From Bilabrum cf. latius (Eukaryota), in NCBI GenBank assembly GCA_965178125.1, contig OZ237743.1, forward strand, positions 868,001 through 932,000: a stretch of 64,000 nucleotides of DNA. Direction: 5' to 3'. Both the position numbers and the translations under genes were made by a program. This document shows, piece by piece, positions 1-64,000 of the stretch; position 1 is the first letter of the stretch; the number at the start of each line of letters is the position of its first letter. Below the pieces are notes generated by a model. The model was given only the letters and a program-made list of their open reading frames with translations. It was not told the origin of the DNA and did not search any database.

Positions 1-48
1 TGAAAATAGCAGCTGGATTCCGGAATCCAGATCGACCCACAGATTACG

Positions 49-3000
49 TCAAGCATCATGCCTGTAATCTACCTCCTAGAACGCATTGGGGTTGAGGAGG
101 GCAGCCCGTGTGACGTCCCCGGCGAGCATCTCACTCTTCTGCGCCTCATTCAGCATCCACTTGAGCGCCTCGCTGTGGCGACGACTAATTGGCTGACCGC
201 TCTGCCCCTTAGGAGTCCCCTTGCCTAGCCGCTTGGAGCGCCGAGAACCAGATTTGGACCCCGCCGAGGCCAAGCCCTGCATCTCGAGCACAGAGCGCCT
301 CACGCTTGACTTGGCTGCCGTTCGCTTTAAGACGTTCTTAAGCAGTTCCCTAGTTTCCATGTCGTGCAGTGCATTGGCTGCACCGAGCATCCCTGTGTCT
401 CCTGTGCCTCCCGTGCCGTCCAGAGGTTCCATGACTCTGGCCTGGCTGTCATCCAGAACGCGCAGGTGGTAGATGGCAGTCGCTCGACCAAGCGAGCCAA
501 GCATGTCCACCAGGTGCTGAGGCCACGTCTGCTCCAACACCGTGTACACCCTGTCCATACCTTCCAGAGCGTCGAACTTCGGCTCGTCGAATTCGGTCTA
601 CGAGACCATGCTGCCCCTGCGGTGTTGGCCGTGAAGCGTCCCAGGTGAAGGCGACCTGCGACCTGAAACCGCCGTCCCGTGTGTACGAGAGCCGGGGCGC
701 GCGGTCCGGCTGCTCGACGCAGTACCCATGCCTCCTCGATCAGCCCCAAACGAAGCACCTCTGCCCAGGGTCCGGCCACCTCCACTCCTCGATGAACCGC
801 GTGCATCCTGTGGTAGAACTTCGATGATGCCCTCCCGCTGCCTCTGGATGTCTTCGATCAGGCCGTTCGCAAATGCCGAGCCGTTTGCTAGCTCGCTTGA
901 AAGCACCAATCCGCCGGTTTTCTCCGCAGCGGTGCGGCGTCGATCAGGCGGAGCATGCCTCGTGACCGTGTGCTCCACATGAGCTGCAAGACGTCGCGTG
1001 AGCTTGCTCGACATGATGGGCCCCCGCTAAGCTGGCCTTTGGCGCTGGGGACGGCTGCCCTCTGCATCGCTCTCGTCATCATCGCTTCCTTTACTTGCCT
1101 GCTCCACCTATGGACCACCCCCGAATGCACCTCTGGCCTCGTCGTCGCCCTCCGCTCGCTTCTCAATCTCCACTGCACCCACCTTGTCGCCCTACATCTG
1201 CTGCTTGACCTTCCTTCTGTGCAGCGCATTCATCTCGGCCTCTGCTTCCAGCATCTCCTCTTTCTGCTTGCGCTGTGCTTGGCATCGCTTCAAGAGCAGC
1301 ACCTCGGCGAGGGACAAACCCAGCTTCTTTGCCATCACGCCTAGCCCGGCCGTGACACTCATCTGCGAAGCGCGCATCTGGTCTGAATAGCTCACGACAC
1401 CACCGGTGGATTTAGCCTTCCCGATCCGCAGTGATTCTCCTGTCTCTACTGGTGGTTCTCGTTTGAGCCTCTGCCGCTTTGCCAGCCCACGTGGGTTAAG
1501 GCTCTGCATCTGCTTGCGCAAGGCCGTCGCGCTGCTGAATGGACCACGAGCCGCATCTTCCTTCTCTTGCTCTACCAACTGCAGCATTTCGGCCGTGGCA
1601 GGATCCCTGGGATCCATGGCGGACAAGCTGCCGTGCTTCTGCATTTCGGTCTTTCGCAGTGTTGTGCTCCTCGCGTTGGCTGCTATGGTGAGGAGCACGG
1701 GCTCGCTGGCAGATTCCAGCAGCAGGAGCCGCCGGAGCGCGGGCGCAGTCTTCCCAATCATCGAATCGACTTGATGACGACTCTCGTCCTGGACGGCCTG
1801 TCGCTGCGCCTGCATTGTGCGACGGTGCGACCCTGCTGGGATCTTGCCGTACTTAGGCAGCGGCGGGGTCGTGGGCCTTGCCTCACTCTCCGGAGGCGGG
1901 GCAACGGCATGCCCCTGCGACACGCGATCTCCAGCATGCCTTGCAGGCGCACTAGTGGTGGTTCCATCCGGGTAAAACCCAGCTGCCAAAGCCTAGGCTG
2001 AATCAGCCCCGCCCCTATGCGCCGATGAAGCCCCGTGACCCCTGGTGGAACCACGCGAAGATCTAGCAGTCTCTGCTGGATTTCTCCACTGCTGCGAGCC
2101 AGCTGTACTTGCAAGCTTCAAGAGGCTTGTTCCCAACCCAGGAGACTGCAACGCTGTCTTTCGTCTCGCACTCGAGGCGATTTCAGCCGGCGACTCTAGA
2201 GACATTCGCAAGGCTGTTGCAGACTGCGATGAGCCAAGCCTGCGCTCCTGCATGCCGCGATGAAGACTTGCACCGAGCGAGGTGCGTGATGCTGTGCGCA
2301 GTGGAGACGCAGCAATGCCTGGCGATGCAGGTTTGCTGTCAGCAAAGGCTTCTCCATGAAGGGCAGTGAGAAACATACCAGAGCGAGAGCTCGGCTCGGC
2401 TGCCTCGGGCTTGGTGCGCGGCACGCTCCATTTGGTCGTAGTCGAGGTCGAAGTGCAGCTGGTATCCTCAAGTGTGCCGGCCATCGAAGATTGAGACGTG
2501 CGCTAGAGGCTGCGCTAGGCATCCCTCGCTTCCCTCGCTCTCCGGGTGGTACGGAACGACTCGAGTCCAGCTTTAGCCACCGAATGCAATTTGCCCTTGT
2601 CAAAGCTGCGCTGCACCTCGTTCTTCTTCTGCACCACAGCGTCGTGTTTCCGAAGCGCTTCAGCGTAGTCGACTTGTCTCTGCTAGAATGCTTTATGATC
2701 CTCGGCAACTTTCTTGGCTCTGGCAGCCAGCTCCGCGGCCATCTTCCTCTCCCTCTTGTCGTCTTCGATTGCGTCTGCCAGGCCGTCGGCACCCACCAGT
2801 CCCCTGTCTTTGATCAGTTTCATCCGCTCCTCTGCCATCCGTCGCTCCACGGCCTCCACAGTGGCGGCCAGGCGCTGCTGGCCGGAGATGCCATTCCCGG
2901 CATTGTCGCCGCCCGATGTGGCCCATGGCTTGCTACCCATCACGTCGGCAGGACCAGCAAGCTTCCCAAGCCGACCAACCTGCCGACCAGCGCGCCCTGC

Positions 3001-6000
3001 AGCTGCTCCCACGGCGCCCTACCGCGCTTTCTTGAGAGCGCGCGTCTGCACGGTGGCGCCCGGCGCCGGTCCCATCCCCTGGCCCTGCATCAGTTTCTCC
3101 CGACGGATCCTCTCCTACCTCTCGTGAAATTTCGCTGCCCCTAGCACGCGCGCTCCTCCCATGGCAGCGAAGGAGATTCGGGCGGATGGACGGCTGTTGA
3201 TCTCCTACAGTCCTTTCTTGGTGCGATCTGCGAGGTTTCTCAGCACATCGTCGGGGTTTTCCGCTTCACCTGCCCTACCAAGCCCGGCCACTTCCCCCCT
3301 GGTATTGGTGTTAGCTCGCAGTAGCATGCCGTTCCGCTCAAGAGCAGTTTGGAAATCGTGCGTCACCGACGCTGTGATGGAGTCGGCCAACTGCTCCATC
3401 TCGTCTTTCTTGCCCATGACCGCCCTTCGCTCCCTATAGACGTCAGCTATCCCAGAACGCATCCTGTGCTTGGATGCAACCAGCTTCTGATGAAGCTGCT
3501 GGTGAATCTCGGCGTGCTGCCGCTTGAGGCCTTTCTGTGCCAATGCCAGCCCACGCAAGAGAGCCTTTGCCTCAGACACGGGCTGCACGGATGGCCGCAG
3601 CACAGGGTTGATCTTGGCCAGGATTTCCTGGGCGTTGCCCCCCTTCCTTGCAACGTGGTCTGCCGAGTCCTTGTTCTCCTCGATCGCCCGATGGATCCGA
3701 GACTTGCTGCCAGGACGCTTGCCCTCCGACGTACCCCTACCGCTAGCACCGCGGGAAGTTCCCTGCCGCGAGCTGTCTCTTGAGCGCGACAGGCGACCCG
3801 ACCGAGAGAGGTCAGTGGGAACGTCCTCTTCGTAGTCGTCCTCGTATAGCTCTGTCTCGAATGCTGTTGGTGCAGTGGCTGCGGCCATTGCCGCTCGTAC
3901 CCTGGCTGGAATCGTGTCTCCGATTTTGACGCTGACCTTCCTGGTCTTCTTCTTGCTCCTGCCACTCTAGCGACTCTCACTGCTGGCATGCACGGCCTGC
4001 AGGCCAAGAGCAGGGACCGACTGTCTCCTCGATTCTGCCTGCTTGGCAAGGCCAGGCTACTGCGAGAACTGCAGTGCCTGAGCAAGAGCATTTCGCTGCG
4101 CATGCTGGCCTAGTACGTCTTTAGAATCAGCAGCGCCCTCAACGCGACCCGCTGACAGCCACTGCGGCCTCCGTGACTTGGTCAGGCCTGCTCTCTCCAC
4201 CTCCCTGCCTCTTCGCGGTCTAGGCGTGCGAGCGGGCGACACGCGGGCGGAATCAATGCCCAAACCGTTGCTCCGCTCGCTATCTGCTTCCTGCATGAGT
4301 GCTGCCTCGGATTCCCCCGCGAGACCACCCTTGCGCTGCACTGCGCGATTCAGCCACGGCTCAGCGAGAGAGAGCGAGGCGCGCCTCCGGCGCCTAGACG
4401 TGAGCCCGCCTGCCTCTGCTCCTCCTCTCGTGCTCACGGGCAGGACTGCAGAGGATGTACCCAGTCCGGCCAAGACTTGCTTGGAGCTTTCCGTGGCAAC
4501 GTCATCCTCAGTGGCTGCAAGATTCATAGCCATTCGTCTGCGCTCCTTCTGCGTCAGGGGAACTGCCAGTCGCAGGTCGGCTTGCGACAGCACTAGAAGA
4601 GAAGGGCGCTTCTTGCGCACGATGCTGGCTCTGCCGGTACTGCCCTTTGTTCTCCTCCTCTTTGAAGAGCCACTGCTCGCAGCCTCAGCGGCAATGCGCT
4701 TCGCATCCGTCAGTGATCTTCGCAAGGATCTCTTTGATTTGGAATCATCCGAAGATGCTGGCAGACTTGACACTGAGGCTGCCTGCAAATGCTGCTTGAG
4801 CGCAGCAGGGGAGAACGATACAGAGAAGCTTGCTCGTGCTAGCTTTCCCATGCCCGGGGTGTGCATTGGTGTGTCGGCAAAGAAGCCCGTTGCGCTTGCA
4901 CCCGGGCCAGAGCGGGCTGGAGACGCACCGCCATCAGGATGCACGGATCTGGCAGCCCGCAAACTGTCTGTTCGAATCCTTGGGCTTGAGGTAAGCCCGG
5001 TCGTTGGCGCTTTTCCCGGCTAATTGGCTGTACTGGCCTGTGCAGACGACACGCCACCAGACACCGCTGCACCTGGCGGGAGTGGTCGCTTGGGCGGGGG
5101 CGGGATAGGCTTTCCCGACACTGAGATGCGCCTGGGTCGCATCGACTTCTTCTTCGGCGTGATCCTTGCGAACCCCACGTGCTTAGTGGTCGCGAATTGC
5201 TTCGACGAGTTCACGGACTGAGCCGGGGTAGGCGCAAGTGCCCGCATCGGCGATCCAATCGGCTGTGGCCCGACGTGAGGTGGAGCTCGCAACGAGTGAC
5301 CTCTGCGACCTGGTGAGGCCTGCTGCTTCTTTTTGACTAGATCGGCGCTGCCTGGCGACCAATCGCTGCCATTTCTCAGTTCTCTGCCTCCCATCTCACC
5401 TGTCAGCTCAAGAATATCACCCTGATCATTCGGCACAACGGCTCGCAGGTCAGGGTCATACAAGCTCTGCGCGGTGATGGCTTGCATGAGCTTCAGCCCG
5501 AGCGACTCGTCCGCCGCCCCTGGATTCTCGCCGTAGTGCTGCCTCATCATGCTCGATACCACGTCGGTTCGATCGTCTGTTCCCGGGAGTGAAACCTCTG
5601 CGTACTTGCCTAGCGGCCCCCACCTGCGCACCCTTTCATCCAGCTCATCCCGAGTCGTCTGCTTGGCCTTGCGGCTTGCCTTCAGTCCAGCCGCGTTCAC
5701 GAGACCACCGCGCCGCCCAGCAAGGACCAGCCCTCGGTCAATTGGAGTGCCGTCGGAGGTATGGAAGACTTGCTGTGTCGGCCTGGTGGTGAAAGCCAGT
5801 CGCTTCGCCATGCGCATCGCATCCGAGCTGATGCCACCCCCGCCATTTCTTCCTTTGCCTCCACTGGTCAGGTGCTGCAAGAGGGCGGCAGAGTGCAGGA
5901 TCACCTTTGGCTCTCGTGACTTAACCACGTCCGACAGCACAACCTCCGGGATCGCCTCAAAATCAACCCTGTCCTGTCGCAGCTGTGCCGCAAGCAGCTG

Positions 6001-8718
6001 GATGAGTGGCGGAGCAGGCATAGACTTCTTGTCGGAGCGAAACAGAAGGATCCGCTTGCAGTCGGCGGTCAGGTGCAAGTTGACATCCCATGGGTGCTGC
6101 GTGCTGGGCGCAAATGCGCCAAGGATCTGACGAGTTGCCTTGAGGATCCCCGCGAATCTCTTCTGCGCAGCTGTCCTTGGCCTGCTTTCGTCGCCGCTGC
6201 TTTCGTCCGTCGACTTGCTCCCGCTGCGGTTCGAACCCTTCGACAGGAGCTTCGCGAGAGACCGGCCTCGGGAGGCTTTCTTCGGAGACTGCTCATCGTC
6301 ATGTATCGCGGTCTGGTTCTTTTTCCGCCTGGGGGCCATGTCGTAGTAGCCGCTCTTGGTCCGATTCATCGTCTTGATCTCCGGCGCTTTGGCCTCCTCT
6401 GCGAGTGCCTCGAGCTCACGCATAGTGCCACTAGCTGTGCGATTCAGCAACTTGGCCCGGGATCGCTTCCGCTTGGACCTGGGGGTCTGAGTCTCTGCTT
6501 CGCTGTCGCTGCTGTCGTGCAGGTCGTCACCCAGGCGCGCGTCAATAAGCTCGCTGCCCAGCTCTACCGCATCCCCGCCGCCGCTTCCACTGCCTGAGCT
6601 GTCCTGTGGCATGCCAGAATGTACCGAATCAGGTGCATGTGCAGGCCTGCCTAGGCTGAATGATACGACCGGCTTCCTTGGCTTGGACGTGCCCTGACCG
6701 TCCAATCTGGAGCGCAGACTGTTCTTTTTATTGGCACCCAGTGCAATCCCTTTCTGCCCTTTGGCAGCCAATGCAGCGCCTACCTTGCCTGCACGTTTCG
6801 CAGCAGGGTTGGAGCGGGGCTCGTACTGCGCACCGCCGTGCCGTGCTGCGAGCTCGAGCCCGGGCATGTCCTTGGAGTGCAGCACTTCCAGCCTCTTCGG
6901 GATGTTCATGCCGCACAGCGTGCGCCATAGCGCTTTGTCCGAGATCACCTTGCCGTTGATAGCGACTCGGGCCCTGCTCCGCTCCTGTAGCTTTGCGATG
7001 CTCTCTCGTCGCCGAGCACCGGGAACAGGCGCACCGGTCGGCTTGCTTCCCGCCTTGCTGCCAGTAATCTCGTGTGTCGCAGCATTTGAGGGGGTCAGCG
7101 ACTCGGAGTGGGAGGCAACCATGTCGTGCGAGCCTGTAGACTGGACCGCATGGGCACTGTCGCTCAGGCTCTCACCCAGTCCGGCTCGAGCCCCCGAGGC
7201 GCGAGCTTTGGGCGCAGCGAATGACCGACTCGTCGACAGCTTGGCATGCTTGTCGGGCGGCACAGCGCCGGAGCTTGATGCTATTCGTGACACAGGGCTG
7301 CTTCCAGTGGGTGTATCACCGTGCTTCTTGCCGTTGGCCCTGGCTGGGCTGCTGCCCATGGCTGCCCCACCAGCGTTGATGATACCGGTGGAGGCCAGTG
7401 CACGCTCATTCGCCTTTGCTCCCAGGTGAGTACCCGCCTATGGACCAGTGGTCAATCGATCGATGGCTGCTTCGATGCGCCTTACAAGGATGGGCGGGTA
7501 CAGTGGACCGTCCTCGGCCAAGGAGGGGCTACCCTCGTACACCCGCATGAACAGCTGCAGCACCACCCGGATGAGCACGAACCGGACCCAATCCAGCACC
7601 TCGTCGTGCATGGCACTGACTGCCCCAGGCTGGGCAGAGGCAGATGTCTCCATCCTGGCCACTGCGCTCGTATGCCGCATCAATCGCTGGTACTCCTTGC
7701 CTATCAGGTCGAGGGCTGTTTGGGGCACCGGGGCGGCACTTGCACTTGCCTTGGCCTTCTCGCCGGGGGACTGAGCATCCCCGGATGGCGATGGAGCAGC
7801 TTTTTCCTGGCGTTGTTCCCCCTGGTGCAGTGCTCTCCGCATGGAGCTGCTCTGCAACACGAGCGTCTGCAAAGTCTCGCGCATGGAGGCCGTCCAGTCC
7901 GCCCCCTGGGGCCCCTCCTGCGCCACGCGGAGGGCGAGCGTCCTAGCTGTGAGCACGCTCAGCATCTCGGAGGAATGCACGAACCAAAACAAAGACAGGA
8001 CCAGGTCAGAGAGCTCTGCAAACACAGGCGCGATGGCTATCAATCGCCAACTGTACCGCTTGCCGCGAGAGATCGGCAGGTGAGCCTCGGAAGCCCCACT
8101 CGCAGCGCTTGTGCCTGCAGCAGCTCGCGAGATGGCCTCTAGCAGCTGCCCCGATGGAAGCATCTAGCACACGATGTCGTCTCTTGGCAAAGGAGCATGC
8201 AGGTTTGACAGCTCTCGTCGCAACCAAATGTTGCGACCCTCTCTATCTAGCTGAGGCTGCAACGCGACCGCTGTACAGAACTCTTTGCACCACTCGCGCT
8301 CATCATCGGGAACAAGTCGACGTTTCTCCCCGACAAATTTGTACGTGACTAATAAAGTTTGCAACAATCTAGGAGACACATCCTCGGCAGCCCCTGCAGC
8401 GTGATGCCTCGGGACGAGCTCTGCTGGTGGCAGTGGTGCTAGCAAGTCCATTCCCCTGGCGTCCTCAAATGTGAGCGGGGTACTTTCAGCAGTGGATCTA
8501 TCCGATCGTGATGTATATGGTGCCTACTGCTTGGATTCTTTGGTGTCAGCATCGCCAAGTCTCGTGATAGCTTCGTCTGCAAACTTATTCTACCGTTGGG
8601 TGTTGGCGTCGTGGAGGTGTCGCGCGCGTTCTACCAGTGCCACAATACCCTCCTCAATCGAAAGAGAACGAGGCTACGCAATATTTCTACTGGATGTCAT
8701 TCGCAAAAGCTAGAGCAT
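49..8718 (-). CDS. Giant low-complexity, basic, Ser/Ala/Arg-rich protein (~2889 aa) of unknown function; single exon when TAG is read as sense
   Basis: Track ORFs 8164-8451, 7438-8163, 5020-7359, 4057-4962, 3205-3888, 2683-3012, 1993-2484, 1192-1989, 598-1014 and 76-558 share one frame and each ends in TAG. Gaps translated by hand contain only TAG. ATG at 8718, first TGA at 49-51, 21 in-frame TAG. Confidence 0.8.
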
Positions 8719-10322
8719 TTTGTTGTGGCTCGAGATAGCATGCGGACCACCATGCAACTTTCTGGCTCCGAACCAAATTAATCATTGATGTGCATCTGGT
8801 CCTTGTGGGCTGCTCCTTGCATCACCTCCTCGCCAAACCCTCTCAGTCTGCACTTACCCGTCCCGCCTGACCTCCCATGCGTTCCACCATCCAGCCTCCG
8901 ACTTGATCTATTATGCGCTCTGCTTGTCGGCCAGCCTGATGCCATTCTTACCATTTGCTGGCTTTCGCCCGGTGTCTCCACCCTTCCCGATGTGGTCGAC
9001 ACCACATCTCCTTGAGTAGATTGAGGGAGTGGCGTAATACTCCACCTTCACCATGGTACAGTGGCTCAGGGCGATAGATGGCAGAGATTGGCAGCGATGC
9101 GGCACCTGGCTGGCATGGCTACACCATGGGGAAAGCGAGGTTGTATGAGTCAGGGACAGCCTGCTGTGTCCATGGCTAACCCGGAACCCCTCCGGGTCCC
9201 ACCGCCCCAATTCCTGCCTTGTCTGTGCCTCCCGCTTCATTCACCCCGTCCTTCTTGTCCACTTTTCCTCCATCCCACCCACTCCCATTTTCCTTCACCT
9301 CAATCACGCCACACGACTCGTTGACTCGCCCAAGCACTGCGCTCAACGCACGACCTCAGCCTTACAGGCGCGAGCCCCTCACGCGCGGTCTTCCTCGCCC
9401 AGGGGGGGCAGGTTCCGCCGGCTCTGTCCAGGTTGCAGTGAAGTTACCTCGCTGACACAATCCCAAGGCGTACCCCTTTCCCAACAATATCAAATTCGGC
9501 GATAGGAGCTGTCAGTTAGGTTGGATACCTTCGCGTCTATTACAGCGGTGGATGCCTTCGAGCTCGATTATACGCTTGAAGACAGGCCTAAGTGGTTTAG
9601 CCAGGTAGCAAGCGTTGCAGATAGGTTTATCCTACTCAGAGTGAGTTTGTCAACACCACTATAGCACAAACAAGGTGGATTTGTGTGCACCCTCAGTGCT
9701 AGTGTGGGACCTTCATCAGTGACCAAGCGTCCAAGCGTCAAGCACGTGGGGGTTGCTACTCCCATCGAAGTGGCTTTCTCCAGGCATGGTTTGACAGGCA
9801 AGCATGAGATTCTGCGAGCAATTGCTACGACAAAGGTGCCTGAATTTGCTAATTAAATTATGAGCTAGCATAGTGTTGGGATTCGGTTTGGCCATGCTTG
9901 CAGTCACGTGTGCAGCTTGTTGACGTGCTATTGCGTAGCACACAGCTAAGTCAAGCACGTGCGACCAGGCAACCAGCTCCTCCCGATCAACATCGAACAC
10001 TTTTGAGCCAACAATGACCAAGGCCTTTTCGATACGGCCTACCGTCAGCCCGGGCTCGAGCTTGGGCCTGCATGCAGCATCACAGGAGCAGGAGCCTTCA
10101 GCTTGCGATGCAGTGCCAGCGAAACTACACCGATATTGAGGCTCATCAGGGGTCAATGTGTCATCCATGCGTGTTTACTCACTTGCTCGGTGCCTGCAAG
10201 TGTGTCGTACGTGGGCCTCAGCCCCTGGCCTCGTGTGGTAACGTGCTGCTAAATTTATTACAGATCGTCAGACAACCGTTTACTGAAAGTCAAGCCGCCT
10301 TCGAATTCCCGCAGGAAATTGC

Positions 10323-11609
10323 ATGAGCCAACGACGCCTGGAGTAGCGATGGACATTTCCAAATCAGGAAATCAGCGGGTGGGGGGTCACAGTGCTTACG
10401 GTGGCAACAATCGATGCTGCGTTATCGTCTGGTGTATGCTAGCGAAGCAGTCCGGGACAATCACCGTAGTATTTCGAATATTTAAGAGCACAGAGGTCGG
10501 GAGCAGTCACGCTCTAGAAGGTGGACCTTGTGTGCAGCAGGGTGGGAAACCATCGCCACGTAGCCCAGCGTGTACCGATGCCAGCTGTTTCGGCGGAGCG
10601 TTCGCGAGCCGATGGGGAAATCAGAACGATGATTTTTGGTCCGCACTAGCGCTTCGATCTGTTCGATATCGTGAAGGGTTTTGGCGGCTTGGGAACGACA
10701 GGCTTGAGTATACATTTGGCACGACAGATTCTTCTTGCTGTGAGGGACTTCCATCGGAAGCAAATCGCCCACAAAGACCTGAAATTGGAAGTCATTCGCA
10801 TCGACGAGGAGTACGGTGTTCGAATTAGCGGCTTATCGCACTGTATGCCAACTCATGGCTCCGATCAGCGGCCGCGGCCGACGAAACACCGGGGCGGCAC
10901 TCGCGCCTACGCGGCCCCGGAGGCATTCGAGAAAAAGGAGCACGATCCAGCCAAGGCGGACATGTGGTCCCTCGGGGTGCTCTTATTTATCCTCGTGGTC
11001 GGCAGACCGCCGTGCCGTGTAGCATCAGACGAGGACCCTTGGTTCAGGTGCATCAACCGAGGAAACAAGGCGGAGATGGACGAGTTCTGGTCCAAACACC
11101 TCAAGGCGTCCAAGATCAAGATCGACGCACACGCAGTGCATTTCAGGCAGCTGATCGAGGGGCTGCTGCAGGTGGACCCGATGCGCCGGCTGGAGGCAGC
11201 CGCAGTGGTGAAGCACCCTTGGATCTGCACGGTGTGCCCCACCCAGGAGATCTGCCAGGGCCTGCTTCGTAGCATGATGGAGCAGCTGGAAATGAAGAGA
11301 GAAGCCAGGGCGTCGAGCCACCGGCCGACAGACCCGGAAATGGGGGACGGTGCGGGAAGAGCTACATCAAGGAGTGCAGGCCAGCAAGCCATGGGAGGCG
11401 CAAGGGAGGCCGAAGAGGCTGCGTCACGGGCTGCGTCACGGCTACCGGCAGCATCGGCCCGTTCCCCCGGTACGCAAACAGGTTCCGTCCAGGCAGCTAT
11501 GGACGATGGGGAACCTCCCGCAGGCAGCAGCGGGAGCAGCGGTTGCGCAAGTGGCAGCAGTGCGCCCTCTGCTGGCGATGCAACGACCGCTGCTGTCGAT
11601 GGAGAATAA
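10323..11609 (+). CDS. CAMK-like protein kinase-fold protein, probable pseudokinase (copy A)
   Basis: Motifs HKDLKLE, GGTRAYAAPE, KADMWSLGVLLFILVVGRPP and LLQVDPMRR. ATG 10323 is in frame with track ORF 10671 through 5 TAG; ends TAA. DFG is replaced by SGL and the catalytic-loop Asn is absent. Confidence 0.75.
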
Positions 11610-11767
11610 AAATGGTTGCATCCAGCTTGAAGTAGATGCGTGAATTTCGATATCACGCCCTCCTCATATGTGCACTGCACTTCCCAGCCTTGGATTGCAG
11701 TGAAGGGGAGCAGTCGTTGTCGCATGGGATGGGTCTCCCAAGACCATGGCTTCGTGAGTTCTATCAG

Positions 11768-13429
11768 ATGGCCCTGCAGAAGATGAAGCAGATGTAGATG
11801 GTATGGGAGGGCCGCGCTTCATCGAGCCAACTTGACGGCACGCGTGCTAGTGAGAGAGCAAGGGTGACCAGGTATGCCGATGATCGGTGTGTTTCAATGA
11901 CAGGGAGAGCTCTTACCGTCCTATTGGCAGGCCTCCTCAACCAGGCCAGGACGGAGAGGGACATGGGCAGGGGTCGCCTTGTTCTCTGCCGCCTCAAGAG
12001 CACATCGCCCCGGGACGGGGTGGTCGGTGATCAGCTTCCCTTCCTCCGTGCGCTAGCCGCACACCGTGTATTCGGCCCATGTTCCAGTTGCGGCCCTGAT
12101 AGCGAGCCCACTGCGGGTCCAGCTGTCGGGGCCGAAGCCATGCACTACTCGCAGACTGAGGGCGATACCAGCCGCAGGCTAGCTGCCGGTAAGCCGGGGT
12201 ACTCCAGCGCCATGTCCATTGACCAGTTCAAGAGCCCGAAGCTGTCGCCGAGTTGCGACTACATGCCTTCCCATGTCCGCTTCAGGCTTTGCGACTAGTT
12301 CGTGGATGAAGCGATCAGGAACCCGAGGATGCACCTGGAGCACGTGAGCGAGCGCAAGCTGGGCAAGTACATCGTGCGGTGGCCCGAGGTTGTCGCCCTG
12401 GCAGCCGACACGCTGATGCCGCACCACCTGTCCCGCTTCGTCTCCGAGCTCACCGGGGCCACTTCATATTTCAGCAGCGTGAGGGACTGGAGGGCCAAGG
12501 GGAGCGCGGCAACGGTCGTCGGCTTCCAACGGGAGCTTGTCACAGCTGCCGGCCATTTCTCCTGTCCGACCTTGGAGGTCGGGAAGGCAAGAAGTGGAGC
12601 TGGTGAGGGACACCCTCGGGTGTTCCTCAGACGGCGCGGGGCGATGCTGCGCCTTGGCCCGGACTAGACGACAAGCACCACAGTGTGGAACTCGGGGCTG
12701 GGGATGAAACCCGAAGGAGGTGGCAATCGTGCTCCTCCAGATCTCTCGATGGGCGGTGGTGCAGTTGCACAGAGGAACCAGCTTGTGGGAGCGGTGAGAT
12801 GGCCTGTGATGAGGAGCGAGGTGGTGACACCGGCACAGGCGACGATAGTGCGGTGTCAATGCGAAAACCTACCGCGAGAAGTGAGGGCCCCAAGTGGATG
12901 GGCCCCGAATGGATGGAAACCAGCTGGGTGTGGCCCAGGTGCCATCCACGAAATGCAACAGCTGGATGAGGGCAGTGGCTTGCTGCACAGCTGTCTGTCC
13001 GCCGCGCCGGCCAATCGGACCGGAGGGCGAGCGAAGCTGGAGTCCTCCCAGGCTCCAGCCATTGCTATGTGTTTTTGTTTTGTTTTTGTTACTTCGATCG
13101 AAGGTGCGGACTTGTCAAACGAGTGTGTCTCTACTGCATTCACATGCAACTCATCCGGGATGCTGCGGCACCGCCGCCACTGCGGCACTGCAGCTTCACA
13201 TGGCGACCGCCCCTGCCTCTTGTGCGTGCCTGTACGCCCGTGCCCACAGCAGCAGCACCCCCACGCTCGCGGGTGCCAGCCTCGATGCAGGCAGCAGGGT
13301 CCCTTCCTTGTCCTCTGCCCCCGAGCCCTCTGCTGCCGCCACGCCCGAGCCAGCCACGATCCGCTCCACAGCCACGGGGAACTTCCGCAGAGGGATTCCC
13401 TTGATGCTGACGGTGGCACCCGAGGCTGA
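11768..13429 (+). pseudogene. Chimeric ORF (TAG read-through) containing an arginyl-tRNA synthetase DALR anticodon-binding-domain-like fragment
   Basis: ORFs 11798, 12302 and 12683 share a frame and are separated by TAG. LEHVSERKLGKYIVRWPEVVALAADTLMPHHLSRFVSEL resembles the ArgRS DALR helix bundle, with no catalytic domain. The 3' part overlaps the NUDT22 exon copy antisense. Confidence 0.35.
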
Positions 13430-13817
13430 TCCTCCTGCTGCTGCAGTCTCCGCCCCAGCAGCAGGGCCAGACGACTAGTCGGCCATGTCACCTTTGCCCG
13501 CATCGCGCTCCAGGGCAGCGGCCTCCACCCGCTTCAGCTCCTCCGAGAGTGCTCCCAGCACGTCCTCCTTCTTGGCGATCACCAGCTTCGTGCTCTCGTA
13601 TGCCTCGGCGTTGCCGCTCGTGTACCGCTTGGCAACCTCTGCGGCCGTGAGGCTGCAGTCGACTGTGGGGCAAGAAGAGAATCTTGATAGGAACAATTGA
13701 ATCGATAGCTTGCGTCACTTGTGCCAACGTGCATTCTTTGGCAGGCGGACGAGAGCTGCAGGTGGCCAGTCTGGCCACCCCATGAGCACACCAGCCTGAC
13801 CTGACCAAAGGCGCAAG
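12300..13817. repeat. ~1.5 kb direct segmental duplication, copy 1 (partner ~15608-17121)
   Basis: Near-identical sequence at an offset of ~3305 nt; duplicated ORF translations in the track. Confidence 0.9.
13196..13662 (-). pseudogene. Orphan duplicate of the NUDT22-like 3' exon
   Basis: DCSLTAAEVAKRYTSGNAEAYESTKL matches 16501-16967. The upstream exon is replaced by an Fmt 5' fragment. Confidence 0.65.
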
Positions 13818-13823
13818 GGACAA

Positions 13824-13970
13824 CTTGCGTAGGCTTGGCACAGCAACATAGTCAGTTTTCATGAACAACACGCGCACATTTTCAATACTCCTGGATGCAG
13901 AGCTGGACAAGCACCTCCTAAATATTCTCTGCATAACGAATGGCGGTACACACGCCAGTCAGTGTCAGTG
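13824..13970 (-). pseudogene. Duplicated 5' fragment of the Met-tRNA formyltransferase gene
   Basis: MQRIFRRCLSSSASRSIENVRVLFMKTDYVAVPSLRKL versus MQRILRRCLSSSASRSIENMRVLFMGTDDVAVPSLRKL at 31144-31257. Confidence 0.8.
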
Positions 13971-14727
13971 TCTAGCTGCCCAGCTGCTGCTGCATGCACG
14001 CTGCATGCCGGTTGGTGGTTGCGCAAGGCCGGCAGAGGCGATGAAAGGTAGGGCGAGTCTACACTCCACCAATCACAAAGAGCTGGTAGTCGTGTGGGGG
14101 TTGTTTCAGAAGCTGGTGGCTCCCCACCAGTAGCAAGCTGCGACTATACTACTAGAAATGACGCACACCAGTACTACCAGTGGGTACAGGTGCACACAAG
14201 CGGCCCAGTCGCACATGAAGCAAGTCACACATACCAGTTGCAGGGCTGCTGGTGCGACCCCCCCCCCAGTCCCCACGCCAACGAGGTGCGAGGGGCGAGG
14301 GTCAGGTCGTTGCCACTGCCAGTGTAACCGGGCGGCTGGCAATGTCAGACAGCGAGGGATGGAACAGCATCATTCCCACGGGCGGGGCCTAGCGCCAGCC
14401 CCCAGCTGGTTTCACCGCGCATAGATTCACCACGATACGATTAGCGACTGGCTAGTCAGGTGCCCCGCCTGCAGGCATGGCATTGCTTTGCATGTCTGAG
14501 TGAGCGAACACTTAGACTGCGGCACGATGGCTGCGCATATCTCGTGCCGTCAGTTTGGAAATACTGTGCGCGGTCCGCTAGTACAGCGTCCGCGTCCTGG
14601 TCTGGTCCAGTCAGTAGGGTGATGGCGCCGCGCAATCTGACCAAGGTTGTACAGCGGAACCGGAACCTCGCACCACGACGCGTGAGTCGAGACGCACTCT
14701 TTTCGTTCTCCGTGCCACACCGCGACA

Positions 14728-15336
14728 ATGCGAAGCTTGCGCCGAGCTGCGCAAATATTGCGCCCAGCCCTTGCATTGGGCGTTTCTCGCCTCCCTACGT
14801 CACCCCTGAGGAGTTCGAGAGTGGTTAATCGTGAGCTGCAGTTGCAGGTGCCTTCGGGAGCTGAGCCCCGGCGGCTCTTCTCTGCACGCAGTAAAAAAGA
14901 GCCAGATTCGACTGAGTATATCAAAGAGGGCAAACGTTTCTAGCAGGAAGGGAGTGCTGGGTCGAAAGAGCTCAAACAGCCTGGCGTGGTCCTGCCTTGG
15001 AGCCAAGTGTTGGGCTTGATGGGCACTATATGCATTTTAGCATTCAGCGGGATGCAATACCTCGGCAACAAGATGTCAAAGAGTACAGAGAAAATCGCGG
15101 AGTTGAATGTGCGGATCGCTGTCGTCGAAACGAAAGTTGATGGTGTGGCAAAAGGCGTAGCCGAATTGAAGGAAGAAATGAAGGCATAGCGCACCGAATT
15201 GAAGGAAGACATCAAGGCCGTGTAGGCCTCCATTCAAGCGATGGACACCACTGGCAAGTTCATTGGGATAGTTCTTGTGGGAGTTGGCTGCGCGGTCGTA
15301 TTTGCCGTCATGAATGGAAAGTCTGGCCGACGGTGA
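14728..15336 (+). CDS. Small putatively mitochondrial coiled-coil membrane protein (CCDC90/DUF1640-like architecture)
   Basis: ORFs 14728 and 14986 are in one frame; 3 TAG; ends TGA. Arg/Ser/Leu-rich presequence, hydrophobic segment, heptad repeat IAELNVRIAVVETKVDGVAKGVAELKEEMKA, C-terminal TM. Confidence 0.6.
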
Positions 15337-15607
15337 GATGTCAGTCCAACCGCAGCTTGATCGTGTTGAAGTGTTGATTGTTGAATGTACAGAACGATAA
15401 TGTCCAACTTGAAGATATCAGAGATCCAATCTAGAAATGTCTGACCTTCATGCCCAGTGGGTCAGGGCAGGAAGGTGCGAGCCACGAACAAGTACTGCGT
15501 ACTGCACTACTGCTGCTAGTACTACGAGTACTGTTGTTAGATCCAGTTTGGGTTGAACTGCTGCGACTGTATAATCGCTCCGAGTATGCATGCCTTCCCA
15601 TGTCCGC

Positions 15608-17121
15608 TTGATGACGCGATCAGGAACCCGAGGATGCACCTGGAGCACGTGAGCGAGCGCAAGCTGGGCAAGTACATCGTGCGGTGGCCCGAGGTTGTTG
15701 CCCTGGCAGCCGACACGCTGATGCCGCACCACCTGTCCCGCTTCGTCTCCGAGCTCACCGGGGCCACTTCATATTTCAGCAGCGTGAGGGACTGGAGGGC
15801 CAAGGGGAGCGCGGCAACGGTCGTCGGCTTCCAACGCGATCTTGTCACAGCTGCCGGCCATTTCTCCTGTCCGACCTTGGAGGTCGGGAAGGCAAGAAGT
15901 GGAGCTGGTGAGGGACACCCTCGGGTGTTCCTCAGACGGCGCGCGGCGATGCTGCGCATTGGCCCGGACTAGACGACAAGCACCACAGTGTGGAACTCGG
16001 GGCTGGGGATGAAACCCGAAGGAGATGGCAATCGTGTTCCTCCAGAGCTCTCGATGGACGATGGTGCAGTTGCACAGAGGAACCAGCTAGTGGGAGCGGT
16101 GAGATGGCCTGTGATGAGGAGTGTGGTGGTGACACCGGCACAGGCGACGATAGTGCGGTGTCGATGCGAAAACCTACCGCGAGAAGTGAGGGCCCCAAGT
16201 GGATGGGCCCCTGATGGATGGAAACCAGCTGGGTGTGGCCCAGGTGCCATCCACGAAATGCAACAGCTGGATGAGGGCAGTGGCTTGCTGCACAGCTGTC
16301 TGTCCGCCGCGCCGGCCAATCGGACCGGAGGGCGAGCGAAGCTGGAGTCCTCCAAGGCTCCAGCCATTGCTATGTGTTTTTGTTTTGTCTTTGTTACTTC
16401 GATCGAAGGTGCGGACTTGTCAAACGAGTGCGTCTCTACTACATTCACATGCAACTCATCCGGGATGCTGCAGCACCGCCGCCACTGCGGCACTGCAGCT
16501 TCACATGGCGACCGCCCCTGCCTCTTGTGCGTGCCTGTACGCCCGTGCCCACAGCAGCAGCACCCCCACGCTCGCGGGTGCCAGCCTCGATGCAGGCAGC
16601 AGGGTCCCTTCCTTGTCCTCTGCCCCCGAGCCCTCTGCTGCTGCCACGCCCGAGCCAGCCACGATCCGCTCCACAGCCACGGGGAACTTCCGCAGAGGGA
16701 TTCCCTTGATGCTGACGGTGGCACCCGAGGCTGATCCTCCTGCTGCTGCAGTCTCCGCCCCAGCAGCAGGGCCAGAGGACTAGTCGGCCATGTCACCTTT
16801 GCCCGCACCGCGCTCCAGAGCAGCGGCCTCCACCCGCTTCAGCTCCTCCGAGAGTGCTCCCAGCACGTCCTCCTTCTTGGCGATCACCAGCTTCGTGCTC
16901 TCGTATGCCTCGGCGTTGCCGCTCGTGTACCGCTTGGCAACCTCTGCGGCCGTGAGGCTGCAGTCGACTGCGGGGAAAGAAGACAATCTTGATAGGAACA
17001 ATTGAATCGATACCTTGCGTCACTTGTGCCAACGTGCATTCTTTGGCATGTGGACGAGAGCTGCAGGTGGCCAGTCTGGCCACCCCATGAGCACACCAGC
17101 CTGACCTGACCAAAGGCGCAA
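15608..17121. repeat. ~1.5 kb direct segmental duplication, copy 2
   Basis: Matches ~12300-13817. Confidence 0.9.
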
Positions 17122-18005
17122 GCAGCGCCCGGTTGCGTGCTTGCCGCGCTTTGACTGCGAGAAATCATGGATTCCCGCGTAAATGCACCTAACTCACTGA
17201 CGAACGTGGCTCCGGCCCTGTTCCCCGCGGTGTAGTTCCTGGTGAATCCGAGCAGCCTCACCGTCCCAAGCGACTCCCGGGGCACCCCTATCTCGTCCAC
17301 GCACTCCTCCGCCATCGCCTCGAAGAGCTCGTGGCGAATCGCGGCATTCGTGTCCGATTCGCTCGGCTCATCCGCGGGCTTGCTGGACCCCGAGCCTGAA
17401 CCGGCGGTGCCAGCGGTGCCACCGCCGGTTGCGATCGCGTCGTCGAAGCCCTCGACCAGATGGGCGATGCCAGGGATGCGCGACGGTTCCGGGTGTCCTC
17501 CCGGGGTATCAATGAGGCCAGCAGCTTCTCCTGTGTGCGCAGACCGCTCCATAAATATCAGCCTGCCATCTTTTGTGGACAGGACGCTCCCGATCCCAAG
17601 TGGGCAGCCCATGAATGCCATCACGTCGCCGTGCTCGGCCCGCCCGCGCTCCAGCAGTTCAGCAGCGTCATCCGCAAGGTGCAGTCCGATAAACTCTTTG
17701 TAGCATGACAAGCCAAATTGGACCTTGGCAGGAGCAGATGAAATCTGAGTGATCTCAGAAGCTCCTGCGAATCGAAACTTGCTGCCGTTGAATAACTTGG
17801 GGTTCGACTTGAGCTTCTATGCCCACACCTTGTCTATATGTTTTTCTCTCTTATCAGGCAAAGACTATCTTGCATACTTCGAGTGGTCAAAGTCCACATC
17901 CACGTGCTACTCTTCCAGTCCGCCGAGATACGAGAAATCAGCGATCACTTCCATTACATCCTTCATGGGGTCCACAGCAGGGGCGGGACTGCTTGTTGAT
18001 GCCAT
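16501..18005 (-). CDS. NUDT22: Nudix hydrolase NUDT22-like; 2 exons (intron 16968-17197)
   Basis: PKLFNGSKFR, GLSCYKEFIG, PLGIGSVL, GLIDTPGGHPEP, HELFEAMAEECVDEIG and DCSLTAAEV..EAYEST follow the NUDT22 motif order. GTGAGT donor and CCCCGCAG acceptor are phase-compatible. TAG at 17907, 17865, 17817 and 16780; ends TGA. Confidence 0.85.
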
Positions 18006-18399
18006 AGTGTACAGTCGATATTATCAAGTGTGGACAAATGTGTAGATATACTGAATGTGCTGACTGACTGGGTATTTGACAGACCTAAACCGAACGTTCG
18101 CGGAGCAGCCGACCCCGCACCAGATCTGCCCCGGATAAGATCTAGCTAGATCTAGTGGGACACATCCACGCCCCTACATCATACTTATTTGCGTTCTGGA
18201 ACCAATTGAGCCAGGTACTGTGATAGACACCCGGTGCCACTCGCATGGAACCAGGAAGGCCCTAGAGCCTTGACCCGAAGCAACGGCCGGTTTTCGAACC
18301 GAATCAAACAGAGTGCGCCGTGGGCTCGATCCGACGATAACAATCGTCGGTCATCGTCACAGCCCCTCAGCATTCTCCGCTTGTGCCTCCTGTGGCTTG

Positions 18400-19252
18400 C
18401 TAGCCTGACCCACTCGCTGCAGTCCGGTGGCTCGACGCCCTAGCTTCTCTCTTTTCTTGTAGCTGCTCCATCATGCTACGGAGCAGGCCCTGGCAGATCT
18501 CCTGGGTGGGACACACGGTGCAGATCCATGGGTGCTTGAACACCGCGGCTGCCTCCAGCCGACGTTTCGGGTCCCGCCTCCACGTGGATGCACCGCCTCC
18601 TCGTGGATGCATGCACTTTGTCACTATATTTATGTCACCAGTGGCAGTGCCCCTGCCTCACCCCTCATCGCTCGGGGACTCCACCGATGCATCCTCTGGT
18701 GGGCGTTCCGTGCTTGGTAGCCGTTGCAACTGAGGCAAGGGCCACAGCATCATTGTTGCACTTCCAGTTTCCGGATCCATTGTGTGTCATGCCCAATCCA
18801 AATCCATGCTTGACGGCATGGTATCTGTCTTCCTCCGGGGCCGCACAGGCGCGAGTGCCGCCCCGGTGTTTGGTCGGCCGCGGCCGCTGATCGGAGCCAT
18901 GCGTAGCCATGCAATGAAAGCCGCTGATTCGAACACCGTACTCCTCGTCGATGCGGATGACTTCCAATTTCAGGTCTTTGTGGGCGATTTGCTTCCGATG
19001 GAAGTCCCTCACAGCAAGAAGAATCTGTCGTGCCAAATGTATGCTCAAGCCTGTCGTTCCCAACTCGCCAAAACCCTTCACGATATCGAATAAGTCCAAT
19101 GGCTGGTGCGTTTCAAAGGGCATTATCGACACTTCCCCCCAGAGCATGCTTCGAAAAGTGAGGAACGGACTTCGAACGAGGTTGACCAGTGCAATAAACC
19201 AGACTGTTTGGAAGTGCTCGTTACTATATTGGACCAGACTTTCGACTTTCAT
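18400..19252 (-). pseudogene. Degenerate pseudokinase copy B; the C-lobe is interrupted by unrelated sequence at ~18566-18832
   Basis: N-part matches copy C up to CAAPE and then diverges. A C-terminal remnant RRLEAAAVFKHPWICTVCPTQEIC lies at 18400-18565. Confidence 0.7.
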
Positions 19253-20195
19253 CTCTCAAGGATCCTCGATTTTGTCTCGAAGGGATCGAGGAGGGCTGCA
19301 GCGAAGGCCAAACGGGCGCTCGCAAGGGCGGTCCGGGAGGACTTTGCCAGCCTGGCTGTAGGAGCAGCCGAAAACAACAACCTCGCCGTGGCGATCGCGT
19401 CAAGGCAGGGTTGGCTCAGAACGGGCAGCAGGACGGTATGCCGGCAGCGGGCGCCGGAGGGAACGTGAATGCTGACGCTCCCAAGGGGGAAATGGGTCCG
19501 CAGGGTGGAGCTTAGGTGGTTTAGGCCATTGCAGCTGAAGCATGAAGTCTGGTAGGTCCCGGGCCCTCGTTCCAGATGTTTCTTCGTGATAGCGTGCGCT
19601 TTTGAGTTGAGTCCACAAAATATCAGATCCCCCCCAGACTTTCATCTGACGACACGGAGTACGCGGTGGCTTGCCTGGCTGCAGACAAATGTAGAAGCTC
19701 AACAGGCTTGAACGGGGGGTGTATGACGCCAAGGGCACTCGTCCCTTCCGTGCAGGGGAGATGAGTTCTCGTCGATGCAGCGGTGTTTGACTGCACCGCT
19801 GCTGCGACGCATTTTGGTGGGGCCATTGAGGTCACTGAGATTGAGGTCGCATATCGGGCGCAGTACTCGCTCAAGGTGCAGTCTCAGATGTGATACAGCG
19901 AAGCGGAGGCGTGAGCGGTCACAAGGCGGTCAGCCCAGTGCTTGCAGGTTGAGGTGCGGGCGTGTGGGTGATGAGTGACCCGGATCGGATAATACGGTGC
20001 TGTACCCTATTATTACATCATAATATAATACTTATATACCTCCACTCATTACACCCCATTTATTTTGTCGCGTATATTGACCACCCGAACCCGAACCGGC
20101 CTGCGTGGCCGTGGATCCAAGCGGCGGTACTCGGGCCCACTATCGTGATCCCTTAGCACCTCCCAGTGACAGCCAGAAGAACCAATTCCCACGCC

Positions 20196-21326
20196 TCATC
20201 CATCATCGTGAGGTATTTTCTGCTGCCACTATTCCATCGTGAGTCCCCAACCCGGGCTGCTCGTTCGCTCCTCCACGACCCCCGCCGCATGCTCCTCTTC
20301 GGCCCCCGCCGCATGCTCCTCTTTGGCCCCCGCCGCATGGTCCTCTTTGGCCCCCGCCGCATGCTCCTCTTTGGCCCCCGCCGCATGGTCCTCTTTGGCC
20401 CCCGCCGCATGCTCCTCTACAGCCTCCCACCGGCGTGCGCCTCCCGTGGCTTGCTAGTCTGACTTACCAGCAGCACCATCCTCCGATACGGGGCCTACAG
20501 GCCGATAGCTCGATACCGTGAACGCCGTATTCTTTTGCAGCTGCTCCACCAGGTATCGCAGCAGGCCCTGGCAGATCTCCTGGGTGGGGCACACCGTGCA
20601 GATCCATGGGTGCTTGACCACGGCGGCTGCTTCCAGCCGGCGCATCGGGTCCACCTGCAGCAGCCCCTCGATCAGCTGCCTGAAATGAACTGCGTGTGGA
20701 TCGATCTTGATCTTGGAGGCCTTGAGATGCCTGGACCAGAACACGTCCATCTCCGCCTTGCTCCCCCGCTTGATGCAGCTGAACCAAGGGTCCTCGTCTG
20801 ATGCTACACGGCACGGCGGTCTGCCAACCACGAGGATGAATAACAGCACCCCGAGGGACCACATGTCCGCCTTGGCTGGATTGTGCTCCTTTTTCTCGAA
20901 TGCCTCCGGGGCCGCACAGGCGCGAGTGCCGCCCCGGTGTTTGGTCGGCCGCGGCCGCTGATCGGAGCCATGAGTTGGCATGCAGTGCGATAAGCCGCTG
21001 ATTCGAACACCGTACTCCTCGTCGATGCGGATGACTTCCAATTTCAGGTCTTTGTGGGCGATTTGCTTCCGATGGAAGTCCCTCACAGCAAGAAGAATCT
21101 GTCGTGCCAAATGTATGCTCAAGCCTGTCGTTCCCAACTCGCCAAAACCCTTCACGATATCGAATAAGTCCAATGGCTGGTGCGTTTCAAAGGGCATTAT
21201 CGACACTTCCCCCCAGAGCATGCTTCGAAAAGTGAGGAACGGACTTCGAACGAGGTTGACCAGTGCAATAAACCAGACTGTTTGGAAGTGCTCGTTACTA
21301 TATTGGACCAGACTTTCGACTTTCAT
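20196..21326 (-). CDS. Pseudokinase copy C with C-terminal EEHAAGA(E/K) repeats
   Basis: Track ORF 20454-21326 ends in TAG; read-through continues in frame through the 24-bp repeats to TGA at 20196. Confidence 0.7.
20265..20420. repeat. 24-bp coding minisatellite, 6 units
   Basis: Units of the type GGCCCCCGCCGCATGCTCCTCTTC, contiguous, with no spacers. Confidence 0.9.
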
Positions 21327-22275
21327 CTCTCAAGGATCCTCGATTTTGTCTCGAAGGGATCGAGGAGGGCTGCAGCGAAGGCCAAACGGGCGCTCGCAAG
21401 GGCGGTCCGGGAGGACTTTGCCAGCCTGCCAGTGGCTGTAGGAGCAGCCGAAAACAACAACCTCGCCGTGGCGATCGCGTCAAGGCAGGGTTGGCTCAGA
21501 ACGGGCAGCAGGACGGGGTGCCGGCAGCGGGCGCCGGAGGGAACGTGAATGCTGACGCTCCCAAGGGGGAAATGGGTCCGCAGGGTGGAGCTTAGGTGGT
21601 TTAGGCCATTGCAGCTGAAGCATGAGGTCTGGTAGGTCCCGGGCCCTCGTTCCAGATGTTTCTTCGTGATAGCGTGCGCTTTTGAGTTGAGTCCACAAAA
21701 TATCAGATCCCCCCCAGACTTTCATCTGACGACACGGAGTATGCGGTGGCTTGCCTGGCTGCAGACAAATGTAGAAGCTCAACAGGCTTGAACGGGGGGT
21801 GTATGACGCCAAGGGCACTCGTCCCTTCCGTGCAGGGGAGATGAGTTCTCGTCAATGCAGCGGTGTTTGACTGCACCGCTGCTGCGACGCATTTTGGTGG
21901 GGCCATTGAGGTCCCTGAAATTGAGGTCGCGTATCGGGCGCAGTACTCGCTCAAGGTGCAGTCTCAGATGTGATACAGCGAAGCGGAGGCGTGAGCGGTC
22001 ACAAGGCGGTCAGCCCAGTGCTTGCAGGTTGAGGTGCGGGCGTGTGGGTGATGAGTGACCCGGATCGGATAATACGGTGCTGTACCCTATTATTACATCA
22101 TAATATAATACTTATATACCTCCACTCATTACACCCCATTTATTTTGTCGCGTATATTGACCACCCGAACCCGAACCGGTCTGCGTGGCCGTGGATCCAA
22201 GCGGCGGTACTCGGGCCCACTATCGTGATCCCTTAGCACCTCCCAGTGACAGCCAGAAGAACCAATTCCCACGCC

Positions 22276-23655
22276 TCATCCATCATCGTGAGGTACTTTC
22301 TGCAGCCACTATTCCATAGTGGGTCCCCAACCCGGGCTGCTCGTTCGCTCCTCCACGACCCCCGCCGCATGCTCCTCCACATCCCAGGCCGCATGCTCCT
22401 CTACGACCCCCGCCGCATGCTCCTCCACGACCCCCGCCGCATGCTCCTCTTCGGCCCCCGCCGCATGCTCCTCTTCGGCCCCCGCCGCATGCTCCTCTTC
22501 GGCCCCCGCCGCATGCTCCTCCACGACCCCCGCCGCATGCTCCTCTTCGGCCCCCGCCGCATGCTCCTCTACAGCCTCCCACCGGCGTGCGCCTCCCGTG
22601 GCTTGCTAGTCTGACTTACTAGCAGCACCATCCTACGATACGGGGCCTACAGGCCGATAGCTCGATACCGTGAACGCCGTATTCTTGTGCAGCTGCTCCA
22701 CCAGGTATCGCAGCAGGCCCTGGCAGATCTCCTGGGTGGGGCACGCCTTGCAGATCCATGGGTGCTTGACCACGGCGGCTGCTTCCAGCCGGCGCATCGG
22801 GTCCACCTGCAGCAGCCCCTCGATCAGCTGCCTGAAATGAACTGCGTGTGGATCGATCTTGATCTTGGAGGCCTTGAGATGCCTGGACCAGAACACGTCC
22901 ATCTCCGCCTTGCTCCCCCGCTTGATGCAGCTGAACCAAGGGTCCTCGTCTGATGCTACACGGCACGGCGGTCTGCCGACCACGAGGATAAATAACAGCA
23001 CCCCGAGGGACCACATGTCCGCCTTGGCTGGATTGTGCTCCTTTTTCTCGAATGCCTCCGGGGCCGCGTAGGCGCGAGTGCCGCCCCGGTGTTTGGTCGG
23101 CCGCGGCCGCTGATCGGAGCCATGAGTTGGCATACAGTGCGATAAGCCACCGATTCTTGCACCGTACTCCTCGTCGATGCGGATGACTTCCAATTTCAGG
23201 TCTTTGTGAGCAATTTGCCTCCGATGGAAGTCCCTCACAGCAAGAAGAATCTGTCGTGCCAAATGTATGCTCAAGCCTGTCGTTCCCAAGCCGCCAAAAC
23301 CCTTCACGATATCGAACAGATTGAAGCGCTAGTGCGGACCAAAAATCATCGTTCTGATTTCCCCGTCGGCTCGTGAGCGCTTCAACGAAACAGGAGGCAA
23401 CGGTACACGCTGGACAACGTGGCGATGACTTCCTACTCCGCTGCAAACAAGGTCCACCTTCTAGAGCGTGACTGCTCCCGCCCTCTGTGCTCTTAAATAT
23501 TCGAAATACTACGGTGATTGTCCCGGACAGCTACGCTGGCACCCTCCAGAGGATAATGCAGCATCGATTGTTGCCACTGTGAGCACTGTGACCCCCCACC
23601 CTATGATTTCCTGATTTGGAAAAGTCCATCGCTACTCCAGGCGTCTTTGGCTCAT
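22276..23655 (-). CDS. Pseudokinase copy D (N-terminus shared with copy A, C-terminus shared with copy C)
   Basis: ATG 23655 (MSQRRLE...) in frame through several TAG to TGA at 22276; same kinase motifs. Confidence 0.72.
22345..22572. repeat. 24-bp coding minisatellite, 9 units
   Basis: Same unit as 20265-20420, three units longer. Confidence 0.9.
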
Positions 23656-23893
23656 GGATTCGCTTGTCTTTTTGCCAAAGTGCTGGCTCGTATTGATGGC
23701 AGGAGGCTAGTGCTACCCAGTAGCCTACTAGTAGGCCTAGGGTGAAGGTTCGTCAAATCCGGATTGGAGCCGCCGAACCGGAACCCTCGCGAACCGCCAA
23801 CGGACATCGCGGCTCGCACGCGAGGCAGCAGAAGTCCCGAATCCTCCGTTCCGTAGCGGACCAATCTGATCACATATTTAGTCAACAACCGTT

Positions 23894-26530
23894 ATGTCTG
23901 AGGCAGCGTCGGGAGCCGGAGCATCCGAATCCAAACAGGCCGAACCGATGGATGCACACAGCGGCATGCTCGACGAACACGGGGACGAAAGCAAAATTAG
24001 TTCAGGCGAAGGAGATGATATCGATGCTGAGTTTGGAGACGGGGGTGATCGGGAGCCAGGAGACGAGGCTGGGGAGGCAGCAGGTAACGATGGGCTTGGC
24101 GAGCAAGACGATCGACCCGCCGCCGAGAAACTGGCAGAGAGCTTGGCGAGGCTGGACAGAAGAAAGGCGAGAGGTATTGGGCACGTAACAGAAGTTAGAC
24201 TAGAAGCCGATCGGCGGGAAGCGCAGAGACGGCTTGAGGAGGCCGAGCGCCGCCAGGACAGGCTGTGGCGCTTGCAGGACGAAGCGGTTGCAAGCGGCAA
24301 GGCAAACGCCGCTGTTGAGATGCGATGGAATGACTTGGGCGACTACAACATGCCCAAGGAATTGCACAAGGAAATCCTGCAGCAGAAGGCCGCGTGTCGC
24401 GCCATCATCCTGAGCAAGGACAGCCTGATCCGCGAGTTCATGGCGGAGCTCAAGGCCAAGGACGAGGAGTACGTCAAGACGCTGCAGCAGCAGAAAGAGG
24501 AGGTCGACGAGCTCCTTGCTCGGATGGACGCCCAGTACAGGGACCTCAGCGAGGGCTACGAGGCGGAGCTGGCGTCGATCGAGGACGCCTTCAGGAGGGA
24601 GCGGCAGCAGCTAATGGGGAGGCAGAGGGGGGAGATGGAAGGGCTCTTCAAGCAGTACCAGCAGGCTGAGCAGCAGTACACGGAGGAGAGACTGGCGGCC
24701 GAGAAGCAGTACGCCCAGGATCTGGACAGGTTGCAGGCGAATGACGCGGAAGAGTACGCGAGACTCAAGATCAGGCTAGAGACGGACGTGCAGACGCTCG
24801 AGCAGCAGCTGGCGGTCATGCGTGCCATGTACATGCTCAACACGGAGAAGCTAGACTACAACTACCGGGTGCTCATCGAGCGAGACGCAGACAACGAGAA
24901 GAGTGCCGCCCAGCAGAAGGAAAAGGTCAAGAAGCTCGAGGCGGCGCTGACGAGGGTCAGGGAGGAGTACCGCAAGGCGGACCAGAGGCACAGGCAGAGG
25001 AACACGCAGCTCACGGCGGAATACCAGCGCATCACCAAGCAGTACAAGGACCTGCAAACGAAGGCAGGGCACTTCGCCGCCACTGACGCCGCCAAGTTCA
25101 GGCAGGTGTGGAAGATGCACAGCGAGGAGGCCAACCGCATGCTTGACAGGCTCCTGGAGGCTGACAGGGTCATCACCGAGCAGGTGCTGGGCTGGGAGTG
25201 GACCCCGCCGGAGGGCAGGCCAGATGCCACCACGACCCCCGCGCCCGTCGTGGGACTCGGCGCGACGGGGTCTCAGGCCCCTAGCGCGTCTGCCATGCTT
25301 GAGTCCTCTACTCACGGGACTGCTGCTGGGGCAGGCAGCGCCGCCGACCCGTCCCAGACGGGGGCGTCGCTGGGCGGCACTGCGGGCGGTGCCGTGGGCC
25401 TGATGACCGGCTCCCATGGGATGGGGACTACCTCCACTATGTCTGGAGCTGGCGGTCCCGCATGGCTCTCCGCCGTATGTTCCCTGGTTACCTCCACCCC
25501 GGAGGACGACGCGAGGCTGCTGGAAGCCGCTCGGGCCCGCGCCGAAGAGGCAGACGGCGACGAGGCGCTGCGGATCGTTGTGGAGGCGGAGCGGGAGAGG
25601 GAGGGCAGGGCGGTCTTGCGGGAGATCCTGCAGTGCGTCGTGCGGGAGTCCAGCTTTCTGGTGCAGGGACCCGATGCGGGGGAACTGGGGGTGGTGGAGC
25701 GTGCCGAGCGGATTCTGCAGGCGCTGGGGGTGGCCGGGCCCGCTGACCTGGAGGAGCTCAGAGGGTACTTTGTGAGCGGGGGAGAGGACGATGAGGAGGA
25801 CGGGGGAGGTGAGGAGGAGGAGGGAGAGGAGGAGGAGGAGGACGAGACTGGGGGCGGGGGCGGCTCGGCTGCGGGGGCCAAGCTCGATGGAGGGTCCAGG
25901 TCCAGGGCCTCCCTGGGCGCGAGCGAAAGCAAGGCCAGCGGGTCTACCGGTGGATTGGGCGTGCCCTCCAGCGGGGCGGGGGGCGGAAGCGCCGCCGCGG
26001 CGGACCGCAAGCGCAGGACGGGGCTTCTGTCCGTGACCGCGGAGGAGGTCGTGGGCACTTTGCGGCGCTTCGTGGATGCGCGCAACCGCAGGAGGCAGCA
26101 GGCCGCCCAGCTGGCCGCGGGCAAGGGTGACACGAGGGGGGACGGGGACAGTGACGTGCCGGCGGCTGCCTCTGCTACTGCGCAAGAGCTGTTGCGGACG
26201 GGAGGTGGCGGCGACGGTGCAGGTGCGGAGAAGGGCAGCATCGAAGCAGCCGCGGCGCAGGCCAAGTGGGCCGAGAGCGAGTACTGGAACCGGCTCGCTG
26301 CCACGGTGCCGCCGAGGACCGCGAGGGTGTGGGGCGCGCTGGAGGAGTCTCTGTAGAAGTACAACAAAATCTTGTCGAGCCGGGCGGAGCTTTTGGACGA
26401 CGTAGCTACGCTAAGGAAGCAGAACGCGCAGCTGAGGGGGCTAGTGTCCAACTACGTGCGGTCGGACGTGAACCAGGAGCTGCAGGTGGCGCCGGCAGCA
26501 ACGCTGAAGCTCCCTGCGGTGTAGGGATGA
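23894..26530 (+). CDS. DRC1: Dynein regulatory complex protein 1 (CCDC164)
   Basis: QQKAACRAIILSKDSLIREFMAELKAKDEEYVK and LKIRLETDVQTLEQQL..MYMLNTEKLDYNYRVL. The C-terminal domain VWGALEESL*KYNKILSSRAELL..LRKQNAQLRGLVSNYVRSDVNQELQVAP spans the TAG at 26354. Ends TGA 26528-26530. Confidence 0.9.
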
Positions 26531-26679
26531 CCATGACAGCAAATTGAATATATTTTTTTGTACCATGGCATTTGCTCAGCAGGAGTCACCTTGCGATCAT
26601 TGCAGAGCCGCCGGTGTGTGTGCTTGCGACCGCCTAGGCCGAGGCGAGCACTTCGCTAAAACTCACTGATAGCGAAACC

Positions 26680-29600
26680 ATGAGCGACTGGACTGCTCAT
26701 GCTCTTGAGCTTGTGGCAAATAAGAAGTTTAAAGCTCTTCTCTCTCTGGTCTAGGCCAACACAACCAAGTCAGACGAGAAGGACGGCTGCGCACAGGATT
26801 CACCATCGCTCCGAGCTTGCGTGGAAGCCATGACACAGGCCCTTCAGAGAAGCGCAGCAAATGATGCCGAACAGATGGTAGCAAGGGCTGTGGATAGGTC
26901 GAGGTCCAGGAGCACCGGTTAGCCAGCCTTCCGTTCAAGCGAAGCAAGCATGTCTCTGCTTGCAAGCATTTCCACGGTTCTCACGGAAGTGTACGATTTA
27001 GAAGCACCTCTAGAGTCGATTACCAGCTCAACTATTAAACTGATTCTTACTACAGTTGACTTTACGCTCAATTTGGTTTCCGAGTACGAGCCAGATGCAG
27101 GTATGCTTGCGCTCGTGCATTTCGCCCAATCTCCCAAGTGGCCGGCGCAAGAACTGCTTGCAGACATGTTGGCGAACGACAACTTGGATGCTCGAGCTTG
27201 GCTTGGGATATACTGCACGGCTGCCCCATGCCTGAATGACGGACAAGCTGCAGTTGCCATGCTCATCGCAGTTGTGAGCAGCTGCTCGAATTCAGAGGAC
27301 TGCAGGGACGCTGCTCGATCCCTACTTGACCTGCACTGCGCCGCAATTCGGCATCGCGAGCACCAGGCAGGCCTACTGGATAGCGGGAGATCAGGCTCAG
27401 AGATCCAGCAATTCCTCATCCATGTGGTGGATGCCTGCGTGCGGGTTGCCCAGGTCAAGACGTGCGCTACTCGGGGCATCGACCACGAATGCGAAGAGTA
27501 CCAGGACGTGTAGGAGGTGTGGGATGCAGCGCTTGGGTTTGCGATGAAGGGCGAAGGAGGCAGCAGTGCTGTCTCTGGTGGTGCGGCCCGATCGTCGGCC
27601 TCGACAAGCCAAGGTAGTCGGGGCGCTACAGGCGACAAGAGACCGCGCAAGAGGGCGAGAAGCTCCACAGAAGCAGACGACGACGAAGAAGAAAGTTCAA
27701 CAGGCAAGTCAAAGCAAAACTCAGCGTCAATCCCAGCGGCGTCAAAGAAGCGGCGAAGAGCCTCCAAGGCGAAGAAGGGAAAGCAGGACCAAGCAGACCC
27801 AGCCCGCCCCCAGGCTCCAACCAAGCGGATTCTCCCCAGGGCACTCACCACCTTGCTCGCAGACGGGAATGACTCCTGCTGGCGGCTGGCCAACTGCATG
27901 CTAGCGGCGGTGCACGAGTCCATCAAGGCATCCAACGGCGTGGTATAGACGAGCACCCCTGCCTCCAACGGAGGGGCTTCGTCGGGCGGCGCTGTGGAAG
28001 TGGGCCTGGAAGCCCTCATGCAGCCGTGTGAGGGACCGGGCGACGTGGTCCAGGCGATCAAATTCCTCGTGTCAAGCCTACTGAGCGCGCACGCCCTGCG
28101 TCACACTGACCAGTATCGCATCACCTGCGCCCTGCTGCGCCGTCTGCAGGCACCTGCAGCCAAGCGCCAGCTCGAGTCCTTTGACGATGGCAGGGAGATG
28201 CAGGAAGGCGCCCCCGCTCTGGCGGCAGCCAAGGACGCCGTGCTTCAGGCGCTGCAGGCCCTCATGGTCGAGGCGGTTCCCCCAACGCGCGCCCGCAAGC
28301 ACCGCAAGCACACGGCACTCCTGGCAGCCGACTTGCTCGAGCCGGTTGAGCTGGTGAATTTCCTCTAGGCCAGACTCAGCTGCGAGCCATCAGAAGAGCT
28401 GCGGGAGGAGTTCATCGAAATCATCGCCGGACTGCTTCCTTTCGACCCGCACGGGGAAAAAGCCCTTCTGTTCGGTGAGGACTTCAGCCGAGTCGGTGAA
28501 TCTCGAGCGGCCTAGGGAGCACCTGGTGCATCGCAGGGCCGGGGTGTCTCTGACTCCAGTACTCCCGTCGCTGCAGATCTGCCTAAATCATCCAGGGAAC
28601 AAGCGGTGGCATACCAGAACAGGAGCGCTTCCATTGACCTGTACCCTAGGCTGCTGGCTCTGGGCGGCGGGCGGCTCCTCAGCGAGTAGCAAGGGCAGGC
28701 TGTGCTCCAGTCAATCATCTTCGAGCACGGCCAGCTGGATCGCGCGGCCAGGGTACGGCGCGCCTGTCTACAGGTTGTGGACGACTGCACCGCCACAGAC
28801 GTGCTGGATGGGGCGCATGGTGGCAGCGGCCTTGCCGACCTACCTGCAGTGCAGCTAGATGTATCTCTGGCCCATCTCCTGGAAGAGATGAAGGACTCAT
28901 CCGCAGTTGTCCGTGATGGGTGCGCCTCAATCCTCACACGCATCGGGTTCGCCTCAGTAGTGGCTGCTTTGTGTACCCGTGAGAAGCTCGACCCGACCGC
29001 AAGGGAACTCAGGAACTGCTTCCTCCCCGCGCCAATGAGGACCGGCCTGCACCCCTCACACCCCAGAGCTGCCAAGTTCGAGCGTGTCTTCAGCGAGCTG
29101 AGGCGCCTGATGCAGGACCTCGCTGTCATCGCCCGCACGCCGCACTCCGACAAGAACGTGCGTGATGGCTGCTTGCGGGTGCTGGAGGAGGCAACCGCAG
29201 TCAGCGCGCTCATCGAAGCTGGGCCAGAAGCCCTAGCGCACTGGCACGCCACGTCTGCCCTCGAGGACCGCAGGATGGGCGATGCTGCCGATGGACAGGA
29301 GGAACAGCCGACTGGCTTCGAAGACGATGGTGGCGGGCACACCATCGAGGTTGAGTCAACGGGCCGCGGATTCCTAGCCCAGATCCATAAGGCAATTCGG
29401 GCAGCCGCGCATCACGACAGCATGCAGCTTGGCAGCGACAACCCAGCCGAGCTGCCAGGCCAGCTCCAGCTCCAGGTGACCCAAGGCGCTTCCCCATCGC
29501 CGCCCAGCCCATCTGGAGCTAGCGCTAGTACGCCCGACGAAGATGCATCGAGTGCTATAGCGGAGGTCCCCCTTAAGGTCCTATCAGGACTTGCGCGCCT

Positions 29601-29724
29601 GAAGCTGCTGGGCATGCCTACCGCAGCCACGGTGGGCGCCAAGCTGGTGCCGCTGGTGGGGCAGGACCTGAAGCCCTTGCTGGATGCTGCCCTGGTGGTC
29701 GCTTTCTGCCCGCAACAGGAGTGA
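26680..29724 (+). CDS. Hypothetical alpha-helical (HEAT/ARM-like?) protein, ~1014 aa
   Basis: ORFs 26950, 27517, 27994 and 28702 are in one frame joined by 7 TAG. ATG 26680, ends TGA. Basic NLS-like stretch KKRRRASKAKK. Confidence 0.7.
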
Positions 29725-29925
29725 CTGGACAACAGCGTGCCGCCACGTTCACCAGGCCTGCGAGGGTATAGGTGTCCCGGGCGAGGGATCCTCAGACGCC
29801 TATCGACGGACGCTCCAGGCCCGAGGCGAGTCCGCAGTGGGTCTTCGCAGCCTTCGTCTTGCATCAAGCGTGCGTTTGAAGGAGTTTGCAGCTTTCGTTT
29901 TGTATCAAGCGTGCGTTTCTCTGCA

Positions 29926-31257
29926 TCACCGTTTGCCCGCCACTATCTCTAGGGGCTTCCCGGCTCTGAATCCGATGCCTTGCAGCCATCGAAAGGCAGT
30001 CGGGGCGTCATTCTCTGCCTTGGGCGCCTTGCCCTTCGACGCCTTTACGCCCCTTAGCTCAATGCAGCCATCGTGCAGACCAAGCCAAACCGTCTTGCTT
30101 TTCTTGTGCAGCAGCAGCGCGGGCACACTGGCGTCTCGTAGCAATTCCCACGCCTCTTTCGCTACCACAGGGTCGCTACACTCGCAATACGGCTCTGGTG
30201 GTGGTGGGAATTCCTGCAGAAGTGCACCAAAGTCTACAGGAGCAGTATCATGCCCTTCTGCATCTGTATTCTCCTCTTCTCCGCTCCTCCGCCCAGCGGT
30301 CCCCTGTTCGTGCGGCTGCCCCTCTGCCCACCCAGGGGGATACCTCACTGCGGTCACCGTGACTCGCACCGTGCTGTCGCCCTTGCCCGGTGCCCGCAGA
30401 TCAAAGACGGTCTTGATCATGCCATCGTGACCCCTCCACCTGCGGATGAATTCATCGAGGCCAAGGTCGGCAGTGCCACCATGATCACTTGCGCCCTTAC
30501 CATCAGCATCCCCACCTTTCGCGGCCGGCGCGATGATGCCGTCTTCCGGCGTGGTCTTTCGGGTCCAGGTGACCGCCGCTTCGTCTTGATCCATGGCAGA
30601 GGGCAGCTCACCGTGCTCCAGCAAGTGGTTCATCACAGACCCCGTCAGTGATCCGCCTGCCTCCGCCAAGCGCGGCCTCAGTGTCGAATGGGTGTCGAAT
30701 GGTGTCAATGGTACTTCAGCCTGTCGTACAACCGAGCCTTTGTCAAAGACTTCTGGATGAATCATGCAGACCGACACCCCCGCGATCCTGTCCCCAGATA
30801 GCAAGGTGCCGGCAATCGGCGAGGCGCCGCGATGCCGAGGCAGCAGCGATGGATGCATGTTAATTGATCCTAGTCTCAGCAAACGCAGCAGGCTCTTCGG
30901 AATAAAGTACCCAAAACTAACTACAACGCCAATGTCGTACTTGTAGCCCCCATTTGCGCCAGCGAGCGGATCCATCTCTCGCAACCACCTCCCGAGCTTC
31001 CGAGTGCCACTGGGAATCTCGATTGATCTCAAGCCTAACTCGCTAGCTGCCATTTGTACTGGCGTAGTTTCAACTACTCGGCCACCAAACCGCTATCGTG
31101 GAGCCGGGCAGAGGACATCAATTTCTAACTAGTTCAATTGCTACAGCTTGCGTAGGCTTGGCACAGCAACATCGTCAGTTCCCATGAACAACACGCGCAT
31201 ATTCTCAATACTCCTGGATGCAGAGCTGGACAAGCACCTCCTCAATATTCTCTGCAT
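29926..31257 (-). CDS. MTFMT: Methionyl-tRNA formyltransferase, mitochondrial
   Basis: Presequence, RVLFMGT..AVPSL, VVSFGYFIP, INMHPSLLPRHRGASPI, FDKG. Three TAG (31141, 31129, 31093) lie within the N-terminal domain; ends TGA. Confidence 0.9.
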
Positions 31258-31591
31258 AACGAATGGCGGTACACACGCCAGCCAGTGTCTCAGTGGACGG
31301 TGCATCCGGGGAACCTTGGGATCCACGGCACCATGCACTGCAGGTGCAGTTCGGACCGCTTGTGTTGTGTTTGTACCCAGCAAAACACATTAATAATGCT
31401 CCAGCGGGCACTATGGCGAGGCTGTACACAAATTCAGCGATGGAAGGCAACGTTGGCAAGCAAGCTTCAGCCGACAGACCCTTCGTTACAGGCTTTCAAG
31501 TCGCGAGGGTGAGGCAGTCCGTGCTAGTCGCATGTAAACCTAGATTTGAAAAACCGAAGAACCTCTTATTTATGTTTTGACAGATTTGAGC

Positions 31592-32527
31592 ATGGGCCGC
31601 AGGGGAAACTGCATCCTCCACTCAGTTGAGCTGCCAGAAGGATCGGCGAAAGGAATCGCCGTGTGCATCCATGGAGCTCCTGGATCAGTCCGAGATTTCC
31701 GTCACGTATCTCCAAGACTAATGAGTAGAGGAATCGCTGTAGTAAGGTGTAATCTACCTGGTCACGCGGGCAGCACGCCTCACTAGTCATTCCTTCCTAG
31801 TCCAAGCGCATACGCGGCAGACATGGAGCAACTGCTCGGGCATGTGCGGGCGCAGCACTCGGGGCAGCTGGGTTCAGTCCCTGCTGCTGTTGTGTCCCAC
31901 TCACTGGGCGGGGCTGTTGCCCTTCAGCTACTGCACCGCTCCGTGGAGACCAGGCAAGCGGCAATGTCAGGCAGTGCAACACCGGCACTGGATTCCCGTG
32001 GTCAAGCTGTGGGCCCGCAGGCAGGAGGGCAGGCGAGCAGCATTACGGGTCAGCTATTTCATGCAGGCGTTTTTCTATCGTCCGTCGGCTTGTCGCCTCA
32101 CCGGGGCATCTAGCCGTACCAGGTGGTTCGAGCACTCGGGCATATGCTCGACTGGCCCCTCCTGGGGCGGGTCCTGATTGCACCCGGGCTGCGATCCATC
32201 TTCGTGCACATGCTTGGGTTTTCACCGTCTTTGACAGTTGCCGAGGCAGACGTGTCCCATCGGCGGGTGGTGCTCGTTGATTTCGAGGAGCAGCGGAGGG
32301 CCGCAGCTGCGATCGGGGCATCCGGGCGATTTCCGGCCGGGAGCTTGCAGTGCCTGTACGCCACGGACGATCACCTGATGGAGATCGATGTGTTGGAAGG
32401 ACTGGAGCATGCACTTGGAGCGAAAGGCACGCAATTTTCGAAGGGAGGCCACCACGCGCCAGTGAGAACGCAGCACGCAGACGTGACTGCGGATGCAGTA
32501 CTTGAGGCCATTTCCAGTGTTAGTTAA
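31592..32527 (+). CDS. Alpha/beta-fold hydrolase; true start uncertain, possible upstream exon
   Basis: CIHGAPGSVRDFRH, NLPGHAG, nucleophile elbow SHSLGG, DDHLM, GGHH. Three track ORFs joined by TAG at 31784 and 32111; ends TAA. Confidence 0.8.
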
Positions 32528-33153
32528 CGCGAGTTGTATATCAAGCAGCTATTGGCTGAGCACATTCATTTGGCCAAAGCGTCTTTATCCGTGGACGGAC
32601 AGGCATGCAGTTTCAGAGGGACGATCGAAACTGCAGTTTTGCGGGCGTCACACGGGGCCAAGTTTGAAAGATGAAGACACGATCGAGGCCGAAACGAACC
32701 GTGTGGTCCCGTGGCACACTTCAACGTAATTTGAACAGCACATCTTCTCATCTAACTTGGCAATATATACAAGTATTACTATTATGGTGAGATTGGACGT
32801 AGTTGTGCGTATCGTTTTGCCCTTCGGCAGCGACGATACGTCTTGCAGTTGGCTGACGTACTTCAATCACTCACAAGAGCCTTAACTAAACCGAATTAAG
32901 AGACGTGATGCGACGCAATGAGTTCTATTCATTGTTTTGAATCATATGAATTAGTGTGGAAACGAAAGGAACTTCTCTATTTGGCTCCATTGGGGCCACG
33001 TCAGCGCCGTGCGGCAATCATATGAGAACCTTGCCCTGAATCTCTTGCCGTTCACCGCAGTCTTGGCTTGTTAGCTCAGCGCTTCAGCTAGTTGGTGCCT
33101 CAAAATTGAATGAAGGGTCAAATCCCGAGCCAACGTCGGCGGTAGATCTCGCA

Positions 33154-34854
33154 ATGAACGCGATACTGGGCGTCGTCACGATGGCAAAGTGGTCTGCCGT
33201 TGTGGGAGCCGTGTGCACCACCCTATCTCTGGCTGCGGTTGCCGCATACGTTCTGACTCTGCCAAAAACTCCGAAACAACTATGGGTCGATGCATTTGCG
33301 GATCTAGCCCGGTACTGGCATGGATTGTGGTACTTCATGGTCCAGGGTGGCACCTACAAGGACTGCCCCGTGTTCAAGGACGATATCCGAGCTAGGGTAC
33401 AGACCTACTCGCTCACTCTTATTTACAGCATGTGGAGCGAGCCGCACTACCGCAACGGCACCTTCCAGGTGGACATGGTGAAGAACCTGCGGAACGTGGC
33501 CATCCCAGGGACCGGCCTCCCCCTGTCGTACCTCTCGCACGTGCGCGCGCTCGTGTGGCCCTTCCTGTTCGTGGCGTACCCCGCCATCGCGTTAGTCGCG
33601 GGCATCTGGAAGGGAATCGTGCTGTCAGACGGGGGCGAGGACGACTCTGGAAGAACTGCCCCTGCCTTCGCCGAAGCAGCCGCCAAGGCATTCAGGGAGC
33701 AGCTTCTCTCTCCCCAGGACTGGTTCAGCTTCTGGAGGCTCAACTGCAGGTTGGCCACCCTGCACGCCCGCGTATCGGGCGACGAGGGCTACACGCTCGA
33801 GGACAAGCTCACCTTTTTGGAGCGAGCCGAGGACATGGACGTGCCAGTGTCTCCTTACCTCAAGTTCCCTGCCATCATCTGCAAGCACAGGAACGAGGAG
33901 GGCGGCCTTGGCTTCCAGGCCTTCAGCTCTGCCACCCACGGTGGTGACTGGATCATCCAGGAAAAGATGGCCAACTCCGCCTTCGTGTCCTCGCTGCTAC
34001 CCGAGGACGCTCCCCTTTCCACCCTCAGGATCGTGACCGCCTCCAAGCTGGGGCTGGCCCCTCTCAGGGAACAGGCAGGGGCACAGGAAGAAGGGGAGAA
34101 CAAGGGGGAAAGAGTCAGCGACAAGGAGGTGCGCGCTCTCTCGTGCGTGTTCCGAGCCGGCAGGGAGGGCGCCATCACGGACCACGAGTCCATCCTCTTC
34201 AACACAGAGATCGAGACGGGCATGGTGCTCAAGGGGACGACAAACGCGCATTGGTACAGGCTCGGCGCAGACAAGGTACTGAACGCGCAGTGGCTGTCGC
34301 AGCACAACATCACCAACCACCCAGACACAGGGCGACCCATCAGCGGCACCAACATCCCCCGCATGGCCGAGATCCGCAAGCTTGTGGAGGATGCCCACAC
34401 CAAGATGTGCCCGGGGGTGCCTCTCGTCGGCTGGGACGTGGCACTCACCGATTCCCACGGGATGGTGCTGCTGGAGGGCAACTTTTCGTGCAATTTCTTC
34501 CGCGGGACTTTCGACAAGGAGTGGTACTTTGAAATGGTGGACGAGTACTTCGCGGCTCTCGAGGCGGCCAACAGTGCCACGGGACCCAAGGGGCCCTTCC
34601 GCCCCCCGGTGGATCCCAGGGTGGCGGCGGCATCCAAGCGCAAGGCTGGGGGGACTCTCAAGTCCTTGGCCGCAGGAAAGGCAAAGACGGTGGGGGGAGG
34701 CGTCAGGAGGAGGCAGCACGGCGGCAGGGCTGCTCAGCTGAAGAGAGGCATGGTGGAGTCCAACTCGCAGACCACACTGTGCACGCACGAGTCCTCCTAG
34801 GCCGGCGAGGAGGCTTCCACGGCGGCAGAAAGGGCCAGCATGGGCTCGGACTAA
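33154..34854 (+). CDS. Membrane-anchored ATP-grasp protein (sugar-transfer-associated ATP-grasp-like)
   Basis: WIIQEK, PLSTLRIVT, HPDTGRPISG, LVGWDVALT..GMVLLEGN; N-terminal hydrophobic segments. One TAG at 34798, then TAA at 34852. Confidence 0.7.
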
Positions 34855-35575
34855 GCAAGCTGGAGAATCCCATCGTGTCTTACATGCGCATAATATATTG
34901 AAAAGGTCTTCGGCGCTGCAGCCCAAAGCACGAACCTGGGTCGCGATACCGACGGGGTACCGTGCTGGTGGTGCTGCTTGCCCCGAGATAAACCTAGCCT
35001 CATTAGCCAAGCACTACACACCAGTTGGAATCCAAATTTTGGATCAAGTAGCAAACGAGTGTCAACCTAATGGAACGCAAAGCACCAATAATTTGGGCCG
35101 CGATCACGGCTCACGACAACTGAGTGGTTCCGACTGAGACTAACCTGAGGACGCCACGTCGACGAAGAGCATGTTCGACATCCGTCACGGTCCGCGCCTG
35201 AGGAGGCAGTCCCGACCTCTGGCCGGGTGGGTCGTGCAGCATTCAGGAACCGGATGACGACAAATATCCAGGGTACCGTTCTGCGCCATGGTGCCTATCT
35301 GGAGAGGCTGCCGCAGTCTAGGCGGCATCCGTCTCCAAATACACTCCCACGCACCAATAGAATAGACTAGGCCATCGAGCTGTCGAGCTGTGCAAAAGAG
35401 GCATCATCAAGACCTAACGCAGACTATACCTTCGATCAGCCCATCAGCCGTGTCGCCGGTGCCCCCGCCTGCCGCCTGAAACACAACAAGAGTCTCTGCA
35501 GAAATATGGTAATTGTATGTGGAACTCTAGCAAGCAACTTGCGCGTCCGTACCTAATTGTACTCTCATTCAGGAT

Positions 35576-36790
35576 TTACGAAGCCTTTCCTTTCCCTCCA
35601 GTTGCCCCTGTGGCGCCAGAGGAAGCCCCATCAACGAGGATGACGATCTTGCCCGAAGAGCCCCCGGCCTGCTCAATCACAGCCCTGTGAGCCTCGGCCG
35701 CAGAAGCCGCAGACAGGCCATGGATCTCCTTGCCCACGTGTGGCTGTATCGCACCCGATGCCATCCCAGCGGTGAGCGCTGTCCGGATCTCGGTCCAGTC
35801 CGCCTCTGTGGCATGTGCCATGGCCACGCCCACGACCGAGGACTCCCTCGCCATGAGGTCTCGTGGGCTGATCGTGACATCGCCGCGGGAGCCCACGATG
35901 GCAACGACTCCGCCGTGGGCGAGCATCTGTAGGTCGGAGCCCAGGTTGGAGTTGGCCAGCATCTCAACCACGCAGTCCACCCCTTTGCCTGCAGTGGCCT
36001 CAAGGATGGCATCCAGCACCGCCTTGCCGCCGTCCCCTCGTACGTGCTTGATCGCCTCAGCCCCGTTCTCCCGTAGCATTGCGAGACCGTGGTCGCTACT
36101 CGCGGTTGCCCAGACACGATGCCCCTTTGCCCGGGCTAGCTGGACGGCAGCAACTCCAACAGCGCCGGAGCCGCCGTGGATGAGCACTGTCGCTCCATCC
36201 GAAATCTTCGCTCGCTAGAAAAGGGCCCGGAACGCAGTGCTGTATGGAATTCCAATGGCGGCTGCCTCGCTTGGGGACAGGAGGAACTCGTCGCTTGGCT
36301 TTGCCTTCTCCTCGGCAGCATCGCTTGCGTTCGACGCTGGCACCGAGATCAAGCGATCTGTAGGTGCTACAACGTACTCTGCATACGCGCCAGTTCTAGT
36401 TGATGTTGTGATAACTCTGTCACCCACGCTGACTCTGCTATCATCGAGGCTGGGAGCGCTGTCAGCAGCACCCAAAGCTACAATGATTCCACAGCAGTCG
36501 TGGCCGGGACAGAATGGAGTCTCAGGGAGGCCAGCATACGTCCCTGCTCGTATATATGTCTCAACTGGATTGATTCCAATCGCTTCCACGCGGATAAGTG
36601 CCTCTCCATCTCCAGGAGATGGCATCGGGGCGTCTTGTTGCAGTTCGAAGACCTCAGGTCCTCCAAACTTTGGCACGACGACACGGCTGTAGGCTGACGC
36701 TGCTGCGGCCGCCATGCTTCTAAGTCCAAAGATAGTGAGCGCGGAGATAATCTGGTACCGAGCTACGCTGCGAGCGCCTCTAGCTATCAT
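35576..36790 (-). CDS. NADPH:quinone oxidoreductase / zeta-crystallin-like MDR family protein (start 36790 or 36715)
   Basis: GINPVETYIRAG, PFCPGHD, GAYAEY, IPYSTAFRALF*RAKISDGATVLIHGGSGAVG, GKIV. The TAG at 36215 is mid-domain; ends TAA. Confidence 0.9.
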
Positions 36791-37069
36791 GGGCCAATGA
36801 ATCCGGGATCCGAAACTCCGAATCGCAGATCGGAGCACCTTGCCCGGCTGCGACCTGCCAGTGGTAACGATGTCTACCGATGCGGGTGTGTCCCGACAGG
36901 CCCGACTATTCGGCAGGCCATGCTAGAACGCTGCAGTGCACCTCCTTTGGCATTCAGCTCACGATAATTGAGGATTTCCTATTGGACGCAGCAGGTCGGA
37001 CAACTGAGTGTACATGCACAGCGCGATTGAATCACGGCACCGAAATAATCAATTGCCCTCCGGGTCCAC

Positions 37070-39286
37070 TCAAACTGCGGGGCTCAATTCGTCCTCCTCC
37101 TTCACAACTCCGACCCATGGCCCCCAGAACCCCTTCCAGTGGTCGACAGCCGCCTTGCACGCCAGGGGGGAATCGTGCGCGCCCCTGTCAGGCTGGAAGG
37201 CCTTGCCCTGGGCCTCCCTGATCATCTCCCGCAGCCTGGACCGCACTTCCGGTTTCTCCTTGGCGAGGTCGTGGTGCTCGTTTGGATCCGCCTCCACGTC
37301 AAAGAGGCACCCGTCCTCCCCGCAGTGGCCGATGGTAGTTCCAGCATGCACTGTGGACGAAACATTGGGGAACTGCGGGCCCTGCCACACGTCCATTGTG
37401 AGATTTCCGATGAGCAGCTTGTACTTGGTACCTGCCTCCTGGTCATGCACTACAATGCCCTGCACCAATGTACTGTTCTCGTTGCCTTTCCGTGTCTCAT
37501 GCTACCCAATCTCGAACACCTTCCTTGGGGAACGCTGCTGCTGCCCCGAGATCCAGGGCCACAGGTCCATCGAGTCGATGGGCGGCAGGCCCGCCCCCTC
37601 TGCTTTGTGATCGGTGGGGTCTACGCCAGCCAGGGAACACGAGGTTGCGTACCAGTCAAACGAGGTGGACATGTCCGTTGCGGTCGTGCCTATCTTGTCC
37701 TGGGGTACCAGGCCGCCAGTCACGAATGCGTTGACATGGATGCCGCCTTGCCAGTTGCTGACCTGCAATAAATATAAAAGGGGCAGTGCAATGCAATTCC
37801 GGGGTTGGAGTTTGGGGCTTGAGGGGCCAAGGAACCACCCAGAGCGCTGGTCGCGGATACCAAGAGCGAATCCTGGGCACTTCAGTACACGAATGTCCTC
37901 TGGCAGCCGCCAAAAAGAACGGGCAAACGTAACATGCGCAAACAAAAACTCACCTTACCGCCCCTCCTTGGGTAGTTGTTTGCACCAGCGTACCAGATGC
38001 TGCTGTCGGGCCACTTCCTCCCGCCGTCGTAGATTGGCCCCCCGTTGTCAGCAGAAGCGAACCAGGCCAGGTCCTCCCACATGCCTTTCTCCTTCAGAAT
38101 GGTCGTGATGTTCCCGATAGCCTCGTCGATGTAGTGCACCATCGCCAGGTACCTCCTTCTGCTCTCGTCCTTGACGTCCAGGAACTTCTCGTAGGTTGAC
38201 TGTGGGACCATGAGGGGCTCGTGCACCACGTGCGGCGTGTAGTACAGGAACAGAGGCTTCTCGGGGTCATGGTTCCGGAGGATATCGTAGACCTCATCCG
38301 CCAGGATCTGGTCCTCGTACTTGCAGTGCTGGGAGCCCTCGCCCACGGGGTACGGGTGGTAGGAGATGTTCGGGTTGCACGACTCGGGGCCCACGAGGTC
38401 GTAGGCAGGGCCCTCGGGGATGTGCCTGTCCGGCAGGTCCGAGTGCCTCCAAAAGTCCTTGATGCCCGTCTTGTTGCACGGGTCATCCACCATGGTGTAG
38501 TAGTTATTGGCGTGCTGCAGGTAGATCAGGCTCGAGTCGAAACCTCTACCTTTTGGGGTAGACTCGAACGAGCACATGCCAGCATCAAACTTGCCTGCAG
38601 GACGAATGGGAAATTGCTGGGGGTTTCATGCGAGATGTAAAACTCTATCATGCATTCTCATGGCCGTACAGAGCTTCCACGCGCTGTGCTCACCGACTGC
38701 ATGCGTGACGTAGCCTGCTTGCTTGAGCTTCGCAGCAATCATGGTCATGTTGCGGGGTGCACCGGCGCATATTTTTCCTATGGGAGGGCCTCGCATCATG
38801 TTCCCGTTGTCAACGTTGCAATGCACGGGGAGCCGCCCCGTCAGTACGGAAGATCGCTGCGACCTCACACAGAATTTGCATTAGCATGCAAGACGGGTTG
38901 CGATGGCTGATTCAGGTGGTCAATTAGAATAATCAGTTTAACGTACGGTTGGACTGCAGACCTGGTGGACGTAGTGGTGCCCAAGCTCCATGCCTTCTTC
39001 TTTGAAGAGCTTGTCAAAGTTAGGAGTACGAACGTCTGGGTCTGAGGCTGCGTGCACGCCTACATCTGCCCACCCCCAATCGTCAACAAGAGTCCATATC
39101 TGCAATAGGATAGAACTTGTGGTAAGTATTGGGTGAATAATAATCTGCTGACTTGCGTTTGAGTCACTTGATTTGGAATTCAATACTGAGCAGTTTCAGC
39201 CGGATCACTCTCACAATGTGGGGCGTGCTAGGTTTTGCCCACATTGTGCTTGCCAACACGATGATAGCAGTAGCGAAAGAGCGCAT
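37070..39286 (-). CDS. Secreted arylsulfatase (ARSB/ARSI-like), 5 exons; introns 39100-39214, 38857-38946, 38595-38693, 37763-37953
   Basis: Signal peptide; PHI|IWTLVDDWGWADVG; FGly motif CSPT|RSSVLTGR; GKFDAG; SADNGG; NNYPRRGGK|VSNWQGG; LFDVEADPNEHHDL. Phase-compatible GT-AG introns; TAG at 37502; ends TGA. Confidence 0.88.
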
Positions 39287-39569
39287 GCTGGGAAGGAATG
39301 AGAGCGGTGCGATTGTGACGCGCTGCTTCGAAAAAAGGAAGTGCAACTGCAGCCAACTGCCAGCAGCCTCAGCGTTGAGTTTAGTTTTGGTGGGGATCCC
39401 TGGGAATTTTGAATGTAGGGAGTTGCTCGTATTGGCTATGGCCGAAACGGAATACTCTCGACAGTTTAGTTGAAGGCGACCAATGCCACAAGCCATCAAT
39501 CTGGCCATTGCAGGGCCGCCAAGCCGTAGCGAAACACAGCATCAAGCCGAGCAGTCTTCTGCACAGTCA

Positions 39570-41765
39570 TCACAAATTAGCAGGATCTCTCTGGTTAACG
39601 GCACGCGCCACTGCTGATGCAGCCGCGGCCGCAGCCACAGCCGCTGCGCCTGCCGCCGAGGAGCCACCCAGCCCGGCAAGCCCTCCAGAGGCAGGCACGC
39701 CATGCTGCGAGAGCTGGTGCTGGTGATGTGGCATGCCCACCGCAGGCTGGTGCTGGTGAGATTGCTGCATATGTGACGAGTGCTGCTGCATCGCCGCGCT
39801 GCCCCCGGCCTGTCCGCTGCCAGCCATGTGCATGGGCATGGGCATGGACACGCTCATGGGTGCAGTCCCCACACCCGCCATGGAGGCCTGCATGGCCCCA
39901 CGGGCCGCCTGGGCCGCCTGCTGGTGGGCAGCTGCGGCCACCCTGGCCGCTTGTGAGATGTGGTTGGGCTGCCCAGTTGCCTGCGCGCCGCTCGACGCAG
40001 CGGAGGACGAGGACGAGGAAGACGACGAGTGCTGCTGGGCCCTGGAGATGGGCACGAGCTTGGCGCTGGGCTGGTAGCCCTGAGGCTGGGGCACGAGTTC
40101 CTTGTGTGCCCTGGACATGTGCCTCCGCAGGGAGGAGGCGTAGCTGAAGGTCTTCTCGCAGTGGGGGCAGGGGTACCTCCTCACGACGGGGGCGCGGCCG
40201 TCGGGACCCACCGTTGGAACAGTGACGTCAGCGCCGTGGGTCAGCTGCTCCGGCATCAGGGCAGAGTGGTTCGCCTCGATGTGCCGCCGCAGGTCGTGCT
40301 TGCGGGTGTAGCAGGCCCCGCAGCCGGCCACGGTGCACACGAAGCTAGGCCTGGGGGCATCGGACTTGCGTGGCCTCCCCCCGCCGCGACCCCTGCCCGG
40401 CGTGCGGTTGGGCTGTCCGGGCGCGTCAGCTATCCCCGGAGGTACCAGGGGCTGCAGCACGCTGGCCACCGAGGGCGAGCGGGAGCCCCTCCCGCGACCC
40501 CTCCCGCGACCCCTGCCTGCACCCCCCCGCTGTGGGGTCGACCCCTGGAGCCCCTCCCCGGCCGCTGCCCCCTCCTGATCGCTGCCCGTCCCCGCCACCG
40601 GCGCGAAGCTGGCGCCGTCCTAATGCTGGGCTCCGGCTGCAGCAGCCGCGGGTCGGGCCGCCGCTGCCGCCGCCACTGCGGCCGCCTGTGCCGCTGAGGA
40701 GGGCTGGGCCTGTCCCGACGCGGTGGAGGACAAGGACGAGGACGAGGAAGAGGGTGCCTTCGGGTCAGAGCCCACGAGGGTTGGCTGGGCCTGTCCGATG
40801 GCAGCCGCGTGCTGCTATTGCTACTGCTGGGCTGCAACAGCGGCGGCGGCGGCAGCGGCTGCTGCCACTTGGGTGGGCTGCTGCTGCTACCCCTGTGCCT
40901 GGGCCTGAGCCTGCCCTTGTGCTTGACCTTGCCTCTGCTGCATGGCCTTGGCCACATCCTGATGGCGCTGGGCAGCAGCTGCAGCTGCTACTGCTGCATG
41001 CGCCGCAGCTGCTTGTGCCATATCCTGCTGCTAGTGCGGCTGCTGCGGCAAGTGCCCCTGCATGTGGCCCTGCGCCTGAGCCTGGGCCATCGCTTCGCTG
41101 GCGGCAGCACGGGCAGCTCCCGGTGGTCCAGGCAAGACTGGTGCGCCAGGCTTGCTGTGCACGGTGTGCAGGTGGCGGTGAAGGTCCCGCTTTCGCTTGA
41201 ACCGCTTGGTGCCGCACTTGTCGCAGACGAATTGACGAGTCTCCGTCTAATGCACCTCGCGCACATGGGCCTTCAGGTGCGAACTTCGCTTGAAAGTCTT
41301 GCTGCAGTTCGGGCATTGGTGTGGCCGAGAATCGTTGTGCACCTCCTTCACGTGATTGTCTCTGTGCGACTTGTGCGTAAACGTCCGGCTGCAGTTCTAG
41401 CACTGGTACACTTTTTGAGCGCTTCCGGGCCCCGGCCCGCCCCCAACCACCCCTGGCATGACCCTCTATACCTAAAGTTGTTGGGCTTGGTGCTAGGCCT
41501 GGATTGCGGCAGCTGCAGCAGCGGTTGCAGCTTGCGCAGCTCGTGGGCCGGACACTCCGTGGCTCGGAGGCGGAGCAGGCAACCGGGCAGCCTCCATACC
41601 AGCCTGGTGCTAGTGGGACGCAGCTGTAGCAGCCTCAACAGCCCCTGCTGCAGCTGCTGCAGCAGCTGCAGCAGAGGTAGGCTCCGGTTGCAGGCTCCTG
41701 GGTCTCTTTGGATCTGGCCCTGTTTCTCTGTCATCCGGTCTCGGACGAATATGACCCGCTTGCAT
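39570..41765 (-). CDS. C2H2 zinc-finger transcription factor (5 fingers) with Gln/Ala-rich regions, ~731 aa
   Basis: YQC*NCSRTF..H..EVH, HQCPNCSKTFKRSSHLKAH, FVCDKCG..H..H, FVCTVAGCGACYTRKHDLRRH, YPCPHCEKTFSYASSLRRH. 11 TAG; ends TGA. Confidence 0.85.
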
Positions 41766-42000
41766 GGCCCCCAGTTAGTTCCCAAGGTGCTGATAAGTAG
41801 CAAATAATATTTGATATCGCCTTGTTTCCGTCGTTGCAGGCACGATGGCAAGTTTGAACGGCACTGAATAGCGAAACCAAAGGCGCCGCGGGCGCAGCGC
41901 CGTTTGACCCTGTAACGTGCTAAGTATGATAAAAACATCCGGATACAAAAACACGAATGCGAGCAGCCGAGCAAACTGCGGATCACTGATAATAGTGTGC

Positions 42001-45000
42001 ATGCATGCAACCGCTGCTGTCCCAATTATTATTTTAAGCTTGTTTGTATCCGTCTAGGCGGAGTATTAGTCCAAGGAGTTCTTGGATAATGCAGTATCTT
42101 TGGTTGCAGCAGATGCTTCATCGGATGGGTCTGCACTGCGCGCACCAAAAGACATTTCTAGGAATGACGTTTTGATGTTGGTACCAGCGGTATCTAGCAT
42201 CGAGCCGCGTTTGGCCGAAGACGTCATCAGGCCTCGCTTGGCAAGCGCTGGCATACGGGATGCGTTGTTCGGCCGAAGCCCGACGAAGCTCAATGAAGAA
42301 GACAGCGTCGCGGTTATCATGACTTACTGTGTATTTTTGCAGGATGCGTGCCCCTTTCGTCCGTTTGTTGAATCCGTGCATCGAGCTTTGGATAGTTTGG
42401 GTCGAAGGGAAGCCTTGGGGCGATTCGGCTGGCAAGATGCTTCAGTTCTGCAAAAACTTGAGGTGGCAAGCAAGTAGCATTCTCGTAGATCAGCGCAAAT
42501 GGTAGATCTTCTTCGTGCCTTGCATGAAGAGGCAGCGGCGGTTCGGGCTCGAGCTGCTGCAGCCGCCTTGGCACTGGCATCCGGACTCAGCAAGGACGGC
42601 TCGCGCCACGATGAGTTGGTTTTCTGCCTGGTTCGATTAGCAGCCAACCTTATTGGTGATATGGTTGTTTTGCAGGGCCAAACTGCCGTCAGAAGCACCA
42701 ACACTTCGGCTGCAATACACGCCAGCATCTTCGACGCGGCCGCGGCTGAGGAGCTTTTGCAGCAGTCCCTGCGAGCCGCAGAACGGAGAGCAGTGTACAT
42801 TCGCGGGCGAAGACTGCTGGCACCAGCAGCAGATCTCCTTAGCCACTGTCCTACGCCGGCAGGAAAGCCGAGATCGTCAGGAGACGCGTACTTGCGCTAC
42901 CACCAGATAGAGTCGCGCAAGCACGCAGGAGCGGCAGGCACCCCGGCGTGGGTGGCCAGCCAATGCTCCGGGAATGCAAGCATAGGTAGTTCGTCCGGTG
43001 ACGGCTCAAGCAGTCAGCCAATAAGCAAGCTATCGCCAGCGACGATCCTTGTGCGACTGGCCCGGTTCCTGGCGGGACAGCACAAGGGGGGTCCCATGGG
43101 TGCTGCGGGCGCACCTATTGACAAGAGGGGGGGCAGGCGCCGCCCGCGGAGGGATGCGCACTAGGGGTCACCAGCGAGCAGTGCCCCAGAAGCATAGCTA
43201 GATCGGTCACCTCTTAGCTGCAGGGATGCCAGCCTTGCTCAGTTGCTGGCGGGAGTGAGCTAGAGCTATCTGAACAGCCTGCACGACGCGTATGCTGGGC
43301 GGGCCCCAGGACATGAATAGAGCAGCATCAGCTATAGCACGCCTAATAGAGGCCCCGCGAACGAGGCTAGCTATGACGTCAAAGCATTGTTGGCTACGGA
43401 GGAATTGGAGCGGCGATTCGGGTGCCGCGTGCGTGAGTTGCCCCTTCCGCTGACTCTGGCCCTGGTGGACTTGGCGTGGCTATCCGGAGGTGGGCATCGG
43501 CTAAGTGGCAGCGATGCAACTAATAGTGGGCCATGCATGGACTTGGATGCTGCAAGATGCGCCGTATATGATCTCTCGAAGGCTGGCTTTGGGAAGCACG
43601 CTGGGTAGAACACAACGGCAAGTCGGACACGCAAGGGCTCGCCATTGCCGATGGGCAAGCAGGACATTGGGAATAAGTAGCCGGGCAAAAAGCAGAAATG
43701 GACAGACGAAGTACTTGTGGTACGAGCAGATCGGCCGTTTCGGCGCGGTGATACCCTCTGCGAGGACTATGGAGACCAGAGCGACTATGAGTTTGCCGCC
43801 CACCACGACTTCGTGCCTCGGCTCCTCGAGAATCCGGTCGACTGCGTGAGGCTGCCAGTCCCCGCGGTGGGTATGCGCTCCACAGAGAGCGAAGAGGCAA
43901 GACTGTCCAGCTCAGCGCAGGCAGGTGAATCGGTAGGAGGCCAGCGTGCCCATACCTGGCTCCGACTTTGGTAGCGCCAGCACGCAATCAAGTCTATGGA
44001 CGCTGCCAATGAGCACGCTGACTAGGCACCCTCTGGGCCGCAGTCAGAAAGCCTGTGCGCTCGATGTCCAGCTGGGCTCACTGATGTCGCAAGGCATATC
44101 GAGCTTGGGTGCAGCCCGCAGAGCTTGCCTGACATAGCTGCCTGTCTCGGCCTTGCAAGTGGTGGCCAAGACTCCAGAGCTGATTCGCAAGCAACTATGC
44201 TTGCTATCCTATTCGCACTACCCGCGGAAGCGAGGGACAATTTGGTTGCAGGGCTCCCCAGCAGTCCGCCGTGGAGGAGGCATAAAGAAGTGCTCGAAGC
44301 CTTGCGCATGAAACGGGGCTCAGAGCCGTGTGTCAGGCCAACCAAGCAGGACGGCGAAAGCATGCAGGACCCGCTGGCGGCAGCGCTTGCAGTACGGCTG
44401 ATGGGAGACCAGGACACGTCACTGTGTCACCAGGCCTTGCAGTCGACGAGGGAATTGGTGCAAGCTGCCAGCTCTGCGGCACAGTCTTCAGGCGCTGAGC
44501 AGTCCAGCCAAGAAGCTGTGCGTGCCGCGTCGCATGTCGGGCAGGCAGTGGTAGCGAAGGTGTGCATCGATCAAGTAGTCGGGCGCAGCAGTGGCAGCTT
44601 GCATGATAACGCCGACGGGCTTGACTTGTCACCCCTCTCATAGATGTGGAGCGTCTCAAAGTCGCCGACGCAGTGGCAGCTCGTCCAGGCATCAGCCGCG
44701 CGCCTGTCCAACCTGTTCGACTCTGACTCTGCCGCGTCGAGTGAGTTCAGGCTGGCCGGGGCATCCACCGAGCTAGCCGCCCTGGCTCTCGCCAAGCTGA
44801 GGACTTTCCCCACTGACTTGGACCAGGATGCTGCGATTCTTCGGGACGTGGACCAGTGTGAGGTGCTCAAGGAGCACGCCGATGCTTCGGTGCTCGGGGG
44901 CATCCTCGCCGGCGGGGAGGCCGGGGCAGCTGCCCTCCACCTCCCCGAGTGCCCCTCCAGCATCGAAGGGGCCAGGAATGCGATCCGATTTAGGATGGGT

Positions 45001-47547
45001 AGGAAGGTGCACCTAGTCAGGCTACTTCGGTCTGCTTTGACTGCGACGATGGGGGCGATAGGCAGCGGCGCGCCAGTGGACGCAAAGGCCCACCTGTCTC
45101 TGCTGCCAGGCGACTCTGCTGTTCGCCGGGCCCTCACGGTGAAGTTTTCAACTCTTCAATAGTTGGCGGATTTGGCACCGCGTGAACATGCGGCTATCCT
45201 AACTGATACGTTTTTGGTGTGGGATGAGCCTGGTCTTCAGCGGGGCGATCAATCTGGCGATGGCGTGGATTCCGAAGCAGTCGGAAGCTTGCAGGGAGCC
45301 GGAAGCGTGGTCAGTCAAGGTGCAATACAGGAGATGCAGAGACTGTCTAGCTCTGATGTGCTGGAAAATAGCATATGGCTAGCAAACAAGCTTATTGGCA
45401 GCAATGGTACAGGAGTCTTGACCCCATTCCGTCTCGCGAGTGCCCACGCCGGACAGGTCGTGCTGCTCGTGGCAGACAAGCACGTGAACTGGACGTGCAG
45501 CGAACAACACGCTAGGCGAGATGCAACAGCGGATGCCACTATGTGCGAGCTTCAAGTTGCAGCGGTAGGTCAGGAAGGGCTCCTCACCGTGAGCAGGATG
45601 AGACATCTGCTGCCAACTGATGCCGCTACGGGTACAAACGTGAGTACAAGTAGGGCTGGCATATACAGCGAGATGGAGCTTGTGGATTTGCAGCAAGATG
45701 CCAGCGCACCTCATGCTCAAGGCATCATGCAGGAAGGCCCGGCGTTAAACTTGGCCTCGCCCGTGGACGTGGCTCGAGCCGCATCGCACTGTAGCCAGCT
45801 TTCCACGAATGTCGTATCTGCTGCACACAGGGACTCTCGGAGCTTCGTTGGTCAGCAGATCGACCACGATGCAAAGGAGTGGGTAGGTACGCCTCAGGCT
45901 TGGGCTCAGAAGCTTGAGGGGAGCTCGGGAGGTTCTGAAGTACGTAGGGCGTTGCGCTTGCCTCACGCTATGCGGAGCTCTGTTCGGGTATCTTCACGCG
46001 AGTCTGGTACCGGTGACGAATCCAGACGGCTTGGGCACAGGACATGCAAGGATGATGCCGTTGCCCTGGCACCAGCTATAGGATGGTCGTTCCAGGACGT
46101 GGTAGTAGCCGCTCGGGTGGCCCTTGCAGCGGCTCGTGGTGCGGCAGGCATGCAGAAGCCCATCGCCGCCCAGCTCGGCGCGCTGCAGTTGCCCGTACAG
46201 CTGCTCGCCATTGAGGTGCTCTCAAAGATGCGCAGCCTGCCTGCCCGCTCATCATCGCACGCTGGTACCCGGAAGAATAATCGCTTGCTCCCGACTTGTG
46301 GCCGATGGGACGCTGCACACTTGTGCGCGATGGCAGCTGGACAGGGTGGCAGGGCCTCGGCGCGGTCAAGCATCGAGCGTGTGGTGCTTGCTGTGCTTGG
46401 CATGGATCTGAAGCGCCCTGATAGCTCGAGATGCCTCTGGTCGCATATTGCTGATGAATGCCAGTCCTTCGGTCTCTCTGTTAGGAATGACTCTGCAAGG
46501 CTTAGTTGCGCAAGCTACGCATTTGGGGACGACTTCGAGTCGCTTCTGGCTGTCGGGGCTGCCACGCTTGCTGCCATCGATGCTTCGTCCGTTGCATTGG
46601 CAGTGGAGCCTGCGTACGTCCCTCTCAGCTCGTTCCTGTGGGGGGATGCAGCGTACTCCAGCGATCGCCACGCCTAGTTTGGGTGCTTTGATAGTGCTTC
46701 AAGCGGTTTCGAACTGGCTGAGCGAGGGGTTGTGGAGGCCAATGACTCCCAGGTCTCGCTGTATCTCTAGCAGAACGGGTCCATCATGATTCGGTACGTC
46801 GGCGAGGCCTCATTAGGGGCACTTGAAGGGACTCACGGACAGGGCAAGCATGGGAAGCGGCTCCCCACACAGGTGCTGCGCGGGGAAGACCTACGGTCTG
46901 CGATCGACTCGAGCGGCCTGCAGCCCAGGCAGTCTCTGGGGGAGCCATACGTGCCTGCAGCTGTTCCGACTTTGCGAAGGAACAAGCACCGATGGATCAG
47001 GGGTAGGCTTGGGCCTGCCGTATTTCAAGGGTCCAGGCACGATGCCAGGCTGCTGAGCCGAGCTTGGACGCACGGTATCCGCAGTATGGAGCTGGAGCTA
47101 GTGCTGAGTCCTGCAGCTAGGCATGCCGTGCACGTCACAGCGTCGGAGGCCATGGTCCTACTAGCGGGTATTTTCACAGTGACTGGGGACGGCAGTGGCA
47201 GCGAATCGAGGCTGGTGGCCGGGGTGCAAAGGCTTGAGAGCCTCGCAGACTCGGCCGAGATGAAGCATGCCGAACTGCACCAGCCAATTTCTCTCCTGCG
47301 CGCACTGGGTGGGTTGCATAGCAGTGCCATGGCGCAGCTGTGCCTGTCTCGCCTGCTTGGGGACATTACCATCGAGGGGTCCAAGGCAGGGAGTAGTGCC
47401 CAAGAAGGCACCGTGTGCTGGAACTCGGCAAGTCCCGACCAAGGCAGCTCGGGTGTGACGGTGCAGCCAGCCAGGTGCGTGTCGTGCACGGATGGCATTG
47501 AGGCCGAGATCTCTAGTCTCGAAGACAGGCTACTCGAGTCGTTCTAA
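42001..47547 (+). CDS. Large SET-domain (SETD3/Rubisco-LSMT-like) protein with an N-terminal signal-peptide-like segment, ~1848 aa
   Basis: Eight track ORFs in one frame joined by 15 TAG. LAPAADLLSH, VRADRPFRRGDTLCEDYG..DFVP..ENPVD, LRTFPTDLDQDAAIL, AIRFRMGRK. Ends TAA. Confidence 0.75.
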
Positions 47548-47740
47548 TGCTCTGAGCACCCAGTCGCAAGCATCTGTCGCGATATGTTCAGGATCAAATC
47601 CGGATTGAGGAAGCCTGCAGATTTCGGAGTTCCGTGGGCTTTGCAGCAGCTGTGGATCTATCCATTTTTTTCCAGGTGTGATTACACTTAACGGTTTCGA
47701 ATTAATGGGATCAGCAACGAACATCAACATCATTATCACC

Positions 47741-49315
47741 TTATTGTCGCCGGGAACGCGGCATAATCTCGGACATGAATGCTCGGAAGGCTGCTGCGTC
47801 AGTGCCAGCACACGCGATACCAGCTCCGCTTTCTGCCACTCGCCGACCAATCATCGAGTCAACGCGTGAATTTCCGCCTGAAGCAGCCACGCTAGCAGCA
47901 ACCACAAACACTACGAATCCGAGCGGACCCAGCCCCACTGTAGCCCTCGATTGCCTTGCGCGCCCCGCCACCACCCGCTGCACAGCCGCCTCCACGTCCC
48001 GCACCGACGCGGGAGCCAGCGCAGGGCAAGCATTCAACACTGCCTGGCTTTCACCGATGTACCCTGCCTCTGCAACGGCACCTGCCTCGCTCCCCCACGC
48101 TGCCGGTCCCTCCGAATGTCTGCCAGCAGTGGCTGGTGCCAGCCTCGAGCTGCCTCTATCTGCCCCGCTCCCCCACGCTGCCGGTCCCTCCGAATGTCTG
48201 CCAGCAGTGGCTGGTGCCAGCCTCGAGCTGCCTCTATCTGCCCCGCTCCCCCACGCTGCCGGTCCCTCCGAATGTCTGCCAGCAGTGGCTGGTGCAAGCC
48301 TCGAGCTGCCTCTATCTGCATCGATATCTCGCTCCAGTCGCGACAGTCCTAGGTCTGTCTTTGATACCTGCATCGCCCTGACTTGCATTCCCCTGTATGC
48401 ATCCACCAGCAGGCCGAACACGTGCTAGAGCACCCGCTCTCTCACCGCTGGCTTACGCGGGTCCTTACCGCGCACAGCTGCAATGCAAGACTGCGCCGTG
48501 ACCCAGATGCAGCTAGCGTCCTTGCATCCCCTGTGCACCTTGTGCTCCGCAACATCGCGCCATCGCATGAACAGGCGCCAGAGCTGCTTGCTGTGCTTCT
48601 TGACGATGCAGTGGCCGGTTGGGGAGCGCAGCAAGATCATGGCTCTCTCAAGGGCGTTCTGCGCGCGATGCCAGTGCACCGTGTGCTTGGTATCACTTGA
48701 AGCGAATCGGTTCAGTTTTGGCGTCGTCTTTCTTTCGGCTGCCCGCAGCCTAGCAGCGTATGGTGGTGAAGCATCGTGTGGCAGGGTCCTCGGCGCGATC
48801 TCGAAACTCAAGCGGCGCTAATGGCAAGGAGAAGGTCCTCGGCCTGTTCCATGTGATTGATACTGAACACCACTGTCTCGGATCGTGACACCATCTACAT
48901 GGATATCTTCCCCGCTAGTGTGAGCAAGGCAGCTTTGGCGGGGCTCTGCTGGTCGAGGTGACGTTGAGCCTTGCCAATCGTTCCACTCGGTGTTCCGTCC
49001 TGCAATCGACTACCAACTGTACTATAAGATACTATCATCACTACCAGGCCTTCGACGGGTGTCGGAAGCGGATGATGATGCTAGGGATTGTTCGCTGGTC
49101 ATAGCAGTTGATGTGGCAGTGACATCTGCATTCTATGAGCCGTCACAGGGGATCACAGCGCCGACATCGCAAGCTTCTCCTGACTACGTACGACTGCAAT
49201 CCTCCTCTGTGCTCTTGCTGGAGCTTCTTCTGAACAAAACAACCGACACGATGGCAGAAAGAGCTACGCCAACGGACGCACCCGCGAGATTCTGTGTCGT
49301 AAGAGACGACGACAT
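47741..49315 (-). CDS. Hypothetical membrane protein (~524 aa) with a 26-aa internal repeat
   Basis: ATG 49315, N-terminal hydrophobic helix GASVGVALSAIVSVVLF. In frame with track ORFs 48425 and 47741 via TAG; ends TAA. Confidence 0.55.
48087..48320. repeat. 78-bp tandem repeat x3 (ADRGSSRLAPATAGRHSEGPAAWGSG)
   Basis: Three near-identical contiguous units at 78-nt spacing. Confidence 0.9.
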
Positions 49316-49491
49316 CACCAATCAGGGCACGACGGCATTAAATGCAGACACCGCATAATTGGGTCAAACTAAATATTAAGCGATGGCGGTCGGATTCGCG
49401 CAGGTATCCCCAGTATTCTGTATCATTGCGCTTGGCAGTCTCGCGGGGATTCGGAGCTTAGAGTGTTTTTAACAATCGCCACACTTGTACC

Positions 49492-51369
49492 ATGCAAGCC
49501 GATCCAGAAACGTGCAAGCAAGATGACATTGATCATGCGGTCGAGATTGTTACTGCTGGCGGGAGTTCGGCAGCAAGTGCGCTGGAATTTTTGCATTCTT
49601 GTATGAAATTCAATGGTCGACATCTCGAATTCGGCTCAAGAGCAATGCAGGAGCTTTTTGTGTCATAGATTGAGGGATCGAACCCAGAGCTAGTTATACA
49701 TGGTGCTAAAGCATCGAATAATAGTTGCGTTTTGAACCCAGAGGGGCTGTCAAGTTGGTTCGAAGTCCGAGGTCCGATGAGAGTGGCATGTGCCATCGGC
49801 TCGCGGGCCAAGTTGAGGGATGTACACGTAGCTGCAAGCGATTGTATTGCTTTGAAGGTGATGAATACTCTTATCAGCCGTTCTGATAGCAAAAAGCAGC
49901 AGTTGGTCGCTTCAGATCCGAGTGTATTGCAATCGCTGGTCGCCACAGCTGAGACGGCCTTGTGGAATGGCGAAAGGACCGGGCCAAAGCTGAGCCTATG
50001 GCAGCATAATGCGTTGCTCGAGCTTTGCTCAAGCACATTTTCTGTCCTTGCGCGCCTGGGTGCGGCCCTTGGTCGCTCTGAAGCTGGGCCTCCGAGTAGC
50101 CCAAGTTGGGTGGTCGCCCAAACGCGCCTCGGGCTGCTGATCACGCGAGTATTGCGGCTGTCTCCGGCGGCCAGCGAGCCATTTCAGAGAGACGCGTGGC
50201 AGCGGTGTGCGGAGCTGCTCATGTTTGCGCCCCGCACGGTGCCCATGGCCGTCGCCACTCGCGAGGGTGGTCCATCGAGTGGAGCGGGGTCCGGGGCAGC
50301 GGGAGGACTGGGGGCGGCAACGCAGGGGGGCTCATTTCCCCTGTTTCTGCTCAGGGCCGGCTGCGTGTGGCACTTGCTCGATGGGGTCCGGCGCGAGGTC
50401 AGTCAGTTCGCGGTGCTGCACGAGCAGCAGAGGGGGGCGAGGGTCCAGCGGAAGCGGAAGGGGGCGGGCGAGAGGGAGGTAACCAGCGGGGCCGGTGCAC
50501 CTGCAGCCACCAGTGGGGCAGGGGCGGGCGGCCCTGCGAAGGAAACGGGCGAAGAGGGGGATGGCAAATAGAGCGCGAAGGACAGCTAGGAGAAGGAGAA
50601 GGAGAAGGAGAAGGAGGAGGAGCTTGGGAAGTCTGGGCAGCGGCTGGCAGCGCTGATGAACGCGTGCTACTGGCTGGTGGGGGACAAGGGGGAGCAAGCC
50701 CGGGCAGTGGGTCACGTGCTTAGACTGGGCAGGGCGGTGGCTGACGCTGAGCAGTACATAGACCAGTCGTGGGCGAAGGGCCGCAAGGAGGAGGCGTCCA
50801 TGGGCACTCTCGGGGTGCTGCTGAGGGCAGAGACAACGGGGGAGAAAGGGACGGGCGGTGGTGACATAGAGGACGGGGGGCTGTAGGCCGGGGATCGGTG
50901 CGGGGTGATGCTGCGAGCCGTGCGAGGCAAATCGGAGGCGCCTCTGGACGTGACTGTGCGGGATGCGGGGCTGTCGGCGGCTTTGGCGATCACGGCGAGC
51001 GAGGAGGATGACGGGACCAAAGGCGCTGGATCGTTGTCAGGACCATTTGCTGTCAAAACTGCGGCCAAAGCCGCGGCAGCCAGGCCGCTGCCCAGCCCCA
51101 CGGCGGGTGCTTGCGAGCTGCTGGCGTCGGTGCGCTCGCTGTCGGGCCAGGGCGGCGCTTCCGAGATGCCAGCGGAGCGAGCGTGCGACTGGGCGCTCGG
51201 TGTTCTACGCGCGTTTGAGCTCGCGCTGTCATCTGGCGGTCCAATGCTCCGGCGGATGGCAGAGGAGACTGCGCTTGCTTCGCTTGGCACAGTGCAGGCG
51301 CTTGGGACCGTGCTCGGGCCAGGAGCTCTCATCGGCAAAATGATGCGCGAGAAAGCCAGTCAAACATGA
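49492..51369 (+). CDS. Hypothetical helical protein (~625 aa); start uncertain
   Basis: ORFs 49732, 50656 and 50905 are in one frame joined by TAG; ends TGA. Confidence 0.6.
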
Positions 51370-51720
51370 TTCAGGTCCATTGAATTCAACATAGAACACA
51401 TTGTCTTTCAGTTTCGCGAACGAAGTGATTGTCATCAACCCATTGAAATGTCCACCAACAACTTGAAGTTGCCGGATCGCCGTGCAGGACAGTGGGTGCA
51501 CAGAAAATAACACGAGATCGATATATTCGATGCAAGCCACGCGCGGCGTTCACTTTGTGAGCGCCACCAACCGTTCAAGCCAACCTGGATCCGCTTCCTG
51601 CCACAAACCCCGCCAACACAAGCGCGTGCCGCCCCTCTCTTAAGCTCTCGTGCACATCCTTCCTGCCACCACCCTACGCAACTACCAAATCAAGCCTACC
51701 TATGCAAGTGTGCCTCATGC

Positions 51721-54401
<2,681 letters not shown>

Positions 54402-54963
54402 CGCACGTCAGAACCAGAATCTATGCATCTCGATGAGCAGGGCCCTCCCAATTACGATTTTCTTAAATACACGTTACAGTAGAATAGTTGTCGAAAAATT
54501 ATCGGCGCGGCGATTGGTAAAGGTTCCGCAGAGCTTGGCGGCCTCCAATGGGTCATTGCCCCACGATTTTTTACCTGATGGCAACCTTGCTTAATTCACA
54601 CGACTACTTGTACGATATGGACAACTGGGGCTGACCAAATTTGTATTTGGGCCTTTGAGTTTGTATCAATTTACGCAATACAGGCGCCCCATGGCAAACA
54701 CCTAAAATTGACGGCGTAGTCGATACTACTGCATGTAGTATGACACGCGGACTTCTCTAATTTGTAGTTGGTACCACGCGCGCGCTTCTCGCACCGGAGC
54801 AGGCATACGTGCGACCACCCACCACCGACACACCGACAATACACTCATCACATGTTGCGACCACAACGGACACTCGTGCCGAAATTGCACACTGCGCTCA
54901 AGGGCATCTGTGGCTGCAAATCATATGTCTCTCGAAGAGGATGTAGATAGATTGTATTAGAAG

Positions 54964-57900
54964 ATGATATCAGCGAGCGAGATCGAACACTCGCACAGAA
55001 TGGCACTGGTACAGGCGCAGGACATGCGCGCCGGCCACGCAATGACTGCCGGCCGGTCTGGAATCACAGCAAGCCCTGCCGGGCTCAATCGAGCCACGAA
55101 GCTGTAGCGAGCCGGTTTGGCAGTGTCGGATCCCCGAGGCAACACAACAGCCTCCAGATCAACACATTTTGGTCACTTGGACTCCTGTGAGCTGTATTCT
55201 GCAGCAAGCCGCGCGACCTCTCGAAATTGGAATTGCGCCTCGACTCGAAGACAGCATTTCATGGTATTTAATTATTTCTCATGTCGCAGCAAACGAGTCG
55301 GCGCAGCATCGCCGGATCGACCACGCGCAGGAAGTGTCCAGGCAGCTGCACCAGGCCTCCGCCACCCGTCTTGGCATCGCATCTCACCCAGAAGACGAGC
55401 GTACGCATCGACGCGGTGTATTGGAAAGCAAGGAGGGCGAAGGGTCTGTCGCTACAGGCGGCCGAGCCTCTGTGCCGCGACTACCGCTCGGAGTCTCTGC
55501 CTCGGTAACTTCCACGCAGAGCGGTTTTGCCGCCAATGCCGCGGCCAGAGACGAGGGGGTGCAGGAGCGGGCCGCGGCGTGGCTTCGGTCGCGCGGATTG
55601 ATCATCGGGGAAGGCGAGCATCCTCGCGGTAGCAGCAGCCAGGGGTCGCTGGGCGGTGCCACTGGCTTGACGGGCGAGCAGGGGGGGTATGACGAGTACG
55701 GCCAGGTCGCGGGGGAACAAGGAGGGCAGGGGGCACAGCACCATAACGACCAGCTCATGCCTTGGCACCGGAGCGCGGGCAGTGCGGGGGCAGGGAGCCG
55801 TGGTGCAGGGCATGCCCCCGGGCAGCTGTCCAGCGAGTCGCTGCTTCGGCGTGCCATGGATGAGGCCGACAGGTCCGTGGTTGATTCCCTGAGGGAGAAG
55901 GAGGAAGTGAGGTTCGTGACGGGGGAGGGCGCGGGGCACGTCCCGAGGAACAAGGGGGGCAAGGGTCGGGATAGGGGGGCGATGAGGGGTGGGCAGGGGG
56001 CCAGGGCAGCGTACGGGGCTCCTGGGCCGCAGGTGGTGGGGCCAGAGGGGCAAGGGGCCAGGGGTCTCAGCGCAACGGTGGGGGCGGGGCCGGAGAGGCA
56101 GGGCCGTGGGGCAGGTGCACATCAGCAGCAGCTCGGTGGCAGGCCCGACGTGCAGGTGTCAGGGGTGGGGAACTTGAGTGCGAGGGGTCCCGTGCGAGGA
56201 GGTGCATCGCACGGTCGTGGCATGGCGGCCAACGGGCACAGGGGCGGTGGAGCGCTCGGAGGAGGCGTGTCCCCGCGGGTGCCCTCCTAGATGTACTCTA
56301 GGCTCGCGCAGTCCCCGCTCATGTCCTCCCAGCTGGGGCTAGGGGGGCCCCACTCCGCTGCAGCACGGCCCACATCAAGGGGCCTGCAGCACGAGACGAG
56401 GAGCAGGGTGGGGACGAGGCCGGGGTCCAAGCACCCGCTGGCCCAGTCCTAGGTGAGCCTGGTCTCCCCTCGGGGGGAGGCGCTGCCCGTGCCTCCCTCG
56501 GTGCTGGATGCACCCCCTGAATTGGGCGCGCTGCTGCTATCCCGGTCCCCAGTGGAGCTGCTCATGGAGAGGGAGCAACAGGAGATGGAGGCCGGGGTAC
56601 CGCCACTGACCGCCGGACTGCGGGTTAGCGAATGGATCTACACGGAGATGGGACCCAGGCTGCCCAAAGACGTGCAGGGCTTGCTGTGGAGGCAGTCCAG
56701 GCAGGGCGGTCACAGGGGGGGTGAGGGCGCCGGTGGACCAGGGAACATGGGGCTGGGACCGGGGCCGTCCACCGGGGGAACACACAGTGCGTTGGCGCAG
56801 GAGCTGGCACAGGGATCTGCGGCCATATCGCAGCAGCCTTCCCGCAGCTCTACCCATGGCAGGGGTGGAGGTGGTGGTGCTGGCGCTGGTGGCGTTGGAG
56901 GTGGTGGTTACAGGGGGCGCGGTGGGCGAGGTGGGTACCAATCTAGCTCCCGCACCATCACAGTGGCAGGGGCGCCCAACCTGCGGACAGCGCAAAGGGC
57001 CGCACTGCGTGACGAGCGCATGCTGGAGATGCTGCGCGGTGGCGGGGCAGGGGCTGCGGGCGGGCCCAGCTACGACGAACTCATGAAGAAGAAGTCGCCC
57101 AACTTTGACCAGTTCCTGGAGGGCCTCAGGGAACAAGAGGCGGGGCGCGGGTCTAGGATTGGGGGCCTGCAGGAGGCGCTGGCTGAGGCCCGGCGCACCG
57201 AGATGGAGATGGGCTCGAGGGAGTCTGCCTCTACCTTTGGGAGGGGCGGGGCCAGCAGGGGGCTCCAGGGCCAGGCCGCTGGGGAGAGGGGCCTGGCCGA
57301 GGAGGCGGATCCTGCGGGGACGCAGGACCGGGCCGCTTCTCGGGTGCAGGCCCTGTGGAGAGGCAAGCAGGCCAGGGAACAAGTGCAGCCGATGAAGGAG
57401 GAGCGCTAGCAGCAGGCAGCGGCAGCGGCTCGGATCCAGGCGGTGGCCAGAGGCAGGGCGACGAGGCAGGAGCTGGAGAAGAAGAAGGACGCTGCGAGGG
57501 CGGCGAGACTGAGGAAGGGAGGCCGCAGACGGTCCTCCGTGCGGAACCCAGCCGGCGTCCCACTCATCACACCGCCCACGGGTCACCTGACGGGTCTCGG
57601 CGCCACGCAGAGCTTCCGCCAGGAACGGGGCGAGGCCATCGCGCAGGGCGGTGACTAGGTGGAGGCCACGCTGGACAGGGTGGAGGAGGCTGTGGGGCTG
57701 GAGACTGACAGCATGGCCGATCCTGCCGTGGACCACGGGGTGCATGGCGATGGCGAAGGGGGAGAGGAGGAGGACGAGGAGGCTGCCAGGCGGTTCCTCG
57801 GTGTAGACGAAGCAGACAGAGAGGCGGCAGAGGCCAGGGCGCGGGTGGAGGCCGGAAGCAAAGGGGAGGGAGAGGGGCAGGAGGGGGCGGGTGGGGACGG

Positions 57901-60175
57901 GACAGGGCAGTGGGGCGGTGGGGCCGCAGGGGGGGGTCTGGTGGCCAAGCCCAGCACCGCTGACATGGACCGGGACATGGCGGCCGAGGAGCAGATGCAG
58001 GATATGACCACTGCGGCAACGAGGATCCAGTGCGTGATGAGGGGCGCTCTGGCTAGGAAGCAGACCTCGTCCATGCGCCAGATGAAGCTCGACAAAGAGG
58101 CTCAGGAGAAAGAGGAGGCCGAGAAGAAGGCAGCGGCAGCCAAGGCCAGGAGGCAGGGGGTGCTTGCAAAGGCGCGCCGGGCAAGCGTGGCGAGGCGCGC
58201 CTCTGTGGCAAAGCTGCCCGTCGTGGAGGCAGACGTGCTCGAGTGGCTGGCGCAGCGCATTCGGTCAGTGCAACCCGGGGAGCTAGAGCAGCTCACCAAG
58301 CCCAAGAAGCCAGACAAGGCCATGACCGTGGTGGCAGGGGCCCTCTGCGTGCTGCTCAACATACCCGAGCCTTCGTGGCGCGTTGCTCGCAGGGTCATGC
58401 GCCGCGACGGTTTCCTCCGAAAGCTGGGGATGGTTCACCCCTCCCAGCTGGAGCCGTATGCCAAGCGGATCGCACGCAAGCTGGCCCAGGCAGAGAAGAC
58501 CAGCCTGGCTCAGGTCAGGAGCAACGCACCCGCCGCCGAGGCGCAGGCGTCCGCTGCCGCTGCCGCAGCGGATCTGCAGTCGCTCCGCTTCGCCATCATG
58601 CGCGTGCAGGCGGACGAGCAGGCTGCACGGGAGCAGCGGATCCGGGCACGGGCGAAGGCAAGCGGGTAGGACGAGGACGAGGCAGTCAAGAAGGCGGGGG
58701 CGGAGCCCAGCGCAGCGGAGTAGGCGGAGCTGGCGGAGGGCAGAGACAGGGGGCACGCACTGCGGGTGCTGGTCGACTGGATCACAGTGATGGCTTTCTT
58801 TAGGCCGCAGCGCATCGCGGGCGCGTCGCAGGCCCTCGGGGCGGGGGAGGGCTAGCAGGCTGGCGCTGGCGATGGCGATGGGGAGGTGCCCGGGGCCGCG
58901 TCTGGCGTAGCCGGTGGGCCGGCCAGCGGCGCAGGCACCGGCGGTGCGGAGGGCCCTGAAGGGTCTGTGCAGCTGTCCATGCGGTCGGGTGCGTCCTCTC
59001 AAGACTACGCCGTGCTGAGCATGGACCAGGCAAAGGCGTTGCTGCGGGAGATAGACCACGCCGAGTTGGCGCTGGCGGCGCGGGAATCGGTGCCCACCCC
59101 GGCGAGGCAGGTTCTCTTCGGCGCTCTGTGCCTGATGCTGGGCGAGCTGCCGTGCTACGACAACGGGCGCGCTCTGCTATCCAAGCCCAAGGTGTTGCTG
59201 GAGCGGATGGGCCGGCTGGAGCAGGACGGCATCAGCAACAAGCTCAAGCTCGCTTTGGCCGCCCTGCTCACCACGCGGCGCTTCCTGAGCATCAACGAGA
59301 CCAAGCAGAAGAAGATGGGCAAGCCGCTCGCCGACCTCTTCCGGTTCATCATCGCGCTCATCTCAAGCCCGGACATGCCTGCCAAGCGCATCCCGCAGCC
59401 CAGGTCAGCCCGCTTGTCGGCACACCGGTACGTAAAGGAGCTGATCGCGGAGAAGAGCGAGCGCAGGGCGGAGGAGAAGAAGAAGCTGGACGCCAACCTG
59501 GTCAAGGAGAAGGAGGCATCCGAAGCCGACGTCAGGGCGCGGGCGGCATCCACCGCGGCCATCAGCAGGGCAGGGCTCAGCAGCAGGGGGTCCTCTCGGC
59601 AGGGAGCGGCGGGCACGGGGGCCAAGGACATCAAGGAGCTGGCTGCGGATGCGTTCTACGGCGGGGGCGACTTCGGCAGGGAGGGCGTCAGCAGCATGGT
59701 GATGCGGGCCGTGTTCCGCGCGGCCGCTTGGCGCGCTCAGGCAAGAGTGCGTCGCTGGCGGGAGATGAACGTGATCAATCTCCTGAACAGCTCAAGGCTA
59801 GGCATGGCACGAAGGGGACTCCTGGACCTCACGAGAGTCGACCTCAACGACTTCAGGAGGCAGAAGCCCGTAGCCCGTGAGGCCATCGTGCTGGCTGGCG
59901 CCCTTTGCGTCCTCCTCCAGATCAAGCCGTCCTGGAAGAGCGTGCGGAAACTGCTATCGGAGCCTTCGATCCAAGAATTCTTGACGGAGCTGAAACCCAA
60001 GCACGTCGAGGAGGAGAAGATCAACATGGCGCGGCAGTTGCTGACCACGGAGGCAGAGATGGATCAGCTGGTCCGACAGAGCAAGCAACGAACAACGAAG
60101 ATTCTGTACAGGTGGATCGTGGCATTCACAGAGGCACCCAGAGACGAAGCTGAAGCAGCTGGAGCAGAGAAATAA
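54964..60175 (+). CDS. Large protein with IQ motifs and three dynein stalk microtubule-binding-domain-like repeats; intron 55187-55289
   Basis: ORFs 55169, 56453, 57443, 57659 and 58886 share a frame joined by TAG. IQ motifs VQALWRGKQAR, IQAVARGRATR, IQCVMRGALAR; repeats containing GALCVLL..PSW. Ends TAA. Confidence 0.75.
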
Positions 60176-61339
60176 ATTGAGATAGAACGAGAAGCGTCGT
60201 TATACATTAGTATTCATTCTAGTAAAATAGGAAATAAGCATTAGACTTTCCTTTCAAAAAGTTAGATGTTCACAAATAACCATTCATACGTATGCTCTTA
60301 AAGCACATAGATACGTGCTTTCCTGGATCTCAAGTATGGAATCATGTTTACAGACTGTTGTACAAAGGTCTGAAGTGTTTCCAACATTGATTGATACTTG
60401 CACGCTGTATTGTGCTGTCGTCGTTATCAACCCTGCTAACCATGGGTAATTCATGCTCTTATTACAATTTAGTTGCAAGTGAATTTAAATATCCCACTGG
60501 GAGCAAAAATAATCCTTGACATTCAGTAATATAAAATTTTCGGGGATGAAAAGCCTGCATAATGATAAAGTAATCGCATCGATAAACAAAAAATGATCAT
60601 CATCTTGCGGTTCGACACAATACAGTCGAAAAAGCTTCCGCCCAGTGCACACAGTGAACAATATCTTTATACCATTTTCACTCACCAAGCCTATTTTATT
60701 TAGTTTTTATTGGTATTGCTTTGCGAGTCCGGAGACTGGTTTTGGTCCTGGCAGTCAAATCCATAATCGAACGAAAAGTATTTAGTAGATTGCCGATCAA
60801 CCTGCCTCCATCACGTTGAGACTATCTGAAATGCTCAATCTTCAGTGCTACCAAGCAAGTTGTTGCTTCCAGAAGCCAATTGAGACTTGAATACAGTCTT
60901 CAGTAGCAAAAATACAAAGCAATGAAATCCATGGCAATCTCAAAGCATTGTCGTATCCAAAGGAATTTTCTTAAAAACTACCAGCAGAACTATTTTAATC
61001 TTACACTTCTTACAGTGATCTTATCATTTGAAAACATGAGGTGTGAAGTACTTGCTGCAGTGCGTGTGCCAATGGAATAGATTGATGATCAAAAACGATT
61101 AAAGCACTATTGATCCACTGATTGAGTAAATAAATAACTTTGATAGTCAGTGAGTGGGTTTAAGTCATAATAGCTACTGACAAACCTCGAATTCCAGATA
61201 ATGTTGAACCTAAAGAATCAAAGTAAGGGATTGAAAATTTTCTTTATAAACCCAAACATTGGACGCCCCTTATAGATATTGAATATACTTAGAGATGACT
61301 CACTATAGCAGAACTGTTCAAATCAAAATGTGATCACAA

Positions 61340-62935
61340 TCACAAATACAGCATCCCTCCGGAATATGTGAGCTCGTCCACCTACCAAACAAGGCCTCCC
61401 TTGCTCGGATCGTACTTTCTTACCATGGCGAAAAGATACGTCACCGCGCGAATTTCGTCTTCAGCACCCTCGACCACTTCATCTTTCTTGGTCATGCAGT
61501 GGATCTACTGCACCATACAGCTTACGAGAATAACTGGATCACCTCGCTCGGGAGCCTTGGCACCCATAATCGTGACGTCATTAACACCAAGCAGAGTATC
61601 GTCAACGACAACACCTTCGGCTTCTCTCTAATGGAGCATTGCATTAACTCTTTCCATGCACCCGTCAGTCATCCAAGCGCCAAGAGTCATGCGATCGCCA
61701 CGAAGGAGTGCTTTCACAACAACAGGAATAATGTCTTCCTACATTTCATGGACGAACTCTGGTCCTGAATCAAAGCCGGGATCAAGCATCAAGATTCGAC
61801 CCATGGCACGAGCGTGCTCAGTTTCACCAAACATAGTATCGTAGGCTGACGATGCCTGATATATAATACTGCGAAGAAAAGAAGGCAGTCAAGGAACACC
61901 TAGCATCTGCATCAATGTAATAAATAGCCGGGCAAATTGGTTGATTCCGTGACTAATTTCTCTGCTTACGGTGACTGGGACGTTTCCCAAGTGTCCTGCA
62001 CTTTGTCTTTGGCCTCCCGTACCTAGTTGGCAGCTTCAGTTGCCGCCTTGCCTACACTTGTTTTCTGCGCGGCCTCGCCTGCCTCCTTCAGCATTTCAAG
62101 GACCGGTGAGGCCCCAATCATGTCAGCATAGTGCTACCAGCGGCTCTTTTCTTCCCTTGCCACAACAATGGCTGTGGTCTCAGTGTCCAGCTGCTTCGCT
62201 GACTTCGAGCGCTCGTCGAAATCAGCAGGCTTTTCGACCTGGACTTCCCCAGTGAATTTGTTCCTGTACACAACGACATCCTTTTTGCCAGCCTGCTCTG
62301 CGGCCTTCTTTTTCCCATCGGCGCCGTACCTTTCGAGGGCCTTCGGCGACACGGTCACAGCAATCCAAGGGTACTCCTTCTCCCGCTGTGCGCGCCTACG
62401 ACCTTCCATGGTGCCCTCATCGGCGTTACCACTGGGCTCAACTCCAACTGCACCCAGCAAGACATCTTTCATGAACCCCAAAATACCTGGAGATCCCTCT
62501 GCATCAACTCTGGTTCCTTCGCTCGACTTTTCAGCCTTTGGTGCTTCGTCGCTGGGAGACTCCTCAGTATCAGCAGTACCCTGCGTTCAGTATGATACAA
62601 GAGTAAATATTGCCAGCTTGGCGCCCCTACTGTCCAACTGCGGCCTAGAGTGGCCACTGGCTGCAAACCAAAACGAGCCCACGATTCGTGGGAACTGTAG
62701 CGCTGTATCTCACCTTTTCAGCGGAATCAGACGAGCCAAATATAGATCCCATGAATGAATCCGCCGATTTTTCGCCTGCTTCTTCCTCCTTAGGGTTCTG
62801 CTTATCCCACAGAGAGGCCGAACTTGATACGCTTAGCCTCTGGTCGAGCTGGAAACGTGCAATTCGAATGCGTCCCAAACTCCGCACCCTACCAAGGGAG
62901 CGCTAGCTATGCGTGAGCACTCTAAATACGCGCAT
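61340..62935 (-). CDS. TIM44: Mitochondrial import inner membrane translocase subunit Tim44; introns 62581-62713 and 61869-61969
   Basis: Presequence MRVFRVLTHS*RSLGRVRSL; WETSQSP|YIYQ; FGETEHARAMGRILMLDPGF; IIPVVVKALLRGD; MVQ*IHC..EVVEGAEDEI. 7 TAG; ends TGA. Confidence 0.82.
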
Positions 62936-63423
62936 AAACGAATTTACGTCTGCTTGTGGATCTTCCAGGCTATTTAGCTGCAGTTCACGTCGTGATCGTA
63001 ATGTGACGAGTATAAATCATGATATGAAGATGAAGATGTCGCGAATTCTGGAGGTTCAACAGCTGCAGCAGGACTGCTAAGTCAAGAATCAGACTGCCTA
63101 TCGTGTACTATGCCTATCCCAACGAGTCAGCTGAGAGAAGCTCGTGAGTTTTGTCGTGAACTGCAGTCTTGATCACTAAAAGCGACAGTCTGAGCAAGTG
63201 CACCCGAGACACGTCGCTTGTCAAAACGAAGTCTACCCAGCCTGCTTTGACGTCTTAAATTTGATAACGATATAAATAAAGATTGAAGTGTCGTCCACTT
63301 AGATCAATGCGCCTGCTGAATGGGCGCTAGTTGCCGCCTTGGCTGTATTGAGCAGCAACGTGGCTGCTGCGTGGCAGTCATTCATTCAGCGGCAAGCACC
63401 ATAGTGTTCACTCTTCATCGCAG

Positions 63424-63743
63424 TGGGCGATTATTATGACACATTGGAGCCGGCCATCGACTTCGTCCTGAATCCTATCGTCGTTATGCTGCTGGCTGCG
63501 CTATTCTTGATTGGTATTGCGTACATGGGCAGCGCAGCCAGACGCGCTGATCAGGAGAAATGGCAAGAGCGGGCCAAGCAGGTGAACTTTCCTGCGGACG
63601 GCGTTCCAGAGGATAGTGATGATGACGGCGATGATTCCGAAGAGGATTCCGATGAGGAGTCGGATGAAGATGACAGCGATGGGGACAAAGAGGAGGATGA
63701 CGATGGCACTGCCGGGGTTTCCGACAAGAAGAAGAACAACTGA
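63424..63743 (+). CDS. Small single-pass membrane protein with an acidic tail; probable 3' exon, start not resolved
   Basis: TM PIVVMLLAALFLIGIAYM, D/E/S-rich tail, KKKNN-TGA; preceded by the acceptor-like TTCATCGCAG. Confidence 0.55.
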
Positions 63744-64000
63744 TAGTTCGCGACTGCGTGTATGTTACCCATGTCTGCGGCTTCAATCTGCTGCCCAGTT
63801 GCAAGGCCTTGGCTCTGACCCTCTCGAGTCGGCCCAAGCGCCACCTCGGAGCAGAGCAGACTGCAAGAGGACGGTGCCGTTCGGGCGTGCGTAGGTGTGG
63901 TGCAGCGGGGGCTGATCCATCCGACGGGAGGTGTGTTGCTGCGTATTGACTTTTTAACTCTCAATTGTGCGATTCCAAGGCCAGCCCCACTTTCCCCACC

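Follow-up and report, generated by a model that had tools for sequence, protein, structure and literature searches.

In the 64-kb stretch of DNA that was analyzed (the window), the evidence supported a code in which UAG is a sense codon and UAA is still a terminator. This reading was based on codon counts, the placement of TAA in frames bounded by TGA, the coding score of the sequence after TAA, transcript contigs, and comparison with an ortholog, all of which upheld the proposal, made in an earlier sequence-only reading, that UAA and UAG are decoupled and that TAA terminates. The window is very probably nuclear DNA of a heterotrophic flagellate that follows the pattern of NCBI table 15, with UAG encoding glutamine and with UAA and UGA as dedicated terminators. 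The sample was one 64-kb window containing about 20 genes, and the 95% upper bound on sense TAA was about 2 per 10,000 codons.

The 17 gene models comprised 14,068 codons and contained 98 TAG, 494 CAG, 122 CAA, and no TAA or TGA codons in frame, which bore out the earlier observation that no internal TAA was needed in any gene; the off-frames of the same models contained 23 and 46 TAA codons. UAG accounted for about 14% of the glutamine codons in these models. TAG was present in 16 of the 17, the exception being ATP synthase beta, as well as in the conserved TIM44-like and sulfatase genes, and the open frames of 2889, 1873, and 1472 codons existed only when TAG was read through. A total of 20 gene ends were tabulated, 7 with TAA and 13 with TGA. 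Each of the seven codons originally proposed as TAA stops (11607, 32525, 34852, 35576, 47545, 47741, and 60173) was an in-frame TAA closing a long reading frame, and the remaining genes all ended in TGA. The 13 TGA ends belonged to nine ORF models and to the sulfatase, TIM44-like, coiled-coil tail-anchored, and acidic membrane genes. The model at 16884-18005 (minus strand) was left out of the tally because its 3' part was mis-modelled, and since the frames were read through TAG, this codon was unscorable as a stop.

The TAA-ended genes on the plus strand included the following: protein kinase paralog A (ORF 10323-11609, TAA 11607..11609), with five in-frame TAG codons and the next in-frame TGA at 11628; an alpha/beta-hydrolase gene (ORF 31592-32527, TAA 32525..32527), with two TAG codons and a 5' intron at 31508-31601; an ATP-grasp gene (ORF 33154-34854, TAA 34852..34854), with one TAG codon, three additional in-frame TAA codons downstream of the stop, and the next in-frame TGA at 35146; a 1873-codon gene (ORF 41926-47547, TAA 47545..47547), with 15 in-frame TAG codons; and a 1472-codon gene (ORF 55757-60175, TAA 60173..60175), with seven TAG codons and a GC3 that changed from 0.67 to 0.38 past the stop. 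On the minus strand were a zeta-crystallin-like quinone oxidoreductase gene (ORF 35576-36790, TAA 35576..35578), with one TAG codon, and a 524-codon gene (ORF 47741-49315, TAA 47741..47743), with six TAG codons and the next in-frame TGA at 47711, nine codons on. Several of these stops had been described as lying right after a complete domain or before an AT-rich untranslated region. The first description was true of two genes: Pfam Abhydrolase_6 was matched to the model end at residue 302 of 311 of the alpha/beta-hydrolase, and the quinone oxidoreductase model ended at residue 384 of 404, with an alignment to human quinone oxidoreductase 1yb5 that reached residue 350 of 351 of the human protein at query residue 385 of 404. 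The best case of the second was the stop at 60173, for which the following 300 bases were 36% GC.

Five of the TGA-ended genes, these five on the minus strand, had the following features. A 2889-codon gene (49..8718) contained 21 in-frame TAG codons and no TAA, and a C2H2 zinc-finger gene (39570..41765) contained 11, several of them within glutamine runs. The TIM44-like gene (61343..62586; last exon, 61343-61888; middle exon, 61969-62586) contained six in-frame TAG codons and ended at the TGA at 61340-61342. The spliced sulfatase gene (36992..39420) had one in-frame TAG and four GT..AG introns, which were located by transcript joints; it ended in the TGA at 37070-37072, and its poly(A) site was placed at 36992 from a poly-T loose end. 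The main exon of the mitochondrial ATP synthase beta gene (51721..53631) had no TAG and a TGA stop, and its product had a C-terminus identical to that of the 92%-identical relative P0284. The use of UGA as a terminator was shown by its place at 13 of the 20 gene ends and by the end residue that ATP synthase beta and TIM44 share with close relatives.

In this window, TAA was missing within genes and closed them. A code in which UAA and UAG both encode glutamine (table 6), UGA is the sole stop, and internal TAA is merely rare owing to the 60% GC content was considered very improbable. Its appeal lies in the GC-rich genome, in which CAA is the minor glutamine codon (122 versus 494 CAG), so that TAA would be the rarest glutamine codon of all; however, when the CAA count was multiplied by the TAG/CAG ratio, about 24 in-frame TAA codons were expected (Poisson P = 3e-11), and UAA occurred at glutamine positions in 0 of 14,068 codons. 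The result was not circular, because frames delimited by TGA alone carried TAA only at their margins: a TGA-bounded frame of 2911 codons contained 21 TAG and no TAA codons, and one of 1957 codons contained TAA only at 47545, 47689, and 47764. Furthermore, TAA was clustered just past the proposed stops, with none in the 5,578 core codons of the seven TAA-ended genes versus six further TAA codons in the 344 codons that separate the first TAA from the TGA that follows (Fisher p = 3.7e-8). In six of the seven genes, this stretch had a codon-usage score under the 5th percentile for genic windows. The exception was the alpha/beta-hydrolase gene, whose post-TAA stretch was coding-like in score (0.17 versus a genic median of 0.18) and lay inside the transcript, as a glutamine-encoding UAA would have it. 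On the other side, the 46%-GC relative represented by metagenome contig L001 had 15 CAA and no TAA codons in a small sample of 548 in-frame codons.

Transcript contigs bore on the same question. Three runs were treated as RNA (the tool label was only "RNA?" and, for one, "probably DNA"; no run is recorded as RNA for this region), a reading that rests on six GT..AG joints that were missing from the DNA run and on one poly-T loose end. The comparison took in five of the seven TAA stops, those at 11607 and 60173 being outside it, and four of the five (32525, 34852, 35576, and 47545) were crossed by contigs unspliced. At three of these stops (34852, 35576, and 47545), the contigs terminated ahead of the next in-frame TGA, contig ends being weak evidence of RNA ends. 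Contigs from two runs stopped at 34932 and 34952 in the ATP-grasp gene; the contig of the quinone oxidoreductase gene, on the minus strand, went no further than 35519, whereas the in-frame TGA that follows is at 35444; and contigs of two runs stopped at 47651 and 47705 in the 1873-codon gene, short of the in-frame TGA at 47776. The messages of these three genes would therefore be stopless if UGA were the sole terminator. From 35002 to 35518, the RNA depth was about 0 and the DNA run was steady at about 20x, parts without RNA cover being likewise weak evidence. In the alpha/beta-hydrolase gene, the contigs crossed the TAA unspliced and reached 32692 and 32731; since the in-frame TGA at 32672 lies within the transcript, this gene is not decisive alone.

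The possibility that the in-frame TAG codons are artefacts, arising from pseudogenes, assembly errors, intron sequence, or UAG-to-CAG RNA editing, found no support and was judged scarcely credible, although model errors do exist, namely in the 3' part of 16884-18005 and at the 5' ends of the kinase models. The spread of TAG over nearly all gene models and over the conserved TIM44 and sulfatase genes argues against it, as does the agreement in letters among independent runs: the contigs were colinear with the window over TAG-bearing frames and differed from it by a single letter in 20 kb, not at a TAG. A 6132-base transcript contig was colinear with 41986-48117, with no differing letters and no gaps, and the TAG codons in this region are thus unedited in the RNA. 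The TAG codons were present unedited in the transcript contigs, with no RNA editing. Ambiguous stop/sense codes occur in Blastocrithidia, Condylostoma, and karyorelicts, and a context-dependent code, in which TAG mostly encodes glutamine but stops near some 3' ends or in which TAA is mostly a stop and occasionally read, was regarded as improbable here. Five of 16 genes carried a TAG close to the annotated stop, at distances of 2, 9, 11, 11, and 18 codons upstream, and this proximity could reflect some residual stop function of TAG. The excess of late TAG codons was marginal, however (about 12% was expected per gene; P = 0.03, rising to 0.09 on merging two paralogs), and former TAG terminators that translation now passes on its way to the following stop would explain it equally well. 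Elsewhere TAG was scattered over the full gene length, and TAA was internal to no gene.

Comparison with relatives showed that TAG is translated as glutamine. In three aligned exons, seven of the eight TAG columns paired with CAG or CAA between the window and its ortholog on contig L001, whose identity was 83% and 68% over two TIM44 exons. Six of the seven were TAG in the window opposite CAG or CAA in the relative, and one was TAG in the relative opposite CAG in the window, an in-frame TAG of the relative's own that also argues against an artefact. The 46%-GC relative reads TAG in the same way. All six window TAG codons of the TIM44-like gene were opposite CAG or CAA in the ortholog; the eighth column paired with TCT (Ser) and lay in an unconserved N-terminal stretch. 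A word-based search for relatives of the TIM44 exon gave no longer ones, and a full HMMER search gave 570; at TIM44 column 128, a TAG in the window, glutamine was found in 79 of 95 homologs. In addition, TAG was opposite CAG in three of four informative columns between the kinase paralogs, and it occurred within the glutamine runs of the zinc-finger protein. Two other meanings of TAG, the serine of Scotinosphaera and the leucine of exLh, were ruled out by TIM44 column 128 and by the pairing with the L001 ortholog. The single TAG column of the quinone oxidoreductase was variable in the PDB alignment and uninformative on the amino acid, as were the three TAG columns of the formyltransferase in the PDB alignment and 116 homologs (L/A/I/V/H; V/H/I; and mostly P). 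Tests of TAG meaning by neighbour composition gave a signal from the zinc-finger protein alone and nothing without it.

In the most likely mechanism, a tRNA-Gln whose CUA anticodon differs by a single mutation from the standard CUG would decode UAG and leave UAA unread, and the switch would be completed by an eRF1 that is poor at UAG yet competent for UAA and UGA. A tRNA with a UUA anticodon would not be expected, because it would decode UAA too. The 64-kb window and contig L001 contained no tRNA genes, and the window had no eRF1 gene. In the portion of PMC5304391 that deals with such codes, a CUA-anticodon tRNA together with an altered eRF1 is the explanation offered, and the GTS, NIKS, and YxCxxxF region motifs of the eRF1 N-domain are tied to UAG recognition. 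A CUA-anticodon tRNA, a UAG-sparing eRF1, or both, as put forward in the sequence-only reading, would match this published mechanism.

The sequence-only reading had further stated that UAA and UAG change together in most eukaryotic reassignments, and the relevant parts of PMC11687900 and PMC5304391 are in line with this statement. The same parts describe UAG as glutamine with UAA as a stop in Iotanema spirale (Fornicata), Protocruzia tuzeti, and two phyllopharyngean ciliate lineages. These share with the window the same codon meanings and the ordinary use of UAG across genes, whereas the present organism belongs to neither the ciliates nor the metamonads and is GC-rich, intron-bearing, and bicosoecid-related. 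Furthermore, UAA is given as the end of 87-98% of phyllopharyngean genes (PMC11687900), whereas most genes here ended in TGA (13 of 20). The new meaning of UAG is usually glutamine, and UAG is also read in this way in the UAR-to-Gln codes (table 6) that these sources list for Tetrahymena, Oxytricha, Hexamita, Streblomastix, some ulvophytes, and Amoeboaphelidium protococcarum (PMC11687900, PMC5304391); in those codes, however, UAA also encodes glutamine and UGA is the sole stop, whereas in the window TAA was never internal and ended 7 of 20 genes. Other UAG-only reassignments listed in PMC11687900 include the rhizarian exLh (Leu), an uncultivated ciliate lineage (Leu), Scotinosphaera (Ser), and chlorophycean and chytrid mitochondria (Leu). 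In these, UAG is likewise uncoupled from UAA, which is still a stop, but the new meaning is leucine or serine rather than the glutamine found at the TAG columns here. Since reassignment of UAG alone with UAA as a stop is already known in several lineages, the decoupling is less surprising than the sequence-only reading implied: TAG as glutamine with a TAA stop is a rare but already described type of code, present here in an apparently new lineage. Code-15 gut phages (PMC9523058) also use TAG for glutamine and TAA and TGA as stops; theirs are viral genomes, whereas the window is cellular nuclear DNA with spliced, mitochondrial, and flagellar genes. The spliced genes and the mitochondrial and flagellar genes led us to reject an origin of the window from a giant virus or phage.

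The nearest named relative was a bicosoecid stramenopile, the relatives including Bicosoecida sp. CB-2014 and the organism of contig L001, and the window was 60% GC and multi-gene, had GT..AG introns of 90-275 bases, and encoded mitochondrial and flagellar proteins. A literature search outside the subscription journals turned up no account of an altered nuclear code in stramenopiles or bicosoecids and none of a GC-rich non-ciliate in which UAG encodes glutamine. A broader proposal, which we hold to be unlikely, is that a clade of bicosoecid-like flagellates, comprising this 60%-GC genome and its 46%-GC relative, switched UAG to glutamine independently, as the first such case in stramenopiles and without AT pressure, that it would be the missing host type for giant viruses with TAG as glutamine, and that the late TAG codons would be former terminators now read through. 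According to the relevant part of PMC13524828, confirmed giant-virus isolates all come from standard-code hosts; if such flagellates host giant viruses, they could account for viral genomes with a matching code. Codes that split UAG from UAA are rare and make clear that these codons tend to be coupled but are not bound to be, and a case in a conventional, GC-rich, intron-bearing nuclear genome outside ciliates and metamonads, if this is one, would add an independent origin. Together with a relative of other base composition, it would provide a clean system for studying the way in which UAG and UAA are shared out between eRF1 and a CUA-anticodon tRNA. For annotation, gene callers set to the standard code would truncate almost all of the organism's genes at TAG and those set to table 6 would overrun the TAA stops, table 15 being the right choice.

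In the 64 kb of the window (~60% GC), the standard stop codons interrupted the long frames, and reading through TAG gave open frames of 2889, 1873, 1472, 1014, and 878 codons. The Pfam-matched genes included three protein kinase paralogs, a flagellar NYD-SP28 (DRC1-type) protein, a methionyl-tRNA formyltransferase, an alpha/beta hydrolase, an ATP-grasp protein, a zeta-crystallin-like quinone oxidoreductase, a C2H2 zinc-finger protein, and the mitochondrial ATP synthase beta subunit (51721 to 53631, minus strand); a TIM44-like gene and a spliced sulfatase gene were added after the Pfam scan.

The sequence-only reading held that UAG is a sense codon and that UAA still terminates, and this decoupling was confirmed in the window. 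TAA closed frames at all seven of the positions that it had named (11607, 32525, 34852, 35576, 47545, 47741, and 60173), and the remaining genes, nine other ORF models and four genes found later, ended in TGA as stated, for a gene-end tally of 7/20 TAA and 13/20 TGA. The model at 16884 to 18005 (minus strand) was dropped from this tally because its final 60 codons scored as non-coding and the protein clearly runs on in another frame; it is still included in the following codon count. Across 17 models and 14,068 codons, the expected absence of internal TAA held without exception (0 in frame), and the same codons included 98 TAG, 0 TGA, 494 CAG, and 122 CAA. TAA occurred 23 and 46 times in the two off-frames of these models. 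Approximately 24 in-frame TAA codons would be expected if TAA were used in proportion (CAA × TAG/CAG), and the Poisson chance of finding none was 3e-11.

Because these frames had TAA as a stop by definition, frames bounded by TGA alone were also taken as a control for circularity, and in them TAA was confined to the margins. A 2911-codon frame contained 0 TAA and 21 TAG, the frame at 41908 to 47778 contained TAA only at 47545, 47689, and 47764, and the frame at 33040 to 35148 contained TAA only at 34852, 34891, 35068, and 35089. With the seven boundary codons omitted, TAA was found at 0 of 5,578 core codons versus 6 of the 344 codons from the first TAA to the next TGA (Fisher p = 3.7e-8). Genic windows of 60 codons had a median of 0.18 (5th percentile, -0.03) in a codon-usage score for which the genes of the window were the training set; after TAA, the scores were -0.39, -0.21, -0.19, -0.09, -0.08, and -0.02 in six of the seven stretches. 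The seventh, in the abhydrolase gene, scored 0.17, so this test does not decide that gene. The codon count would still allow TAA to be read, rarely, in other parts of the genome, up to about 2 per 10,000 codons.

Four public runs mapped on 31000 to 50999 covered five of the seven TAA stops. Three of them (X5, X6, and X7) carried the tool label "RNA?", with X5 even called "probably DNA"; despite these labels they behaved as transcript assemblies, with six joints bearing GT..AG ends that were absent in the DNA run (X1), contigs in gene-sized pieces, and, in one run, a loose end in poly-T at 36992, where a minus-strand gene has its 3' end. After the TAA at 32525, contigs ended at 32692 and 32731, and the next in-frame TGA (32672) lay within the transcript. 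The corresponding contig ends and next in-frame TGA were 34932 and 34952 versus 35146 for the TAA at 34852, 35519 versus 35444 for the minus-strand TAA at 35576, and 47651 and 47705 versus 47776 for the TAA at 47545; the fifth TAA, at 47741, lay only within a contig merged across two genes. From 35002 to 35518, RNA depth was nearly zero and the DNA run was steady at ~20x. With TAA as a sense codon, the messages at 34852, 35576, and 47545 would lack any stop codon. Where a contig ends is only weakly informative about where the RNA ends, and among the pieces listed the contig ends support, rather than prove, the reading of TAA as a stop. The same contigs kept the in-frame TAGs: a 6132-base contig was colinear with 41986 to 48117 with zero letter differences, and one difference was listed across the entire 20 kb. 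Neither RNA editing nor hidden introns therefore account for the TAGs; UAA and UGA end the genes, and TAG is not edited.

The TIM44-like gene was decisive for the meaning of UAG, which the aligned sequences show to be translated as glutamine. This gene has four in-frame TAGs in its last exon and two in its middle exon. Of 570 relatives identified by a full HMMER search, 95 entered the alignment, and the column of the TAG at position 128 was Gln in 79 of these 95; the other three last-exon columns held a mixture of polar residues, Gln being one of the most frequent. A related metagenome contig (L001; 3026 bases, 46% GC) carries a syntenic ortholog with exon identities of 83% and 68%, in which all six TAGs of the window gene were opposite CAG or CAA and an in-frame TAG of the ortholog itself was opposite a window CAG. 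A neighboring gene contributed an eighth TAG column, opposite TCT and within its unconserved N-terminal region; in total, 7 of 8 TAG columns were paired with glutamine codons. Since L001 has an in-frame TAG at 46% GC, the reading of TAG is common to relatives of very different base composition. In the zinc-finger protein, TAG occurred within glutamine runs, and in the kinase paralogs it was opposite CAG in 3 of 4 informative columns. Homolog alignments of the quinone oxidoreductase and the formyltransferase placed TAG in variable columns that did not indicate an amino acid. Gene order was kept along L001 (1 to 3026), with an acidic membrane gene adjoining TIM44.

The most probable mechanism is a tRNA-Gln with anticodon CUA, which would pair with UAG and not with UAA, acting with an eRF1 whose recognition of UAG would be largely lost; this is the account of such codes in PMC5304391. 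The tRNA gene scan found no tRNA genes within the 64-kb window. In 5 of 16 genes, a TAG lay 2 to 18 codons ahead of the annotated stop (P = 0.03; 0.09 with two paralogs merged), at distances of 9 (stop 49), 11 (20196), 11 (22276), 2 (26530), and 18 (34854) codons. These late TAGs may once have been terminators and now be read through as far as the following stop, or some TAG stop function may be left near 3' ends.

According to PMC11687900, UAA and UAG nearly always have the same meaning, which agrees with the sequence-only reading that most reassignments move both, and UAG alone has been reassigned in several lineages with UAA kept as a stop: to Gln in Iotanema spirale, Protocruzia tuzeti, and two phyllopharyngean lineages, to Leu in rhizarian exLh and one uncultivated ciliate lineage, and to Ser in Scotinosphaera. 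The code in the window is of the NCBI table 15 type, a kind that is therefore already known. The interpretation first made of the window is supported. The serine and leucine meanings did not fit the TAG columns. The present case differs from these in lineage and genome type: the nuclear genome, apparently that of a stramenopile, is GC-rich and conventional and contains introns, and TGA is the commoner stop. No published case of this type was found in the literature searched, which excluded most subscription journals. All confirmed giant-virus isolates came from standard-code hosts, according to PMC13524828, and a flagellate lineage with a table-15 code is, as a lead only, a candidate kind of giant-virus host.

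Best hits suggest that the organism is a bicosoecid-like stramenopile. The closest named relative of the ATP synthase beta subunit was Bicosoecida sp. CB-2014 (82% identity over the core and 67% over 620 residues, an alignment spanning a coiled-coil insertion and a C-terminal extension present in both proteins), metagenome relatives were 96% and 86% identical, and the best named matches of the formyltransferase were oomycetes. The insertion (~110 residues) lies inside the N-terminal beta-barrel domain and the extension comprises ~76 residues; both are common to Bicosoecida sp. CB-2014 and metagenome relatives of 640 to 710 residues. The frame lacks the first ~40 residues of a 92%-identical relative, so an upstream exon is likely.

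The three kinase paralogs and a fourth fragment (10323 to 11609, plus strand; 18668 to 19255, 20196 to 21326, and 22276 to 23655, minus strand) form a segmental duplication that includes two near-identical copies of a neighboring frame (13199 to 13714 and 16504 to 17019, minus strand). The kinase models lack the Pfam N-lobe, with matches beginning at profile positions 77 to 84, and probably have 5' parts that are wrongly modelled or have decayed. In-frame tandem repeats were found in the tails of kinases B and C (20196 to 23655, minus strand; seven-residue acidic repeats) and in a 524-codon gene (47741 to 49315, minus strand; three copies of a ~26-residue unit). The start codons of two divergent models are 27 bases apart (49315 to 49342), reflecting either an extremely short shared promoter region or one mis-called start. 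The spacer at 60176 to 61340, with convergent genes on both sides, is AT-rich (42% GC in its 2-kb bin and 36% in its first 300 bases, versus ~60% elsewhere).

Follow-up and report, generated by a model that had tools for sequence, protein, structure and literature searches.

Background

Reading of both UAA and UAG as glutamine (UAR = Gln, NCBI table 6) is found in many ciliates, ulvophycean green algae, hexamitid diplomonads, Streblomastix and Amoeboaphelidium protococcarum. A code in which UAG means glutamine while UAA and UGA continue to act as stops, presumably NCBI table 15, is a variant that is already known. The available text of two studies (PMC5304391, PMC11687900) places it in Iotanema spirale, Protocruzia tuzeti and two phyllopharyngean ciliate lineages, and reports UAG-only reassignments to leucine in the rhizarian exLh and to serine in Scotinosphaera. 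Reassignment of UAG apart from UAA is rare; the literature consulted lists it for one fornicate, one rhizarian, one green alga and a small number of ciliates.

Here we analysed a stretch of 64 kb of DNA (the window), with a focus on a gene at 39570..41765 of the minus strand that would encode a Q/A-rich, transcription factor-like protein with five C2H2 zinc fingers. We consider it very probable that this is nuclear DNA in which UAG has changed from a stop into a glutamine codon, with UGA and UAA still terminating translation, and that the zinc-finger locus is intact, transcribed and intron-less. Such a code would match the Iotanema spirale/Protocruzia type, in which UAG alone is reassigned, to glutamine, and UAA terminates, with TAG as a minority glutamine codon (about 13% here versus about 8% in I. 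spirale, as given in the available text of PMC5304391). The host lineage is another one than in the reported cases of this code: the organism has a mitochondrial F1 ATP synthase beta, an intron-poor genome with 60% G+C and, as its nearest named relative, the stramenopile Cafeteria, and is neither a fornicate nor a ciliate. With the UAR = Gln codes it would share the change from stop to glutamine and the presence of reassigned stops within Q-rich tracts, and with exLh and Scotinosphaera a change that affects UAG but not UAA.

TAG is a sense codon throughout the window

Within 13,264 codons of 15 genes in the window, 91 in-frame TAGs were present, and every long gene carried at least one. When TAG was read through, the longest open reading frames (ORFs), of 824, 805 and 773 codons, grew to 2910, 1879 and 1709 codons, whereas reading through TAA lengthened ORFs little. 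The read-through products contain Pfam domains, among them C2H2, protein kinase, DRC1 (NYD-SP28), formyltransferase and ADH_zinc_N. A syntenic contig of a sister species (L001) also has TAG in sense positions, with ORFs of 1374, 736 and 556 codons holding 14, 7 and 8 TAGs, respectively.

When counted as glutamine codons, TAGs make up about 13% of this class both in the zinc-finger gene and window-wide, and the TAG share follows the CAA share over genes (rho 0.74, n = 15), with the ATP synthase beta gene atpB (GC3 0.89) lacking both TAG and CAA. TAG thus behaves as a non-preferred synonymous codon. By analogy with other lineages with stop-to-glutamine codes, the decoder would be a tRNA-Gln whose anticodon, CUA, differs from CUG by a single base, and eRF1 would no longer recognise UAG. 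A tRNA scan found no tRNA genes in the window or in the sister-species contig, and an Rfam scan of the 64-kb window gave no matches. The eRF1 gene lies outside the window.

A five-finger gene with eleven in-frame TAGs

The zinc-finger gene lies in a minus-strand frame of 734 codons (39573-41774) that contains 11 in-frame TAGs but no TAA or TGA, and the probability of such a frame lacking TGA and TAA by chance is approximately 3.4e-6, at a six-frame TGA plus TAA frequency of 0.017 per codon. The coding sequence runs from an ATG at 41763-41765 to a TGA at 39570-39572, giving 731 residues when TAG is translated as glutamine, and the product is rich in Q, A, G and S (A 21.6%, Q 11.8%). Pfam zf-C2H2 (PF00096) matched the read-through protein with E = 2e-20 and 72.4 bits (cut-off 25.2).

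The preliminary description of this DNA had counted five C2H2 fingers, and all five are present on the minus strand, four of them with the canonical C-x2-4-C-x12-H-x3-5-H spacing and the third with an 11-residue spacer. Finger 1 (41337..41408) reads YQC-TAG-NCSRTFTHKSHRDNHVKEVH and has a TAG between its two Cys codons, finger 2 (41250..41321) was recognised by both the Pfam match and the spacing pattern, finger 4 (40266..40343, C-x4-C type) by the spacing pattern, and finger 5 (40104..40175, residues 534-557) is the top-scoring Pfam stretch. Finger 3 is a C2H2-like sequence at 41157..41231, FVCDKCGTKRFKRKRDLHRHLHTVH, assigned by hand to codons 182-206 of the translation, where it can be read by eye as FVCDKC...H..H with 11 residues between Cys and His. 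Directly ahead of finger 4, the region 40365..40514 holds an RG repeat, RGRGRGRGRG (40485-40514), and a GRPRK motif (40365-40379), which resembles the core of an AT-hook.

Five of the eleven TAGs, numbered from the start of the open frame at 41774, lie in finger 1 or upstream of it: codon 55 (41610-41612) in the context H-TAG-H-Q, codon 94 (41493-41495) in Q-A-TAG-H-Q-A-Q-Q, codons 101 (41472-41474) and 103 (41466-41468), which are the first and second TAG of Q-Q-L-TAG-V-TAG, and codon 126 (41397-41399) in finger 1, as C-TAG-N-C. Codon 176 (41247-41249) is the first linker residue past finger 2 (H-TAG-T-E-T), codons 248 (41031-41033, TAG-Q-Q) and 296 (40887-40889, TAG-Q-Q-Q) start Q runs, codons 318 and 320 (40815..40823) fall within Q-Q-TAG-Q-TAG-Q (40812-40829), and codon 385 (40620-40622, Q-H-TAG-D) comes last. 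The TAG/CAG/CAA strings quoted in the preliminary description were all found where it had put them on the minus strand, namely CAG CAG TAG CAA TAG CAG at 40812-40829, GGG TAG CAG CAG CAG and CAC TAG CAG CAG at codons 296 and 248, GCC TAG CAC CAA GCC CAA CAA CTT TAG GTA TAG at codons 94, 101 and 103, and TGC TAG AAC TGC between the Cys pair of finger 1. With its span of 40812..41490, it omitted three further in-frame TAGs, at codons 55, 176 and 385.

These eleven TAGs would be ordinary minor glutamine codons, frequent in this gene only because the protein is Q-rich. Putative glutamine codons number 11 TAG, 15 CAA and 31 CAG in the N-terminal half of the gene and 0 TAG, 2 CAA and 27 CAG in the C-terminal half. 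The last TAG is also the upstream limit of the only ORF listed in this frame under a standard stop set (39570-40619, 349 aa; table 11, minimum 80 aa), which covers fingers 4 and 5 and leaves the other three fingers unseen, as had been noticed before.

A protein search with fingers 1-3 for an orthologue matched 2 of 220 candidates; these were zinc-finger proteins of a generic animal type and not orthologues. The column comparisons below come from other genes of the window. Judging from synteny, an orthologue may lie in the remainder of the sister-species record.

Transcript-like contigs retain the TAGs

Under the standard code the frame of the zinc-finger gene is broken 11 times, as would be expected if the TAGs were real stops in a pseudogene, or were removed by splicing or by U-to-C editing. 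Transcript-like contigs bear directly on this. Record 13 of run X5 (2479 letters) spans the whole gene on the minus strand (39379..41857) with no differing letters and no gaps, and is unspliced with all TAGs kept, while records 18 and 19 of run X6 cover 39614-40517 and 40567-41856, also without differing letters. Over the zinc-finger gene, UAG in the putative mRNA contigs of runs X5-X7 showed no differences from the DNA. Runs X5, X6 and X7 derive from studies other than that of run X1, and their RNA nature is presumed, none of the listed runs being annotated as RNA; we take them as RNA because their contigs have GT..AG or CT..AC joints in neighbouring genes, which are absent from X1, and a loose end with a T-run at 36992. 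Contigs of all three runs are thus identical to the DNA and unspliced at this gene, yet splice the neighbouring genes. Since the contigs cover the gene unspliced and with unchanged TAGs, editing, introns and a pseudogene are excluded, with the caveat that contigs drop rare variants. The same pattern of TAGs recurs in all long genes of the window, as well as in the sister species, and an open frame of 734 codons without TGA or TAA has a chance probability of about 3e-6, which makes genuine stops at these positions extremely improbable.

TAA and TGA terminate translation

All 17 read-through genes end at TGA (11 genes) or TAA (6 genes), and none at TAG. Among the 13,264 codons there was no in-frame TAA or TGA, compared with 112 CAA and the 91 TAG, and in the six genes ending exactly at TAA the G+C content and the coding signal drop past that codon; for the gene g55046, G+C was 0.70/0.54/0.78 before and 0.33/0.38/0.36 after the TAA. 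In the ATP-grasp gene, contigs of two RNA-like runs end 78-98 bases past the TAA, and some 100 more codons separate this TAA from the next in-frame TGA, which is a weak hint in the same direction. Reassignment is confined to TAG, with TAA acting as a stop.

These data also bear on the table 6 code, in which TAA and TAG would both encode glutamine and TAA would be rare through the high G+C content. This is the commonest of the stop-to-glutamine variants, according to the available text of PMC5304391 and PMC11687900, and TAA is indeed scarce in the window, with 222 occurrences in total versus 458 for TAG. However, scaling by the CAA:CAG ratio predicts about 20 in-frame TAA codons where none was found, and together with the termination of 6 of the 17 genes at TAA this sets the window apart from the UAR = Gln codes and makes table 6 a very unlikely description of it.

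TAG could also be ambiguous, of the Condylostoma/Blastocrithidia kind, specifying glutamine within genes but ending translation at some sites close to the 3′ end. In the DRC1 gene the final TAG is located two codons ahead of the TGA, at roughly the position where the human and Chlamydomonas proteins terminate, a TAG in the gene big1 precedes its TGA by eight codons, and true protein ends are invisible in contigs. Against this, none of the 17 genes needs a TAG stop, as a TGA or TAA follows soon after the conserved or coding-like part, and the zinc-finger gene has 350 codons, including fingers 4 and 5, downstream of its last TAG. We regard a dual role of TAG as unlikely, and favour its use as a sense codon only.

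Glutamine as the best-supported meaning of TAG

The preliminary description considered TAG mixed with CAG and CAA in glutamine homopolymers to be the strongest evidence in the window for the identity of the amino acid. We searched for TAG inside or adjoining Q runs, with the neighbour, run and column tests covering the window and one 12-kb sister contig, and found 5 cases versus 1.13 expected, a number reached in 6 of 1000 permutations. Two of these five TAG-containing Q runs were outside the zinc-finger gene, one of them in the sister species. The same test gave no TAG excess in A, G, S or E runs, even though pure runs of these residues (E 11, S 20, A 45, G 28) outnumber those of Q (4). The Q-run context thus stands as support for glutamine, but not as the strongest: without the zinc-finger gene, TAG enrichment beside CAG or CAA in the window was weak (10 of 160 flanks versus 6.4 expected, reached in 551 of 5000 permutations), and within ±3 codons of TAG the A+T-rich residues Y, F and N were enriched above Q. 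Correlation of per-gene TAG density with residue densities left Q outside the top six, with the 15 genes being too few to inform.

The strongest evidence for a predicted glutamine meaning is instead the comparison with paralogues and orthologues. Kinase paralogues in the window provide five TAG columns, with CAG in three, GAG/GGG in one and ATG in one at a badly aligned edge. Fragments from a close relative, 88-97% identical to the gene g41908, have Q, Q and K at three TAG columns, where it should be considered that TAG and CAG are one transition apart, and that mutation bias may account for part of the pairs between near-identical copies. Alignment of the window with the sister-species contig yielded 42 TAG columns, in which Q was the commonest partner (8), and the likelihood over these columns placed Q first at every alignment-quality cut, with a posterior of 0.95-1.0. 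If TAG encodes glutamine, 9.2 conserved columns are expected and 8 were observed; for the other residues the agreement was poorer, with 1 observed versus 11.5 expected for E, 0 versus 20.6 for L, 3 versus 12.2 for S, 0 versus 10.7 for W and 2 versus 4.1 for K. The leucine and serine values (0 and 3 of 42 orthologue columns) also separate this code from those of exLh and Scotinosphaera. Further homologues were searched for with two other genes; a metagenome scan with g41908 gave 45 pattern matches but no relatives, and a protein search with g26548 gave no matches among 8000 candidates.

Deeper homologues do not favour Q, as a TAG in the conserved C-terminal domain of DRC1 faces E, E, E and S in four solved DRC1 chains, three TAG columns are occupied by E, R and T in human NUDT22, and FMT chains have I/L, H/Y and P at theirs, while the QOR column has H in one chain and Q in another. 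These columns are few and variable, and hence uninformative. They do, however, lend something to the alternative that TAG is a sense codon for another residue, with glutamate as the most serious candidate, followed by lysine, serine or leucine. Glutamate has precedents in the peritrich and Blastocrithidia-type codes, and would fit the DRC1 domain, one NUDT22 column and the GAG at one paralogue column; lysine is present at one close-relative column, and is the residue least well excluded by the sister-species columns. In those columns E, S and L nevertheless fall far below expectation, K, H, R and S are at least 3 to 9 log units under Q at every alignment-quality cut, and TAG shows no enrichment in E, S, A or G runs, so that we consider a residue other than glutamine quite unlikely. 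Glutamine, the assignment made in the preliminary description, is the only one that fits the runs, the paralogues, the close relative and the sister contig alike, and would therefore be the best-supported meaning of TAG on these sequence comparisons.

A bicosoecid-like stramenopile as the most likely source

The window has 60% G+C, is intron-poor and encodes a mitochondrial F1 ATP synthase beta subunit. This protein shares two unusual additions with that of Cafeteria: about 125 residues are inserted in the N-terminal barrel, and about 65 extend the C-terminus. In a quick tree built from the ATP synthase beta gene alone, the window sequence and P0001 were sister to a clade holding Cafeteria, with SH-aLRT support of 89, and the source organism is most likely a bicosoecid-like stramenopile. 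A green-algal affinity, considered on the basis of the C-terminal extension of ATP synthase beta, was dropped since Cafeteria has the same extension and insertion, and an affinity with Amoeboaphelidium was rejected on its G+C content of about 40% in Table 1 of PMC10608142, compared with 60% in the window. An ESM Atlas search with atpB gave generic bacterial and plastid clusters only, and was of no taxonomic use.

Cafeteria (Bicosoecida), the nearest named relative, resembles the window in its intron-poor, G+C-rich genome, with about 70% G+C given for C. burkhardae in the available text of a preprint (bioRxiv 10.64898/2026.06.25.734631). It is unlike the window in having a public annotation with ordinary full-length proteins, such as the 680-residue P0006, and no report of a deviant code for Cafeteria was found in the literature searched. 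The same applied to deviant nuclear codes in stramenopiles generally, in a literature that lacks most subscription journals.

Implications

Annotation with the standard code breaks most long genes of this organism and costs the zinc-finger gene three of its five fingers, and metagenomic gene callers already store its proteins as fragments. We tentatively propose, at somewhat less than even confidence, that this is the first nuclear stop-codon reassignment in Stramenopiles, in a bicosoecid-like clade that ATP synthase beta places as the sister of the Cafeteria group and that has UAG as glutamine and UAA as stop, in at least two well-separated species (those of the window and the sister contig) and probably a third, closer one. 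If true, the few known cases of UAG and UAA differing in meaning would gain a lineage that is free-living and apparently culturable and has a compact, G+C-rich genome; each such case tests how one stop codon is captured while its near twin is kept. The change would then be bracketed between close relatives with and without UAG as glutamine, and a sister species sharing the code, together with a nearby genus whose annotation uses the standard code, would provide a tight frame for the accompanying changes in tRNA and eRF1.

A zinc-finger gene read through eleven TAG codons

The minus-strand frame from position 41774 to 39573 comprises 734 codons with 11 TAGs and neither TGA nor TAA; based on the six-frame frequency of TGA and TAA, the chance of such a frame lacking both is approximately 3.4e-6. 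With TAG read through, the coding sequence runs on the minus strand from an ATG (41763–41765) to a TGA (39570–39572) and specifies a C2H2 protein (Pfam zf-C2H2, E = 2e-20). Spacing is canonical in four of its fingers and the remaining one has an 11-residue spacer; finger 4 is preceded by an RG repeat and by a GRPRK motif, and the protein has long A, Q and S tracts (A = 21.6%, Q = 11.8%). A TAG falls within the Cys pair of finger 1, and the residue directly after finger 2 is also encoded by TAG. The TAG strings quoted in the preliminary description were all found at their coordinates, with three more in-frame TAGs (41610, 41247 and 40620) just beyond the span it covered, and its statement that three fingers are hidden under the standard code was confirmed, as table 11 lists only the last 349 codons with fingers 4 and 5. 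The high number of TAGs in this gene is due to the Q-richness of its protein, with a TAG share of Gln-family codons of 12.8%, compared with 13.5% window-wide. The 11 TAGs all fall in the first 385 codons, as do 15 of 17 CAAs, versus 0 TAG and 2 CAA in the last 349 (Fisher P = 0.013), where Gln is almost always encoded by CAG (27/29).

Four public sequencing runs (X1, X5, X6 and X7), among matching runs found in several studies, were aligned to 29900–47600. The X1 contigs were long and unspliced, whereas X5, X6 and X7, which come from studies other than that of X1, gave gene-sized contigs with GT..AG (plus strand) or CT..AC (minus strand) joints, located at 31507/31602, 32785/33060, 37760/37952, 38593/38693, 38856/38947 and 39099/39215 and absent in X1. 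The last four, CT..AC on the plus strand, represent short introns of a minus-strand gene at 36992–39300, which with at least four introns is the most intron-rich in an otherwise intron-poor window; a loose T run in X5 at 36992 fits the poly(A) end of this gene. X5 record 13 (2479 letters) spans 39379–41857 with no other letters and no gaps, and most of this region is also present, unchanged, in X6 records 18 and 19, with the RNA status of X5–X7 being a guess and contigs losing rare variants. The zinc-finger gene is therefore read as transcribed into a single unspliced message with all 11 UAGs, and UAG is present in the message as represented by these transcript-like contigs.

TAG is a sense codon throughout the window

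When TAG was taken as sense, the longest ORFs of the window extended from 824, 805 and 773 codons to 2910, 1879 and 1709 codons, and taking TAA as sense gave next to no gain in these longest ORFs. Codons were counted from the first ATG in 15 window genes, most supported by a Pfam domain or by length, which included genes for DRC1, a Met-tRNA formyltransferase-like protein (FMT), a zeta-crystallin-like quinone oxidoreductase (QOR), a NUDT22-like protein, protein kinases, an alpha/beta hydrolase, an ATP-grasp protein and ATP synthase beta, as well as several large orphan genes. The 13,264 in-frame codons comprised 91 TAG, 472 CAG, 112 CAA and no TAA, and genes ended on TGA (11/17) or TAA (6/17). 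Past TAA, G+C dropped to intergenic values at all three codon positions, for instance from 0.70/0.54/0.78 to 0.33/0.38/0.36 beyond the end of the gene g55046. The read-through ORFs, codon counts, gene ends and G+C drop together make TAG a sense codon and TGA and TAA the stops, and this is a property of the genome beyond the zinc-finger gene. The code in which both UAR codons specify Gln (table 6) failed here, as TAA is not sense in the window.

TAG very probably encodes glutamine

The preliminary description had read TAG as Gln from its mixing with CAG and CAA, for which enrichment beside these codons offered a check. Among the window genes, 16/182 TAG flanks were CAG or CAA (8.6 expected; 58/5000 within-gene shuffles reached 16), and this enrichment weakened to 10/160 (6.4 expected; reached in 551/5000 shuffles) without the zinc-finger gene. 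Similarly, within three codons on either side of TAG, Q was the most enriched residue with the zinc-finger gene included (z = 3.6), and had z = 1.1 without it, with Y, F and N above Q. Runs of at least three Q/TAG codons, searched in the 15 window genes and three genes of L001, a ~12-kb metagenome contig of a sister species, contained TAG in five cases versus 1.13 expected (6/1000 shuffles reached 5), of which three were in the zinc-finger gene, one in g55046 and one, TAG-Q6, in the sister species. The same test for A, G, S and E gave no such TAG excess, even though their pure runs are far commoner than pure Q runs.

The segmental duplications of the window include three kinase copies, and their alignment contains 13 TAG-bearing columns, in five of which TAG is opposite a sense codon: CAG in three, GAG/GGG in one, and ATG in one poorly aligned column at the ORF edge. 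These duplications (10322–11288, 18832–20444, 20267–21164 and 20903–23656) are 92–98% identical and contain at least three protein-kinase copies, which towards the C-terminus have a variable repeat of the EEHAAGA type; a second block, duplicated at 12305–13817 and 15610–17122, overlaps the NUDT22-like gene at its 3′ end. The minus-strand N-terminal part of the kinB frame at 23700–23760, which precedes the kinase domain, has 5 TAGs in 11 codons (P-TAG-A-Y-TAG-TAG-A-T-G-TAG-H-TAG-P-P), and this stretch may be an untranslated leader or intron instead of coding sequence.

L001 was the sole metagenome locus matched in a scan with the ATP synthase beta insertion described below, and is syntenic with 43.7–55.0 kb of the window, with DNA identity of 87% for atpB and ~70% for its neighbours. 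It likewise requires TAG read-through, with ORFs of 1374, 736 and 556 codons containing 14, 7 and 8 TAGs, respectively. In four orthologue pairs (2565 aligned columns, 30–50% identity), TAG stood opposite an amino acid in 42 columns: Q (8), A, R, D and G (4 each), S and V (3 each), K, P, I and H (2 each), and N, M, E and T (1 each). A likelihood derived from the substitution counts of these same alignments placed Q on top at flank-identity cuts of 0, 0.3, 0.4 and 0.5 (posterior 0.95–1.0). If TAG were a codon for a given residue at its observed share, conserved columns would be expected at 9.2 for Q (observed 8), 11.5 for E (1), 20.6 for L (0), 12.2 for S (3), 10.7 for W (0) and 4.1 for K (2). 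The DRC1 homologues have E, E, E and S where the conserved C-terminal domain contains its sole TAG, and this column taken alone would favour Glu, the residue seen in a single column of the sister-species comparison. At other TAG columns, human NUDT22 has E, R and T, FMT chains have I/L, H/Y and P, and QOR has H or Q, each in one chain; all these columns are variable among deep homologues and do not help to assign the residue. For Gln, the window/L001 columns numbered 24 Q:Q, 8 TAG:Q and 0 TAG:TAG, which is the split predicted for a synonymous codon at ~13–17% use.

An exhaustive protein search with part of the window gene g41908 found 15 proteins, of which four are fragments 88–97% identical to the window and represent a closer relative. 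At three TAG columns these have Q, Q and K, and one fragment ends exactly before a window TAG, as expected from a standard-code gene caller. In the gene g47744, three tandem 78-base units (48082–48319, minus strand; 98–99% identical) encode DRGSSRLAPATAGRHSEGPAAWGSGA, and the sister-species orthologue aligned only loosely there.

Between genes, the TAG share of Gln-family codons follows the CAA share (rho 0.74), and was 0 in the strongly codon-biased atpB, which has no TAG and no CAA (GC3 = 0.89). Along with the clustering of TAG and CAA in the first part of the zinc-finger gene, this pattern fits TAG as a non-preferred synonymous codon, and any A/T-richer codon might behave alike. In-frame UAGs occur inside conserved domains and Q tracts, and UAG changes places with CAG and CAA when paralogues or species are compared. 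With the context, paralogues, sister species, close relative and codon usage taken together, Gln is very probably the residue encoded by TAG, and the initial reading is supported by the run test and by the paralogue, sister-species and close-relative columns.

Genome character and placement of the organism

The window has ~60% G+C and mostly intron-less long genes; its introns are 90–270 bases with GT..AG ends. The final 4 kb (60001–64000) has a G+C of 0.47, down from 0.69 at 56–60 kb, and the drop starts just past the TAA of g55046. The DRC1 gene implies a flagellum. ATP synthase beta (51724–53832, minus strand; 1499–3766, plus strand, in L001) is of the mitochondrial type, and contains a charged, coiled-coil-like insertion of ~125 residues in the N-terminal beta-barrel domain and a C-terminal extension of ~65 residues, both absent from the aligned animal and fungal proteins. 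These are shared with dozens of environmental proteins and, as sole named organism, Cafeteria roenbergensis (P0006, 680 residues; 62% identity over residues 20–260). A quick single-gene tree paired the window protein and P0001 (92% identical) with full support, and placed this pair as sister to the Cafeteria-containing clade (SH-aLRT 89). From the insertion, extension and this single-gene tree, the organism is read as a bicosoecid-like stramenopile. According to the available text of bioRxiv 10.64898/2026.06.25.734631, G+C is ~70% in Cafeteria and 46.8% in Halocafeteria, versus ~60% in the window, and the organism is neither of the two. Amoeboaphelidium was ruled out by its ~40% G+C, as given in Table 1 of PMC10608142, compared with ~60% here.

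Comparison with known genetic codes

In the available text of PMC5304391 and PMC11687900, the most frequent change of the nuclear code is stop-to-Gln, with UAA and UAG nearly always reassigned together. UAG alone specifies Gln, with UAA still a stop, in Iotanema spirale, Protocruzia tuzeti and two phyllopharyngean ciliate lineages, and UAG alone specifies Leu in a rhizarian and Ser in Scotinosphaera (PMC5304391, PMC11687900). In every tested feature the window code agrees with the Iotanema-type code as described there, and it differs from table 6 codes, in which UAA is sense. By analogy with other stop-to-Gln lineages, a tRNA-Gln with its anticodon changed from CUG to CUA would read UAG, and an eRF1 without UAG recognition would retain that of UAA and UGA; neither gene is located in the window or in L001.

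Stramenopiles do not feature in the lists of deviant-code lineages in the available text of PMC5304391 and PMC11687900. The accessible text of the literature searched, which included stramenopile and protist genomics papers and lay mostly outside subscription journals, described no deviant nuclear code in stramenopiles; the data are public and recent, and a description may exist. The zinc-finger locus is an ordinary, expressed gene whose host uses a code variant that is rare but already known, and its lineage probably joins the few in which UAG is decoupled from UAA. The interest lies in this lineage, which has a sister species with the same code and, close by, a genus whose annotation follows the standard code.
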